Notes under the pieces: model-generated
Told to the model about the DNA's origin: nothing
Database searches by the model: none
The model's input: only the letters and a program-made list of their open reading frames with translations
Source of the DNA: Amphiscolops sp. MND2022
Taxonomy: Eukaryota
Length of the DNA: 64,000 nt
Reading direction: 5' to 3'
NCBI GenBank assembly: GCA_964187785.1
Contig: OZ076415.1
Span: forward strand, 1,736,001-1,800,000
Position numbers and translations under genes: made by a program
Shown: positions 1-64,000 of the stretch, piece after piece
Numbering within the stretch: the first letter of the stretch is position 1
How the letters are laid out: each line of letters opens with the position of its first letter

Positions 1-520
1 AAGACTTGGGTTTCTTGCATTTACTTATTCATTGCACAGGTAAGAGTCATACACGTTTAACAAGAGTTTCACAAGACTCATCTGTCTTGCATTACTTTGT
101 GTACTGCAAGGTAAGATTCTTAAACTTTATACAGATTCTTACACGTTTTACAAGATTTTTACAAGACTCATGTGTTTTGATTCATTGTAACTCATTGATT
201 TGTTCATTGCCCATCTAAGATTCTTTTACTTTCTACAAGCTTTTTACAAAACTCGAGTGTCTTGCATCGATCATTGATTTGTTCATTGTCCATCTAAGAT
301 TCTTTTACTTTCTACAAGCTTTTTACAAAACTCGAGTGTCTTGCATCGATGTGTTCATTGCACAGGTAAGACTCATACACTTTTTACAAGATTTTTACAC
401 GTTTTACAAGATTTGTACAAGACTCATGTCTCTTGCATTGCATGGATTTGTTCATTGCACAGGTAAGATTCTTACACTATTTTTAAGATTTTTACAAGAC
501 TCAGGTTTCTTGCATTAATT
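1..520. repeat. Degenerate tandem/satellite-like array, probably continuing left of the window
   Basis: Recurring blocks CACAGGTAAGA(C/T)TC.TACAC, TTTTTACAAGACTCA and GTCTTGCAT; near-exact 79-bp tandem duplication 192-270/271-349. The ORFs here are repeat artefacts. Confidence 0.75.
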
Positions 521-896
521 TGTTCATTGCATAGATTATCAGAGATGTAAAAGGCAATTCAATCTAATTTTTAGTCAAAGCTAACAAGAAACAATGTTTT
601 GTAGGACAAAAGCTAACAATTGTAACACTCTGAATCAAATATGTCCCATTTGCAATTTTCAGGCTTTTGGGCTCTCGCTTGTGAGTCAAGGCGAAACAAA
701 CAGAACAGTCGTATTTCTACGGCACATTCGACAGTAGTGTGAACTTCTTGAGTCGTTGCTTTGCGTGTGCAAACAGTCGTTGAAGTGAGCAAAAGCTCAC
801 TTTTCAGATGTGATGTCTATATATCAGATGTGATGTCAGATGTTTAACACGATCGGTCCCTTTTTTGTGCACTGTGCGGTTTTACCATAAATATTT

Positions 897-1102
897 TGTA
901 GAGGTGAAAGTTACATAGTCTAGACAGACTTAATTGAACATTCAAGTACCTGCCTATGAACTATATAGAACATCCCCATCATTTAGTTGTTGCCTTCGAT
1001 GCTAAACGTATAGATACTGATACTCTGTTATTCTCTGCTCATGAGAACATTCTCTTCTTAATTTGAACTTCTTAATTCTATCGTTTCTGCGAGTCTACAA
1101 CA
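897..1102 (+). repeat. 5' LTR of element 1
   Basis: TGTAGAGG...TACAACA, direct repeat of 5864-6069. Confidence 0.95.
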
Positions 1103-1116
1103 TGGCGCAGTCAGCA
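1103..1116 (+). promoter_or_regulatory. Primer-binding site (tRNA-Ser type), element 1
   Basis: TGGCGCAGTCAGCA, complementary to a tRNA 3' end ...TGCTGACTGCG-CCA typical of metazoan tRNA-Ser; identical 14-mer in element 2. Confidence 0.8.
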
Positions 1117-1124
1117 ATTTGAAC

Positions 1125-1700
1125 ATGCTGGAAATCAACAACACCGAAATCAACAACACCGAAACCAACAACACCGACCCCAACCCAATGGAAGGTGAGC
1201 CGATGCCATCGGAACAGTCAACGAGAACAATAAACAACCAAACAATGGCCGAGAGAACTGAAAAAATGTAAGTACAAGATCCCAATCTTATCAGACAGAG
1301 ATACCGATCTCACCAAGATTAATCCCAAGATGTGGTGGTAACAAATATCGGAGTATATCCATCTGACTTACGACCGAAATCTAGACGAGATTACCAAAGA
1401 GGGGATCGAGTACATGGACCAACATACAGCGTACCACATAAAAGGCGACGTCATCTGGGCACTGGGCCCAAAGGCCAAACTTGAAATTATGAGAGGCCAA
1501 TGGGGCCGAGAGTTAAAAGATGTCAGACTACCAGAACTGCTGACATTATTCAAAAAAACCTTCCTCCCAGCGAGAAATGTATTCCACAGTAGGGCACAAT
1601 TTTTCAATATGAAACAGGAGGAAAACGAAACCCTGGACGAGTATTGGAAAAGACTGGTGGACATTGAAAGGAAGTGTGACCTCAACAACGTCACACCAGA
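1125..1700 (+). pseudogene. gag of element 1 (frameshift, in-frame stop, 3' end deleted)
   Basis: ATG 1125; 15-bp tandem repeat (EINNT-like x3); aligns with element 2 gag (INPKMWW.QISEYI, VIWALGPKAK, FFNMKQ.E.ETLDEYWKRLVDIERKCD); frameshift near 1265 and TAA in WW*Q. Confidence 0.85.
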
Positions 1701-4700
1701 AAAACACACAACCCCTTCTGGGATTGGACTGGCTAGACAAGCTGGAAATCGGATTACAAGGCAATCTGGAAACAAACATCATCCGAAACATAACCGCAAG
1801 TGAAAAAGGTGAGAAAATTTTCAAAGAATTTGAAAACCTTTTTAAAAACAACCACACAATAAAAGACCTGACAATAGACATTCAGTTGAAAAAAGACACA
1901 AAACCTATTCAACAAAAGGGGAGACCGGTACCCATACACTTTCAAATTATTGTAAAAAACGAGTTAAAAAAATTAATTGAAAAAGGACACCTGGAAAAAG
2001 CTGACAAAACGACCGAAAATTGTTTCGTTTCACCCGAGGTTATAACGATCAAAAAAGATAAATCAGTAAAAATCGCACTGGACTCAAGGAAACTAAACGA
2101 ATCCTGCATAAAGAGAAAGGCAACAATGCCAAACATGGAAGAACTAATCAGCAAATTATCCGCAAAAATCACAAAAAACAACGGCGAGATATGGATGTCC
2201 AAAATCGACCTAGACTACGCATATGGACAGGCAAAACTATCTCCAGAAATGTCACGACACTGCGTGTTTTCAATTATCGGCGGTGATTTCACCGGACTTT
2301 ACCGACCTAAAAAGTCCTAGAATTGAAAACACCAGTCTGGTTAGATGACATCATTTTTGTCACCAACGGAACAATAGAAGAACACGAAGAAGAATTACGC
2401 GAAATACTGTCGAAACTACAAGAAAACGGTTACCGAGCGAGCGAGAAAAAAACAGAACTGTTTAAAAAAGAACTAACCTGGTTGGGATACGAAATAAACC
2501 AAAACGGAGTAAAACCAATTAAAGATAAAACAGAAGCGATAACGAAATTGAAAGCACCCACAAACACCAAGGAACTGAAATCATTTCTGGGCTCGATACA
2601 ACACTTATCAAAATTTTTGAACAATCTATACAAAAAAAACAGACAGAATGAGAAGACTGCTGAAAAAAGACACAAAATGGGAATGGACAAAAGAAATATA
2701 AGACGATTTCGAACAATTAAAAAAGGAAATAACGGAAGCACCATGCTTAGCACACTTTGATCCAAAAAAAGATAATTTTATAACAACTGATGCATGTAAT
2801 ACCGGACTAGGGGCAACCCTATGGCAAAAAGAGGACAAAAACTTCAGGCCAATAGCCTTTGCCAGCAGATTTCTCACTGATTGTGAAAGAAAATACGCCA
2901 TAAACGAACTGGAATTTTTAGGCGTCTTATGGGGCCTCGAATATTTCAGGTATTACGTATACGGAAACAAAGTAAACCTCCTGACCGACCATCAAGCGTT
3001 ACAACCATTATTAAAGCGCAATCGAGCCCATAAACAAAATAGTGCAAGACTCACACAGTGGTTAGACCGTCTGAGCCATTTCGATGTGAATGTGCAATAC
3101 ACCGCAGGCAAGAACATTCCATTAACGGATTATCTAAGCCGACATTCGATACTCACTGAACGCCAAGCGGTAACATCATGCGAGAACGAAAAAAAAGAAG
3201 TCGAAGAGGAATTCGTAATAAATCAGATATACGGCTTATTCGAGGTCAATCGCACGAACGGTAGTATTACGCAACACATCCAACGACAGTCACCGGCAGC
3301 AAAATCTGACCAATCACAACGCACAAAACAAACACGTGAACAAACCAACAACAGAGACTCAATTCAAACTTTCTCACCGCGAAACAACATTGAACCGTCA
3401 AACAGCACAAACTTTGAGAATAAAGTACAGCTAATGTCAAAAATGGATAAAATCAATGGAATTGACATCGAATTTATTTTCAAAAAACGGGGACATTCTC
3501 CAGAAACAAATACACTTCGCTCCGGAAGAAATAAAATCCTACAACCTAATCGTACCAGAATCGTAGGAAAAGGCAGCGAAAACGAACGCATACTACAGTA
3601 TCGTCCTTCGCAACAAGACAGGAAAGAAATCGAACGAATCAACATAATGATCTACAATCGATTCTTCAATTATTGCGAAAGCCTGGGAACTACACCCCTG
3701 AGAGAATTCAACGAAAACATCCATGAATCCTGGATTAATGTGTCCTCCGACAACGAAAGCCAAATTAGCCACCTAAAAACGGAAAATGTCCAACAAACAT
3801 TTTGAAAAAGTTCAAAAAACACGAAAGTGTCAATCTAATCCGACTAAAACAAACCGCCAAACGAAATACGCTGCCAAAAGACAGAAACGAAAAAACGGCA
3901 GAGATGATTAAAAAGGCCGAAAGAGAATTCGCAATGGATCTGCCAATGCTGGTTGAAGAAACGGCACAAGACACCAAGATATTAGACGCTATCATCGCCC
4001 TGGAAACTGGGAACCGCGACGGCATCTTTTATCCATATCGCTCACACCTCGAACACCTTGAAACCCGCTTCGGATTACTTTTTTACAATGACCGCATAGT
4101 TATCCCAGAAGCGATGAGACCGACGATTATCACCATTCTACACAACGGCCATGTATCTATCAACAAGACGGACAAGTCCGCGGAGGCCTTCTGGTGGCCG
4201 GGCATCCACCATGAGATTAGAGACAAAGCTGAGAATTGCCCCAGCTGCCGAACCGCAGGTAAGAACTTAAAAACACAAATACCACAATCGGAGACAAATA
4301 GACTCGAAATTTTAACTGAACCTGGACAAGAAATCCAGCTAGACTTCGCCGGCCCGATAAAATCAAAATCACGCGGAAACGTCTATATTTTAGTTGCGAT
4401 CGACCGTTTTAGCAAATGGCCAACGGCCCAAGTTTGTAAAAACACGGACTCTGAAACCGTAATAAAATTTTTAATAAAATACTGTGCCGATAACGGAACG
4501 CCACAAATTATACGTACCGACAACGGTTGTTGCTTTAAAAGCAAAGAATTTAAAGACTACTGCAATGGCGAAAACATTACAAGAATACGGTGCACACCGA
4601 ATTTACATACGGGAACCGGATTGTTCGAAAGAACAATTCGCACAATTAGGTCGCTAACTAGAGCTAATTTAGAAGACAATTTAACTTTTGAAGAAACTGT

Positions 4701-5716
4701 CAACAAGGCAATTAAAACCATTAGGCAAACACAACACAGCACTCTGAAAATGACACCTTTCCAATTACACTACGGGAGAAAACCACGCACGCCGATAACC
4801 AATCTGATTGGTCAACCAAATTGCCTATTAGCGAATTGGAAGAAAACATTAACAAATTACATTTTAGCCCAGCCTGCCGAATTACAAGTCTTTACGATAC
4901 ACGACTCAGATGGAGAATTGGCCGATTACTTGATACTCAATGAGTCAAGAAAGAGGGGACGATCGGTAAGCGACAGTTTTAAAAGTTACCAATTCCCTGA
5001 AAAGGAAAACAAACCCAATGCACTAAAATGTAGATTTAAAACGGATAAAACTTTAACTGCAGCCAGAGAGACCAAACATACCATAACAACTACGGATGGT
5101 AAAATCATCCATAGGAAACCCTTTAAAATTTCAGCCATTGAAGAAAAACGAGGTGACCAGAAAACCGACCAAACGGTGCACAAGATGCGGACGATTCAGC
5201 AATGGAGAATTATGCGACACCCACAAAAGGATAAAATCAGAGTAACAAAAACAATCGACCAGCTCGGAAACGTTCCCAATGATGCCCGCCAAACAGACCG
5301 AAAAAATCCCGCATGTCACCATAATCTCCGATAGTCAGTCATCCCAAGCGGAAGAACCACCGCTCACGGACAATACAGACACTGAAATCACCGTCACGGC
5401 AGACATAAAGTACAATACCAATAACACAGACGAGACAGTGGCCAAATCGGAGGAAAGCCAAACACCCGAAATCCTACCACCCGTCAGTTGCAGTACGGAA
5501 CTGGCACAACACCGTACTAACAAGGACCCTGACCAAACCCCAACTGGATCACCACAAAAAGGCTCAAATTCAGTAAATAAAGGTGTAGTAGAATTTAATA
5601 TAGAGGTTGGGGAGAACAAGCCAAAAATCGTAGAGGGGGGAAAAGGGATCCGTAGATCCAATAGAATCAAAAACGCAAAAAGAGTTAATAAAATGGGTGG
5701 CGTAGAATATTTTTGA
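1701..5716 (+). pseudogene. pol of element 1: RT-RNase H-integrase in several frames, protease missing
   Basis: RT motifs (ALDSRKLN, KIDLDYAYGQ, WLDD 2338-2349); RNase H (ITTDACNTGLG region ~2780); integrase H-H-C-C (HNGH..CPSC), LDFAGP, TDNG, GLFER in ORF 3802-5334; C-terminal tail 5279-5716. Confidence 0.9.
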
Positions 5717-5850
5717 CAACTTTCGAACTATTCTAGATCCAAAGCCAAAAAGCCAGAAGAAGATTGTACACTTCATCCGGAACACAGCCAACAAACAGAA
5801 GGCCGGAAACAAGAACGTATGAGACACTCAAGAATGTTTCCCACAATCCC

Positions 5851-5863
5851 GAAGAGGGGGGAA
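5851..5863 (+). promoter_or_regulatory. Polypurine tract of element 1
   Basis: GAAGAGGGGGGAA immediately 5' of the 3' LTR. Confidence 0.85.
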
Positions 5864-6069
5864 TGTAGAGGTGAAAGTTACATAGTCTAGACAGACTTAA
5901 TTGAACATTCAAGTACCTGCCTATGAACTATATAGAACATCCCCATCATTTAGTTGTTGCCTTCGATGCTAAACGTATAGATACTAATACTCTGTTATTC
6001 TCTGCTCATGAGAACATTCTCTTCTTAATTTGAACTTCTTACTTCTATCTTTTCTGCGAGTCTACAACA
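5864..6069 (+). repeat. 3' LTR of element 1
   Basis: 203/206 identical to the 5' LTR. Confidence 0.95.
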
Positions 6070-7689
6070 TATTTAGTAATTGATTTTGATGAAACACAAA
6101 ACCATTCCAAAAAAGGAAACGTCCAATCGTCCCATTTTTTTCGGGGACTGTGAGATTCCCGTTTTCGGTTTTGTAAGACTTTTTGTCGAAACTTTTTTAA
6201 ATGTCTCTTTATTTTTTTCTGATATTTTGTAACAAGATGGATGTTAAAAAATACCAAAGGCCCCCCTTTTAGATTTTTGGCACTATGAGACTGTTCAAAA
6301 TTCTCATTTGTCGTCTGATATTAGGTATTGATATTCTCAGCAATCTACAGATAATTTTTCCAACACTATCCGAATTTTTCACGTAAAGCGCTATAGCCGA
6401 ACGTTTGAGGTTATATCCGAACTGTATTGTGTTATACCAAGGAAGAGACTGAGGTTCAAAAACAAGCGCTCCCATACATTCCAACACGTTATATCGGAAC
6501 TTCTGGAGTGTTTTCTGAGCACGAAAGGCACCCTGTGGGTGTTTCGAAACTTTTTTTTAAGTTTTACAAAACTGTTCTGGGCAAATTTAAAAAATGTTTG
6601 CGCTTTTTTGGCCTTAGGTATAGCGACGACTTGAGTGGATCCCTTCTTGTATATTCTGTAACTAAAATGCAATTAAAAGATGTCTAGCCATGAATGTGTT
6701 TGAATGAAAAAGTGTCTCAAAAAGAGGATGACTTTAAAAATGTTAACGAAACAACTCTCTGTGCAACATACAGCAGGAAAGCGACTATGAGGACTCTAAG
6801 GGTAGCATCGATCCAAACTGAACTAGTTATGTTTTGTTTTGGTTTTCTCACGATGCTAAAGGTGCCCCTTACGGGGAATTTTGCCCGACCAGACACCCGG
6901 ATAGGACTGAGGGACTGATTGAAGCTGGATACAGACTTGACCGGACATTATCCTAAACTATAAGTGAATGGAAAGGCTCAACTGTAAAGCAAAGATAACG
7001 TTCACTATGAAGGAGAGGGAAATTGACTAATTTATTAACATCAAAATTTTGGATTATTTTGAGAAATGATGACTCAAAAGTGACAATAAATCTGACATAT
7101 GCCATTATCAACTAAAATATCTATCCGTCCGGATTCCTTCAAACGTCCGGTCGGACAACGGACCAGACATTTTTGTGAAAGCCGACCGGATATCGCACCG
7201 GACTTGATGCCCGGTGCATCGCTAGTACATGCAATGATTGTAGGCTAGTTGTGCATCACACAGCATTGTACAAGCCCTCAGCTTAGCACTGCGACTGGTT
7301 TCCTTTTGATTTTAAAACATTTCGAATGTGCTTTACCCTCAGAAAAGAAAAAAACAATCAAAGGTTCTAAATTTGATTAGACTCAGCAGCAAGACGCTGT
7401 TAACATCAACACAATTTTTCAGAGTATTGATTTGGGAAATAATAGACACATCAATCAGAAGCAGAAAATGGTGTTGCGAAACATGAAAAAATACGTACAA
7501 TGACTAAAAGTACATGAATTACTCTACATTAGATAGTTGGCAATGGTGGAAATGGTTGGAAGGGTGGTTTTGTTGCTGAAATTATCAACAACTATTCAAT
7601 CAAAAACAATGGTAACTATACGCGAACTCGAAAGAGACCTTTGTGAACAAGTGAAATCAAATGCTTGAAAAGCTTCGATGAAGAAAAAT

Positions 7690-8170
7690 AAACAAGCCGG
7701 GACCGGCCCAAGTGGGCGCCATATCTAAGGCTCAAAAATAGCAAACGGACTTCACTATGTCAAAGTATTGGTGAGTTGGGGACCCTTTTATGAAAAACAT
7801 TTTCGGAAAAAGTGTCTCACAATGCCGAAAAAACTGAGAGGGTGGACCCTTTGGGGGTTTTCAACATCCATTTTGTCGCAAAACATCAAAAAATTGAAGG
7901 GGGGACCCTCTGGGGAAAAAAGTTTTTCCGCAAAAAAAGTCTCAAAATGCCGAAAAAAACTGAAAGGGTGGACCCTTTGGTATGTTACGCGGGAAAACAG
8001 GAAAACCCTTTTTGGTTCAGTTCGCTAGGCCAAATAGTTCAATTTGGTGCAATAATATATCGTAGAACTTTTGTAGAACTATTTTGGTCAGTTCAGGTGG
8101 TCTTAAAAAAACACTGACGAAAAGCCATGACTATAGTCGACTCTTTTCCAAAGAAAAGCGCCGACTAAAA
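7690..8170 (-). mobile_element. Helentron-associated (HINE/DINE-1-like) non-autonomous element, copy a
   Basis: On - strand starts TTTTAGTCGGCGCTTTTC with adjacent palindrome, contains GGGTCC-T-rich-CGGCA(T/C)TGTGAGAC core repeats, ends GGCGCCCACTTGGGCCGGTCCCGGCTTGTTT (sub-TIR plus stem-loop plus TTT). Confidence 0.75.
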
Positions 8171-8769
8171 AGTTCGAATATTATCTTGAGTTCGACTTAG
8201 AACAAAATGAGGTAGTTTATTGTCGATCATCTCTCGATCAAAACTAACTAATGCGAAGCAATGACTTTCGCGCCGAAGCAGCAAGATGAAAGACTAGGTT
8301 TGGGTAATTCCTTGACCAACAAAAAATTCTTGTGAAAATCTTGCCCAACACTTCATAAGTATATTGTTATTAAAATCACATTTCGAAAATATCTTTTGAT
8401 TGAACAGAATTGTATCCCAATGAATGTCCCTAAATATCTTATAATTGCTTTGCAAAGCAAAAAATTGTTTTCGGAACAGCTGCGATAATCAAAACTTAGT
8501 TCCGATGCACAATGTAGGTAATAGAAACTGTAGACAACGGCGTCGACCAAAATCCTACCCGCCAGAAAAATTGGCCAGAAAAAATTTGATCTACAAAACA
8601 ATTGTTGCAAAAGCAAAAGTTCTTGAAAACAAAAAAAATCGGATATCTGTCAGGTGATCAAAAAAGGTACCGAGCTACTTTCCTAGTGTAAGTTGAAGGT
8701 GAATACTCATGCTCGTCGTAGAAAGATTTCAACTTTTTAGAGCTGTAACAATGAGTTGTGTTCCATTTT

Positions 8770-9328
8770 TTAGGCTCCCTGGTTGAAACTGCTTGAACTT
8801 TTTACATGTTTTTGTAGGTTACCAAGCTACTTTTCCATGATTTTATAAAACGCTCAAAGTAATATCCATGCATTAAAACTTCACTGATTCGATTTAATTT
8901 TATCAAGCTGCCTATAAAATGCATCTTAAATTTGGCGGCATTTCTACGCCGCGACGTTTTGCAGGTTTCATAAAGACGCTATTCTAACTTTGAAAGCAGC
9001 TGAGACCTTCATCAATTTTACCGCGCTTTCAATGCAAACAACTTTCAGTCACATTATAAGTTTCAAAGTAGCGTCATATTCAGCGTGCTTTTTGACTAAC
9101 GGTGTTTACATAAGGTAGTTGCTTGAAAAACTTACGCGTGAAAACACAGTGATCGCGGTGGTGAAGAAGTGGAAATGTTTTCAGTTTTGACTCAAATAGT
9201 GCAAGCTGCATAGTAATCCTACAAAATGTTTCCATGCATGGTCCCTGGATTTTCCATGTTTTATAGAAAATTAGCCGGCATTTTTTGAAGGTGCCTGTAA
9301 AACTTCGCGGCAACTTCAACTAGGGCTC
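8770..9328. repeat. Old dispersed repeat with long degenerate inverted arms (MITE-like); related pieces near 22600-22760, 42097-42300, 49880-49990, 50535-50980, 54690-55010
   Basis: GGCTCCCTGGTTGAAACTGC (~8773) is the approximate reverse complement of GCAACTTCAACTAGGGCTCC (~9310); GCGTCATATTCAGCGT-like motif shared with ~54858 and (reverse) ~49900. Confidence 0.4.
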
Positions 9329-10388
9329 CGAATCTGAGGAAATTAAACTTTAGATGGTTTTTGTTCTCGCAATCTGATGACCATTTTTTCTCACATGTTT
9401 TTCTTGTTGAACCAAATCGGGTCGCCAAGAGTGGTGTTTACCCGGTAACAAATTTTGGTAACAAACATGTTTGTTTCGTGTGTTCATTATCTAATAGTTC
9501 CCTTTCATCTAAATTGAATTATTTTTGGTCTCTCTTCGGCATCAAAGATCATATTTAGATCCAAAATGTCCAAGAAATATGTCCAATTTTATGTCAACCG
9601 TGAGTATTTTGAACACCTTATTCAAACATTACGATCAATTTAAGAATGAAAACACGTTTCAGAACAAAAACAAAAACTAGGTGATAAATTTCAGAAAAGA
9701 TTTTTCAAAGAAAAAAATCACGTTTTATGCAATTGAAAGAATCAAAACTATTTTATTTTTATTTAGAACCTAGCATTTGCCACTAGAGTTTTGGGAGAAA
9801 ATATCACAAAAACCTTAATGTACAATATAAAAAATGCAATTCAAAACCGTTGCACCGTGCCGAAATTACTTGAACGTAATTATCTCACCATGTTTGGTGA
9901 TTTCCAATAAATTCGAATCATGGGTAGCCATCCATTGTCATTTACATTACTTTAGACGCATGACTAGTCATCCTTGCAATTTTTGCATTACATTGGCATC
10001 ACGGCTAATCTGTCATTCGTGATTTTCATTGCATTCGAATCATGGCTAATCATCCATGATCATGGCTTTTGATTTTTGAGAATTTCGAATGAGAATATAT
10101 TGTCTTTGTCCCTAAATTCCAATGATAGACCTATAATCTAAACTGTTGAGATTATTATTTGGTTTCTTTTTGTCTTAAATCTATCTGAACAAGTCTGTGA
10201 TAATTTATGTGGCCTTTGAACTGAAGAGAACTTGTTTCAAAAAATGCTTTAGGCGGAAAATCGGGAAGACAGCCAAACATTGCAGCTAGAAAACTTTCAA
10301 AAAGTGTTTCGAAACCAACTTGTTGAATCAGATTCATCACGTTGTAATTCTTTTGAAATCCAGTCGTGTTTAAATGCATCACTATTAT

Positions 10389-10600
10389 AACAAGCCGGGA
10401 ACGGCCCAAGTCGGAGCCATATCTAAGGCTCATAAAAAGCCAAAGGACTTCAAAATGTTGAAGTGTTGGTGAATTGGGAACCTCTTACGAAAGAAAAAAA
10501 TTGAAAAAAAGTCTCACTATGCCGAAAAAGACTGAAAAGGAGGACCCTTTGGGATTTTTCAACATCCATTTTGTTGCAAAACGCCAAAAAAAATAGAAAG
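10389..10600 (-). mobile_element. HINE/DINE-1-like partial copy b (3' end only)
   Basis: AACAAGCCGGGAACGGCCCAAGTCGGAGCCATATCTAAGGCTC matches the family 3' end. Confidence 0.65.
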
Positions 10601-10688
10601 GGGGTGACGAAAAAAAATAAGGGAAACAAATTATGAGAAACGGTTGTGGAGATTTGTTTGAAAATTTTACACTTTATCGTGAAAAAGA

Positions 10689-11728
10689 CCCGGGTCGACC
10701 CTCCATGGATATCTTAGTAAGATCTTAGCAAGATCTTGCCAAGATCTTGGAAAAATCTTAGCTAAGATCGTGACAAGATATTGCCAAGAATTGCAAGATG
10801 CCATGGTAAGATCTTATCAAGAGAGCCATGTTTCCAAGAAAAATCTTACTAAGAAGCCCAATATGACAAAAAAAATCTTTCTAAGAAGCCCAATATGGCA
10901 AGAAAAATCTAACTAAGAAGCCGAATATGGCAAGAAAAAAATTGCTATGAAATGCTCGATATCGAGAAAAAGTAGAATCAGAAAACCATTAAATTAGGAG
11001 TTATGGAAAAATAATCTTGACATTACTCAAAAATAAGTACTGAATGATTTTTACAACCATTTCGATATCGATATTGTTCTTTCAATTGCAAAACTGTCGC
11101 CAACAACGGCGTCAGAAAAGCCTTGAGCTGAATCATTACCCAAATTAGAGCAATGACCGCCGTTTCTAGCAGTAATAAGGCTGCTGAAACAGACTCAAAG
11201 AAAGCTGGAAATATGATTACTACAAAAATTTCAGGATTTTAAGGTCTTTCCTTTGTAACTTTCCGATAGTGGGTCTGGACGTTTGAGAGCATATTTCTCC
11301 TCCTCTGGAATCGACAGGAGTGTTAAATTACAAGTTTTGGAAAGCCCTTGAAATGACCTTTCATTTGGTACATTCGCATTTCTGAGTCCTAAACAGGTGA
11401 GCAGTTATTAGGAATCTCGTCAAAACTTTGGAAGCCGGACTACGTCAACGTAATTTTTCACGCATTTTTGAAAAACGAGTAAAAATAGTCGTTGTTGGGT
11501 GAAATGAGCTTTTAGATTGAGTCTCGGCTGTTTGTATCGAAGGTATAGTGTTTTTTTATAATCTTAAAATTTTGTCCATCGTGATAAGATACGATCTTGG
11601 AATAAGTATTATCTTAGTAAGATCTTGATAAGAATCTTGCCATGGGATCCATGGTTGCCAAGATGTAGTAAGAATTTGGCAAGATCTTGCCAAGACAGCT
11701 AAGATGCTAGTAAGAGGGTCAACCCGGG
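10689..11728. mobile_element. Non-autonomous CMC/EnSpm-like DNA transposon
   Basis: 15-bp TIRs CCCGGGTCGACCCTC / GAGGGTCAACCCGGG (14/15); 2-bp flanking repeat GA; arrays of ~11-bp AAGATCTT-based sub-terminal repeats at both ends; ~31-bp repeats at ~10835-10950. Superfamily call is inferred. Confidence 0.65.
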
Positions 11729-12348
11729 GAACCAATCTGATAATGCCAATTTTTCAAACATGATTATCTTCGGAACACCATTTAGAATTTCTTGAAAATT
11801 TCAAAAGGAATTAAAGTTTTCCACTTTCGGTAAACTGCTTTCCATCACCAATCGCTCCAAAAACAAAAGGTGGATTTGCTTTGATCTCTATATTCATTTC
11901 ACGATATAATTGCAGAAAAGTTACCTCTGGGTGGAAAAGTTGAAATTTTCACGTTAATTCTTCCTTTTTGTGTCACTTTTTGGATTCTGTCACTTTGGGA
12001 ACGCCTCTCCACGAAGTCATCACTTGTCACTGCTGCGTGATCAAAAAACTTTTCAAATCTGTTCGGTACCTTGGGAAAACGTTTTTTTTGTTTCTTATTT
12101 TCTCTTTCCCTCCTTTGCGAATAAAAATATTGGAACAATTTTTATTCGTACGTATGCTGTCGGTCTAGACCCAATGGAAGTTCCGGATATATAAACAAAG
12201 ATAATCCAGAGATATTCCAATCAAAATTCACAACGGCGCCTCGGTAATCGGTGGTTAGCACACATCAATTCCCAAGGCGTCCAAGAATTTTATGTTTTTC
12301 CATTTTTGAAAAGTTCTTACCTTTTCCCAAAAATGTTTGAAAATTAAC

Positions 12349-12684
12349 GGACCATCTTTATCGCCGCCAATGCGAAAACAACTTTTATGTTTGAAAAAAA
12401 TTTTTTTGGCGAATGATAGAAATTGATATTGCTATAAATACTGATATTTTGACAATTAAGCAAAAACTCACTCTGAAAAAGAAAAGCCTTTATTTTAACG
12501 CAAATTTTCTCCGCCAATAGTTAAATTAAGCAACTTTTAACAGTGAATGAATGTAAAAGATAGAATTATGTCGACATCAATTATTTTATTGAATGAAAAT
12601 TTCAGCGCAAACGATGTCGACATAATGCTATTTGAACCTCGTTTCTAATCCCCCTTGCGACCGACCGCTCAAAAAACCCGGTCC
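12349..12684. mobile_element. Merlin-like MITE; related copies at ~21457-21848, ~52136-52975, ~53571-54420, ~55362-55890
   Basis: GGACC...GGTCC termini; 8-bp flanking repeat AAATTAAC/AAATCAAC (7/8); paired ATGTCGACAT palindromes shared with the other copies. Confidence 0.55.
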
Positions 12685-13758
12685 AAATCAACTCTTTCTC
12701 GCAATTCAATACTTGCGGGGGACTCAAAGTAAATCCTGTCATTGCGAATTTCATTTTCACTTAATGCTTTCTCATTTTGGCGGCGTGACCAAGTATTTCT
12801 TTCGCACGCCTTCTGGAAGAAGAAAAAAGATTTAGCATAACATTTCAGAATGGGCGTGTCGATTGATGTCGAAATGTCAAAAGCACCGGTCTTCATTCAA
12901 ACTCCTAATGCTTTAATGCTATCTCTTCTCACCAAAACGCCCATTACTAGTGTTCCGAAAACAGCTAGACTTGGCAGCAATTTATTCCTTTTGTTGCGTT
13001 TTGTTGTGGAGAAAAGCTCATGCAATGTATGAATAAGCAATAGAAGAAATCAGTCTCGTGATGGAATCCAGTTTTTTGACAAATCGATTTTGACAAAGAT
13101 GAACGGACAAAAAGGTGACTCCTTTGGGTTTTCGGCACTGTGGGATTTTTTGAAGAAAAATTATTCATTTCACCGAAGGGTCCCCATTCGGTTTTTTGAT
13201 GTTTTCAGTTAGGGAAAAGGCGGCGGTTTCCAAGTGTGAAGTGTCCCCCTTAGGGTATTTTTGCCACAAAAAAGAAGTTCACAGTGGGTTTTCCTTGAGC
13301 AAATTTAAAAGAACCCACTCGTTTTGATCTTTATAGGTGGGCGCAAATTCGGGCCGTTTAGGGTTGTTTTGAGGTTTTGATATTTATGGGTTGTCTACAC
13401 GAGAAGGCTGCATTGTTTCTACCGACTTGAAAAATTCTATCAGCTTTTTTCCAATTTTCATTTTACATTATGATATTTTGCATTTCTATAAAATTACTTT
13501 ATTTAGCCAATGACCGCGATATACCATATAAAATAAAATGAAGCTTTAGCATTTATGTTGTGTCTACATGAGCTTATTTTCAGTTGAATTTTTATAATGG
13601 ACTGTTGTTTCGACCAGGCAGGACTAACTTTTGCGACAGTCTGGATTGGGGGGGTTTAATAGGTCACTGAAATGACGCGTGTCGACATTCATTTGAATGA
13701 AAGGCCAAATGTCGACATATATGGTCTACAACAGCAATTGGAACTGCTAGACGAATTT

Positions 13759-14300
13759 AAACAAGACGGGAACGTCCCAAGTCGGCGCCATATCTTAGGC
13801 TCAAAAATATTCAAGGAACAACTATTGGAAACATTTGGAAAAATTATTTTTTTCAAAAAAAATTTGAAATTTTTTTTCGAAAAAAAGTATTTTTTTAGAA
13901 AGTCGCACAATGCCGAAAAACTCAAAAGGAGGCCATTCAGGCTCATTAAACGTTTTTACAAACCGAAAACTTCAAAAAAATGCAATTGATAGATTCCGAA
14001 AATTTTCGAAAAAAAAGTCGCATAGTGCCGAAAAAAACGAAAAAAATCAAACGAAACGAAACAAAGCTTTGGTCTCGCATCTACTTTTGGAAGCATAAAA
14101 AATTTGTGGTTTAGTGCGAGAATCGAACCCACGATCCCCTGCTTCTCAGAAAATTAGTTGAACAAATGTGAACAAATGTGAACAAAGATTGTAAGAAAAG
14201 TGGACCACTCAGAGTGAGATTGTCAACTGAAAAAAACAAAAAAAAACTACTCACTGTAAGAGTCGGGCTTTTTTCCTTAAGGGAAAAGGCGCCGACTAAA
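13759..14300 (-). mobile_element. HINE/DINE-1-like copy c
   Basis: AAACAAGACGGGAACGTCCCAAGTCGGCGCCA at left, GAAAAGGCGCCGACTAAAAA at right; inserted in an A-run of a repeat also seen uninterrupted at ~22420. Confidence 0.75.
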
Positions 14301-14625
14301 AACGGAACGCACGAATATTCACACTCTCGAAATCGTAATATTTGTAAACAAGACCTTCTGATAATCTTTCACTTTCTCTGTCAACAATCCACTCATTACG
14401 TAATTGAATCTTCAGCAAAGAATGACCCGAACCTTCAGTAAAAGTCTAGACGTCTTTACCAGTCATTTCGTTCACACTTCTGATGTGTGAAAGTTCTTTG
14501 GCTTCGAAGAAAAGATGTCAAACTGAATGACTGACAAGCTGAATTGCAATATTCAGAGTTGTTTTGAAACATTTGTTGACAAATATTTGAAACTTTGAGA
14601 GCTCAAACATTTTCATGGGTTCCGT

Positions 14626-15113
14626 TTTTAGTCGACGCTTTTCTTAAGAAAAGAGCCCGACTATTACAGTCACTCGTTTTTTTTAATTTAAGACAGACTC
14701 GAAGCGACGAACGTTAAAATTAACGTTCAACTACTAAACTACTAAATACAGTACTAAACTACTGAACCGGTAAAGGCAAACGGGGAGCGCATTCATTTAC
14801 TTTTTAAACGTTACCTAAAAGCCCGGACGGGACTAAAGGGTCCCCCCTTTCGATTTTTTTTCGGCACTGTGAGATTTTTTTCGAAATTTTTTTAATGTCC
14901 CCAAAGGGTCCCCCCTTTGAGTTTTTTGTTATTTTGCTACAGAATGCGTGTTTATAAATCAAAAAGGGTCCCCCCTTCTACATTTTTCGGCACTGTGCGA
15001 CATTTTCCGAAAGAAAAATTTTTTCGAAAATTTCAAGTTTTTCTCCAAAAAAAATGTTTTGCGCTTTTTGAGCCTTAGATATAGCGCCGACTTGAGACGT
15101 TCCCGTCTTGTTT
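14626..15113 (+). mobile_element. HINE/DINE-1-like copy d
   Basis: TTTTAGTCGACGCTTTT ... ATAGCGCCGACTTGAGACGTTCCCGTCTTGTTT; paralogous empty site at ~42606-42630. Confidence 0.8.
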
Positions 15114-17318
15114 ATGGTTCCTAGCTCTCGTAATTCGGTCTTGAGTGTAACTGTTCTTACTTCAAAAAAGAAGGTTTGTCTCGCTAACAGCAGGAGAGAA
15201 TGTTTGAAAGCTGCTGCTACTCTTGTTCAAATAAAAGTCTAAATCCTAAGCGACCCCTGCTCCGATTTTTTGAACTGAATATTTCGGTAACAGCCTTTGA
15301 TCAATGAAGTTTGATCAGGTAATAAAGAAATTTATTGTTTCATGTTAATAAAACCTTTCATGAAAATAATAAACAAGCCTTGAACGACCCAAATTTGTTA
15401 TCCAATCAGTGTTCAGTAGGCTTAATAATGTCTATCAAGATCGCTAAGGCCCTGTTTCTTAAAACCATGGAAAAAAATCTTGAATGGCCAAAAAAAAACT
15501 TTAAACGGAGTCTTGGATCCCTTAAAAGTAATTCTAAAACGTGAAAATTTATGTACCTCTAAAGAGTTGGGCCTAACTCGGTTATAGTCGACAACAATTA
15601 TTCATCAGTGTTAACTTAAACCCGGAATTTGAACAATAGACTTTGCGTTTTTAGAATCTGCTTTTAGTGTAATCCAAATTAAAGATAAGTGACTTTTTTG
15701 TGGAATATAAAAAAAACTTCAAAAAACACACAATGCCGGAAAATTGATAAAAAACTCTGTTTCGAAAAATATTTTTCCTCTGAGAAACATAAATTAACTG
15801 GGGAGGAATGTTTTCCCCGTTGTTTCGATAGCGTAGTACAAAGATTTTTGTTCTTTTTTTCAACAATTGCTTTCTATCTTTTGTTTTAAAGGAAAACAGT
15901 CCATTTTCTTAATAGCTGCGGTTTTTGAAGGTCTTTTCGGTTCGTTTTGTTGCTTTCTAAAAAATACGAATATGAAATTGTACCATGGTACCAACTAGTG
16001 AGCTATTAGTAACTTATTTGACCACCTTTTGAGAGAGAATCCAAATTGCAGTCCAAGTTCAAAACGTTTTAAAAGTTTCGTTGCTACTCCACAACCACTG
16101 AGAACTCTCTTCTTTTGCTGGGTTTGTGCCTATTCAATATTGTACAAAATCTGTAAACCCTAGCGTAAACTACTGGGAAGTTTATTTCACTGCTTTCGTG
16201 CATACAGGGCTATTTTTTGCAAAACATGGAAACTTCCCGGAGCCTGCTCGGGGAAGTTTTGCATGGTTACAATGCATCGTCCACTGTTTCAATCAGAACT
16301 GAAACTATTTCTGCTATCTTCTCACACTTTAAATTATCAGGTAAGTAATTTATGTAATCACTGACAGAAAACGGCACGCTAAATTTGACGCTACTTCGAA
16401 ATCTATATAGCGACTGGGGTTGATGGCATTAAAAAGGCAGTGAAATTGATGAAGTCTATGCTGAAATCGAGAATAGAACTATATCCTGATCAATCCTGCG
16501 CAAAATCTTTACCCCAATCCCCACCAAATTTGACTTTCATCTTTTGGGCAGCCCGAGAAATTCATTTTAAACAGTGAAATGCATGGCAGTTTCCGCGAGA
16601 GTTCTCTAAAAGCATGATAAATTTGCCTGGCGACCTACAAAATCTCGGAAAAATTGAAATTGTTTCAACCAAAAAATGACTATAAAAACAGAATAAACCA
16701 TGATAATCCTACATTCACTATAGTATGTTCATTGTATGGTATTTTTTTCATTTCACGGTCCTCGTTTTGAACTAATCTTTCTATGTAACACTAACTTTCC
16801 ATACACGACATGATATCAATATTGAGTTAGCGTAACTTTGTTAACTGACACTGAAGCTGATTTTTTGGCCACTTCTCAACCATTACACCAACTTTCATCA
16901 TAAACATGAGAGTTTCACCTCAATCACTAATTATTGGCATCGAATGCTGGTTTATTCGTTATTGCTTCCTCATGATACACAAATTGCCCCGAAAAATTTT
17001 CGTGGCTGTCACAAAAACGTTAACTCCCGGCTGAAAATTTATTAAAAGCTTTCGTAGCATCTACGCTTGTGTTTACAATGATCTTCAATGTATCCGTTTG
17101 TGCTAAATTAGTTTGAAATACGATAACCGCCGGTTTCACCTTCAGCTCACACGCACGCGTACAGACGCTGATTACTATATGAAAAGTTGTTTGTTATTCA
17201 AATCCTGTTTCACTTTGATCATTTATGAAAAACATGGAAGTCATACACTGATCATGCATCCGAAAAAAAATATGAAACTATAGGCAAACCATTTTCTTCA
17301 AAATTTGTTCCAGATTTT

Positions 17319-17685
17319 TTTTAGTCGGCGCTTTTCTTTAGAAAAGAGTCGACTATAGTCATGGCTTTTCGTCAATGTTTTTTAAGACCACCTGAACTGA
17401 CCAAAATAGTTCTACAAAAGTTCTACAAATATTATTGCACCAAATTGCACCATTTGGCCCAGCGAACTGAACCAAAAAGGTTTTTCTTGTTTTCCCGCGT
17501 AACATACCATACCGGGCGAGACCAAAGGGTCCCCCCTTTCAGTTTTTTCGGCATTGTGAGACTTTTTTCCGAAAATTTTTTTCATAAAAGAGTCCCCAAC
17601 TCACCAATACTTTGACATATTGAAGTCCTTCTGCTATTTTTGAGCCTTAGAAATGGCGCCGACTTGGGCCGGTCCCGGCTTGTTT
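17319..17685 (+). mobile_element. HINE/DINE-1-like copy e
   Basis: TTTTAGTCGGCGCTTTTCTTTAGAAAAGAGTCGACTATAGTC ... GGCGCCGACTTGGGCCGGTCCCGGCTTGTTT. Confidence 0.8.
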
Positions 17686-20600
17686 ACCTTAGAAAGCGTT
17701 GTTTGTCAGGTCAGCTAAATTTCAGGTCAATGCCGGGAGACATATGTAAGACAACATTTTTTTCGATGGAAAATAGCCATCCAAAAGGAAGAAAACTGAA
17801 ATTTTCCATCTATAAAAAATTTTTCAGCTACTTTTTTCCCAATTTTTTACCTTTCCAACAAAACTTCGGCAGAACACTTGCGATCTTTTTGAGGAATTTG
17901 TGATGCTCCTCAATTATTCACACTGTCTTCCATTTATGGTGTTTTACGACCGCAATTAACTCTCCCTACATTTGAAGTTTTCCAAGTAACTTCCACACTT
18001 CGATAACTGATCCTTAATCTTTCCGCAATTAAGCGTCGCTGAATTTTAATGTCCTGATAAAACTCTCTCATGCCCTCATAAAAATCATATAAAATTCACC
18101 CAACTTGAGAAGCGGAGCAAAAAAGGGGGTTTTGCGGACACATTTGTTCTACCTGGGGAATATTTTCCTGTTAAAGTTGCTCTGTTGCTTTGAAGATAAT
18201 TTGAACTAGCGCCACTTTTCGATGAGTATTTCGAAATAAAACCACTCTTTTCCCATACCTTGTAAAATCTTTGGGGAGTAATTTAGCTGGTAACTCTACT
18301 TCAGATAGAGTGTTAGTCTAAGTTGTCCCTTGAGAAGAAATGAAAAAAAAACATATTTCGCATTTCTCGGTCGCCTGAATTTTCAAGTGGGTACCAAAAA
18401 TGTTACCAAGCGGTCAAAATGCTCTTGTCAATTATGCAAACAACATTTTCTTGTAAGCATACCTTTTCTTTCGAGACCATGTAACATCACATTTTCGCCT
18501 GTTTTGGTTAAAGGCACAAATTTAGGTCGCATGTTCTTGTAACTGAAAGTTCTTTGATAAATAATTTTCTTTGTGCCGTGCATTCAATGCTAACAAGGGT
18601 GAAATCGTTAGAAGCTTTTGTTAGGAACCAAATTGAATTTCAACACAATTCCTGAGAGTTGATTGATGCAAAATGCCAAAATTTGCTGCAACTTGATTCT
18701 GGAATCGCTTGAAATTATTGTAATAAAAGAGCATGCTGAATTGTTTTTACCAATCAACGATTATACAGTGAATTTCTGCATCGCAAAGCCGCGAATTATA
18801 GATGCTTCATGGATGAAAACTTTCATTACTTTTTTGAATGGAATAACAATAAAGAACAATTCGCTTGAGATAAAATAATGAATTTTTTCGTGTAGGCTAA
18901 ATCGAAGTATAATGGTTGCTCACAAATGTACAAACTTCTATATTAAATAAAATGGCTGGCAGGTACTTTACCGTCTTCATGAATGTATGACCTTTAACGG
19001 TGACCTGAACTTAATAACAGTGACCCTTGTTACAATTAATGACCGGTTAATCGCCCGTAGATAGAAAAATTCAACAGGTTGAGGCCCAGAGTTGATATAT
19101 TTGAGCAAATATCTTTCCACGAAAATCTAGGATCTAATAGTGCCTGGATTTCATCCCAAATGAAATTTCAATCTTACTGTGCACACCGTACCGATAGTGC
19201 CCTAAATGTAGTGTTAAGAGAAGGGAAAAGGCTGAGTCATAAGGCCAACTTTAATTCTCAAATAAAAGGCTGTAAACATCATGAAAAACTTGAAGGTCGT
19301 ATCAACACAAAATCTATGACAAAATGTTCTAATGATTTCATGAATAAATGTTTCAGTTGGAAAAATAGTATACTTCCCTGGTTGAAAAAACTAGGAGATT
19401 TTCGAGTTTTTGTAGGTTGCCAGGAAATTTATCATGAATTTTTAGACCTCTCATAGAAACTTCATTGCAGTACAAAATCACTGTTCATCAAGTTGCCTGG
19501 AAAATAAATAAAAAATTTAGCGGCGTTTCAAAGCCACGAAAAATTGAAAGTTTTGATATGCAAAAGTTCTAATTGAATGCATCTTAGACCTTATCAATTT
19601 GACCGCGAATTCAATGGAAACCAACATCAGCCACATACTGAATTTGAAAGTAGCGACATTGTCAGCGTGATATCTGAATTTGAAGAACGGCGATTACATT
19701 AGTTCAGTACTTGATAAAGTACGGAGTGAAAACAAAGTTATCGAGACGATGAAGAAGTAGATTTTTTGGTGTTGATTGAAATTGTGGACGCTGCATTGAG
19801 ATTCTTCGTTCTTTTCCGATCAGGCTCCCGGAATTTTCCATGAAAAAAACCTTGTATACATGAAAGCAGCATATAAGTTTTCCGAGCAGCAAGAGTTACT
19901 ATAAATGGAAAATTTTTCAAATCTGATGAGCACTGCATTATTATGATCTTATAAACTTTTAAACCTTTTTGAACTACCCCAGTGTGAACATTCTTGAAAC
20001 TATTGATAAAATACTTGCAATTTCGCAAAATCCTTGGAACGAAACTTGGCAAGGTTATAGTCGAGGGCGCCAAGAAAATGTACGATCTTACATTATCTCG
20101 CAAAAAGTTTCAAGAGAATAGCTAATTGAATGAAAACAAACAAAAACCGACGTCAGCTTCGGCATGACCAGCGTACCTATAATGCAGCTGTCATTCACGA
20201 TTTCAGCAATGCTATCACATCCTGAATTTCAATACTTTGTGTTGTCCTGCAACCAACACTTTAAGAAACGATAGGGTAGCTGGTAGAGCGAACAATAGAA
20301 AAGTAATTTGTAATAAAGTTGTTATTGGTTTTGCAAGTTATTCTTTTTCTTTACACTCGTGATAAGACTCTCACCGAGATCCCTATTAAGAAAATCAAGA
20401 GGTTTGTTTGAAGAAAGTGTCAACAAGATGTTGCCAATGCCATTAGGAGTGAACTTGATCTTTGCAAGGGTTCCAATTGATTTTGCTCTGGGACTTTACG
20501 AACAAAATCACGGTCTCGAATTTGTTTCGATCGATTTTGAACCAAATTGTTCCCTAAGTACTTGTTTTCGAAAAATTTTGTGAAAATCATATTTGGTTCT

Positions 20601-23186
20601 TTCTAATTGGAATCACTTTTTGTCATTATTTTTCGTTCCTTTTCGATTCAAAAAAATGTCCTTTTGTTTCGAAAATGCTGTCCAGAAATTTTCTGATTCC
20701 AACCTTGCTATGTGGGTTTAAAGCTTTCCGTTCAAATCTGTGTCAAAACTTCTCCATTTTCATGTTTTCCAAAAGTTCAACCATGACAAAGTAAATCCCT
20801 TGACTAAGGATATATCAATTATCTTATTGGCCGGAAACAACAGCGGAATGATTTCGACATTTTGGTATATGAGCTCGAATACTCAAATAGGCTTGTTACT
20901 AACGCACCCCGCTGGGATTTGCGGAAGGGGTAAAATAAAGAAAATGATCTGAGTGTTAATTCATTCGAATTTAGGTCAAGTTTAGTGGTTTCAAAACAAA
21001 AAACTAATAAATAGTTTGCAGCTGATATCATTTTTGGTATATACCGAAAACAGCTCTGAGCTAAAAACCTTTATTTATGTTCTTGGCTTTATTAACCAGT
21101 AAACTAGTTTATGAATGTGCCAGTTAACTCCATGCAAATTTGGTTTTATTTATTTCCCTAAGTCGCCCGAGGCTCTGTCGCAAGTACTTTCGATTTTAGC
21201 ACCAGATTAACATGATTTCTCGCCTAGGTGTCTTAATGTTATTTTATAGAACATGAAATACAATCATTACACATGTTAAAGGAGACAAAATATTGTCGAT
21301 AATCCCGCCGAGGTTTCTAAATTTATTGAACAAGCAAAATCGAACTACTTTGCGGCGAATGAGAAAATTCACGATATCCAAGTATCCTTGGTTTTACACC
21401 AACAGTTTTAATCATTTTAGTCCACTAATTTCACAAAAAAGATAGGCAAATATTATGGACCGATTTTTTATTTAACCCCCGCAGGGGGCAAATGAGAAAC
21501 AGGGTTCAAATAACATTATGTCGACATAGTTTGCGATGGAATTTCGGTCCGATGAAATAATTCTTGTCGACATAGTCCTATTTTTCACATTAATTCGCAT
21601 TCAAAAAAGAAAAAATGCAATAAAATAGGGGCTTGCTTATACAATTGTAGGTTGTTCCGGTGTGAATTTTTGCTTTTTTGTAAGTAAAATATAAAAAAAT
21701 CCGAATATTTTTTGGCTGCAAGTTTCGAAACAACTCTAGAGAAATCCTCTCAGTATTACTAGCCATGTACATTTTTTTCATTCGCTCAAGAAATTTTTTC
21801 AAGCATTAAAATTGTTTTCGTGTTAAAGGGGGATAAGAAACATGGTCTCTTTATGACATTATATCGGAAGCGTTTTCACTGAACGCTGCCGGAGTTGTAA
21901 GATTTCTCCATTTCAGTTTAATTCCTTCAAAATATGAGTCATTTTCGTTTGATCAGCGATCATGGCTTTTCAATTGTTCCATTTGAAGCTTGGAAAAATT
22001 TCAAAATGTGAAGCTTCAAATGAGAAAGCCAACAATACAACGAAGCAATATACGATCTATTCAAATATAGAGCTTCCTTTCATGTTCAAAGATAAAAGAC
22101 TGAAGAATCTCTCAGACTTTAGATGTCAAAAAGCTACGAATATTTACAATTTCATGTGAATTAGATTTAAATTTGGGTTTTATAACTAGTTTCATTGTAA
22201 TTTAGGCAATTGGACTGTTTATAAAATGAAGTTTCCGGCTTTTACCTGGAATATTGTAAATTTTCAAATTTTTCTCCGCTGCTTTTTCCTGCTATTTTTT
22301 GGACCCGTATACCTTAATTTAAATTTATTTCAGATAATTTAATGTAGAATGTCTTAAAAGTTGTATGAAACTGTCCCGAAGCCTGTGTTGCGTTGCAACC
22401 GGGCAAATACTAGGAGCTCTAAAAAAAACGGAACGCACGAAATATTCACTCTTGAAAATTGTAATAATTGTAAACAAGACACTGAAAATCTTTCACTTTC
22501 TCTGTCAATCATCCTTTTATTACGTAATCAAATCTTCACCCTTGCTGAAACTCCTTGCTCTTTCTGAATTTCTTTTATTGTTGTCAACAATATTTTTTAT
22601 GGTTTCCTAAAACTCTTACGCAACTTTCATGCGAAAATATTTCCTTCTTACAATCGACTTTTATGAAGCTCCGGAAAAATTTCACCAGAGCTTTGGCGGA
22701 AATAATTAGCCTTGCTGGTTTCATAAAAAAGCAGCCTGTACTGACAACCCATGGTAACCCACCACTGGCCATCGGTGGCAATTTTTGGATAATCAGTCAC
22801 TATTTCCACCGGTGGTCACCGAATTGTGAATTATGGAAAATTATTGAAAATTATAATTTCATTATGGAATCCGAAGGTATTTAAATTTCCAAAAGCTTAC
22901 TTCTGCACTCAAGAAGTTCTGCGGCAATTCAGACTATTTTGGCACGTCGCGATGTAGGCAATGCTGCGGAACAAATATAGCTAAGGCAAAAAAAAACAAA
23001 TTAGAAAAACTGATAGCGCAGAGGTAAATGCTGGAGTGTCGACAAAATTAATACAGGTTCGCGTCACAATTTTTGCAATATTTTGTATACAACACGAAAT
23101 TTTTCCTCATCGGTGGCAACCGGTGGTCCACCCCTGGCCATCACAAAAAAACGGTTACCCTGGGTTGTCAGCACGGAAGTTCTTAT

Positions 23187-23903
23187 TGTAACGTCTGCCA
23201 CCGGCATGACCAAAATTTCGATGAAAAATTCGAAATGTGCGATGTCAAAATAGAAGAAAAAAGATGGCCGACCTGACAGGTACAAAAAGTGTGAAAGAAA
23301 AAAGAAAACACGCGGAGAGCGAGCAAAAAAAGAGAACACGTGCCGGAGAGACAGCAGAAAAAGATGAAAGAGCAAGAAGATCGAGGAATGTCAGAATGGC
23401 GATTATCGGGAAGTTGTGTCATCTCTTACGAAATTCAACAATTTCAGATGAAGATTGCCAGAGGGATATTCCGAATTATGGCTTGAAACTGTAAAGTAAT
23501 TGGGGTTTGTCCCCGTTTTTCCTTATTATCTTCATAATTCCCTTCGATATTTGAAAGATGTTTGACCTTCAAGGTCATTTTATATCTTATTTCCCAAATA
23601 TTATGTTTTCCAGCTAAATCACTGTTTTGACCTCGGAAGCATGTAGGAACTCGCAGGAGTACATTAGAAACCTTAGGAATGTTTTTACAGGCTTGTGGGG
23701 CGTGTCCGGACTTTGAGAGTGCCGGCGCGTCGCTTCGGAGCTCTAACTAGAGAAGCCTCCTTAGACGTTAGAAAAGTCCCCCTTGGAGACCATTTTGGGA
23801 TCAAAAACTAGTGTCTAGGTATGTAGTAAGACAACGGTCTCCTGTTTAAGCATCCTAGGCATTGTCCCTCTTCCTAGATGTGCGTCGCTAGCCGGTCGTT
23901 ACA
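23187..23903 (+). repeat. 5' LTR of element 3 (717 bp)
   Basis: Direct repeat of 41381-42096. Confidence 0.96.
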
Positions 23904-23919
23904 TCTGGAATAGTTTTTA

Positions 23920-23937
23920 TGGCGACCACAGAGGGAT
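23920..23937 (+). promoter_or_regulatory. Primer-binding site (tRNA-Arg-like), 16 nt downstream of the LTR
   Basis: TGGCGACCACAGAGGGAT is the complement of ATCCCTCTGTGGTCG-CCA, resembling tRNA-Arg(TCG) 3' ends; TGGCGACC is the known start of tRNA-Arg PBSs of 412/mdg1-type elements. Confidence 0.75.
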
Positions 23938-26791
23938 ATTTTTCATATTGCGTACAGGTAGGAGCAACTTCTGCTTTCCGGCCCCGAAGGGTCCAGATCT
24001 AGGAAAACGTTTTGGGAGGGTCCTAGATTATTTATAGCATTTTTCTGGCCCTCTGGGCTTTGTGCTAGTGTTATTCCTGCGTTTTCCCCGTGTTTCTGAG
24101 GTCTACTTAGAGAAATTAACCGTTCTTAACAGTGTACCCCCTTTTTCCTCACTAAAACCTAATAAAAAAGCTATTCCGGCCTATCCGGAACGTTTTTTAA
24201 AGGGTTTTCTAGCTTATTTTCAGCTAATTTGCAATGTATGGGGACAGAGAGGACGAGCGCCGAAGGTTCCCACCAGCTGTGATGACGTGGTGATGTCCTA
24301 CACAACCACTCCTCCCACGCCCCTGTGATTGCAGTACATCACGTCAGACGGGTGAAATCGTCTTTTTTCTTAATTTAACGGCCCAAAAAGAGTATTCCCA
24401 GGCCTATCACCATTATAACTAACTGAGAAAAATACCCATAGGGTATTCCGATCAGTTGTTAAAAAATTTGAGCTCAAAAACCTCGAAAATAACGTTATTT
24501 ATAGCTCAATTACCGAAATTTTCAATTTTGAAAATAAATATTTTATCAAACAGAGTAAGGCCAGTGGGAATACTAAAAAAACGTTCCAACAGACCCTCTG
24601 GGTCAGGAACAAAAAATTTTGCAGGGCCATTTTTCCAAAAATAGCGAAAAATTCAGCAATATCTGTTAAAAAATCGTCAAATTTGGCCATTTTGACCCAA
24701 CTTGACGAGGGCTAAGCCTTGGACACTAGCTCCCAAGCTTCTGAATCAGCCCAAAAATCTTTTTCCCCAACTTGGTAGCACGAAACACTACTACCAAGTT
24801 GTTTTTTAAGGCTCCCCAATAGAAATTGAAACTTTAATAACTTGTTTCTTTTGATATACATAGATCTGAGCAGAGGACCCCATAGACCTGAGCGATATAA
24901 CACCAAAAATAGTAATTGAACGAACCCCAACCCCATAAAATAAGTTGTCACACTCTCCCACAGTACTATTGGAACAATCCCAAACGCCCAAGAACCGATA
25001 AATAAAAATTTCTTGGTGAAAACACGTTATTTCAGTATTGTTCCGAGAGTGTAAAAAGTGCAACTTGAAAAATTTTTGACAGACCCTATTTGGGACCTAC
25101 CAGGTTTCGCTTGCTTATTTTCTGTTAGTATATACCCTAACGTTACAAACGCAGAAAACCGCGAGTGATTCCAACCAGTGGTTGTCGAGAAATAGCCGAA
25201 AACGCGTTATTTTTGCGACATTTTGGGAACCATATAGTAGTGCTTCCAGCACAAGTCGAAATCTCTCCTAGTAGGAGCAGCCTCAAACGGATTGCACCAG
25301 CGTGTAGACCATAAAAAGTTACGTTAGTGGTGTAATTTTCGTAGCGCTAGCATTACTAGTGATTGAGAAATCTTAGCCGCAGTTTTGCTCAAAAATCGTG
25401 TGAAAATGTCGAAAAATTTGAATTTTGGTTGAGCATAGTGCAATACCTCGCAGGTATCCCAACACTAAAATTCTTGCATTTTCGTGCGCACGGCACCAGA
25501 TCACGACGATTTGTGCAATTTGAGCAGCCGGCTACAAGCCAAAGCTGAGAAATTGACATTTTTGTGAATTTTGACCCGAAAAAATGGTACCTCTAGTACA
25601 TCAAGGTTTTGTCACTTCATATTGCTAGAAATTGATCAAGGCACCTCGCCGCTCTGTTTTTCTGTTACATGGGCACAAGTTAAGCTCACATGCAAGATTT
25701 CAGGTAGCTAGGAAGCCTAGAAGACGAGTTTGACCACTTTTTGCGAATTTCGTGATATAGTCAACTTTTCAATGAACATTGCTAAGTGACCGTAACACCC
25801 ACAGGGTCAATTTCTGTACAATCGGCGTTCAATTTCCCATGATTCAGCTGACGTAATATATGGTGTGAAATATTCAAGTCGCTACGAGCTCTGGAAGTGA
25901 TTTTCACCCTTCTCAGACGTGCCGATTGACGACAAATTTGCTAATTTGGTGAAAATTGAATAGAGAACAGCCCCCTTCCAGTCCCCAACAACCAATGTAA
26001 GGTCTTGAAAATAACTCTTCAATACAAGGAGCACTTCCCACGCTCCCAATAGAGCCGCATCGACTGCAATAGCAGTACTCCCAAAACTCACGGCCTCCAA
26101 AGAACTCACTCTGCTGACAAAAAAAAAATTTGGACACCCCAATACCGAATTTTCTAAAAAAGTAAAACAGTATCCCCATTAGCTCAACAGCTTTAATTCA
26201 AATCGCCTTCCTAACTAAACCCTTTCTTTCGTACCAATCCCCGAATCCTTTTCCAATCCTCCATTCCACTGTACCCGAATCAGAAAATTGAGAAAACTTA
26301 GTGAGTGACAAGTTCGTCCAACCGAAAGAGCGCACTGCGCTTAAAGCATATTGACCACTACCATTCATCCAAATAATCAGCCACCCACAATATTGATTAA
26401 AGCTCAATAGGCAATTCCATTGCCTATTCCAAAGTGAATTAGTAAATAAAACGTAAATAATCAAAAAAAAATAATTTTTAGTTCCCCTCCACTCAGTGGA
26501 CAGTCGAAACGAAATTTTCAGTTAAATGTTAGTATTTAGAATTAAACTAGCCCTCTTACCAAAGCTAGTCCTAACCTTTTTGTTAACCTCAATTCTGTAG
26601 TCGCTCCCTGCCTATAGCGACCACATACGTACAAACAAAAAAATTTTTTTTAGAAAAATCAACAACCAACCTAAAATCATCTCCCATCCTTTCTTAGGAG
26701 GGAAGGGTGAGACAAAGAAATTAAAAATTCCTTATTCAAGAATTCCCCTTTTCGTTTACAACCAGAACCCATACGCTAAAAATTGACCAGA

Positions 26792-29700
26792 ATGAACAGG
26801 AACCCTCCCAAAAGTTTCCATGCCACCAATCCATTTGGCAATATAGCGAGAGATGCAACCAGTTGGGAGACTCTTACTAACAGTTCTCCTGAACCTACCA
26901 TTACAGACATGTTTTTAGAATTCATGTCTGACTACATCCCCAGCACAGATCAAAACACGGAGATGACAACCGCAGCAGAACAGCTCGGTTCGTCGCAAGC
27001 TTCCCCTGACAGTACTCATCCAGTGGATAGTACAGGAAATACTACGCGAAGTAACGCGTGGCCCCCTCTAGAAGTCACCGACTATAGCCTAGAGGAATGG
27101 CCCAACTCAAATAAAAAAACCCAAAATGAAATAAGTGCTGCCGAAGAAACGGCATCACAAAATAGTAATCACTCAACTCCTGTGGCGGCCCCCCGCACTC
27201 CTTTGATTAAAAAGAACCCGCTGGGTTCCCACGCACCAGATATTAACACAAATCGAAACGATCAGAACCCCTTTCTAAGCGGATACGCACAAAAAACAGG
27301 GCCATCTACGGCACCTGCCCAGCCAAACGACGATCAACCAACACAAACGGAAAATAACCCATTGAGGTATGTCTTTAGAACACCTCCATCTAGAAACTTA
27401 GATCTTGCCCCAAGGCGAATGGACAGATTAGATCATACCCCTAATTCCAGAACCAGTATGGAAACGGCCCCTGACTCGACCGTTACGAAAGTCACGAAAG
27501 AGTCCCAAGCAGTAAGGGAAGAATTTCGAAACAGCCTGGCTCAGCTATCACAAGTACATTCACGACTGTCACGAGAAAATACTGAGCATGTAATAAGGGC
27601 TGATGTCATTATGAGAGACATGGATGAAATGAGGAAAGGCCTGCTAGAAATACAGGCCGAAGGGCGTCAAAGCCAAGGAAGACTGGAAGCATCCATGGCT
27701 TCTCTCAACGACTTAATAAAGCAGAGGGAAAGCATAGCAGACACGCGCATGGCCGAAATGTCCGCTGTGATGAAAGAGAGAGACCGTCAAGCAGACGAAC
27801 GGATGAAAATGATGTCAGATCTCATGCAGCGTAGAGAAACCGACGCAAACACCAGAATGATAGACTTGATGACCACGATGAAGGATTTGACGCTTGGAGT
27901 AAGAGCGATGGCAGCCCAAACTGCAACAACTCAAACAAAAGTAATGCCAGTGGCGTCGATGATCTCAAATTCAGACGGATACCCCTCCACTAGCGCAGCA
28001 CCAAACCCAACGCAAACTGCTTACCGCAAGGTGGCCCAGTCCAACGCCGAGCAAGCAAAGCCCTTGAAGCTGATACCACCCGCAACCTACAAAAGGGACC
28101 TGCCACGAACTAACAAAATGGCAAGAGTGATAACAGAGTCCCGCGACGTGGGCACGGACCCATTAACCAGCATCTCATTTGATCCGTTTGCTCGCGGTGC
28201 ATCAACAACGGGAGATTATTACTCACCCGCAAGCGGTATGACCACAAGGGAATCAAATTACCATACTGCTAGGACGAACGTCAGTGAAAATTCCCCCAAA
28301 CAAGCATACCTAGACTTGATCCCGCGGCCAGTAGCCACAAGTACACAGCGAAAATCCACAACGAAAAGAAACCTAGAAGAAAATAATGACGAAATCGAAC
28401 AGCCTTCAGAATCGCCAAAAGCAACGCCAGACACCCCAAGAACTAGCCAACGACAAGCATTGGCGGAGGCGATCTCAACTGCTATGTCCAAAGGCTTGGA
28501 ACCGTTACTCGCGGCGAAAGAATCGAAGAATAAACCCACAAAGTATCGAGGGACCAAAGACGGAAACGCCGACGGGTGGATGATGCTGATGAAGCGCCAC
28601 TTGGAGAAGGCACACACCAGAGCTACTCCTCTCGACAAGGCCTGGACCATAATAGAGTACCTGGAACATGAGGCCCGTGACTACATCACTAACAAATCCG
28701 AAGCGGAAAGAGACACCGATGAAAAAGTCTTTGCATTGCTGGCACGACGATTCGGAACTGGATCAAGCAAGATCCATATACAGCAGCAGTTCCGTACACG
28801 CAACCAAAGCAATGAAGAAGACTACATGCAATATCTCGATGCTCTCGAAGGCCTGCGCAGTCAAGGCTACCCCAACGAAGAGGTTACCGTTCGCAGATAT
28901 GAGATAATGCAAAAATTCATCGAGGGTGTACGCAACTTTGAACTCAAAAGGAACCTCGCCTTAATGTATGCGCAAGAACAGTATGTTGAAGCACCTCCAA
29001 CGGTAGAAGCGCTTCGCTTCACAGTCCAACAATACCTGCGCATGCGTGGTTCTAACCGCTCAGACAACTACCAAATGCCCCAGCCTCAACACCCTCAGCC
29101 TCAACAACCGAATCAACAACCGAAATTGCCTCAGGCAATTCCACCGCCGATACCGCAACCCCAACAAATTCCACCTCCACAACAACTAGCACCCTACCGA
29201 CCACAACCCCAACGAGCATGCTTCAATTGTGGGGACCCATCACACTTCGTAATCGATTGCCCACTCAAAGACCGTGCACGGAAACCGGTACAGCAACAAG
29301 TAAATTCTTGTCACACCAACCCCTCCGGTGGATGGACTTGTCCATCACAACCCCACGGAGTGAACAACGAAGTGTACCCAGCATCCCTACCAATCCAAGG
29401 AACTGTAGCTTTCTGTGTCAATTGTGGATGTGCCGAACATTCCGCATCGGAATGCATATCCCCAGAATATCCCAGACAAGAAGAACAAATAAGGGCAGCA
29501 TGGTATGCACCGCACACCAATCAATTCGAAGGCGCATCACAGGATGATCAAGTCAGAGTAATCTCGGTAGCAGAGGCCGGAGGCCCTTCCCGTCCTGTCG
29601 TCATTACTTGCGGCGAAAAACAAGTGCTTACCACATTGGAAGCACCCGCCCCCGACTGCACCGAGACACTCATCTCCATACACTTACTTCTCTCGGCTGA

Positions 29701-30883
29701 ACAAAAAACACGTCCTGAATTGACGTTAGCGCAATTAAAAGAGGAGCTATGCAGAAATTCCAAGTATACTATCGCAGCTCGACCGCTACCGCATTTCACC
29801 CGAGAGGACGAGACAAAATTGGCCCCAATACAGAAAGTAAAAACAATTTCCCCAGTACCGGTAGCCATTAATGTAGACGGGGTCGACATGAAATTTGACG
29901 CCATCGTAGTGGTAGAAGGTTACTTCCCTCAGGGATTATACTTAGGTCGCCAGGAGTTGAGATGTTATAACATTGGAGTACAAGACACTCAAGGGGAAGC
30001 TAGCATCGACGAACGAGCTTCTTTGGTAGTTGCCTTTGGCAGCAACCTCCAAGAGTCCATTCCCTTGTATGGTATGATTGACACGGGTTCTGGTGTTTCT
30101 ATCCTCTCCCTTGCAGCGTACCAAAAGATTGCTTCCGCCCATTCGTTGAGCCTCATGCCGTACGACATCCACTTATACGCAGCAAACGGCAAAACAATAA
30201 CGACGGTCGGCATGGCAGAAAACGTAAATTTCCAATTGGGCGGCCACTCATTGAAGACTAACTTCATCGTCATTGCTGATCACTTAGGGGCTGAAGACTT
30301 CCTGTTAGGACGCAACTTCTTACGCACCTATAATGTCCTCGTGGACTTGACCGCCATGAGGGTCACCATCAGGGACCCAAAAACTCCACGCCATTTCAAA
30401 CCAATCCATGAGGTTAGTGACCATGAACCTTCCTTAGTAGTGTCCACCGACAAAGTTGTACTAGGACCTTTCGAACGCAAGTTAGTTAGAGCACAAGTCA
30501 TCACTCAAGATCCCAATGAATATCGTTTCCGTAATGTAATGATACGCCCCAGCGGGGTGTACAACCGAAGTTCCTTTGTTTCAGAAAACACCCTAACTTC
30601 GGTGGGAGACGATGGCACGATATACATGGCCGTAAGAAACAAAACCGCCATTGAAAACTTACAAATTTATAGTCGAACTCTCCTAGGCAAGGCAGAGCCT
30701 ACCGTTTTTAAGTTTAGACCGATTCCGGTCGACCAAACCGATAGAACCTCTATGCCTCTGATAGAACAAGTTAATAATATTAATATTGTTGATCTTGACG
30801 ATACAAGCAGTGAATTCAGTTCTTTCGCACAAAACTTTTTATCATCTACTGAGTTGTCCGAAGAGGATATGTCAGAAAATTAA
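26792..30883 (+). CDS. Gag-protease part of element 3 polyprotein (first ATG 26792)
   Basis: Coiled-coil region; capsid-like segment (PTKYRGTKDGNADGW...RRFG...FRTRNQ); two CCHC knuckles (29219-29260, 29414-29455); aspartic protease IDTGS (D at 30080) and LLGRNFL; dUTPase-like beta segment before RT. The stop at 30881 is in frame with RT. Confidence 0.92.
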   Translation: MNRNPPKSFHATNPFGNIARDATSWETLTNSSPEPTITDMFLEFMSDYIPSTDQNTEMTTAAEQLGSSQASPDSTHPVDSTGNTTRSNAWPPLEVTDYSLEEWPNSNKKTQNEISAAEETASQNSNHSTPVAAPRTPLIKKNPLGSHAPDINTNRNDQNPFLSGYAQKTGPSTAPAQPNDDQPTQTENNPLRYVFRTPPSRNLDLAPRRMDRLDHTPNSRTSMETAPDSTVTKVTKESQAVREEFRNSLAQLSQVHSRLSRENTEHVIRADVIMRDMDEMRKGLLEIQAEGRQSQGRLEASMASLNDLIKQRESIADTRMAEMSAVMKERDRQADERMKMMSDLMQRRETDANTRMIDLMTTMKDLTLGVRAMAAQTATTQTKVMPVASMISNSDGYPSTSAAPNPTQTAYRKVAQSNAEQAKPLKLIPPATYKRDLPRTNKMARVITESRDVGTDPLTSISFDPFARGASTTGDYYSPASGMTTRESNYHTARTNVSENSPKQAYLDLIPRPVATSTQRKSTTKRNLEENNDEIEQPSESPKATPDTPRTSQRQALAEAISTAMSKGLEPLLAAKESKNKPTKYRGTKDGNADGWMMLMKRHLEKAHTRATPLDKAWTIIEYLEHEARDYITNKSEAERDTDEKVFALLARRFGTGSSKIHIQQQFRTRNQSNEEDYMQYLDALEGLRSQGYPNEEVTVRRYEIMQKFIEGVRNFELKRNLALMYAQEQYVEAPPTVEALRFTVQQYLRMRGSNRSDNYQMPQPQHPQPQQPNQQPKLPQAIPPPIPQPQQIPPPQQLAPYRPQPQRACFNCGDPSHFVIDCPLKDRARKPVQQQVNSCHTNPSGGWTCPSQPHGVNNEVYPASLPIQGTVAFCVNCGCAEHSASECISPEYPRQEEQIRAAWYAPHTNQFEGASQDDQVRVISVAEAGGPSRPVVITCGEKQVLTTLEAPAPDCTETLISIHLLLSAEQKTRPELTLAQLKEELCRNSKYTIAARPLPHFTREDETKLAPIQKVKTISPVPVAINVDGVDMKFDAIVVVEGYFPQGLYLGRQELRCYNIGVQDTQGEASIDERASLVVAFGSNLQESIPLYGMIDTGSGVSILSLAAYQKIASAHSLSLMPYDIHLYAANGKTITTVGMAENVNFQLGGHSLKTNFIVIADHLGAEDFLLGRNFLRTYNVLVDLTAMRVTIRDPKTPRHFKPIHEVSDHEPSLVVSTDKVVLGPFERKLVRAQVITQDPNEYRFRNVMIRPSGVYNRSSFVSENTLTSVGDDGTIYMAVRNKTAIENLQIYSRTLLGKAEPTVFKFRPIPVDQTDRTSMPLIEQVNNINIVDLDDTSSEFSSFAQNFLSSTELSEEDMSEN

Positions 30884-33800
30884 AAACGCGCGCAAACAGA
30901 CCCGAACCTATTGAAACCAATACCAGGCCCAGATCTGTCCTCCGTCCTTTCTTTTTGGGGGGAGGGAGCGAGAGATCAATTAGCAGAAGTTTTGAACGAG
31001 TACGACGACCTCTTTATGAAACATAAGGCCGACATAGGAAAGTGTACGATAGCAAAACATCGTATCGAATTGGAATCAGAAGCTATCCCCCACAGGGAGG
31101 GCGCAAGGCGAATGTCACCAGACAAAGCCGCCAAAGCCAACCAAGAAGTGAGGAACCTCTTAGCATTAGGCTTGATCCAACCTTCCTACTCGCCTTGGGC
31201 TAGTGGAATAGTAATGGTGAAGAAGAAGACAGGTGAACTTCGCTTCTGTTGCGACTTTAGACCGCTAAGTGACGTAACAGTAAAAGACGCCTTCCCCCTT
31301 CCCAGAATAGACGAAAGTCTGTCTAGGATAGGTAACGCAAAAATCTTCACAAGCATCGACATAGCATGGGCCTTTTGGCAAATACCACTGAAGAAACGCG
31401 ACAGAAGGAAAACAGCATTTGCCTGTGAATTGGGTTTGTTTGAATGGCGACGTATGCCCTTCGGGCTATGCAATGCATCCGCCACCTTCAAACGATCCAT
31501 CACAAGAGCACTTCAAAAAATCCAACAAAGACACGGAAGTGTCGTCATGGCCTACATCGACGACATAGTGATTGCAACTGAAACAATTGAAGACCACATA
31601 ATGAGGATTAAAGAAGTATTTGAATGTCTCAGGGAGGCAGGCTTTAAGATGCGAGCGGAAAAATGCGACTTCATGCGCACAGAAACCAAATATCTGGGAC
31701 GGATAGTATCAGCCGATGGAATCAAGCCCGACCCAGAAGCAGTGACCAAAATCCAAGAGTGGTTGCCACCAAGAAACAAAGAAGAACTCCAAAGCTTCTT
31801 AGGGTTTGCTAACTACTATCGCGATTTTGTCCCATTCCACGCCTCCAAAGTGCAACCCATGCAGGAATTGCTAAGGAAGAATCAACACTTCGGCTGGGAG
31901 GAAAGACATCAAGAAGCCTTCGACTCAGTGAAACAAGCCTTGTCCAATGCCACCACCTTGGCTGCACCAAACGAACAAGGACGGTTCGTGCTAGATACAG
32001 ACGCCAGCACGGTAGCTATTGCGGGTATTCTACATCAAGAACAAGAAAACAACGGCAAAACTATCCTGAGACCAATAGTTTACGGTAGTAAATCACTGAC
32101 CAAAACCCAACTGAACTACGGCGCCCCCAAACTGGAGATGTATGCAGTATTTTACTTTGTAGAGAAATTCCACTCATACCTAGCAGGTCGAGAGTTTACG
32201 CTTCGCGTAGACAACCAAGCTCTTTCATGGCTCAAAACCTACTCCATGGACCAAGCCATGATTGGCCGTTGGATCGCACGTCTAGACCAATATCATTTCA
32301 AAACAATTCACAGACCGCGTACGCAACACCGAAATGTCGATGGACTAAGCAAACGCACCAACGTTTGCATTAATCGCGAACAAATCCTTGAAAAGCTACC
32401 AGAGGTAAGCGAAGGATTTAACTTCATGTCACAAAAAGACTATGATGAACTCCCCACCGTCCCATACATCGACAAACGTGGTCACCTAATCCCAGACCAC
32501 CCTGAACTCCCCCAGAAGCTAAAGCTCGACTACCTCTGCTATACATCCTTCAGAAGAAGCGAAAGAACAATCAGCCTAACGAACCAACAGGAGATATCCC
32601 CTGGTATCCCGAAATTCAATGGGAAACCACACCGACTATGGAAGAGGATGAGCGACCCAATCGAATCTTGAGCATAACCACAAGAGTGCCTCCGGCACGA
32701 ATAGACACAACAAAGCCTGACCCGACCCTGGGGACTCTGCCTCTCGAATGTCAAAAACAAAGCTGACATTCTGAGAACCATTGAAACCGAATTGCACGAA
32801 CACCATCTAACCAAATATGGCCTCCGAGACCTACACATGGCGCAGAACAGAGACGTACACCTATTGGCACTAAAGAAACTCATGAGAAATGAGCCATTAG
32901 AAGAACCTATGTTCCCAGATGAAGTACAAGACTTCGCCAAAAGATACTACCATCAAAAGAAAGACCTGCTATTCTTGAACCCTGATGACATACTCTGTGT
33001 CAATTACGTTCCCCAGCAACGTGCCCTGCACGTACGCCCATGCATGATAATCATGCCGCAACTTTTCCAACACGAAATCCTGTACAGAGCACACGATGAA
33101 TCGGGACATCAAGGCGTAGGAAAAGTGCTGGCCAGAATACAAGAACGGCACACTTGGCCGGGAATCAAGAGGGACGTAGTAAATCACATCAAGCAATGCT
33201 TGACTTGCCAACAAGCAAAACACCCAGCGGGAAATCCTTGCTACCCCCTGCAGAGCATTAATAGTAGCAATTTCAACGACCTAGTTCAGTTCGATCATTT
33301 GAAACTCTGCAAGACCGACTCGGGCAACACCGGTCTTTTGGTAATAGTAGGTCATTTTACCAAATTTGCAGAAGCTGTCCCCTGCGCTCACGACGAATAT
33401 GACGCACAAACCACCGCAAAAATAATCCTGAACAAATGGTTTGCCAGGCATGGCACTCCTGCAAGGATGCAATCGGATAATGCAACTAACTTCACCGCTG
33501 AAATCGCCCAGGAATTAATGAAAGCCTCTCAAGTCACCAAAGTTACGTCTACCCCAGCACATCCCAGAGGAAATGGACTCGTGGAGCGCCAGAATCGAAC
33601 TTTGCTCACTCTCCTCCGAGTCTACACCTCACGCAGAATGCAAGACTGGGACGAACACATTGATGGAGTTCTGGGCGCATACAACTCCAGCAGACATGCC
33701 ACTACAGGGTTCTCACCCTACATGCTCCATCATGGCGCAGAGAAATCGATACCACTCTCGTTTATATACCCAGAGTTCGCAGCGCGAGGCTTTGATTCCA

Positions 33801-36401
33801 AAGAAGAGTTCGTTGAACACCTGTTGGCCAGACAACAAGAAATCCACGAATTAGTTCGAAGAAATACGCATCAAGCTCAACTTCGACAAAAACTAAAATT
33901 TGATCGTCACCTCAAAGCAAAAGCGCACGCCGTAGGCGACGCTGTCTGGGTATTTTGTCACATAATCCCCAAGGGCGGCACTCGCAAGCTTATACGCGCT
34001 TGGCGCGGACCCCACAAGGTCACCAACGTACTACAAGATGGACGTCTCTACGTGCTCGACACAGGTCAAAAAGTTCACTACGACAGACTAAAGAAACATG
34101 TACCAGCCCCCTGGGACTGGACCACTTACCAACCATTCGGACTAGATCAAAATGTAGCTATCATTGCTGATCCATACGTGGAAGACACTAACGAAGAAAT
34201 CACCTCCGACATCTCTAGAGACTCTCCTTTCTTCCAGAACAGCTCCCAGAGGCGTCGTTCGAAATGGAACCCACGAGACCGGTCCCCCCCGTACCATCCA
34301 AACACGAACACAAACTGCCCTAGGACAAGGGGTCCCACGCAGGAGATTCAGCCAATTCGACTACCCATCCGAATCAGACTCCGAAGCCGAAGCGGCAGAA
34401 CCTTCCCCCATGACCCCTCCCTCCCAAGTAGTATTCCCCGAAGTCGATGATCTAGAACCATTATTTTCCGACCAAGATGAAATACTGCCACCAACGCTCA
34501 TCGAAAGTTTAATACCATTACCTTCAGGAACTTCAGCTCCATTACTCTCCAACCCCTCGCTCACAGACACCTTGAGCAACTTTCCTTTGTTTAACCAACA
34601 AACAACGCACCCCAACGACCCGACTGATCCCATTCAGGCCACTGAGCCACTGGAAAACAATGACGGACCTGACCACCAAATCGCGAATCCAAATCCACCG
34701 CCTACAACCACCACAAGGGGAGGTCGACCTCGAGGTAGACCCCCTGCTCGCCGACACCAACTACCCACATCATCAAGCAAAACCACCACGTCTTCCCGGA
34801 AACCAACCACGCGGCACAGGAGAGGCCCAAGAACCAGGTTTTCTTCTAGAACCGCGCCCAGAACGCTTGACAGAGCCATGACTCTTCCTCATATTCCAGA
34901 GAGTTCATCCCCTGCTCAATCACCCCAACGTGATGATAATTCTAGACAAGCGCCACGCTACCAACTCCGAACCAACAGAGCACCGAAATATAAGTGCGGA
35001 ACCTGTGGTTCTCGTAACTGTAGTTGCGTCCAGCTAGTCACAACAGAAACCCCAAGACAGCGACTGGCCCGGGGAGCGGCGATTCCGGACTACGAGTTCC
35101 TCTTAGCACAAACAGCGAACCACCCACAACACAAAATCCTCAATGTACGAACAAAATTACATAATTCCAATATCACACCAACCGTCCGACATATCATTTT
35201 AACAATCGAAAAAACTTTTACCACTACCGAATCTGAATCCATACCACCCTTGGAATCCACCCTGAAGGAAATGCACCGATTCTCCCCCTCTGATTGCCCA
35301 ACCTATCGTTTCAAAGAGTGGACTTCTCATGAAAAAGGTGGACTTGAATTCACGCTAGCAGCAATCATTCCCCCTCTACCCCCCTCGTTTTCATTTGGTG
35401 AATTAGATGATACCTGCAGTAACCCCCTAATGATCCGCTGCATAACCGCAAACCAACTATGGCAGAAATATCACATCACTTCCCCACCAGGTGATATATA
35501 TCAACCATCCACTGGATGGTGGCTTCTAGTCACTTCCCTTGACGACTCATCATTAGTCTCACCAACTACATTATTGTTATGCCTAGAAAACCTACGCACC
35601 CTCGTAGAGTCGAACGACACCTTATGTTTTCATCTAGCTGACATTTACCGCGACACATTCTTGAGCCAACATTGGCTACAACTAATAGCCATTGTTTTCT
35701 GCAGACAAACGAAAATATGCATTCTCGACCGCTTAACGTACACGCTCGAAATACCTATTTCTCCCTTAGAAGCACTCTCCGTAATGCACAGATGGTCGTG
35801 CGTACATATGGGCAACCGCCCCCTACGTCGTACAATATGGAACGATCGCAAATCAATTTTCGCACACTTGATGTTGAACCCCCTGGAGAATCACGCAGAA
35901 GAAACTGGAAAATGGCTCATCTCACAACCAAAGATTCGCCCAAGCCACGTATCATGGATAACTTACTCCGACACGGACATCCTGCAAGCCTCTGGCACAT
36001 TAGTATTGTGCTGTCCTGCAGACCTCCAATCCCAATCAGCAACTATTCGATATATTATTCGCGAATATGGACAAGAAACTATTTTCCGTCTAAAACCTTC
36101 GGTTGGCACAGCCACTTGCTTACAGTACTCCCACACGGCACCCTGGTACAATCAAATCTTCCTCCTATACACCAGAGCCTCCACCAAATACCCACTACTA
36201 CATGAGACCCTACACGCATGCCTCAACCATCTTCGGCATCAACTCCACCAACACCAAATTTCCCGAGTCCACATACCCATCTATGACCCCGAACGATCGA
36301 TCAATCTCATTCCAACTTGGTACGCCACGCTCCGGGATCACTTCTTCGGTTCAAATCTTGAGATAGTACTCCACGATAGAGTCTACGTTTCTATTGCATA
36401 A
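30884..36401 (+). pseudogene. pol of element 3: RT-RNase H-integrase plus long C-terminal extension with tandem macrodomain-like folds; frameshifted
   Basis: RT (RFCCDFRPL, MPFGLCNA, YIDD 31553-31564); RNase H (LDTDAS, LRVDNQAL); integrase HDESGH..CLTC, QFDHL, QSDNA, GNGLVER, WRGPH; frameshifts at ~32513, ~32761, ~34225-34290; extension ORF 34164-36401. Confidence 0.92.
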
Positions 36402-36774
36402 ATTTCTTCCTTTGACATCCCCACAGATTGAGTTTTCATGATTTAAAGGGCCAGAGGCCCGCCCTCCTTTTTTTTGTTTTCTAAAATCCACCCCCATTTT
36501 TCTCGTTAACTTCCTTAATACGTACAAAATAGTCCGTAAAAGGTCTTCTTTTTTTAAACGACTGCACTCTATCTAACTACTAAACTTTTTAACACTCACT
36601 CTGTCATTTTAAGTTTTAACTTTTAGTTTTCCTTTCTTACCACTTCTAATATACCCTGTTCATGTGCCACTTGATTTTCAGTTTTGTCCTGTTGCTTCGC
36701 CCTTGCGCAGCCTCCCTATATCACACCATCACCCTCTTTCATCCATATCCACTTATTCCCTATCTGTGCTATCA

Positions 36775-39700
36775 ATGGATCCTTCATCGCGTAATCGCAT
36801 GCCTGCTCCCAATAGCCAACAGAATCCCCAATCTCGTATTCCTTCTTCTAACACTCTCCAATCAATGGGCGAGGTTAATGGCCGAGTCGACCAACTAGCC
36901 TTAGTCCAGCAAGCTTTACAAGATGGGGCCACCCCCACCATGATCACTGGCTTTGCCATGATTGTAGCGCAGATGCAAGCGCAAGCTACGCACCCAGAGG
37001 TCTTATTGACCATTACAAGTAGCATTGGACCGCTTGAGCGTTCCGCTACCTTCCGCGATGGTGTTTGCCATGGTTACGATTTAACTCATAACCTGATCGA
37101 CCATCGCTCCCATATGCTCTACGGAGAACCTGACGGGCCTCCTATGGACCAAGAACGATCGTTCAGAATTTCTCCCCCAACAATACAGCCAATCTTCCAC
37201 CCAACACAGCCTGCCCCATCTCAAACTATGATACAGCTTCCACCCCCCGAGACTACAACCTTCAACTGCACTTTGCCTCAAATGCTACCTCCAATCCTCA
37301 CGCCACCTATGCCTCTGGCATCTGTGGGTATCAACCCTCCCACTCTCTCTACTCCTGCCTTTATGCTTCCTTCCGCCTTTCAGGGGGGAGGGGTGCAAGG
37401 AGTGCAAGCAAATCCCATCGAATGCAATCAAGTGACACAAGAAGAAGCCAACAACACTCGCCCAACGAGAAAAGTCACATTTCAAAAAGAAGAGCAAAAG
37501 AAAGAAAGAAAGGATAGAAATGCTCCAATGGATCTCCGCGATAAGTTGAATGCAACGAAGAGAGCTAGAGAGCAAGACGGGCAAACCAACTCAAACAGAG
37601 GAACTCCAGCCCAATCCCCTAGCCAACCAGAAGCCAGGAGACAAAAAGTCACGAGAGAGTTACTAACTGCGGCAGAAATGAAACAGTTGGATATTACAGC
37701 GAGAGACGCACTGCGTCTTCAACGCGAAATACCAAATATGCCTGACGAAGAAAATCCCCCCAAGACAGAAGTTTGCGAGCGCTAACAGCAGAGGGGACCA
37801 AACCACTCAGCGAACTATAGAGAAGGCCAACATTGGAGTAGTTTACAACCGACCAGTTAAGCCACCAATATTCGCCAATGATGGAGGAGTCCCACCATGG
37901 TTCGAGCGTCTCAGGAGAGAATTGCAGAACAGCAACTCCACGTACTTACAACCGCTCCAAGCAACCAACGATCGACTCGCTCGCCAGAGACCCGGCAGAT
38001 TCGGAGAGAACCACCTACAGTCAAAAAACTACGCGAGGAACCCCATCACCCTACTACCAATGGGAAAAGATTTGCTACAGAAAATTAGGATTGCTCTCTT
38101 CGTTGACTCAACCATCAAGTCATCGTATAATGGCAATAACACCTTGATGGACGTTAGACTAATGAATATGCCTTGCACAACGCTTAATGAAATGGCAGAG
38201 GTAACAGACAAAATATTCACGCCAGCGGGGACAGAAACGATACCTCTTCCACCAGTCTTGGTGTATTCGAATGTGATTGATCACCTCGCCCTGCGAGGAT
38301 CATTGCGACATTTCGATACACAAAGCAATCGATTTACCGAAGGCTTCGTCACCGACGAAGTCACGGCCTACATAGAAACAATGTCCTACTTTGTTACTAC
38401 ATTGAAAAACAAAAAACCGAACACCGCAACAGTCTTCGTCTCACCCCCCGGGTACATTTATATCCCAAGAGCACTGCAACAATTCTTATATTTAGTGCTT
38501 GAAGCAGCTTATGCAAGAGACCTCCACTTCTACATTGTTGCTCCAAATTTAAGAGTTAGCGTAACCACGTGGCGCCCCTGCGAGGCGTCGTATCCAGCCT
38601 TTTTGGCAGAGGTGTCCAAAGCCGTCCAGGCATTCACAGGATATCGAGGCAATTCACAATTGATTGTCGACGAAGCAACCGCGTACGACTACGGAATGCA
38701 GATGTCTATCCGATCCCTAGACGAAAACGGTGTACGCAAAGTGTTCGACCCGAACGAGAACGAGAGAAAACACCTAATCGATAACCTCTGGTTTGAAAGA
38801 AGGGATGAGTCCACTCTCGACGAAAAAACACATGAACCAAAATTCCACAAAGAGCTCCTAACTCTTTTTAAAGAAACTGAAAAAGTTAAAACAGAACGGA
38901 CCAACACCACCGTATTTCCCATGGCGGCTATATCTACTGATGCTAAACTTGATATGGCGTCTCTCACTTTGACGCTCTTGACAGTAATGACAAGAGGCTT
39001 GGCAAGACAAAATGAAGTAGAACCAAGCCATACCTATCAAACTTGGCACAAAGCCCTACATGAAACCTTAAATCAAGTCGCCCTGCGGCTAGAAATCCCA
39101 TTTCCTGTGTTTCTTTATAACATTTCCCCCTTTTGGCTCCCGAGTTTTGTTCAAGCCGAATTTAATCTTGATGATCAACAGACGCGGTTATACCAGGAGG
39201 CAATGCAAAAAGCCACCATTAGTGAAATTCTAGCTTACTTAATGGCGGTCGGAATGCACACAGTGTATAAAGGACCCTCTGGGATTCTGCAAAAACTAAT
39301 CTTCGACAAGGGACATCTACCACTCTTCAGCTACTTGGTATTCTCCCAAAGCCAAAAGAACTGGTTACAAGCAATCTTGAACGCCTTGGACCCAGCGGGT
39401 CCTCTACGATTAAAAAGACAACTGGAACTAAACATCGAAGCTATTCTAGCATGGATTTACTCAACATGGGTGAATGTCGCGGGTATCATGCATCCTCTCG
39501 ATGAGAACCCAGCCATTAACAGAGAACCAAACCAGCTCCCTGGCTTCCTGTTTCCTTCACAAATGGCAACCCTTATGCTGGTAGAAACAGAGGACGTGAT
39601 GCCCCTAATTGCCCCAATAGTCTGGCCAATCTTTGGCGCGGTCATGGCTCTAAGGTACCCCACTCAGGTCTTGCGCATGGCAGTGAATACCCCCACCCTT

Positions 39701-40816
39701 TCCATACTGCATTTCGTGATGGCAGATGAGACCCTAGCGGAACCGACTTACCGCAAAGTGGTAGCCAATTTCAGCTCGATGCGACCGCCCATGGCTTATA
39801 CAATTATCAAGGACAAAAAACAGGTTGAGCACAATTTTACTTCTATCATAAAAGCACGTGCACGCTGCGCCCTCCCGATGCCAATGGAATTTCACCCAAT
39901 TGCATGGCTACATATCCCCCTAAATCCAGCAACAGGAGCAGCACATTCCCTTACGGATTGAAACTCAGAGATAATCCTGAGGATTCTAGCCACTGCAAGC
40001 CAAAGATTGGGCGGAAGGCGACGAGGTGAAGAACCCAGCGGGTTGAGATATCCCTATGTGTGTGATGCCTCAAGGATGTACTGCGACCGAACCAACCCTC
40101 GCGCGCACCCATCGGATATACTACAGGCAACAACGTGCTGGTCGAAACCAGACTTAGTAGATTTTGCAGTCCACCAGACTTCTCAGCACATAAAAGCCAA
40201 GACGCCCTCAGTAGCAAAAGAGCCAAACAGAAAGACTCTACCAATCAATACAGAAGTCCCAAATAATCCGCGCGCTGCGCTAGAGATATTCTTGAACCTA
40301 CACAGTAGACAAAAGGAAAAAGGGGATTCTGTTGGAGAAGAGTATGCACGCGGAATCCAGACCTTCAAAAGTTTGTTCATTCAACATGGCTACCCAGAAC
40401 TTGCCAACAAACTACCTGAATTCCCACAGGGAAACATCATCGAACAAAGCAGTGCAACGAATACAGCTGCCCCTGGCAGCTCACAGCAAGAGACACCCAG
40501 TGAATTGCCCGCGGAAAGAATGGAAACTCGAATGGAAGAAGACCAAAAGAATCAATCCATCGTCATTGAGACTCCTGATGAACCTATGACAGATGATAAC
40601 TTCACTCTATCCGACGGTGCAACCCCTACTCAAGACGAACCCGAGACAGGAATATCTCAAATGGATGCTGCTGATATCGAATCTGAGTTGAACAACCTAC
40701 TCACCATCGACGATTCGATACAATATCCTCCCTTGGTGGCGGAATCTTCAATAAACCAAGATTCAGCAATGACATCCTCCGTTTCGGATTCACAACAAAG
40801 CCAAAACGATGAGTAA
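36775..40816 (+). pseudogene. Accessory ORF of element 3 (reconstructed ~1,346 aa) with SGNH/GDSL-like domain
   Basis: ORF 36664-37785 (ATG 36775) joins ORF 37922-39961 (frame open from 37667) by removing one C from CCCCCC 37756-37761; ORF 40007-40816 is in the same frame after a single TGA at 39959; SGNH-like blocks at 38090-38636. Confidence 0.7.
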
Positions 40817-41371
40817 AAGAATAACAATCGACGCTGAGCCGTTCAATCTGAAAACGAAAACTTGCCTTTGAATAGACAGGACTTTACCCCAATGGTCTTA
40901 GACCATTGCATTTTTGTTGGTGCTAAGACACTGAATTGCAAAGTAATACCTATTATCTACTTAAATTTTAGTTCATCTGCATCATATGGGTGGGCCCTGA
41001 GCCAGTGCCCACCCTCTCTAGTTCGGTAATTAACCATTGTTACCAAGACTTGAATTTTGTTACCTGGAGAAGTGCTAGAGCACCTCCTAGAAAAAAGATT
41101 TTAATCTGAGTTTGCGAAATTGCTTACAAATTTTGAGATTGTCAATCATAAATTTTAGTTTTGTCCAGTGAATATTTTTAGTTCTCGCTAAGACCAATTG
41201 ATACTAATATAAGGAAATAACAAAAGAAAAATTTGGAGATTGAAAGAAAGCAAGTAAGGAAAAAACAAAACCTTCCTAGGATGTTCAAAAAAAAGAGAAA
41301 AAATCTCAGCATTGCTATCACCCTCTGGGTATTAGCATCCTTTCGTTTGCCGAGGACGACAAACTACGGCC

Positions 41372-41380
41372 CGGGGAGGA
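41372..41380 (+). promoter_or_regulatory. Polypurine tract of element 3
   Basis: (C)GGGGAGGA immediately before TGTAAC of the 3' LTR. Confidence 0.75.
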
Positions 41381-42096
41381 TGTAACGTCTGCCACCGGCA
41401 TGACCAAAATTTCGATGAAAAATTCGAAATGTGCGATGTCAAAATAGAAGAAAAAAGATGGCCGACCTGACAGGTACAAAAAGTGTGAAAAAAAAAGAAA
41501 ACACGCGGAGAGCGAGCAAAAAAAGAGAACACGTGCCGGAGAGACAGCACAAAAAGATGAAAGAGCAAGAAGATCGAGGAATGTCAGAATGGCGATTATC
41601 GGAAAGTTGTGTCATCTCTTACGAAATTCAACAATTTCAGATGAAGATTGCCAGAGGGATATTCCGAATTATGGCTTGAAACTGTAAAGTAATTGGGGTT
41701 TGTCCCCGTTTTTCCTTATTATCTTCATAATTCCCTTCGATATTTGAAAGATGTTTGACCTTCTAGGTCATTTTATATCTTATTTCCCAAATATTATGTT
41801 TTCCAGCTAAATCACTGTTTTGACCTCGGAAGCATGTAGGAACTCGCAGGAGTACATTAGAAACCTTAGGAATGTTTTTACAGGCTTGTGGGGCGTGTCC
41901 GGACTTTGAGAGTGCCGGCGCGTCGCTTCGGAGCTCTAACTAGAGAAGCCTCCTTAGACGTTAGAAAAGTCCCCCTTGGAGACCATTTTGGGATCAAAAA
42001 CTAGTGTCTAGGTATGTAGTAAGACAACGGTCTCCTGTTTAAGCATCCTAGGCATTGTCCCTCTTCCTAGATGTGCGTCGCTAGCCGGTCGTTACA
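41381..42096 (+). repeat. 3' LTR of element 3 (716 bp)
   Basis: About 99.4% identical to the 5' LTR. Confidence 0.96.
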
Positions 42097-43298
42097 TATT
42101 TTATCAGCAAAGAGCTTGTTATGAGTTTTATCGCAATTTTAATGCAAAATAACTTCAGTCGCGTAATAAACTGCATATTATTGTCATGTTTAGACCCTAT
42201 TTGAGACGCGGTGATCACATCATCTGAGCAGTTGACGAAACAAAGTGTAAATACAAAGTGTGATCGTGTCGGTAATGAAATGGGATTTAATTTTAAATTG
42301 TGCAACAAATTCAACCGTGACCTTATACTAAATTTTCTACATTTTAGTTTTAAAATTTTCCTGCATGCAGGCGTGCAGAATGTAAAACTTACCAGCAGTC
42401 TCAACTATGGCAACCAAGAGTGATCCGATTCTTCAGACAACAATCAGACGTCTCTCTTTCAGTCATTTCGTTGACACTTTTGACGCGTGAAAGTTCATTT
42501 TCTTCGAAAAAATAGTTGTCAAAGTGAATGATTTACAGTCTGAATTGAAATGTTCCGAATTGTTTTAGAACATTTGTTGACAAATTTTGAGAACTCAAAA
42601 GTTTTCATGTGTTCCGTTTTTTATGGTTCACTTAGTTTGAAATAGTCAAATGAAAGATTCAAAAAGGCAAAATTCACAGATGAAACGATTATATTCTAGA
42701 ACAGTAGATATATTTTTTTCTGTCACTGAAGCCAAAAAGGTTTTTTCACGTTGCCACTGTGAATTTTCAGCGGTGCAACCCAAATTGACGGAACAAAGTC
42801 TTCTTAGCAATGTTTTCAATTTCAGTATTTTTTCCAGCAACGAAATCTGGGGAAACTGAAATTTGATGACTTTGTGACCAAGTTGAAACTACAATTGTTT
42901 GAAAAAATACATGCAAAAGCTTCTCATCTGAACAATTATTTCGAGTTTCAACCAAATGAAGAAGACATAGAATCGTTTGGCGACAGTTGTAAAAAATCTT
43001 TATTTCGAATTAAATCGAAATTTTGGGCATTTGAGTTTGAAGAATGTATTTCAATTGATGTAATTAGATGGTAATTAAGCGAAACGAGCTTCAATCTTGA
43101 CTGATAATGAACATGGTCAAGAGCTGATGAAAAATTCGAGAGGAGATATTATGTCATGATAGCCACAAAAATCAATTTGACGGAAGAAGACCAAAACACG
43201 CACAAAAGTTAACAGAAAACTGCAAAAAAGTCACAAGTGATACTTTCAAAAAAAAAGAGGACACCTTTGATCAAAAAACTGTGTCAACGGTACAAAAC

Positions 43299-43490
43299 TG
43301 AAGTAACGTGGAGAAACAAGAGGATAAATACAGTGAATTTAAAAGCTAGAGCGTAAGTATCAAAACAGATCAGTATCGTATATATTTTCAGTGTGTCCAT
43401 ATACGCATTAACGTTACATGACATCTAAAAGTGGCAGGTAGTTCAATGTTCACTTTAATTGGATTGTTCATTTTGCCATTTCATGCCACA
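43299..43490 (-). repeat. 3' LTR of element 2 (192 bp)
   Basis: Direct repeat of 48993-49185; shares block TTAA..TGAACATT.AA.TACCTGCC with element 1 LTRs. Confidence 0.93.
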
Positions 43491-43621
43491 TTCCCTTCTT
43501 CCGGGATCTCCTAAGGGAGCTATTTTTGTTGTGGGTTGTCCTTCTTGATTCGTGGAAATGGGGTGAATGGGAATCGACCTGGAGTGGTGAAAGTGTAGGC
43601 GTCTCCTAAACGTAAAAGGTT

Positions 43622-46600
43622 TTAAAATATTCTACCCCGCCTAATTTCACTACTCTTCGTGCTGATTTTATCCTTTCGGATCTACGCGGTTCAGATTCTG
43701 ATTTTATTTGATTTTTTTTTCAAAGTAAGAATTTTGTTCCGCCCTAATTTTACCTGTTGTCCCTTCTCCTGGTTCCGCGGTTTCATTTCCAGTATCGGGC
43801 GTTGTTTGGCGGTGTATCGGTGTACCTTGAACGTCCGGTTGCGGTGGGTTAGTGGCCCGTCCGGTGCTACATCCGACCTGTGTTGTGGGTGCCGGTGTCT
43901 GCTCCCGCAATCTTTCGATTTCTCGTCCGATATCGGCTCTGATATCTGTCTCTTCCGGATCTTCTTCTTCTCGGTCGGAGTCGGGGTTGTCTTCTCCCGA
44001 GCTGGGGTCGGCGGTGTTAGATTCTCTGCTGGATGAGTTGTATGCGATTATCCGCTTGTATTTCTTCTTTGTGGGCATTGTCGAGAAAGTGCGACTGGTG
44101 CTGGGTCCTTCCTCGGCGTCGTTGTTATTGTTGTCTAAATTTGCCGCTGCTGAATTTTCCGCACCTTTTGCACCGGGTGATGGCCTTCTTCGGTTTGTCT
44201 GGTTTCCTTGGGGTCTGAAATTTTAAAGGTTTAGAAGCGAGTTTTTTGTGTATTGTCCTACCGTCAGAGGTAGAGTCAGTGTGATCGGTCTCTTTTATTG
44301 CTGTTAGAATTTTATTTGTTTTAAAACCACAATTCATTGAGTTGGCTTTATTCTCGTTTTCTAAGAATTGATATTTTTTGAATTTCCGGCTTACCGAACG
44401 GTTCCTTTTTCGTGCATCGTTGAGCACCAGGTAGTCGGCCATTTCTCCTTCAGCGTCGTTGATGGTGACTACTTGTAGCTCTGTTGGTTGTGCTAAAAAT
44501 ATAGTTAGTTAGTGTTTTCTTCCAATTGGATAGCAGACATTCGGATATACCGAATATGTTGGTAAGTGCAGTGCGTGGTTTTCTGCCTAAGTGCATTCGG
44601 AAAAACGTCATATTTAATCTACTGTGTGGAGTCTGTCTGATTGTTTTGATGGCTAATTGAATGCTGTCTTCGGAATTTCAATCCATCGGCCATGTTCGCT
44701 CTAGTTAATGACTTAATTGTCCGTATCATACGCTCCACTAGGCCGGTACCGGTGTGTAGGTTCGGAGTGCATCTTATGCGTTTTATGTTTTCATCCGTAC
44801 AGAATTTTTTTGAAATCGCTGCTTTTGAAGCAGCTGCCGTTATCAGTTCTAATACACTGTGGTGACCCGTTGTTTGTGAAATATTCGGTTAAAAATTTTG
44901 AAACGGTTCGGGTATCCGCACTTTTACATACTTGTGCGGTGGGCCACTTGCTAAAACGGTCTACCGCTACTAAAATGTAAACGTCACCGCGTGACTTTGA
45001 TTTTATTGGACCGGCGAAATCCAATTGAATCTCCTGATTCGGTTCGGTTAAAATTTCTAAATTATTTTTCTCCGTCGACGGAAATTGTGTAATGATGTTC
45101 TTACCTGCGGCTCTACAACTCGGGCATGTCTCTGCTTTTTCGTGTACATCTCGGTTCAGGCCAGGCCACCAGAAGGCTTCGGCGAGTTGTTCCATTTTAT
45201 TTTTGGAGACATGGCCGTGGTGCAGCATAGCAATGATGGTCGACCGCATATTTTCCGGGATTACTAATCTGTCATTATAAAATAGCAATCCGAATCTGGT
45301 TGACAGATGTAGACGGTGGGGGCGATAGGGATAGAAGATACTTTCGGGCTGTTGTTGTTCGATTGCGGCAATTGTGTTTAAGATTTTGACATCGCGTGCT
45401 GTCTCATCCACCAATAGAGACAGGTCCAATGCAAAGTCCTTTTCTGCTTTCTTTAGTACATCTGCGGTTTTCTCGTTTTGTTCTGGTTCTAGCGTGTTCA
45501 GTTTGGCCGTCTGCTTCAGTCTAATGAGATTGACCGTTTCGTGTTTCTTGAACCGTCTCAATGCGTTGGTGGGGCATTTATCTTGCTTTGTCTGGCTTTC
45601 TCCATCGGACTGATTATTGTTTATCCAAGATTCGTTGTTGTTCTGCTGGAATTCTTGTAGAGTGTATTCAGTGTTTCACAATAGTGAAAAGAACGATTGT
45701 AAATTTCAATGTTTAATTCAGCTATTCGTTTTCGTCCCGCTTGATTGGGCCTATACTTTTGAATTCTCTCGCTTTCCTTGCCCTTCCCCACTATTCGAGT
45801 CTTGTCCGGTTTCAGGATATGGTTTCTTTCGATCCACAGACGCTTCGTCTCTGGTGAATGGCCTCTCTTTTTGAATATAAAATCCATATCGATTCCGTTG
45901 ACCTTGTCCATTTTATTGCTTGGCGACGGTAAAGTTTTGAATGAGTTTGGAATGCTGCTGTTTAGTAACGGTGAGGCTTTAAGCAAATGAGTATTTCGAT
46001 TTCGTTCGCATATGTTAGAGTCGCTTTGTGATTGGTTGAATTTTTCTGTCGTGTCGTTTCGTTCGGTGAATCGTTTTATGCTGCCGCGTTTTTGGTTATA
46101 TTCTAATAGGCCGTATATTTGATTCACAACGAACTCTTCTTCGGCTTCCGCTTCAGTTAATCCGTCCGCTTTGTTTTCTAGTTCGGCGATTTCGGTTGGT
46201 ATGATCGGATGACGGCTCAAATAGTCCGTCAGCGGAATGATTTTACCGGCCGTGTATTGAACATTGACGTCGAAATGGCTCAATCTATCCAGCCAACGTG
46301 TCAATCGCGCGCTGTATTGCTTATGAGCACGGTTCTTTTTCAACAGCGGTTGTAACGCTTGGTGATCTGTTAGCAAATTTACTCTTTTTCCATACACAAA
46401 ATACCTGAAGTATTCTAAATCCCACAGAGCCCCTTGTAGTTCTAATTCATTGATTGCATATTTCTTTTCACAATCAGTTAAAAATCTACTTGCGAATGCT
46501 ACGGGTCTAAAGGTTTCACCTTCTTTCTGCCATAGTGTTGCGCCTAGTCCGGTATTACACGCATCTGTGGTGATGTAGTTTTCCTTCTGTGGGCCGAAGT

Positions 46601-48957
46601 GCGCTAGGCATGGGGCCTCTGTGATCTCTTTCTTCAGCTTTTCAAAGTCTTCGTCTATCTCGGGTGTCCATTCCCATTTGGTGTCCTTTCTCAAGAGTTT
46701 CCTCATTTCATCGGTTTTCTTCGATAGATTTTTGATGAATTTCGATAAGGTGCTGTATTGATCCCAGGAATGACTTCAGTTCTTTGACGTTTTTCGGGGC
46801 TTCTAGTTTAGTTATTGCTTCCGTTTTGTCCTTGATTGGTTTAACGCCATTTTGGTTGATATAGTAGCCGAGCCAGGTTAATTCCTTTTTGAATAGTTCT
46901 GTTTTCTTTTCGCTTGCTCGATAACCGGCGTCTTGCAATTCTCGCAGTTCTTTTTCATGGTCTTCAATATCGCCGTTAGTCACACAAATGATGTCGTCTA
47001 ACCAGACCGGTGTTTTGAATTCCAACACGATGTCGATATGTTCTTGGAATACCGTAGGGTTGTCGGATAAGCCGTAAAAACCTTTCTTGAACCGGTAATG
47101 TCGGTGAATTCTCCCCAAATGATGGAGAATACGCAGTGTCTTGCGGCTTCGTTCGACAATTTGGCTTGCCCGTATGCGTAATCCAGGTGGATTTTGGACA
47201 TCCAAATATCCCCATTTCCTTTAGTGATTTTGGCGGAAATTTTGCTGATCAATTCTTCCATGGTCGGCATCGCAGCTTTTCTTTTTATACATGCGTCGTT
47301 CAGTTTTCGTGAATCCAGAGCTATTTTGACTGATTTGTCCTTTTTGATGGTGATAACTGCGGGTGATACGAAGCAATTTTCAGTTGTTTTGTCAGCTTTT
47401 TCCAGATGTCCTTTGTCTATTAGTTTTTCTAACTCTCCACGGACAATTTTTTGGAAATAAATAGGGACCGGCCGTCCCTTCTGTTGGATTGGCTTGACGT
47501 CTTTTTTCAACTGAATATCGATGATAAGATCCTTGATAGTGTGGTTGTTTTTGAATAGATCTTCGTATTCGTTGATGATTCTTTTTCTTCTTTCATCTTC
47601 TGTCACATGGCGGATAACATTTGTTTTCTTGCTGCCTTGTAATCCAATTTCCAGTTTATCAAGCCAATCTAAGCCCAATAATGGTTGAGTGTTTTTGTTT
47701 TCTGTTATTAAGATTGGTAGTATCTCTCTGCTTTTTTCTGTTTTCACCTCAACCATGGCTTCCCCCTTGAATTTTATTGGATTCTTGTTTACGTCCACAA
47801 ATGTTCTTGTTGTTTTCTTCAGTTCAGTCAAATCAATAACTGGCGGGATAATCGTCACGGGAGAGCCGGTATCAATAATGAATTCTATTGGCTGGCCGTG
47901 GACCAATAGGATAGTTTTGTAGAAGTCGACTCGGTTAATACCGTTTACGGATTGAATGTGGTCCACTTCCGGCCATGGTTCGGTATTACTGTCCGATGAA
48001 GCCGCTTCGGCTATCCGGCTCACGGTCTTGGATTTGCAAACTTTGGCAAAATGTCCCATCTTTTTGCAGTTGTTGCATTGTGCTCTCCGTGCCGGGCAAA
48101 TATGTTCCATGGACCAGTTTGGCTTCCCGCAGAAGCGGCAGGTTTTGTTCGATAATTTCCTTTTATCGTTGAATTGTGTCCTCCACTTCCGTGATTGGTT
48201 CGTATGTCCAATTAGTTCGGTGCTTGTTGAGCTACTTGTGGATTCTTTTTTGGCTTTTTTGGTTTTGGGTTTTTTTATCGCCGTACTTTCTGTTGTAATT
48301 GTCAAATTCTATGGTCTCCAATACCAATTGTATTTTCAGAGGGCCCTTTATAAATTTGTCCCGGGCTCGTTTGTCTTTAATTGTGGCTGCAAATTTGTAC
48401 GTGATGATTTCTTCTGCCGTTATATTCCCAAAGTCACACTTTCTCTCGATGTCCACGAGCCTCTTCCAATATTCATCTAAAGTTTCGCTTTCATCTTGCT
48501 TCATATTGAAAAATTGGGCCCTGCTGTGGAAGACGTTTCTTACCGGGAGAATTGTTTTTTGATTAATGTCAGTAGTTCCGGCAATTTGACATCTTTTATT
48601 TCTCGGCCCCATTGTCCTCTCACGATTTCATGTTTGGCTTTTGGGCCTAGAGCCCAGATAACGTCACTTTTTATGTGGTATACCGTGTGGGGGTCCATGT
48701 ATTCTACTCCTTCGTCGGTAATTTCGTCCAAATTTCGGTTGTAGGTCAGAAGGATATATTCCGAAATTTGTTCCCACCACATCTTGGGGTTGATTTTTCT
48801 CTATCGGGTCGGTTTCTCTATCAGATAGGATAGGAATCTCGTATTTGCTTTTTTCCGCTCTTTCTGACATCGTTTGGTTGTTGATTGTCCGTGTTGACTG
48901 TTCCGAAGACATCGGTCTGTCCTCCGTGGAGTTGAGGTCAGTATTATTATTATCCAT
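43622..48957 (-). pseudogene. gag-pol of element 2, multiple frameshifts and stops
   Basis: Mag-type double Cys/His array CRFCG..HICPA...CNNCKKMGHFAKVC (48036-48140); protease IDTGSP (47865-47873); RT WLDD (46993-47004); RNase H TTDACN; integrase HHGH..CPSC, LDFAGP, TDNG, GLVER; ends KLGGVEYF*. Confidence 0.92.
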
Positions 48958-48992
48958 TGTTTTTCTTTCTGTTCAAGATGCTGACTGCGCCA

Positions 48993-49185
48993 TGAAGTAA
49001 CGTGGAGAAACAAGAGTATAAATACAGTGAATTTAAAAGCTAGAGCGTAAGTATCAAAACAGATCAGTATCGTATCTATTTTCAGTGTGTCCATATACGC
49101 ATTAACGTTACATGACATCATGAAAGTGGCAGGTAGTTCAATGTTCACTTTAATTGGATTGTTCATTTTGCCATTTCATGCCACA
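48993..49185 (-). repeat. 5' LTR of element 2 (193 bp)
   Basis: TG...CA termini, PBS adjacent. Confidence 0.93.
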
Positions 49186-52095
49186 AAAACGTTGTCATTA
49201 GAGAACTTTGTTTTTTCAGCACTTTACTAGACTACTAAAAAAATTTACTTCTGATAGGATCAAAAAGAATTTGAACGGTTAGAATAAAAACAAAGTTCTG
49301 TCATTACGGTGTCAAATGATAGTTGTACCTAATTTCGTTCCTACCAATTCGCGAAAATAACCTTAAAATTTTCAAGCAACCTACTTTTATGTTTTTGTAG
49401 AAAAGCAGCCCAATGAAAAACTTTTGGAAAGTAGGCAAGATTCGAACCTCCAACCTACCGCCCAGCATTCAGTATAACAACCAATAAAACAACAGAGATG
49501 AAAATTAGTGCAACTTGTGGCCGTTCTGAAAAGTGAAATCAAACTGCTGATTTAAACAAGCCTTAGCCGACACTACTTTAACTCCTTAATGCTGCAGGAC
49601 TGCTGAAGGGAAATATGTGAAAACAGCAAAAATATAATCTGGAAACCTATCAAAAAATGTTTGGATATCAACTTATTGAATCAGTTTCAGAATTATTTTT
49701 GTGTAATTTTTGGTGAACCAGTGCTATTTAAAGGCATAATTTTACCAAAATGAAAAAAAGATGTGGTCTTTCCAAGGGTTTTTGGTCTTTTACTCCATGA
49801 TCATACATGGCTTTTAATCCATGATGACCCATGGAATGATTCGCCTTGGCTTGTAAACATGGATACTCAAAGGTTGTGATAACCGTTTCTTAACAAGCAC
49901 GCTGAATATGGCACTAGTTTGCAGTTTATACTGTGGACGAAGTCCATTCGCGTTGAAATGGCGGAGAAATTGATGACATCTTAGTTGCATTCAAGAATAG
50001 GACTGATTCTTGATGAAACCGGCAAATCTTCAAAGTTTTGAATTCAGAATACTTCTTCCAAGCAGTTCGAAAAAAAACCAACACCACAAAGAAATGTTAG
50101 TGCATGAAAGTTTAACGTAAGTGTCAAAATCAGAATGAAAATTGTTGGTAATCTCAAAACAAGTAAAAGCTTAGCAACTCGAATATCGGATGTTTCTTTA
50201 CAATTCGGAAATCTTGTGGAACGTGAAAAAAGTCCATCCAGAACTTTGTATTTCTTCATTATGTTGTCGAGCCGAAATATTTCTTTTTCCCGATTGTCCT
50301 TCAAAAATTTGAATAAAATGTCAATACTCTTTTGTTTTTTCTTCAGCAAGAACTCTTTTTTTTGCAAGACGTCTCTCGGTCTGACATTTTTTTGCTAAAG
50401 CCCGTATACAAAGATGTTTCCGTCAAAACGTACCGGCTGCGCAGTTGAAATCCTTCAGAAGCTAGGGGTTTTTCCCTGGAATCGTTATAGTGATGCTGTC
50501 AGGAACACTGTCAATTTCAGCAAATCTCTTGAAAGAGAATCATGTAGAGATGGAGTCCCTTGTTGAAATTGCTTGAACTATATACATGTACTTTAATGTT
50601 GCGTTTTTTTAAGAGCAGCGTTTTTTATGATTTTCTGGAACTCCTATCAAAACTTTCATGCGAAATTGTTCCCTGTTGTATTCGACGTTTATCATGGTTT
50701 TTGAAAGAAGTACACCAAATTTGGCTACAATTTTATTCTTAGAAGTTTTGCATGTTTCTTTAAGAAGCAGTTCTAAATTTAAAAGCAAATAAGTTGCTAC
50801 CAGATTTTCGTCTATTTTAAGGCATTATAACATCAGTCGAGTATTAAGCTGCAAATTACGGTTTCGCATCTTATTCGAGAAGCGGTGATCATATCAGATC
50901 AGTTGTTGAGAAAACAAAGTGTAGATACAAAGTCATCGTGTCGATAATGAAGTGGGATTTGTTTTTGAATTTATTCATGTAGTTGAAGATGGAGTATAAT
51001 TCGACAAAAAAACCACCGGAAAAACCACACTAGCGCAAAAGACTATTTTGCTTTTGTCATTCATTCAAGCTAGAATTGAATGTAAACAACTGGTCGGAAA
51101 TATAGGGGGGAAAACTCGCCTAGAAGCAACGGGCCCAAAATTCTCACGTAGCAAACTCGTCGCAAGTGAGGAAAATGATCTCTGCCAAATCTAAGTGCTA
51201 TTTTTGTTGTCTTGTAGTATCATCATCAAAATTATTGCACTATAAACTATACAACTAGGATAATATTTCAAGCAATTTTACAACAAAAAGTTATATTCTG
51301 CGTACGAGTGAAAGTTTCACGCATCAATCAAGGAAAATAAATTCCTAATTAGCGCCTCGCAATAATATTCATAATAAGCATTTTTCTTGAGTTAATAAAA
51401 GCCAGTTGGTAATCTGTATTTTTTTTACGAGTTTGCACCCAATTAATTGCTGTTTTTCACGAGTTGTTTTCCGCATACCGAACAGAGACACTATGAAAAA
51501 AACGCAGTAAAATAACGCAATGTTGTGTTTTATGACCCGTTCACTGATTTGAACAAAATGTATTCATTTTTCAAGCCGACACTAAAAGATTTTGTCTCTG
51601 AAATACGATAAGGAAATGTGAAACGTTTCACCGCTATCATCTGAAATGGAGTGAAAAAATTACCGAGCTTCTTCCTGAGGTTCCAAACCTCCTCTACAGA
51701 TTTTTTCAGATTTCAGCGAGTCATCTTTTGAATCGATATTCGTTGTTAGTGCAAGAAACGAAATTATTCAGTAGGGTCAAAAAATGAAAGCAACGAAAAA
51801 AAAAGAAAAAAAGCTCAAGAAATCAACTGAATTTTCGACCAATGCTTTGAAGTAAACGTAGACTGAAACCAATTTGAGACTGAAATTTGAGACGATTTTT
51901 GAAATCAATCTGTCTGGAAGAAGAAAAAGAGACTGAATGTATTCAACTTTCATCACACTTTCGATACCGAAACGCATGTGAAATCTTTTCCACAAACAGG
52001 AAACAGGAAGTGCAGACAGCTGGATTTTATTTCCAGAATTCATGACAGCCTTTGTGCTTTTTCTTGAAACTCTTTCAAATCCTTCTTCACACAAA

Positions 52096-52533
52096 CATAG
52101 AAATGGATCGGTCAGCTTTTGATGTTAAAAAATGCGGACCATGTGTCTTATAATCACCCCCAGTGGCCGCTTGGTAGGGGGGTTATAAGACATGTAACAT
52201 TATTATAAGGGGGGTCAGAAGATTGTCTTTACAGCTGTTTTGACACTTCCAATAAAACATGACCCTAATGTTTCGATTTTATAGTCCAAAATAGCAAAAT
52301 TTTGTATAGAAATTTCTATACAAAATTTTGCTATTTTGGACAATAAAATTGAAACATTAAGGGTCATGTTTGCTGGAAGTGTCAAAACAGCTGTAAAGAC
52401 AATCTTCTGACCCCCTTATAATAATGTTACATGTCTTATAACCCCCCTACCAAGCGGCCCGGCCACTGGGGGTGAATATAAGACACATGGTCCGCATTTT
52501 TTAACATCAAAAGCTGACCGATCCATTTCTATG
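52096..52533. repeat. 438-bp near-perfect palindrome with no spacer
   Basis: Arms 52096-52312 and 52313-52533, centre GAAA|TTTC; few mismatches and one 5-bp duplication in the right arm. Confidence 0.92.
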
Positions 52534-55500
52534 AGGCTTTTTCTTAAGGCTTTCCATAAATTTTAATCATATTTTTTCAACCATAACATGAAAAAAACTT
52601 TTAACTGACAATCAATGTAATGGATATGATTATGTCGACATCAATTATTTCATTGGACCGAAATTTCAACTCAAGCGATGTCGACATAACGGTATTAATC
52701 TTCTACATTGACTGCCAGTTAGTTGTTCACTCTATTTTATGGCTAGAAAAATATGCATTAAAATTTATGGAATGCCTTTCTATACACAATTTTACCATTT
52801 TTGACAAAAAGTAGGGTCATTTATTGCTGGAGTGTCAAAACAGCTGTAAAGACAATCTTCTAAGTGTTTATATTGATATATCTTATGATATTCTTTTATG
52901 GGTGATAATTTTTTATTCAAGAACAGAATGTGCTTTCGTGTTGGGGGGGTTCGAAACAATATATCTCAATTCTTCCCTGTTCCCAACCCATTTTTCATGT
53001 TTTTAGTTCCTTAGCGATCACAGTAAAATAAACCACTATTATTTTAACATTTCCAATCATTTGATAATAACTAATGTTGAGCCCAAATGACAGTTATTCC
53101 AAATGCAAATGACACTTTATTTCAAATTCCCTCAAAAAGTCATTTCACACTCCTTTGCACAGACCTTTTAGCTTATTCCCCAAAATGTCATTTTCGTGTA
53201 TCCCGTATTGCAATGACATCGCACTCTCGCAAAAGGTTAACGACCTAAAAGATGAATTGAACTTGATATATGCTTAGAACAGGGTTCGTTTTTGTCGCGG
53301 GAACGGAATTGATTTTATTGATTCAATCTTTCTCTCCTTATCAGATGCTAAACTGAGCTTGAATTGTAAACTGCACGATCAATTCTTACGATTCAATTCA
53401 CAAAGCCGGGAAAACGGTGGAGAAAATTGAGGAGATTTCTAGGAATTGGCAACAACATTTCAACGTGATCAAAACTTTCATATCTAGCATTCGGTAACTA
53501 CTGCTGTGTGTGTTGTAAAAGTGTGTTTTTCCGAGTTCGAAATCCTCAAAAAAAACTACTTTGACTAAATCCTAGTGTTTCTTGTTCCCGCCAACCCCCA
53601 ACACGAAAACAACTTTGTTTTTTTTTAATTAAAAACTATTTTTAAACTTGAAATTACTTCTTGGGCGAATGAAAGAAATTGATATGTCTATTAATACTTA
53701 GAGGAATGTCTCAGGATTTGTTTCGATAATTGCAGCAAACAATCATCCGGACTTTTTGATAATTTTCTGCCAAAAAAGCAAAAATTCATTCCCGGAATAA
53801 GCTGAAAATTTATAGAAAAGCCCCTATTCACGCAAATTTCTTGTGCCATAAAATAAAATAAAAAAAACACTGTATATCCTTCATTAATAAATGACAAAAA
53901 AATAGTAATTTATTCTCAGAAGGCAGTGTATTTACAGTCTTGTAACATTTTTTTTAAAAGTAGGAGAGAGGTATCATTATGTTTTGCAAATACTATACAG
54001 CTAATCTATCGAAAGCGATATTCACTCCAACACTTTTTTCCATATTCGAAATTGTCTTTTTCGCTTACATATTTGTTTAAGATGTATTGTTTGATATTTT
54101 TTGGTTGTTATGTAGGTACATTTCCCAATTTTTAGCTTGTCAGGTAACTCGTTCCATATGGCTACTGTTTTATTGAAAAAGCTTTCCTTCAGAGAGTCAG
54201 TTTTGCATAGGATGTTGAAGTAGACTTTCTTGGGTTAGACTTTTCTTGCAGTAGACTGCAAAATGAACAACTTCAACTGTAAATCGTCGTGACTTATGTC
54301 AACATCAAATATTATATTGGAAAAAAATTTCAGTGCCAACTATGTCGACATAGTGGTATTTGAACCTTGTTTCTTACATCTCCCCCCGCGGCCACTTTGG
54401 GGTGATAAGAAACATGGTCCGTCCTAGTCAGTTAGAGTTTTGAGTTTAGCACTCAGCCAGATTCCAGATTTTTATCAAGCTGCCTTGTAGCGAGAGCTGC
54501 CAAAACACGACTAGACAGTACTCTAAGAAGCTGCCTCTTGAAACAGTGACCTCTAATACTCTTAGAATGAGCTGGCGCTAACGTACATTAATTCTGAATG
54601 ATAGATAACATATCATTACACATTATGTTCATGAGCTTACAATACGTACATTTTAATTGAAGACTTCTTACGAACCTATCTCCATCAGTCTATTGCATGC
54701 CTGAAAGATGCATCCTAAATCTGTCGGCAATTGGGGGCAATGACATTTTACAAGTTTTACCATGCATCATTTCTAATTTTTAATTCAGACTAGAGCTTTT
54801 CAAGCTTTCCTCCATTTTCATGCAAATCAATTTCAGTCACTTTGAAAACTCCAAAGTGGCGTCATATTCAGCGTAAAATTCGTAAAACGGTGTTTACATA
54901 TGATGATTTGTTCCAAGCAGGCTCTCGAAAGTTTTCATGTTTTGTAAAAAAAAAGTTTCATGGAGGCAGCATGAAAAACTTCGAAGCAGTTTCAACAAGG
55001 GTACTGAACTGTTACTGAACATTGGTCTGTGGTTCCAAAACATCAAAAATAGTCGGGACAGTCTTTAAGCCGTGAACTAATTCGGTATCTCTATAAACTT
55101 CCTTTCTTCTGTCCATAGCGGTGCCGACTGTGCTAAGTCTTCCTTAATAACTGTCCTTAGAAAAGTCCTTAGAAAAGAAATACGGTTTCTATTTTCACTC
55201 TTTTAAAGGCTTCTCTCAAACACTGGAAATTCAAAGCGTAGTAAATTCAAAGTGATCGATCTGTGATTGGTTGATTGTTTCAGGATAGAGTTGGTAGTAA
55301 GAAGTTCTGAAAAGTTCCTTTCAGTTCGGCGCCACATTGGTTTAGATTAATTAGTTTAGTTGTACCGTGTTTCTCATTCACCCACGGGGGAAATAAGAAA
55401 CCAGGTTCAAATACCCCATTATGTCGACATCGTTTGCGCTGAAATTTCGGTCCACTAATACAAATGATAAAAGCATAATCCTATCTTTTACATTGATTCT

Positions 55501-58001
55501 CAATGAAAGTTGCTCATTATTATTTATGGCGGAGAAAAGATGCATTAAATAGGGACTTTTCTATCCAAATTTGTCTCATTCCAGGCGTGAATCTTAACTA
55601 ATTTGGACAACAAGATGAAAAAATCCGTGTAAAAAAACTAATTTATGGCGGAAAAACGTTAAAACAGAGGCTTTCCTGTACAATTTTAACTTGTTCCTGG
55701 GGTGAATTTTTGCTTTTTTCCCTGAAAATCATCAATATGTCCGGATATTCTTTGCTGCAAGTGTTGAAACAACTCTAAAGTCAATTTGGGAAGTATTTAT
55801 AGTCATATAAATTTCTCTGATTTGCCCAAGAAAATTTTTCAAGCACAAAAGTTGCTTTTCTGTTGGGGGGGTTGTTTTTCAAGAAACAACATCCGTTTGG
55901 CTCCTTTTCTGAATTTGTCAAATACATAGATATAACACTACCAGATCCTAGAAAAACTATCGTCATGATATGTGCACTTTTTCAAAACAATTTAATAATA
56001 ACATGAACGGTTTTTTATCGTACGCAGATGAAATTGGGGCAACTTTAGTAAACTTATCGGATGTTTCCAAAATCTTTTCTGGCGAGTACTTCCATGTCTT
56101 TATTACTTGATTGTCATGAGAAATATAAGCCTTCTTGAAATTGAAGCCGCGGTAAGGTATACTTTATATATGCATATTAACAATCAAACACTGTCCTAAC
56201 ACTCAATTCGTCATTTTTAAAATTTCGATTGACAAGCCGCACGGAAATTGGATTGCGGCAACTTGACACCTCAAAAAAAGTGACAAGCACCTCGGGATAA
56301 TTTTATTCAAAAACCGACATTTCACATTTACTAAAATTTCAGCCGAATTGCGAAATCCAACGCCGTACTATTTTTTCGTTCAGCCTGAAATTTGAGCCGA
56401 TGACAATTTTTTGCAAAGGCCGTTTTTTGAATGTGCACTTGTTCAAAAGAGCCTTTTCAATAACAAATTTCTGCTTGAGAAAAATATTGGAGCAATTAAG
56501 AGCGTCTGCCGGTTTATGAATTTCCTTCGCGCATCAGCAAAGAGGCCGTGAAATGGAAAAAATACTTGTGAATAGAAATTGTAAAGATCAAAGGAAAATT
56601 GTGACGTCATTATGCATCAAAGAAACGCATGTTTTTTGTTTCTCAAAAGTAGTGTTTTTCCTCATATTGCTGCTATTCATGCCAAGATGACCCTATAATC
56701 AATGAATATAGTATTTATTATAGCTTATGCCAAAAACAATAAATTATTAGAATTCCATCATAGCTTTAAGTTTTGATAATAGCAATATTATTACTTCTGG
56801 AAAAACATCATTGTTATTTCTGGGAAAATTGAATTCAAAACATTCTATTGAAAATGACTGAACATGAACTAGTTACGATAAAATCAACACCAAATTCGGT
56901 TTTAAGGTTTTGAGGCAAAATTTTTTTATTCGACTTAATAAGAGGTATCCAGTTTTGAGAAGCGTTTAAATTGCAATTTGAGAAAAGAAAGGCCAAACGC
57001 TTGTCAATAGTCGCGGCTGTGATATAAATCTATTTATAGAATTTCAAACTATGTAGATATTTTTATAGTAACCGTTGTTATAGTAGTTATGGTATGGTCG
57101 TTAAAAGGATTTTACGCTATGGCCATCTCTGTTTTCATGATATGGCAAGTTCGAGTGTATTCTTGAAACTTACGTTGATTTTATATTCTACTATATCAAA
57201 ACATTATACGGAGCAGAGAGCTCTATTACGTCATTTTACCTTTGACGTCATAATGACCTTTGACCGTCGGCTGACACACCAAAAACAATTCAAATTTCCA
57301 CTCAGTGAAGCATTTTTTTCTATCAGCAAACAAACGAGAGCAGCACCTCTAGTTTAGTGGAATTTTGGCAGTTTTCAAACCGGTTTAGCTCTACAATTCT
57401 TTTTTGAGTAAAAAGGGTTGGTCTAGGCTCGGTCTAAGCGAAAAGCACTGGTTTAAGAAATATCGTTTACATGAAAATTCATGAAATTATCTCAACTTTT
57501 TAGGTTAGGTTCCAAACAACTTCAGCCTGATTTTAATATTTCTGCGATAGCACGAATAATATTGAAATCTCAAGAATTCAACTTTTCAGTACAATTTTTG
57601 TCGTGATATCGAGTACCTTCTGAAGAATTCAGAGAATTTGTTCGGCAATGAGTAGAGGCGGGAGAATTAAATTTCTCAAGCTGCCGACATTTCCTTTCTC
57701 GTGCGATGGAACGAGCGAGTGGTAATTATTCGTTCGCCGAGATATTCGCGTGCATTTAAACGTGAATGCGAAACTTCGTCTACCGCTTAGTAGTTATATT
57801 TTCTTTAGTCCGAGAAAGAATTAAAGGCGGTGTAAACTAGTAGAGTGATTAATTGTGCGCTATATAAATGATTAACACAAGCTTCTATTATTCAACATGA
57901 AAGGCTAGAAGCAGAAATAATAATGTGCCCCAAAATTCTAATATATTCTAGTCCCAAGACATCGAGAACTTTGTTGAAAATCAGTGAATTCGGCAATTCG
58001 C

Positions 58002-59469
58002 TGTAACGTCAGGCTAGTGACGCACATCATAGAAGTGGGCAATGCCTAGATTGCTTGAACAGGAGACCAGTGTCTTACTACAACCTAGACATTAGTTTTT
58101 AATCCCAAAATGGTCTCCTGGAAGGGACTTTTCCATTCGATTAAGGAGGCTCCTCAGTTAGAGCTCCGAGGCGAGGCGCCGGCGCTCTCAAAGCCCGGAC
58201 ACGTCCCACAAGCCTGTAAAAACAAATCCTAGGGTTCCTGCGTGTTCCTACATACCTCCGAGGTCCAAAAATGGTGTTTAGCCAAAGTATATTGTGTAAC
58301 GGCAAGCTGTTATCGGTCGCTTAACGCGTTAACAGAGGTGGAGGAACCTGCAGAAATGGGTGAATCGCTCGAGACAGGCGCCCATCGCCACAGATCCATT
58401 TTGCCTCCAGGGGTGAAATACGTCCCGGGGCCGCGGGTGCTTCGACGAATACTGTCCAACCGGTCCTAGTCTTTGATTGCTAATAAAAACGGGCACCTTT
58501 CTGACTCTCTAAAGACCACCGCTTAACTAGCATATAAAAACAATGCCAAGAATAAGGTAAAATTCCAGTTCCAGTGTGACATGTGAATAAGATCTAAAAT
58601 TGGGGAAAAAGATCTAAACTAGCGCTAGCGCTACTGAATACAGCCAAAATCACTGAAAATACATGAAAACAGGCACGAATATGGCAAACCACACAGCTAC
58701 AAGCTGGGGCGCAGGGGCTCCAAGCACCAAACAAGGATCTTTAGGCGAAAAGACTCATTTTTACGGTTTCTGCTACATAGGGTAGCATAATGCTGAAAAT
58801 CGATAAAACCGGGGTTAGCACCTCAAAAAGAGTCTATTTTCAGTCGTTCTTGCCGTCTCTGGCTTCTGTCTTGGCGGCGCGCCCGTGTTTTTGCTCGTTC
58901 TTGCTCTTTGTTCAGCGAAAAGAGCAATCACATGCTCAGTACCACGTCACACATCGGATTAGAATTTTTGACAAAATTTCTGAACATGTCAAAGTTGCAA
59001 AATCGGTTGATATTGCTGTACCAGAGCTTGCCGTTACATTGTATTAAGTTACTAACGTCTAAAATAACAAAAATATGGGTCAAACATCACCAAATATCTG
59101 CAAAAACAACAAACACGGTACAACAGACTGAGGAAACATCAGGCGTCAGTGTCAGCTAGTCTTGGACCTGCTAGGTGGCACATGCAAAATATGCAAACTT
59201 CTGAGTTTCTTCATCTCTTGGGACATTCTTCGGGTTCCGCTGGTAACTGGGACGGCTTCCGAGGGGGATGGCACCACACGGCGATTTCGGGATTTCGGGG
59301 ATACTTCAATGGCGGGGCGATCTCTCTCGGACTGGGTGGGGGTGTTTTGTGAGCGTGTTTTGCTTCTTCTACGATTCTTGGTACCTGCCGGGTGGACCAT
59401 TTTGAATCGCACAACTCGAATTTTCATCGAAATTTTGTAATTTTCGTTCGCCGACTGCTGGACATTACA
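58002..59469 (-). mobile_element. Solo LTR (~721 bp once the nested insert is removed) related to element 3 LTR
   Basis: 58002-58270 aligns to the reverse complement of the element 3 LTR 3' part (roughly 80% by eye); 59400-59469 aligns to its 5' start; TGTAAC...TTACA termini; flanks CGC/CAC. Confidence 0.85.
58295..59038 (-). mobile_element. Nested solo LTR (744 bp) of a more distant TGTAAC-ended family
   Basis: 14-bp terminal inverted repeat TGTAACGGCAAGCT/AGCTTGCCGTTACA; flanks TTG/TTG; weak similarity of its - strand start to the element 3 LTR start. Confidence 0.8.
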
Positions 59470-60669
59470 CACCATCATTTGTTCTGCTATGCAGCCAATA
59501 ACCGCACGCTGCTGCGCCCGAGGATATCAGTAGTTTTCGGCACTCTGGGACTAAAAATTCAATACTGGAGTTAAGAACAATTGGAGCTATGGAAATTCAC
59601 CCAGACGAGTAGTTGAGATAAAACTAAAGTGCGGAAATAATGTGCTTGTGTTCGTAAAAGAACACGAATTTTTTCGACACCAATTGCTACTGTAGTAAAT
59701 GTAGTGTGTCCCTACATGAATTACCAACTTTCTGACTCTAGGTTTTGTAAATAAAAATTCACCGTGCGTGTAAGCCTCCGGCATGCACAAAATTGATACA
59801 GTCTCGACTAGGTACAATTTTTATGTGCATCAGATTCAATTTTCTTAAATTGAAACCTTATGAGATTTATACAGGTCTGTCGATTCTGATGCTCACTCAT
59901 AAAAAGGAAAAGAATATTCTAAAGTCTCGTTTACCTCTAAGAACTATCAATAACAAAATCACATCATTAAAAGTTTGTTTACCCATGACCTTTTCTGTGA
60001 TGACGCTAATTGTCATCAGATACCTGTTACAGTCTACTCTGTTGAGCCTGGTTGTCTAGACAGCCATTGCTACGTCACACCCGCCCGTCAGTGGCGTCTG
60101 TGAATAACATCTTCATCATCATCCCGACTAACTGAGATAAACTCTAGGTACTGCTGAGCTGGCAACTGTTCTTCGATGATGTGTGTGTAATCCATTGATA
60201 TGTCGCATATCGAACTTTTTTGAATATTTTTTGTTATTGCAACATAGTTTACTAATTTAAAACATTTCTAGAGGAGTATTTAGTGTCTGCCGGTTTCTTG
60301 GTAGTTTTCTCTAAATGTGGATCGTTGTTATTCTAACCAGAGCTGATGAGTTGATGAGGTGAGATCAACCACTGCTTCCCTTACAGCGACCGGTTTTCAT
60401 TTCGGTGTTGAGATCTTCTTTTCCTCGTTTTTAATCACTGGCGCTTCCAACGCTTCGTCTTTCTGATCGAACGAACATTCCGTCACAAAACCTGTTGAAA
60501 CCTGATCTCTGGGGCCTTTCCCGGGTTGTAAAATTTGGCTGAAAGTAGAAAGGTTTTGATAATATTTTTTTCAAGCAATATTCTGCCTCATTGAGTTTTC
60601 ACCGATGTGATGTAAGGACCAATTTTATAGTGGGTCTTAAATTTCTCTATAAATGTTCTGGGGTTCTCT

Positions 60670-61255
60670 TTTTAGTCGACGCTTTTCTTTAGAAAAGAGT
60701 CGACTATAGTCATGGCTTTTCGTCAGTGTTTTTTGAAGACCACCTGAACTGACCAAAATAGTTCTACAAAAGTTCTACAAAATATTATTGCACCAAATTG
60801 CACCATTTGGCCTAGCGAACTGAACCAAAAAGGTTTTTCCTGTTTTCCCGCGTAACATACGATACCGGGCGAGACCAAAGGGTCCGCTTTCAGTTTTTTT
60901 CGGCATTCCGAGACTTTTTTCCCGTCCCCCTTCATTTTTTTGCTGTTTTGCGACAGAATGGATGTTGGAAAATCCTAAAAAGCCCCCCTTTCAGTTTTTT
61001 TCGGCACTGTGAGATTTTTTTCCGAAAATAAAAATTGTTTCCCCCTTCAATTTTTTGATGTTTTGCGACAAAATGGATGTTGAAAACCCCCAAAGGGTCC
61101 TTCCTTTCAGTTTTTTTCGGCATTGTGAGACTTTTTTCCAAAACTTTTTTTTCATAAAAGGGTCCCCAACTCACCAATACTTTGACATATCGAAGTCCTT
61201 TTGCTATTTTTGAGCCTTAGATATGGCGCCGACTTGGGCCGCTCCCGGTTTGTTT
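60670..61255 (+). mobile_element. HINE/DINE-1-like copy f
   Basis: TTTTAGTCGACGCTTTTCTTTAGAAAAGAGTCGACT ... several core repeats ... GGCGCCGACTTGGGCCGCTCCCGGTTTGTTT. Confidence 0.8.
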
Positions 61256-61492
61256 CTTGTGGAACCGATATGGCAGGCCAAATACCGATCAAAAGGCACT
61301 CTCCTAGTTTCGTGACAATTTATCCAGAGATGCCGATTTCTTCCTGGAAATGATTGTGTAATCGACCGGTTCTTCGTTTTCATCAAATGTCGAGTAGGCA
61401 TAATTTGTGACTGGTTTGGCTGAAATATCAGTTGATTTCAACCATTTTATCGCTTTTCAGTACTACCGAGCATGTTATGTATACCCTCCCGG

Positions 61493-61948
61493 TAGGGCTG
61501 TGCAATTACCATTTTTCGAGTTCGGTCGGTTATCGGTCGGTTATTTGAAAACTCGGTCGGTTATCGGTTATCGGTCGGTTATTTATAAACAAATGTGAAC
61601 AAAACAGTAATTTTCAACTTCACTTTTGAACAATTTACTTAATGCAACTTCTCGAAAAAAACAAGTTCGCGGAAAGTTTCTTTGCGTGGTGATGTTGCCT
61701 GAATCGGACCAATGTCGTTCACTAAGAACTGCTGTAGCTGGTATTCCAAGTAAAAACTGGGCCTTTACACTTAAAAAAAGAAATACTTGTCTTTTTTCTT
61801 TCCAGTAAAACCAGTTTTTTCCAGCTTCAATCTAATTGGTTGAACAGATTAACCGAAGCCGGTTATATAATAAGTCGAGTCGGTCGGTTCCGATTATTGA
61901 CAACTTCGGTCTTTTAATCGAGTTCGGTCGGTTAATTGCACAGCTCTA
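61493..61948. mobile_element. hAT-type MITE
   Basis: TIRs TAGGGCTGTGCAATT / AATTGCACAGCTCTA (14/15); 8-bp TSD CCTCCCGG/CCTCTCGG (7/8); sub-terminal TCGGTCGGTTA repeats. Confidence 0.8.
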
Positions 61949-62956
61949 CCTCTCGGGTTCTTTTCCGAAATTTAGCTCAGAAGATGACTTTCCGATGTTT
62001 GTATAAAAGAACATTTTAATTGATCTTAGGGCTTATTGTACTCCTAATTGTTAATTTTTTTCTCCAGATCAAGTGCTCTCACCATTAGACTATGTTCCTT
62101 TTTCACAGTCTTTTAAACGTCGATATCTTGATGCAGTTTGAACCATTGCCTCAGCACCTTATGAAAACAGTTTGGCCAACGATGCGATTCGAACCCTTGG
62201 CTCAGCAAACTATCAAAACGGTTTGGTTTTTCGGAACAATTCAATTGCAATTTCCACGTATCTGATGACAGAAGCGTTATGTTTGTGTTGGACGAATTTG
62301 AAGAATTAATAATCATTATTCGAAGGAAAAACTGCGTTTTTTAGCTGATATTATGTTGGATTTTGCACAAAAGAAATCAAATTAGTGTTCTTGCTCTCAT
62401 ATCAGCTAAATCCATAATTACCTAATTTGAAAATTCCAGCAGAATCCAAGTTGAACTAAATTAACAAATAAGATTTTGTTAAGAGAACTTCTGGGCTGCT
62501 TATTGTTAACAAGGTATAAGTTGGGCGGGTGGGTGTAACTTTTTGTAGAAGAGTTTTAATCTGTTCAGAGCGAATTGATCTTTTCCGTCTTTTAGCTAAC
62601 TGTAAATATCATCACAACTTCGTTTTGATTTTCATGTTACCTCTCATCCCTTTTTTCCATAATTCGTCCTCAATTGGATTCCCATGGTTCAACTAACGCA
62701 ATTATGTTGTGGTGGTTTTGAATTTACTCGAAACAGTTTTTAAGCTTGATTTCTCTTTCAACTCTAAAAATTGTTTTATTGGGGGCACTTTATTTACAAG
62801 GTCAAGCCTAGCGGGCAAATAGTTAAGCATTATCAAAGTCGTGTATTCTCTTATTCTATCATTTTTGGAGGTGGGGTTTTGATTGCGTGCTTTTAACATG
62901 ACCCTAGTTAAGACTGCTGGAACTTTTTACATGTTGCAGACATGCATGCAGGGTAT

Positions 62957-63456
62957 TTTTAGTCGGCGCTTTTCTAGTGAAAAGTGCCCGACTCTTACAG
63001 TGGCTAGTTTTTTTTCTTTTTTTCCGTCAGACTACAATCTCACTCTGATTGGGCCACTTTTCTTACAATCGAAACTTCTAAAACTACTACCATAAGGTCA
63101 AGTCCGGTCAGCGGAAATTAGTGCAAAAGGGTCCCCCTTTCGTTTTTTTTTGCTTTTTAAACGTAACCTACAAAACCGGACGAGACTAAAGGGTCCCCCT
63201 TTCGATTTTTTTTCGGCATTGTGCGACTTTTTTTGAAAATTACTTAATGTCTCAAAAGAGTCCCCTTTCGAGTTTTTTTGATATTTTGCAACAGAATATA
63301 TGTTAATAAAGCCCAAAGGGTCCCCCCTTTTACATTTTTTGGCACTATGCGACATTTTCTGAAAGAAAAAAAATCAAAAAATTCAAGTTTTTTTTTAAAG
63401 TCTGCGCTTTTTGAGCGTTAGATATAGCGCCGACTTTAGACGTTCCCGTCTTGTTT
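62957..63456 (+). mobile_element. HINE/DINE-1-like copy g
   Basis: TTTTAGTCGGCGCTTTC ... AAAGGGTCCCC core repeats ... ATAGCGCCGACTTTAGACGTTCCCGTCTTGTTT. Confidence 0.78.
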
Positions 63457-64000
63457 TTATAAAACCTAGAAAATTCAGTAAGGCTCCTTGCGGTAAATCT
63501 TGTAGAATTACATAACATTTTCCACTACTGCAAATAGATTTGAAAATAAATACCACTTAATTGATACACCAAATGTTTTCAACTCTGAGATTCAGGTTCA
63601 ACTATGTTTTTTTTTGTATTAGAAAGTTCAAGATTTCTTTATGTCTGTGTTTTTTACAGATATATGTAGATCGTTCAATGTTCTTCTGCAAAAAAGAATG
63701 AAGTTAGACACAGTGTAAATAAAGATTTACTCAAAAATATTTCTATCTAAACGCAAATAAATTTGTTTCCGTTTTTCAGTGATAGCGCAAGTTTAGGATT
63801 CCCATTGTAGAATATCGGGACTTTCATCTTGCAACCAACGTCGAATACGGATGAAATTACCATCAGATTAGAGGCAATAAAAAGATTTTGGGGACTTGGC
63901 TTCCGCAGTAAAAAGGGTGAAAAATTCAAGAATCAAGCCCATCCTATTTCGACGACCTCGCTAAAAGATCAGTTGTTTGGAAGATGTTGAAATTATAATT

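What the first reader, a model, noticed from the sequence alone, without database searches (positions are those of the whole stretch)
23184..42099. Three independent TGTAAC-ended LTR insertions all show 3-bp target duplications
Seen: element 3 TAT|TGTAAC...GTTACA|TAT; nested solo LTR TTG|...|TTG (58292-58294/59039-59041); host solo LTR CGC|...|CAC (57999-58001/59470-59472; one CpG-type change). None has a 4-, 5- or 6-bp match. Removing element 3 plus 3 bp gives GAAGTTCTTATTTTATCAGCAAA, which aligns without gaps to the paralogous repeat GCAGTTCTAAATTTAAAAGCAAA at 50767-50789. Established: LTR/retroviral integrases make 4-6 bp TSDs, and elements 1 and 2 here have normal 5-bp TSDs. Inference: an integrase with a 3-bp stagger.
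Basis: partly seen in the sequence, partly recalled or inferred. Interest (0 to 1): 0.82.

Follow-up and report, generated by a model that had tools for sequence, protein, structure and literature searches.

The report
Gypsy-type retroelements making 3-bp duplications
A lineage of unusually large (17-21 kb) Ty3/gypsy-type LTR retroelements in this unidentified eukaryotic genome is flanked by 3-bp target-site duplications rather than the usual 4-6 bp, so its integrase probably cuts the target with the shortest stagger seen for this enzyme class and standard LTR-finding software would mis-handle it.

Summary
Element 3 (23187-42096) is an 18.9-kb Ty3/gypsy-type element with 717-bp LTRs (99.4% identical, TGTAAC...GTTACA) flanked by TAT/TAT. 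The nested solo LTR has TTG/TTG and the host solo LTR CGC/CAC.

I fetched relatives from an ENA metagenome assembly that shares dispersed repeats with the window. Five more complete copies gave CCT/CCT, ATG/ATG, AAT/AAT, AAC/AAT and TTT/TCT.

- **Tally:** 5 of 8 insertions have perfect 3-mers, and 21 of 24 positions match (P about 1e-7 to 5e-10).
- **Other lengths:** no other length or offset fits more than 2 of 8. All three mismatches are transitions.
- **Empty sites:** two comparisons, made with the pieces aligned apart, each show the flanks overlapping by exactly one triplet.
- **Controls:** four other gypsy elements give 5, 5, 5 and 4 bp.
- **Spread:** the copies belong to at least three LTR families whose RT ORFs are about 66-68% identical.

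The integrase is an ordinary H2C2-DDE-GPY/F enzyme; its best solved relative is Ty3. A 3-bp stagger is the simplest explanation, but it is inferred, not shown. One paper gives "3-6 bp" for LTR elements in passing; I found none describing such a lineage. I rate it a new variant of a known kind, of moderate interest.

The parts
23184..23186 (+). left copy of the 3-bp target-site duplication of element 3 (TAT)
23187..23903 (+). 5' LTR of element 3, 717 bp, TGTAAC...GTTACA
   Evidence: 99.4% identical to the 3' LTR; homology stops exactly at TG and CA
23904..23928 (+). 16-nt T-rich spacer (23904-23919), then a primer-binding-site-like TGGCGACCA (23920-23928)
   Evidence: the same layout occurs in related families
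23929..26779 (+). leader of about 2.9 kb with no long ORF
26783..34450 (+). gag-pol region in a single reading frame. Pfam domains: CCHC knuckle about 29213-29263, protease about 30011-30376, RT about 31217-31702, RNase H about 31895-32293, integrase H2C2 about 33056-33223, integrase DDE core about 33275-33694. It is interrupted by 4 internal in-frame stops and no frameshift.
34164..36401 (+). extra ORF X (745 codons), overlapping the end of the integrase ORF; no family or structure match
36664..37785 (+). extra ORF Y (373 codons); no match
37922..40816 (+). extra ORF Z, one frame with 1 internal in-frame stop; relatives only within this lineage
41373..41380 (+). polypurine tract GGGGAGGA directly before the 3' LTR
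41381..42096 (+). 3' LTR of element 3, 716 bp
42097..42099 (+). right copy of the 3-bp duplication (TAT)
50775..50777 (+). the single triplet in the paralogous uninterrupted repeat onto which both TAT copies map
58002..59469 (-). older solo LTR of the element-3 LTR family, split by the nested LTR into 58002-58294 and 59039-59469; flanked by CGC and CAC
58295..59038 (-). nested solo LTR of a sister family (93% identical to the 3' LTR of the element in L011), flanked by TTG at 58292-58294 and 59039-59041
897..6069 (+). control: element 1, a 5.2-kb gypsy-type element with a 5-bp duplication (TATTT) and the primer-binding site next to the LTR
43299..49185 (-). control: element 2, a 5.9-kb gypsy-type element related to element 1, with a 5-bp duplication (AAAAC)

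Best explanation
Element 3, the two solo LTRs and their relatives belong to one lineage of large (17-21.5 kb) Ty3/gypsy-type LTR retroelements.

Shared anatomy:
- LTRs of about 700 bp ending TGTAAC...GTTACA.
- A polypurine tract abutting the 3' LTR.
- A TGGCG-type primer-binding-site-like motif 12-16 nt past the 5' LTR.
- gag(CCHC)-protease-RT-RNase H-integrase.
- Up to three lineage-specific ORFs downstream.

Proposed mechanism: the integrase, of the ordinary H2C2 / DDE / GPY-F type, joins the two CA-3' ends of the DNA copy to target phosphates staggered by 3 bp. Gap repair then leaves a 3-bp direct repeat.

Shown: the 3-bp repeats, the single triplet at two homologous uninterrupted sites, and the contrast with 4- and 5-bp repeats of other gypsy elements. 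Inferred: that the stagger is an intrinsic property of this integrase.
For: 1. Eight independent insertions in three LTR families were scored: TAT/TAT, CCT/CCT, ATG/ATG, TTG/TTG, AAT/AAT, AAC/AAT, TTT/TCT and CGC/CAC. That is 5 of 8 perfect and 21 of 24 positions, P about 9e-8 and 5e-10. No other length (3-6) or offset (up to 2 bases either way) fits more than 2 of 8.
2. The three mismatches are all transitions, as expected from decay of true duplications.
3. Empty-site tests with the pieces aligned apart agree. The flanks of element 3 converge on one triplet of the paralogue at 50775-50777. The two halves of the host solo LTR overlap by exactly the duplicated triplet when aligned to intact LTRs from L007 and L004.
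4. Controls scored the same way give other lengths: elements 1 and 2 give 5 bp, and outgroup gypsy elements in L083 and L072 give 5 and 4 bp.
5. LTR ends are defined by where homology between the 5' and 3' LTRs stops, by the abutting polypurine tract, and by a perfect 6-bp terminal inverted repeat.
6. The integrase is recognisable. Pfam finds H2C2 and rve domains. The best solved relative is the Ty3 Gag-Pol chain 7q5b (E 9e-29), with the D, D-35-E residues and the GP(Y/F)-type position aligned.
Against: - The sample is small: 8 insertions, all from one organism or close relatives.
- L003 has a mismatched triplet although its LTRs are 99.7% identical. Simple decay is unlikely at that age. Recombination between two copies, LTR homogenisation or imprecise joining would have to be invoked.
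- The 3' LTR of L009 lacks its first 58 nt.
- No enzymatic or structural evidence bears on the stagger.
- Nothing in the integrase sequence could be tied to duplication length with these tools.
Confidence: 0.85

Rival explanations
1. The triplets are chance matches or remnants of eroded 4-6-bp duplications.
For: Three of eight pairs are imperfect. The original three cases alone, two perfect and one 2 of 3, were a thin basis.
Against: 21 of 24 positions match at length 3. Positions 4-6 match at background level, and no copy has a 4-, 5- or 6-bp repeat. Young copies (LTRs 99.4% and 97.7% identical) have clean 3-mers and nothing longer.
Confidence: 0.02
2. The LTR ends are set one base too wide, and the true duplication is 4 bp that includes the terminal T or A.
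For: Element 3 and the nested solo LTR both allow a 4-bp reading if the first T of the LTR is counted as target: TATT and TTGT.
Against: That reading fits only 2 of 8 copies on either side, which is what base composition predicts. The T and A are also part of a perfect 6-bp terminal inverted repeat, and the T follows the polypurine tract in every 3' LTR.
Confidence: 0.03
3. There is no duplication; the elements prefer to insert between two pre-existing copies of a triplet.
For: L004 lies in a tandem 11-mer, so short repeats do occur at some targets.
Against: Two homologous uninterrupted sites carry the triplet once. The eight triplets share no common sequence.
Confidence: 0.02
4. The integrase makes an ordinary 4-5-bp stagger, and host repair or end processing peculiar to this organism shortens the footprint.
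For: The stagger itself was not measured. The unusual 12-16-nt spacer before the primer-binding-site-like motif hints at unusual end processing.
Against: Elements 1 and 2 in the same window have clean 5-bp duplications, so host repair does not shorten footprints in general.
Confidence: 0.05

Closest known systems
Ty3/gypsy (Metaviridae-type) LTR retrotransposons, for example yeast Ty3
   Same: Domain order protease-RT-RNase H-integrase; CCHC gag; H2C2 + DDE + GPY/F integrase; TG...CA LTR ends fitting the TGTNR pattern reported for gypsy LTRs (PMC2836005); polypurine tract. The best solved-structure hit is the Ty3 Gag-Pol chain 7q5b.
   Different: A 3-bp rather than 4-6-bp duplication; size 17-21 kb; three extra ORFs; a 12-16-nt gap between the LTR and the primer-binding-site-like motif; only 24% integrase identity to the ordinary gypsy element 1 in the same window.
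Giant gypsy-like elements (planarian Burro, plant Ogre) and bdelloid rotifer Vesta/Juno elements with captured ORF3 (PMC6431247, PMC5408684)
   Same: Oversized gypsy-type elements carrying additional ORFs downstream of or around pol. A relative from another sample (L010) carries a GDSL-lipase-like ORF, as Vesta does.
   Different: No sequence relationship to those elements was tested or shown. The passages I read in these papers say nothing about their duplication lengths. ORFs X, Y and Z have no recognisable domains.
Bacterial IS3-family transposases
   Same: DDE enzymes related to retroviral-type integrases, with TG...CA ends. IS3-family members outside the IS2 and IS407 subgroups make 3-bp duplications (PMC10045372).
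   Different: They are DNA transposons of bacteria with no reverse transcription. The resemblance is one of mechanism and says nothing about membership.
Ginger1/Ginger2 DNA transposons with gypsy-like integrases
   Same: Gypsy-type integrase and TGTNR termini (PMC2836005).
   Different: Terminal inverted repeats rather than LTRs, no RT, and 4-5-bp duplications.

Membership tests
Ty3/gypsy LTR retrotransposons | pol domain order protease - RT - RNase H - integrase | tested here: met
   Pfam hits in that order along 26783-34450
Ty3/gypsy LTR retrotransposons | direct long terminal repeats ending TG...CA with short terminal inverted repeats | tested here: met
   717- and 716-bp LTRs, 99.4% identical, TGTAAC...GTTACA
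Ty3/gypsy LTR retrotransposons | integrase with H2C2 zinc domain, D,D-35-E core and GPY/F module | tested here: met
   Pfam Integrase_H2C2 and rve. The alignment to Ty3 7q5b and to solved integrase chains shows the D, D, E residues and the GP-aromatic position.
Ty3/gypsy LTR retrotransposons | polypurine tract before the 3' LTR and a primer-binding site just after the 5' LTR | tested here: inconclusive
   The polypurine tract abuts the LTR. The only TGG-type motif conserved across families lies 12-16 nt downstream. There are no tRNA genes in the data to match it and no self-priming complementarity.
Ty3/gypsy LTR retrotransposons | 4-6-bp target-site duplication (typical of the group, not strictly defining) | tested here: not met
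   3 bp in 8 of 8 scored insertions, 5 of them perfect
Chromoviruses | chromodomain at the integrase C-terminus | tested here: not met
   no chromodomain hit in Pfam
env-bearing gypsy elements (errantivirus-like) | envelope-type ORF after pol, with signal peptide, membrane anchor and a known fusion-protein fold | tested here: inconclusive
   ORFs X and Y have no hydrophobic segment and Z has one. There are no Pfam or PDB sequence matches. The predicted structure of ORF Z was unusable, with mean pLDDT 34.
3-bp-duplicating DNA transposons (PIF/Harbinger, CACTA, Zator) | terminal inverted repeats and a transposase, without LTRs or RT | tested here: not met
   The ends are 700-bp direct repeats enclosing RT and integrase. 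Both solo LTRs match LTRs of full-length elements.

The most novel reading that the evidence does not exclude
A whole clade of giant Ty3/gypsy retroelements has shifted its integration geometry to a 3-bp stagger, the shortest known for a retroviral-type integrase and the same as that of the bacterial IS3 relatives. The shift comes together with an unusual 12-16-nt gap between U5 and the primer-binding site and three clade-specific genes. That would mean duplication length is evolvable within the Ty3/gypsy integrase family, and this clade would be a natural comparison for what sets it.
Probability: 0.55. Interest if true: 0.65.

Novelty: new variant of a known kind. Interest (0 to 1): 0.55.

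Why it matters
Duplication length is treated as a near-constant signature of a transposase or integrase family, and for LTR elements it is taken to be 4-6 bp. Repbase-style curation uses that range to set element ends (for example PMC10886601). From my own knowledge, widely used LTR finders also search for 4-6 bp by default, so a 3-bp lineage would be missed, mis-bounded or filtered out as false.

For integrase biology, a natural enzyme with a 3-bp stagger would widen the known range. It offers a comparison with the 4-, 5- and 6-bp enzymes whose intasome structures are solved. It also echoes the 3-bp duplications of IS3-family relatives.

The elements themselves are undescribed. They are 17-21 kb long, carry three ORFs of unknown function, and appear to be present in hundreds of copies.

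Tried and rejected
- **Literature.** Eight full-text searches found no paper describing an LTR lineage with 3-bp duplications. The only relevant statement is a passing '3-6 bp' in PMC10045372. L002, L005, L006, L008, L010, L011 and L012 each lack one end, so they give no pair. The metagenome scan returned 80 loci, mostly 1-5 kb and too short. The viral-contig scan returned one irrelevant hit.\n- **Further empty sites.** A BLAST of the flanks of the other copies against all held DNA found none.\n- **Host identity.** There is no Rfam match and no tRNA. Flanking ORFs give only a weak SET-domain hit. All protein relatives are unnamed ENA entries.\n- **Extra ORFs.** No Pfam or PDB sequence match. 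The AlphaFold model of ORF Z had mean pLDDT 34 and was not searched further.\n- **Self-priming.** No complementarity between the leader and the LTR beyond chance 8-mers.\n- **Integrase determinants.** I did not tie integrase residues to duplication length. Only monomer prediction is available, and I make no residue-level comparison with viral integrases from memory.
Full report
**Observation**

- Element 3 runs from TGTAAC at 23187 to GTTACA ending at 42096, with TAT on both sides.
- The nested solo LTR, 58295-59038, has TTG on both sides.
- The solo LTR that hosts it, 58002-59469, has CGC and CAC.
- TGTAAC as a hexamer is not enriched in the window: 33 found, 30 expected. The ends matter only as LTR termini.
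- The LTRs of element 3 are 717 and 716 bp long and 99.4% identical.
- Homology between them stops exactly at TG and CA. An 8-nt polypurine tract abuts the 3' LTR.

**What element 3 is**

Pfam places a CCHC knuckle, an aspartic protease, RT, RNase H, an H2C2 zinc domain and an rve core in that order on the + strand. That is a Ty3/gypsy-type element.

- gag-pol (26783-34450) lies in one reading frame with 4 internal in-frame stops and no frameshift.
- I cannot tell which interruptions are damage. In relatives the protease and RT ORFs overlap in different frames.
- The integrase ORF's best solved relative is the Ty3 Gag-Pol chain 7q5b (E 9e-29). The D, D-35-E residues and the GP-aromatic position align.
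- About 6.5 kb follows the integrase. It holds ORF X, ORF Y and ORF Z (Z has one internal in-frame stop). None has a Pfam or PDB sequence match.
- The full element is 18,910 bp.

**More copies**

The RT ORF has more than 1,600 relatives. The best 120 listed are all unnamed, 119 of them ENA entries and one JGI.

The twelve permitted contig look-ups gave loci L001-L012. Eleven come from ENA assembly ERZ25074608 and one (L010) from ERZ25071366. A flank in L007 shares dispersed repeats with the window at 80-92% identity. The assembly is therefore the same organism or a close relative.

| Copy | LTR family | Length / note | LTR identity | Flanking triplets |
|---|---|---|---|---|
| Window element 3 | A | 18,910 bp | 99.4% | TAT/TAT |
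| L001 | A | 21,552 bp | 93.5% | CCT/CCT |
| L003 | A | 19,567 bp | 99.7% | AAC/AAT |
| L004 | A | 17,340 bp | 93.1% | ATG/ATG |
| L007 | A | 5' LTR internally truncated | about 94% (first 148 nt only) | TTT/TCT |
| L009 | sister family (RT ORF 66% identical) | 3' LTR lacks its first 58 nt | 97.7% | AAT/AAT |
| Window host solo LTR | A | solo | n/a | CGC/CAC |
| Window nested solo LTR | second sister family | solo | n/a | TTG/TTG |

These rows rest.

The nested solo LTR is 93% identical to the 3' LTR of the element in L011. That family's RT ORF is 68% identical to element 3's. The 3-bp habit therefore covers at least three LTR families.

**Statistics**

- 5 of 8 pairs are perfect and 21 of 24 positions match.
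- With the window's base composition, P is about 9e-8 and 5e-10.
- Random re-pairing of left and right flanks reached the observed values in 75 and 15 of 200,000 trials. That is conservative, because some shuffles keep true pairs.
- No other length (3-6) or offset (up to 2 bases either way) gives more than 2 of 8.
- A 4-bp reading that borrows the terminal T or A of the LTR fits 2 of 8, as composition predicts.
- All three mismatches are transitions, which is consistent with decay of real duplications.

**Empty sites**

I compared the pieces apart and joined nothing.

- *Element 3.* Its right flank matches 50778-50971 at 75-81% over 200 bp.
  - The left flank matches the same paralogue further upstream.
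  - That match is broken by a roughly 440-bp element with 22-nt inverted ends at about 22736-23175, which leaves only 4-8 nt of left anchor.
  - Both TAT copies fall on the single triplet 50775-50777.
- *Host solo LTR.* I aligned its two halves separately to intact LTRs from L007 and L004. They overlap by exactly the duplicated triplet, and the intact LTRs carry it once.

**Controls**

- Elements 1 and 2 in the window are gypsy-type. Their integrase is 24% identical to element 3's and their primer-binding site is next to the LTR. They have clean 5-bp duplications.
- Two outgroup gypsy elements from metagenome contigs give 5 bp (L083) and 4 bp (L072).

**Explanation**

The simplest reading is that this lineage's integrase joins the DNA ends with a 3-bp stagger. 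The footprints, the empty sites and the lineage specificity are shown. The enzymatic property is inferred. I give it 0.85.

Chance, eroded longer duplications, a one-base boundary error, insertion between pre-existing repeats and host-side shortening are each contradicted by the data above.

One unexplained point remains. L003 has a mismatched triplet although its LTRs are 99.7% identical.

**Comparison with what is known**

- The elements meet the tested structural criteria of Ty3/gypsy. The exceptions are the typical 4-6-bp duplication and a primer-binding-site-like motif that lies 12-16 nt from the LTR instead of beside it.
- They lack a chromodomain and any recognisable env.
- In size and extra ORFs they recall planarian Burro, plant Ogre and rotifer Vesta/Juno (PMC6431247, PMC5408684). 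No sequence link was tested.
- A relative from another sample (L010) carries a GDSL-lipase-like ORF.
- Mechanistically the 3-bp footprint matches part of the bacterial IS3 family (PMC10045372).
[quoted passage not shown] I found no description of a 3-bp LTR lineage in eight searches. The same author used 4-6 bp to set LTR element ends in 2024 (PMC10886601).

I rate this a new variant of a known kind, with interest 0.55.

**Limits**

- There are eight insertions from one organism or a close relative.
- The host is unidentified.
- No link between integrase sequence and duplication length could be tested.

I stopped, used it in no tool call, and draw nothing from it. It is recorded in notebook entry 2.
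- *Consensus lines.* The consensus lines that alignment tools printed on their own were not used.
- *Notebook entry 1.* It lists the mechanical ORF bounds of element 3 as the ORF listing returned them.

Noticed in passing
window 22736-23175: A roughly 440-bp element with 22-nt terminal inverted repeats (91% complementary) and a second internal inverted pair. It is absent from the paralogue at about 50.77 kb and lies 11 bp left of element 3. It looks like a miniature inverted-repeat transposon. Its own duplication may be 2-3 bp (CAG/AAG), but that is not resolved.
   Followed up: partly
window 23904-23928; L009 about 4356-4400; L010 2880-2900; L012 about 3966-3996: In every family of the lineage the only conserved TGG-type primer-binding-site-like motif (TGGCGACC or TGGCGC) lies 12-16 nt past the LTR, after a T-rich spacer. 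In ordinary elements, including element 1 here, it lies 0-2 nt past the LTR. If it is the real primer site, the DNA copy would carry a long tail beyond the CA that has to be removed. No tRNA genes were available to test this, and there is no self-priming complementarity.
   Followed up: partly
window 34164-40816: Three ORFs (X, Y, Z) follow the integrase, with no Pfam or PDB match. X, Y and Z are shared by the element-3 family, the L005 family and L009. Only X is found in the shorter L011 family. ORF Z has just 67 relatives in 5.8 billion proteins, some in clusters of 210-240 members. The AlphaFold model was unusable.
   Followed up: partly
L010 16302-17918: A related element from a different ENA sample (integrase 48% identical, same GTTACA LTR end and spacer layout) carries a GDSL-lipase/esterase-like ORF after pol, as reported for rotifer Vesta elements. 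No BLASTP counterpart to it was found in the window's element.
   Followed up: partly
L003 1562-1564 and 21132-21134: The flanking triplets differ (AAC/AAT) although the two LTRs are 99.7% identical, which is too young for simple decay. Possible causes are recombination between two copies, LTR homogenisation or imprecise joining.
   Followed up: no
L001 1230-7833; L011 1668-5974: Large internal tandem duplications inside elements (3.3 kb twice at 97.9% identity; 2.2 kb twice at 98.5%). They account for part of the size variation.
   Followed up: no
window 23929-26779: A leader of about 2.9 kb lies between the primer-binding-site-like motif and gag, with no ORF of 100 codons or more. That is unusually long for an LTR element.
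   Followed up: no
window 897-6069 and 43299-49185: Two related 5-6-kb gypsy-type elements in opposite orientation, 71-82% identical in their internal regions. Both have 5-bp duplications and a TGGCGCAGTCAGC-type primer-binding site.
   Followed up: partly
window 52210-52415: A 206-bp near-perfect palindrome: two 103-nt arms, 89% complementary, with no spacer.
   Followed up: no
L004 2771-2784 and 20125-20139: The insertion lies within a tandem 11-mer (ATGATTCATCC / ATGATTCATGG), which at first sight mimics a much longer flanking repeat.
   Followed up: partly

Follow-up and report, generated by a model that had tools for sequence, protein, structure and literature searches.

A 19-kb Ty3/gypsy lineage with a macrodomain-like pair at the end of Pol and a second ORF with a likely SGNH domain

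Positions 23187-42096 of the window, the whole 64,000-nt stretch of Amphiscolops sp. MND2022 contig OZ076415.1 that was analysed, are one 18.9-kb copy of a Ty3/gypsy element with broken coding frames (Table 1). We think it rather probable that this 19-kb copy inserted recently and has since been broken, that it carries two TARG1-like macrodomain units and a conserved second ORF (ORF2) with a likely SGNH domain, and that both would be dead binding modules that serve replication of the element inside the cell, not an envelope. An earlier note on this DNA had described an element of this length with near-identical LTRs, a 2.9-kb leader and a second ORF of ~1,350 codons, and all of this stands: three substitutions and one indel separate the two LTRs (4 differences over 717 positions), and the leader, which lies between the LTR and the Gag ATG, and ORF2, broken here and open in sister copies, have the stated sizes.

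Table 1. Features of the element copy (window positions)
Feature	Positions	Strand	Remarks
Left target-site duplication, 3 bp (TAT)	23184..23186	.	Lineage shows like pattern
5' LTR, 717 bp, TGT...ACA	23187..23903	+	
Spacer, LTR end to primer-binding site, 16 nt	23904..23919	+	15-16 nt in 5/5 families
Primer-binding site	23920..23937	+	18/18 nt complementary to genomic tRNA-Arg(TCG) 3' end including CCA
Leader, 2.9 kb, LTR end to Gag ATG at 26792	23938..26791	+	
Gag-Pol, ~3,200 codons, broken	26792..36401	+	
CCHC zinc knuckle (Gag nucleocapsid)	29213..29263	+	PF00098, E 0.008; sister family E 5e-7
Aspartic protease, DTG motif	30011..30376	+	
Reverse transcriptase and RNase H	31217..32293	+	Ty3 RT is best solved relative
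Integrase, H2C2 finger and DDE core	33056..34120	+	3' limit approximate
First macrodomain-like unit of Pol tail, the more degenerate one	35370..35708	+	hhalign
Terminal TARG1/OARD1-like macrodomain, glycine loops replaced	35904..36398	+	Profile match
Putative splice-acceptor-like pyrimidine-AG site, 5' of ORF2 ATG	36671..36681	+	By eye, without chance control
ORF2, ~1,347 codons, broken	36775..40816	+	
Likely SGNH pseudo-hydrolase domain in ORF2	38084..38632	+	Profile comparison
Short polypurine tract adjoining 3' LTR	41373..41380	+	
3' LTR, 716 bp	41381..42096	+	
Right target-site duplication, 3 bp (TAT)	42097..42099	.	

Superfamily, coding state and the wider lineage

The element belongs to the Ty3/gypsy superfamily. 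Its Pfam domains follow the order CCHC-PR-RT-RH-IN, as in Ty3/gypsy; the hallmarks of two LTRs bounded by TG...CA, a PBS (primer-binding site) as well as a polypurine tract are present; and the best PDB match of RT-RH is Ty3 (E 1e-73), with lesser matches to a caulimovirus-type polyprotein (5e-47) and to retroviral RTs (6e-33 or weaker). Chromoviruses carry a chromodomain in the slot where this lineage has its macrodomain-like pair; Pfam searches returned no chromodomain match at the integrase C-terminus. On the + strand, the leader of the window's family contains no ATG ORF of 60 aa or more, and it is 76% alike between families A and B.

In the window copy, Gag-Pol is interrupted by an in-frame stop at 30881-30883 and, relative to 5/5 sisters, by frame-changing gaps near 32500, 32740, 34220 and 34280, while the ORF2 frame is changed by a gap near 37760 and stopped at 39959-39961, and ORF2 lacks ~105 bp near 37484 that 6/6 sisters have. 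Intact frames do exist elsewhere: among the sister families Gag-Pol runs as a single unbroken frame of 3,296, 3,192 and at least 3,114 codons, and ORF2 is open for 1,433-1,436 codons, stop to stop, in sister copies L013, L016 and L019. In the family to which the window copy belongs, however, none of 87 scored matches has an unbroken Gag-Pol frame (the longest is 2,175 codons; in L024 it is 2,276), so the single ~3,200-codon frame that the earlier note called reconstructable is inferred for this family. "Young" fits the window insertion better than the present coding state of its family.

In this genome the lineage comprises five or more families, 18.8-19.2 kb long, with one common plan: Gag-Pol is a single ~3,200-codon frame with two macrodomain-like units at its end, and a separate ~1,400-codon ORF follows. 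Together the five families contribute >380 scored loci of ~19 kb to the 1.07-Gb genome, a figure that is a lower bound. The lineage reaches beyond this genome, and elements laid out in the same way are present in other sequence sources; searches with ORF2 and tail patterns in viral contigs, and with tail patterns in metagenome contigs, returned none, and RT patterns gave 30 loci. In an RT tree that included named fish, frog and Chara proteins (33-39% identity), all 23 lineage rows group apart from these in a single clade (100/100).

The extra coding sequence could in principle be a nested insertion or neutral passenger DNA, a reading that would accommodate a window copy broken in both frames and an older sister locus (L026, L027) in which much of pol is deleted and unrelated ORFs lie alongside. 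We find it extremely improbable, because the extra ORFs are colinear in sister copies, lie at the same place in 6/6 family A loci, recur in 5/5 families examined and in one distant metagenome contig, and are conserved, in the case of ORF2, down to 24-25% identity. Moreover, dN/dS is far below 1: for ORF2 it is 0.04-0.16 in the D-E comparison and 0.05-0.19 among family A copies, and for the Pol tail 0.02-0.03 (D-E) and 0.10 (A-B), the between-family ratios being rough since dS is near saturation. Both ORF2 and the Pol tail are under purifying selection, and nested insertion is refuted by these results.

Macrodomain-like and SGNH-like cargo

The macrodomain-like cargo proposed earlier is upheld by a profile match of the terminal Pol domain to human TARG1/OARD1 (PDB 4j5r) that takes in almost the entire domain, from residue 6 to 142 of 146 (E 5e-8; five top matches of nine), and indicates that this domain is homologous to TARG1-like macrodomains. 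The first unit aligns with the second in hhalign at 93% (E 3.5e-7, score 48 versus a shuffled maximum of 20); members of the Pol tail gave nothing relevant in Pfam and no ESM Atlas lead. The lineage differs from TARG1 where ligand and catalysis are concerned: both glycine loops of TARG1 align with non-glycine residues in 5/5 families, and the window copy has Arg and Ser at the positions aligned to the catalytic Lys and Asp, which we take to be residues 84 and 125, assuming the roles of these residues and of the glycine-rich ligand loops. The pair is likely enzymatically dead. New relative to the earlier note are the tandem arrangement of two macrodomain-like units and signs, in each of the cargo folds, of altered catalysis.

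By analogy, the integrase-linked macro pair might act as a chromatin or protein tether. It might instead serve counter-defence, with the pair binding or removing ADP-ribose marks, or decoying a host PARP pathway, and ORF2 blunting small-RNA silencing. Viral macrodomains act on mono-ADP-ribosylated proteins (PMC7139919), the lineage has been very successful (by hand count, about 60 of 96 scored family C copies have open frames of at least 3,200 codons), and P0459, which is distantly related, has retained a glycine motif closer to the canonical one. We nevertheless judge counter-defence unlikely, given that the ligand-binding glycine loops are replaced in all five families and that selection on ORF2 and on the tail is strongly purifying, in region averages, where an arms race would be expected to bring fast change.

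ORF2 spans about 1,350-1,450 aa across families and is laid out as a conserved ~110-aa N-terminal domain, a low-complexity linker, an SGNH-like domain, a conserved ~450-aa core and a variable tail. It has no relevant Pfam or PDB match, and its N-terminal domain no useful PDB match; a designer-PPR match to ORF2 profiles was rejected as a sum of repeats, each domain having E >30. The SGNH assignment, which the earlier note had suggested and which has moderate support, draws on a bridge and on a direct comparison. The bridge is P0393, a family from outside this genome (RT 58%; best match within it 34%, none at high identity) in which an intact SGNH domain (PF13472; GDS, GTND, DGIH) precedes a second, degenerate one that carries AGINDH; a match to the ORF2 profile at 87% (E 4e-6) was obtained with its homolog P0436. 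Compared on trimmed columns, the ORF2 domain aligns weakly with the profile of intact SGNH domains from retroelements (score 31, E 6e-4, 131 columns; hhalign probability 28%, falling to 6% without bridging rows), with blocks I-III in register and a shuffled maximum of 15.5 over 40 shuffles. An hmmsearch with the intact-SGNH profile did not detect ORF2, and ESM Atlas leads for the domain were all <0.85, the lead of 0.80 being at chance level. By eye, the block I Asp-Ser and block III Asn are kept, the block II Gly is mostly lost, and the catalytic His position is a near-invariant Arg. These features suggest a likely SGNH pseudo-hydrolase that is likely enzymatically dead, with a changed catalytic activity possible in view of the conserved Asp-Ser; the fold assignment covers about one third of ORF2.

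ORF2 has also to be weighed as a non-canonical envelope or cell-to-cell movement protein of an infectious element, a reading we hold to be decidedly improbable. Its env-like place after pol fits, as do putative acceptor-like sites 5' of ORF2 in 5/5 families (by eye; a splice donor near the primer site was seen in 1/5), one hydrophobic peak in each of the five ORF2s (19-residue mean 1.7-2.3), and the membrane-penetration role proposed for rotifer GDSL ORF3s (PMC5408684, PMC6431247). Against it, ORF2 lacks the traits of an errantivirus-type env: no signal peptide or N-terminal hydrophobic stretch was found in 5/5 ORF2s (N-terminal mean <=0.4), the hydrophobic peak is internal, the 8-19 cysteines align poorly between families, and Pfam and PDB gave no env-like or fusion-protein match, in keeping with the earlier report of no recognisable env. 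On our preferred reading of ORF2 as an intracellular binding module, a spliced sub-genomic RNA would serve as its message and the protein might bind the RNP or membranes for trafficking, like the OSK domain of Oskar, a dead SGNH fold that binds RNA (PMC5785220), or the lipid-binding ZfL2-1 ORF1p esterase (PMC3905857), an SGNH fold in a retroelement. The former belongs to a host gene and the latter is the ORF1 of a non-LTR element; homology of ORF2 to either is indirect, and the intact retroelement SGNH set links to 4c1b.

Precedents, integration and priming

Each cargo type has separate precedent on retroelements; a search of the openly available literature found no report of macro and SGNH combined on one element. 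Fish epsilon-like endogenous retroviruses bear macro-domain ORFs (PMC4977317, citing Basta et al. 2009) and so share macrodomain cargo on an LTR retroelement, but they are retroviruses, whereas the window lineage has a Ty3/gypsy RT and a degenerate tandem macro at the end of Pol. Rotifer Vesta elements are gypsy-like with an SGNH-type ORF 3' of pol replacing env (Rodriguez et al. 2017, PMC5408684); in that account the rotifer LTR ORF3s keep their catalytic residues, whereas the SGNH domain here is degenerate and lies within a 1,400-aa protein, and the window lineage has the Pol-terminal macro pair and no dUTPase that we could see. Planarian Burro/GYPSM1 is alike in its very long single Gag-Pol frame, extra domains and many copies (Arkhipova and Yushenova 2019, PMC6431247). 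It exceeds 30 kb, however, with a 4,900-5,100-aa ORF1, BIR, BCL2, ankyrin and dUTPase domains and an env that is in frame; our 18.8-19.2-kb elements showed no sign of these, and the term "macro" is absent from the main text of that review.

The unusual target-site duplication (TSD) and priming geometry of the earlier note both extend across the lineage. Among 39 resolved insertions the TSD is 3 bp in 31, 4 bp in 2 and without a perfect duplication in 6, and in 19 new pairs a 3-bp TSD was found 16 times versus 0.39 expected, with none of 4-6 bp. The usual length in LTR retrotransposons is 4-6 bp, which does not define superfamilies, and an annelid set has 3-5 bp, mostly 5 (PMC8220671); within the same literature scope we found no gypsy lineage with 3-bp TSDs. 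Throughout the lineage the PBS is perfect for tRNA-Arg(TCG). We propose that reverse transcription is primed on tRNA-Arg, which would leave 15-16 extra bases beyond CA on the cDNA end that need trimming. The integrase would cut its target with a 3-bp stagger.

One published pipeline sets a minimum TSD of 4 and an LTR distance of up to 15 kb (PMC8220671), settings that would exclude these elements, which may thus be under-counted and would likely be missed by standard searches. More tentatively, and with slightly less than even confidence, we suggest a widespread undescribed 19-kb Ty3/gypsy clade with altered integration chemistry (a 3-bp stagger and a 15-16-nt cDNA overhang) that is steered by an integrase-fused pseudo-macrodomain pair, has a 1,400-aa accessory protein derived from a duplicated SGNH esterase that lost its active copy, and was missed on account of a length and a TSD beyond the limits usually set in LTR finders. 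How integrases set stagger and process ends could be tested directly on a DDE integrase lineage that makes 3-bp duplications and would start reverse transcription 15-16 nt from the LTR. The lineage also shows cargo turning from enzyme to likely binding module with intermediates at hand, in the form of single versus double macro units and of intact plus degenerate SGNH domains versus degenerate ones only.

Architecture and state of the large element

The layout of the large element, Gag-Pol followed by ORF2, is real, selected and lineage-wide. Sister families B-E of the same genome, reached via homologs of ORF2 and of the Pol tail (37, 95, 96 and 98 matches; two loci taken per family), were compared with family A, to which the window copy belongs. 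Element lengths across families are 18.8-19.2 kb, full LTRs measure 717-738 bp, LTR pairs are 93.8-99.9% identical (12 pairs compared), and ORF2 follows pol in every family. Overall identity of ORF2 to that of A is 51% (B), 25% (C), 24% (D) and 25% (E), and core identity is 60%, 30%, 29% and 30%, respectively. Our own Nei-Gojobori script, with dS near saturation between families, gave dN/dS of 0.04-0.16 (D vs. E) and 0.05-0.19 (within A) for the ORF2 region, the A-B and C-D ratios not being computable, and 0.02-0.10 for the Pol tail. Colinear sisters, the constant place of ORF2 and low dN/dS therefore refute a nested insertion as the source of the extra ORFs, which belong to the element.

A search of the literature for prior descriptions did not find the combined architecture; Repbase may already hold such families. 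In the portions of the published accounts consulted, rotifer LTR elements have catalytically intact SGNH ORF3s (PMC5408684), whereas the ORF2 domain here is probably degenerate; macro ORFs are noted for fish epsilon ERVs (PMC4977317); and planarian giant gypsy elements are single-frame but carry other cargo (PMC6431247).

The earlier note described a young, recently active element with a Gag-Pol reconstructable as a single frame of ~3,200 codons. The window LTRs are 3 substitutions and 1 indel apart (717 vs. 716 bp), which accounts for the four differences claimed. Single frames occur in C (3,296 codons), D (3,192) and E (at least 3,114), with at least 3,200 codons in ~60 of 96 scored family C copies by hand count, and such lengths are reached in 8 of 12 rows of a sixth family (tail identity 67-68%). 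Among 87 family A matches (at least 76% identity), uninterrupted Gag-Pol was absent, so family A is decaying, although the window insertion is recent. Relative to all five sisters, the window Gag-Pol is interrupted by a single in-frame stop and by four gaps that shift the frame; its ORF2 has one such gap and one stop, and lacks ~105 bp present in six of six sisters. The own-genome ORF2-core search gave 62 family A matches at 80-98% identity, excluding the window itself, with 59 candidates scored out of 4,210. Six loci were compared over the full element: four are colinear throughout, a fifth is duplicated internally over 5 kb, and the sixth, older, has lost much of pol. In three of the six, ORF2 is open over 1,433-1,436 codons. 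At L023 and L024, a family A copy has its gag-pol region tandemly duplicated over 5 kb (window-equivalent 27231-32304).

Domains of the Pol tail and ORF2

The suggestion of macrodomain-like cargo was borne out. A 44-row tail profile had the ADP-ribosylhydrolase TARG1/OARD1 as its top five PDB matches (E about 0.05), and with bridging relatives added the terminal Pol domain matched it over residues 6-142 of 146 (E 5e-8). The unit before it in turn matches this terminal domain (93%, E 3.5e-7; score 48 vs. a shuffled maximum of 20), and families A-E thus carry a tandem macro pair. Across all five families, the residues aligned with the two glycine-rich loops of TARG1 are other than glycine, and the window copy has Arg and Ser where we take the catalytic Lys and Asp of TARG1 to lie. 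From sequence, we infer that the Pol tail is a non-catalytic module.

ORF2 had no relevant match in Pfam or PDB. Read by eye, its motifs resemble SGNH blocks: strand-Asp-Ser, a second strand with Pro, Asn-x-x-Asp-His, a fourth strand with Pro-Pro-Gly, and Arg-Pro in place of the expected Asp-x-x-His-Pro. An apparent pol-ORF2 fusion protein, P0393, has an intact SGNH domain (PF13472, E 9e-7), followed by a degenerate SGNH domain that carries the motif Gly-Ile-Asn-Asp-His; the equivalent region of the related protein P0436 matches the ORF2 profile (87%, E 4e-6), and P0393 itself does so at 7%, or 84% with a trimmed profile. Against 10 SGNH-confirmed intact retroelement domains (9 chosen from 20 loci, plus P0393), ORF2 scored 31 (E 6e-4, probability 28%), above 40 of 40 shuffles and with blocks I-III in register; probability was 6% without bridging rows, and a single intact domain gave no match. 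The SGNH-like guess thus holds as likely: the ORF2 domain is probably a degenerate SGNH fold. The simplest history would be a duplicated SGNH domain whose active copy families A-E later lost.

Another gypsy family of this genome (L091, L092) carries an intact SGNH domain directly after integrase (GDS, GTND, DGIH; Pfam GDSL E 5e-13, OSK E 5e-9), so SGNH capture is recurrent. Several SGNH families, each in multiple copies and with frames of ~300 codons, have G-S-S, DGTN and D-x-IHF motifs and lie at L169-L177, L179 and L180.

Relatives beyond this genome

At E up to 0.001, the profile of the ORF2 core matched 658 representatives. Most of the best 150 look like fragments of close families; also among these 150, P0317, P0327, P0251 and P0197, on short contigs, are only 23-32% identical. 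An RT search reached an outside family at 57-59% identity (clusters of 2,400-3,100 members), whose SGNH domain had no close match in the window's genome and whose Gag-Pol, P0475 (3,179 aa), terminates in a single macro-like unit (98%). In P0475, P0393 and P0406, RNase H and integrase are separated by an insert of ~500 aa, vs. ~280 aa in C-E. Metagenome contig L107 (RT 44%) encodes RT-RH-IN followed by a macro unit (E 6e-19) and, after that, a region resembling ORF2 (E 4e-5), and L114 also has ORF2-like matches; these two stand among 30 loci, most too short to extend to ORF2. A 31-row RT-RH tree, which carries a long-branch warning and was drawn with named vertebrate and Chara proteins rather than named-clade references, groups the 23 lineage rows in a single clade (100/100), separate from those proteins (33-39% identity).

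Element ends and a proposed cycle

Unusual priming and an unusual TSD, both claimed earlier, recur across families. The primer site exactly matches the last 18 nt of genomic tRNA-Arg(TCG), a pattern with 255 genomic matches (control 0), and lies 16 nt past the LTR in A, B and C and 15 nt in D and E. Most listed primer-tRNA matches fall in a tandem tRNA-Arg array at G000:C9:57.54-57.58 Mb (L057-L060; ~173-nt spacing). After the 5' LTR of the family B locus L054, the primer site differs at 4 of its 18 positions, and the sequence suggests that family B switched primer tRNA. TSDs in family A are 3 bp in 10 of 13 insertions, 4 bp in two and absent in one; the first B-E set gave 3 bp in 5 of 7 resolved (two with one mismatch; one further locus unresolved). 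Of 20 insertions taken in C and D, 19 were resolved: 16 have 3 bp, vs. 0.39 expected by chance, and none has 4-6 bp. The total is 3 bp in 31 of 39, with the ordinary gypsy element of the window serving as internal control. PMC8220671 puts usual LTR-element TSDs at 4-6 bp, though it gives 3-5 bp for its own set. One insertion (L146/L147) lies at the loop of an inverted repeat of 9 bp in its target, a placement that did not emerge as a general pattern.

ORF2 lacks a signal peptide and has one internal hydrophobic peak in all five families. A non-canonical envelope seems quite improbable. A counter-defence role of the cargo is unlikely, if somewhat less so. The element most likely follows the usual intracellular Ty3/gypsy cycle, altered in three respects: a long overhang of the cDNA would be trimmed and a 3-bp stagger used, as genomic ends suggest; the integrase-linked pseudo-macro pair, from its position and lost loops, may act as a tether; and the accessory pseudo-SGNH protein, by analogy with Oskar (PMC5785220) and ZfL2-1 (PMC3905857), might traffic the RNP. 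Candidate splice-acceptor-like sites precede the ORF2 ATG in five of five families, and one of the five also has a candidate donor-like site after the primer site.

Features of the window
Feature	Position	Strand	Description
Large element	23187-42096		LTRs TGT...ACA, 717 and 716 bp
Ordinary gypsy element	897-6069	+	5.2 kb; 207-bp LTRs 99% alike; RNase H and integrase matches; 5-bp TSD
Second gypsy-like element	43299-49119	-	Protease, RNase H, integrase
LTR fragments related to the 19-kb lineage	58002-58282 and about 58960-59440		About 80% alike
Degenerate 79-bp tandem repeats	17-518		

The second gypsy-like element adjoins the large element and is 71-82% alike to the ordinary one.

Follow-up and report, generated by a model that had tools for sequence, protein, structure and literature searches.

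The Vesta LTR retrotransposons of bdelloid rotifers carry a GDSL/SGNH ORF3 after pol, in the place of env, and the same account, in its accessible text, mentions GDSL derivatives in Athena-L Penelope-like elements that are catalytically dead (PMC5408684). A second study, in its accessible part, describes the esterase of the zebrafish retrotransposon ZfL2-1 as a binder of anionic phospholipids and liposomes; its active-site mutants retained liposome binding, and membrane binding was ascribed to surface charge (PMC3905857).

Here we describe a retroelement in a 64,000-nucleotide window from Amphiscolops sp. MND2022 (contig OZ076415.1, positions 1,736,001 to 1,800,000) whose third open reading frame, ORF3, is predicted to encode an SGNH-fold domain. 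A sequence-only reading of this DNA had already proposed such a domain; the rotifer precedent (PMC5408684) was missing from it.

A selectively maintained third gene in a Ty3/gypsy lineage

The element is 18.9 kb long and of Ty3/gypsy type, with ORF3 between pol and the 3' LTR; all features lie on the + strand. Its 5' LTR (23187..23903, TG...CA, 717 nt), recognized from repeat families D1/D13 and by comparison with the 3' LTR (41381..42096), differs from the latter by 3 mismatches and one gap over 713 matches, and a 3-bp target-site duplication, TAT, follows the 3' LTR and is repeated at 23184-23186. A motif resembling a primer-binding site lies 16 nt past the LTR (23920..23936), with a similar motif at the corresponding position in families A, C, D and E and in copies that lack ORF3. 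The gag region, with a capsid-like domain and CCHC knuckle, and the protease occupy 26792..30883, a frame closed by a stop in the window copy; reverse transcriptase (RT), RNase H and integrase follow at 30884..34450 (Pfam RVT_1, RT_RNaseH, Integrase_H2C2 and rve), split into two frames here, while unbroken sisters encode gag-pol as one ORF of about 3,200 aa. The assignment to Ty3/gypsy draws on the TG...CA LTRs, the gag-PR-RT-RH-IN order and an RT nearest the Ty3 type, the closest solved RT being that of Ty3 (E 4e-75; next solved RT 2e-49). Ty3/gypsy target-site duplications usually span 4-6 bp, a range that is not strictly defining, and this lineage departs from it: the duplication is 3 bp in 11/14, 15/18 and 2/2 elements, and 5 bp in one case. 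Since 4-6 bp is also the default length that annotation tools expect, such tools may overlook these elements.

Beyond the integrase, with which it is continuous in unbroken sisters, Pol carries a C-terminal extension (34158..36401) evolving at a dN/dS of 0.09-0.12. Searches of Pfam and the PDB gave no match for it; an Atlas lead of 0.89 to a cluster in which 14% of members carry PF01661 points to a possible macro-like domain.

ORF3 itself (36775..40816) is broken in the window copy into three called pieces (36775-37785, 37682-39961 and 39962-40816), which the sequence-only reading had joined into one gene. That proposal is borne out by the sisters: a single ATG-started ORF of 1,306-1,401 aa covers all three pieces in 28/28 sister copies, picked for long open frames, family E supplies further open frames of 1,361-1,433 codons, and across five families, with identity falling as low as 30%, sister copies keep ORF3 unbroken at 1,358-1,433 codons. 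Against an unbroken sister, to which it is 98.6% identical, the window ORF3 shows a frameshift (near 37,756) and an in-frame stop (39,959-39,961). It also lacks 108 nt, in frame, at 37,483, a deletion invisible from the window alone; the usual length in the subfamily is therefore about 1,380 aa, not the ~1,350 aa first proposed. As had been suggested, the gene belongs to the element, with pol upstream in 63/64 loci and ORF3 present in sister elements. Pfam gave no match for the pieces or for full homologues, and three distant homologues gave no match in G000 at E 1e-60 (78-137 candidates scored each).

The dN/dS check proposed alongside that reading returned purifying selection, with values of 0.05-0.10: 0.08-0.10 between subfamilies for the whole of ORF3 and 0.048-0.080 in three subfamily pairs for the SGNH domain. 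Selection was purifying, not diversifying, in every segment tested. This Ty3/gypsy lineage has in ORF3 a genuine third gene, and selection maintains it.

Upstream of the gene, a splice-acceptor-like site (36675..36681; T-tract, CAG) lies 93 nt ahead of the ATG, kept in 45/46 family A-D loci next to an upstream spacer that is 54-65% alike between families. A donor scan across six families gave five weak shared candidates, none convincing. Between acceptor and ATG, pN is about equal to pS, so the stretch is likely untranslated and the reading frame is unlikely to extend N-terminally from the acceptor. By analogy with env genes, we infer that ORF3 may be made from a spliced subgenomic RNA.

Even so strongly maintained a gene is not carried by every sister. 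ORF3 is absent from 17/20 loci chosen by RT. There are sisters without it in which gag-pol is open, and a 1.2-kb segment stands in its stead, with small ORFs whose frame is not conserved. The LTRs of ORF3-less copies are 100% identical in 9/14 and at least 99.4% identical in 14/14; they inserted recently. Taken with the open gag-pol, this means that ORF3 is not needed in cis, and an essential role in cis is contradicted. An integrase tree (25 rows, L107 dropped) nests the ORF3-less copies in family D (96/99, bootstrap not settled), and the most distant family, E, carries ORF3, which makes loss a simpler reading than gain; as the gag tree leaves the placement open (53%) and the elements are mosaic, with patchwork identity between ORF3-less and ORF3-bearing families, the claim goes no further than that. 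Such sequence exchange suggests that the two kinds share cells and do not occupy separate niches.

Conservation across families in a gene that is not needed in cis might be expected of a host-defence antagonist, that is, a multidomain scaffold blunting silencing or innate defence in trans while ORF3-less sisters ride free. The large helical and N-terminal domains without a family match would suit such a role, as would a second conserved extra region in Pol with its weak macro-domain lead. We nonetheless consider it unlikely, for ORF3 matches no known suppressor and diversifying selection was found in none of the segments tested.

The predicted SGNH-fold domain and its active site

The domain (38081..38650) was modeled with AlphaFold2 from an alignment, at a pLDDT of mostly 80-98; a single-sequence fold of ORF3 was unusable (pLDDT 32). 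In VIA-align, 37/48,161 chains reached Z of at least 8 against the ORF3 model, led by the GDSL lipase 3p94 (Z 11.0, rmsd 3.9, 181 aligned residues), with the PAF acetylhydrolase 1bwp close by (Z 10.8, rmsd 3.7, 181 aligned) and GDSL/esterase entries making up most of the top 50. The SGNH hydrolase matches fall on model residues 69-258, and the confident domain matches SGNH hydrolases both in the PDB library and in a viral library. Foldseek gave no match to the model at E 0.001 or better, sequence and profile searches of the PDB matched ORF3 to no SGNH protein, and Atlas offered GDSL clusters only as leads below 0.9 (0.81 and 0.79). We dismissed as chance the weak PDB matches obtained: a response regulator, syncytin-2, designer PPR proteins and cyclin E. 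The core of ORF3 is thus predicted to adopt an SGNH/GDSL fold, and the SGNH block order perceived in the bare sequence, for which a predicted structure had been the proposed check, is more than chance. None of the three outcomes named in advance as refuting the earlier proposal came about: an SGNH fold is predicted, selection is purifying, and sister elements carry the ORF. A shared fold alone does not establish function.

The active site is probably altered. The motifs quoted earlier, along with the hydrophobic stretch discussed below, lie where they had been placed, with codons at 38108 (Ser), 38270 (Asn) and 38573 (Arg). Block I reads xDS, with Ser481 in 33/35 rows, in keeping with the claim that the serine is kept, and Asp480 in 31/35; the residue before Asp is Val or Ile in place of Gly. 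The putative block II reads P502-C/L-S/T, and across positions 502-505 no more than 1 row has Gly. The block III (oxyanion-hole) region conserves N535-x-x-D538 (Asn535 in 39/43 rows, Asp538 in 37/43); N535 comes directly after the strand, which could place the canonical Asn position at residue 537, a hydrophobic one. The block V register was set from its position ahead of the last helix, by motif and secondary-structure position rather than by residue-level superposition, and in that register Arg636 occupies the presumed catalytic His position in 40/43 rows (His in 1), agreeing with the proposed loss of the histidine; three positions earlier, the six commonest residues do not include Asp. The counts for D480, S481 and R636 take in homologues at 24-33% identity. 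With Arg at the presumed His position, the SGNH domain is likely a catalytically dead pseudo-enzyme.

Could the active site instead have been rebuilt, with Ser481 paired with His539 or Arg636 in a working hydrolase or acyltransferase? The retention of Ser481 even at 24% identity calls for explanation, and Asp480, Asn535, Asp538 and His539 (34/43) are conserved beside it. The domain nonetheless has no Gly in block II and neither His nor a fixed Asp in block V, and in the two homologues furthest removed position 539 is Asp or Tyr, leaving an active enzyme rather improbable. A pocket retained after the likely loss of catalysis points to binding, not hydrolysis, as the useful trait.

Flanking regions and candidate functions

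ORF3 extends well beyond the SGNH domain. About 90 aa near the N terminus (36883..37149) form a conserved domain that aligns across families A, C, D and E, has no family match, and shows a dN/dS of 0.06-0.19 between subfamilies. It is followed by a low-complexity linker with a basic cluster, KRAR (37558..37569), which we take to resemble a nuclear signal; a basic cluster recurs at aa 272-312 in 6/6 family representatives. The segment just ahead of the SGNH domain is basic in families A-D (+5 to +7) and close to neutral in family E (+1/-2), and the domain itself has a net charge of -3 to +3.

These basic elements bear on whether the dead SGNH domain might bind the element's genomic RNA, aiding its export, localization or protection. 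The OSK domain of Drosophila Oskar, whose SGNH fold lacks catalytic residues and serves to bind RNA (PMC5785220, accessible text), is among the fold matches (5a4a, Z 7.5, rmsd 4.8, 161 aligned), and the acceptor-like site recalls CERV of Cer1, described in the accessible part of its report as the product of a spliced mRNA and as required for RNA export (PMC10309623). However, OSK stands 50th in the match list, beneath lipases and esterases, the basic segment fades in family E, the ZfL2-1 esterase showed no binding to oligo(A) in the accessible text of PMC3905857, and ORF3-less sisters would require supply in trans. This reading we hold to be somewhat unlikely.

The C-terminal region (38950..40430) is conserved and, in the model, mostly helical, with no PDB or Pfam match in sequence searches. 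The fold lists contain no match to it either, but as it was modeled only as part of a longer chain, this carries no weight. Within it lies a single hydrophobic helix with an invariant PIFG (39596..39652), whose hydropathy is 1.8-2.3 in 8/10 homologues and 1.4 in two. The helix is proline-rich, carries Glu in two distant homologues and is modeled at a pLDDT under 50, and so may be a buried core helix. The protein ends in a fast-evolving tail (40433..40813; dN/dS 0.12-0.55), and the acidic character ascribed to it holds clearly in families A and C (net charge -25/-24) and more weakly in D (-16) and E (-7).

The env position, the acceptor-like site and the lone hydrophobic helix might together suggest that ORF3 substitutes for an envelope, as a surface or fusion protein carrying particles between cells; loss of ORF3 would recall env loss in insect retroviruses (10.1101/2023.08.03.551782, accessible text), and envelope-free transfer is known (10.1101/2025.03.14.642691, accessible text). 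The absence of a signal peptide, as first proposed, is upheld: in six copies from families A, C, D and E, no 12-residue stretch within the first 36 aa exceeds a hydropathy of 0.27, though an upstream exon might still supply a signal; furin sites (RxK/RR) number two in A, one in B and none in C, none shared; Cys residues number only 8-9 in about 1,380 aa (families A, C and D); and the confident domain resembles SGNH hydrolases even in the viral library. Exchange with ORF3-less families, moreover, suggests shared cells. The original judgment that ORF3 is not an envelope thus stands, and an envelope substitute appears highly unlikely.

The explanation we favor, tentatively and at somewhat less than even confidence, is that ORF3 encodes an optional helper, likely an intracellular binding module whose predicted SGNH-fold domain has probably ceased to hydrolyze. 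A pocket that keeps Ser481 but has Arg where the catalytic His would stand could well accept an anionic ligand, for example a phospholipid head group, and the hydrophobic helix may help to hold the protein at an internal membrane. From that site it could route element RNA or particles and raise transmission, while copying would proceed without it; ORF3-less sisters would either do without the protein or take it in trans from relatives that carry ORF3 and share their cells. Against membrane binding, the SGNH domain is near neutral, whereas that of ZfL2-1 is held to bind membranes by its surface charge, and the basic cluster equally fits a nuclear protein. A bolder version would have a captured lipase become a membrane-anchored pseudo-enzyme that takes particles or RNA from cell to cell, or into the germline, with no need of an envelope, and would have ORF3-less sisters as non-infectious or free-riding derivatives and an unusual 3-bp integration stagger. 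We regard it as decidedly improbable; were it true, the two kinds of sister would form a natural with/without pair.

Relation to described systems

The best structural matches, PAF acetylhydrolase Ib alpha subunits and bacterial GDSL lipases (1bwp, 3p94 and 4ppy; Z 10.8-11.0), cover model residues 17-255 including an N-terminal extension, but are catalytically active and only 10-13% identical to ORF3, a likeness of fold with no sign of direct descent. Oskar OSK shares an SGNH fold used for binding without a catalytic triad, but is a host germ-plasm RNA-binding protein (accessible text of PMC5785220) with a Z of only 7.5, and ORF3 keeps the Ser. ZfL2-1 likewise brings an SGNH domain into a retroelement, and its structure 4c1b appears in the Foldseek list (rank 23, E 0.39); it is, however, a gag-position LINE protein (ORF1p) and an active enzyme with a strongly conserved active site (accessible text of PMC3905857).

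Nearer in layout are other Ty3/gypsy ORFs between pol and the 3' LTR, which are likewise sense third ORFs without envelope features; as far as the accessible text of PMC7264820 goes, most have no assigned fold, whereas ORF3 has an assignable domain and natural ORF-less sisters. Vesta ORF3 is likewise an SGNH-fold third ORF of an LTR element, with a membrane role that is proposed only. By its description in the accessible text of PMC5408684, it is about 1.3 kb long, its catalytic residues are intact, it has neither a TM segment nor a coiled coil, and it does not depart significantly from neutrality; the ORF3 described here is set apart by its 4.1-kb, multidomain make-up, the likely replacement of its catalytic His by Arg, a single hydrophobic helix and purifying selection that is strong. 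The literature searched, with Repbase/Dfam, supplements and most subscription papers outside its scope, gave no prior description of this lineage, and a term search of the accessible text of PMC13524379 returned no mention of SGNH or GDSL.

SGNH third ORFs in LTR elements are thus already known, and what is new here is a large, likely dead and strongly selected variant with recent ORF3-less sisters. SGNH domains have been acquired repeatedly, by LINEs, Penelope-like elements and LTR elements, and ORF3 adds an old, abundant and strongly selected case. With active sisters that carry and lack ORF3 in one genome, expression and localization data alone could address what such SGNH domains are for.

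ORF3 and the element that carries it

ORF3 is a conserved, optional third gene of a Ty3/gypsy LTR element that occupies 23,187-42,096 of the window (18.9 kb). The sequence-only reading had joined three ORF pieces across 36775-40816 into one gene; the pieces and their quoted motifs are present at those positions, and a single ATG-started ORF of 1,306-1,401 aa exists in 28 of 28 sister copies, which were picked for long frames. Relative to an unbroken sister, the window copy has lost 108 nt in frame at 37,483, shifts frame near 37,756 and meets a stop at 39,959-39,961. Placement as a third gene also holds among the sisters: pol lies upstream on the same strand in 63 of 64 ORF3 loci. A 747-codon frame 3' of integrase was rejected as a separate gene, being continuous with Pol as its C-terminal part in natural sisters, whose gag-pol is a single ORF of ~3,200 aa. 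The element thus has ORF3 as its second long ORF and, with gag and pol counted separately, its third gene, located between pol and the 3' LTR.

Searching the 1.07-Gb genome with the SGNH-like part gave at least 151 matches, with 150 of 2,895 candidates scored. The 28 copies sort into family A, which includes the window's, and families B (84% identical), C (61%) and D (~50%). When 1.84 billion representatives were searched with a profile, 439 matches appeared at E 0.001, mostly fragments and some at 26-35% identity. Following one of them back into this genome revealed family E, whose open frames reach 1,433 codons and lie immediately 3' of pol. At E 1e-60, none of three other distant homologues turned up here among the 78-137 candidates scored for each; they are probably from other assemblies. 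Two arrangements stand apart: one copy (L046/L070, near 11.06 Mb of contig G000:C5) has most of ORF3 duplicated internally in tandem, and in one database protein (P0369) a piece of integrase runs into the central portion of an ORF3 homologue, an internal deletion being the probable cause.

ORF3 is under purifying selection, whose absence would have refuted the sequence-only reading, with whole-ORF dN/dS of 0.08-0.10 between subfamilies by simple Nei-Gojobori counts, synonymous sites being saturated between families. The SGNH part (0.04-0.09) and the helical part (0.05-0.09) are tighter than the linker and tail. Three independent pairs gave 0.062, 0.080 and 0.048 for the SGNH domain; integrase in two of them gave 0.007 and 0.018. 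Ratios inside family A are higher, 0.20-0.29, as expected with post-insertion mutations included.

Several features of the element merit record. The LTR pair differs at only 3 positions (713 of 716 identical), yet gag-pol and ORF3 of the window copy are interrupted by several stops and frameshifts; the template may itself have been defective, or the lesions may be assembly errors in base runs. The untranslated leader (23904-26791, 2.9 kb) has a primer-site-like motif 16 nt from the LTR and, near 25,454, a short palindromic motif invariant across six families. Beyond integrase, Pol continues for ~750 aa (34158-36401), and every family conserves the final 400 of these (dN/dS 0.09-0.12); a weak Atlas lead connects this extension with the macro domain, and we presume a likeness to one or two such domains. 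LTR elements usually make target-site duplications of 4-6 bp, longer than the 3 bp seen here (23184-23186 and 42097-42099) and across the lineage (loci L087-L150: 11 of 14, 15 of 18 and 2 of 2, with one of 5 bp and none of 4 bp); literature searches turned up no description of such 3-bp duplications. Two smaller related LTR elements lie in opposite orientation at ~43299-49119 (minus) and 897-6070; their terminal repeats agree at 98-99% and their internal parts at 71-82%, and the minus strand carries RT, RNase H and integrase-like ORFs.

A predicted SGNH fold and its pocket

Sequence and profile searches gave ORF3 no family assignment. An AlphaFold2 model built with 90 aligned natural sequences has a mean pLDDT of 71, mostly 80-98 in the first 290 core residues. 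Foldseek listed SGNH proteins at probabilities up to 1.0, none with an E-value under 0.001. Exhaustive VIA-align of the model supports the SGNH fold proposed from motif order: 37 of 48,161 chains reached Z 8 or more, with SGNH-type chains at the top, and a further run agrees. The best match was a GDSL lipase (Z 11.0, rmsd 3.9, 181 residues), and others included PAF acetylhydrolase (Z 10.8) and sialate and carbohydrate esterases; a crocagin enzyme and phage tail proteins, whose titles do not name the family, are presumably SGNH-type as well. The predicted domain spans ~38,081-38,650. For the C-terminal region, structure lists are filled by the single SGNH domain, and model residues 527-638 have pLDDT under 50.

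In SGNH enzymes a His-Pro precedes the last helix. In the predicted model R636-P637 lies immediately ahead of that helix, and Arg occupies the position in 40 of 43 aligned rows, which, in the inferred register, makes the proposed loss of the catalytic His likely. Conservation is otherwise high (D480 in 31 of 35 rows, the block I Ser S481 in 33 of 35, N535 in 39 of 43, D538 in 37 of 43) and extends to homologues at 24-33% identity. Since Arg probably replaces His, block II has no Gly and pocket residues are conserved, the catalytic machinery is likely gone and the pocket kept. His539, kept in 34 of 43 rows, could belong to a rebuilt active site, but the two most distant homologues have Asp or Tyr there, and we consider a rebuilt enzyme quite unlikely. 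On the model, ORF3 belongs with the SGNH fold superfamily but departs from it at the block II Gly and, in the inferred register, at the catalytic His; it is probably not an envelope.

Expression and possible roles

The protein lacks a signal peptide, as first read, and no furin site is shared across families; both observations count against an envelope substitute, which we regard as highly improbable. In 45 of 46 loci of the families scanned (A-D), the ATG is preceded at 93 or 105 nt by a T-tract-CAG acceptor-like site. Because this site is conserved below a spacer only 54-65% alike between families, and pN approximates pS from the site to the ATG, a spliced subgenomic RNA, translated from that ATG, is suggested, although a sequence scan gave no nameable splice donor. 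The product would be intracellular, with a probably dead enzyme pocket serving for binding.

What it might bind is less certain. We tentatively favor, at somewhat less than even confidence, anionic lipid or membrane, such that ORF3 would help route RNA or particles. The nearest functional precedent is the ZfL2-1 esterase, which binds anionic phospholipids and still binds liposomes with a mutated active site (PMC3905857). The conserved hydrophobic helix also favors this reading: it is single, contains an invariant PIFG and scores 1.8-2.3 for hydropathy in 8 of 10 homologues, but is proline-rich and poorly modelled. The SGNH domain's neutral net charge is a point against this reading. An OSK-like RNA-binding role (the OSK domain ranks 50 in the VIA-align list, Z 7.5), or an export role as for CERV, would be a doubtful alternative; a basic cluster occurs in the linker of all 6 family representatives. 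Defence suppression by ORF3 seems unlikely.

Sisters without ORF3 and known systems

No trace of ORF3 was present in 17 of 20 loci from an RT search, a fraction that is not a copy-number estimate, the loci having been picked partly for distinct gag-pol lengths. These ORF3-less sisters (L091-L105, L108, L109 with L122-L127, L133-L140) are ~15 kb, with mostly open gag-pol of ~3,000-3,100 aa and pol 87-90% identical to family D1. Their insertion, without ORF3, was recent: of 14 LTR pairs, 9 are 100% identical and none falls below 99.4%. An unrelated ~1.2-kb segment takes the place of ORF3, and the acceptor-like site is kept in 9 of 17. They fall inside family D in the integrase tree (96/99) but are left unresolved by the gag tree. 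Because family E, the most distant, has ORF3, its loss from these sisters is the simpler history.

One ORF3-less element combines D1-like with D2-like segments, which suggests that elements with and without ORF3 meet in the same cells and would make supply in trans possible. In this mosaic (L122+L093 against L128+L071 and L129+L081) the early leader is 96-98% like D2, RT-integrase 93-96% like D1 and gag just 64-88% like either, a pattern consistent with either gene conversion or template switching among RNAs packaged together.

In searches of the article literature, no description of the lineage was found. Rodriguez, Kenefick and Arkhipova (PMC5408684) describe GDSL/SGNH ORF3s of rotifer Vesta LTR elements, which measure ~1.3 kb and retain their catalytic residues, as well as GDSL derivatives in Athena-L elements that are catalytically dead; the membrane idea for such ORF3s recurs in PMC6431247. 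An SGNH gene in the env position, as in Vesta, is therefore of a known kind. ORF3 differs from its Vesta counterpart in its size and domain content, in probably having lost catalysis, in how deeply it is conserved, and in that active sisters lack it.
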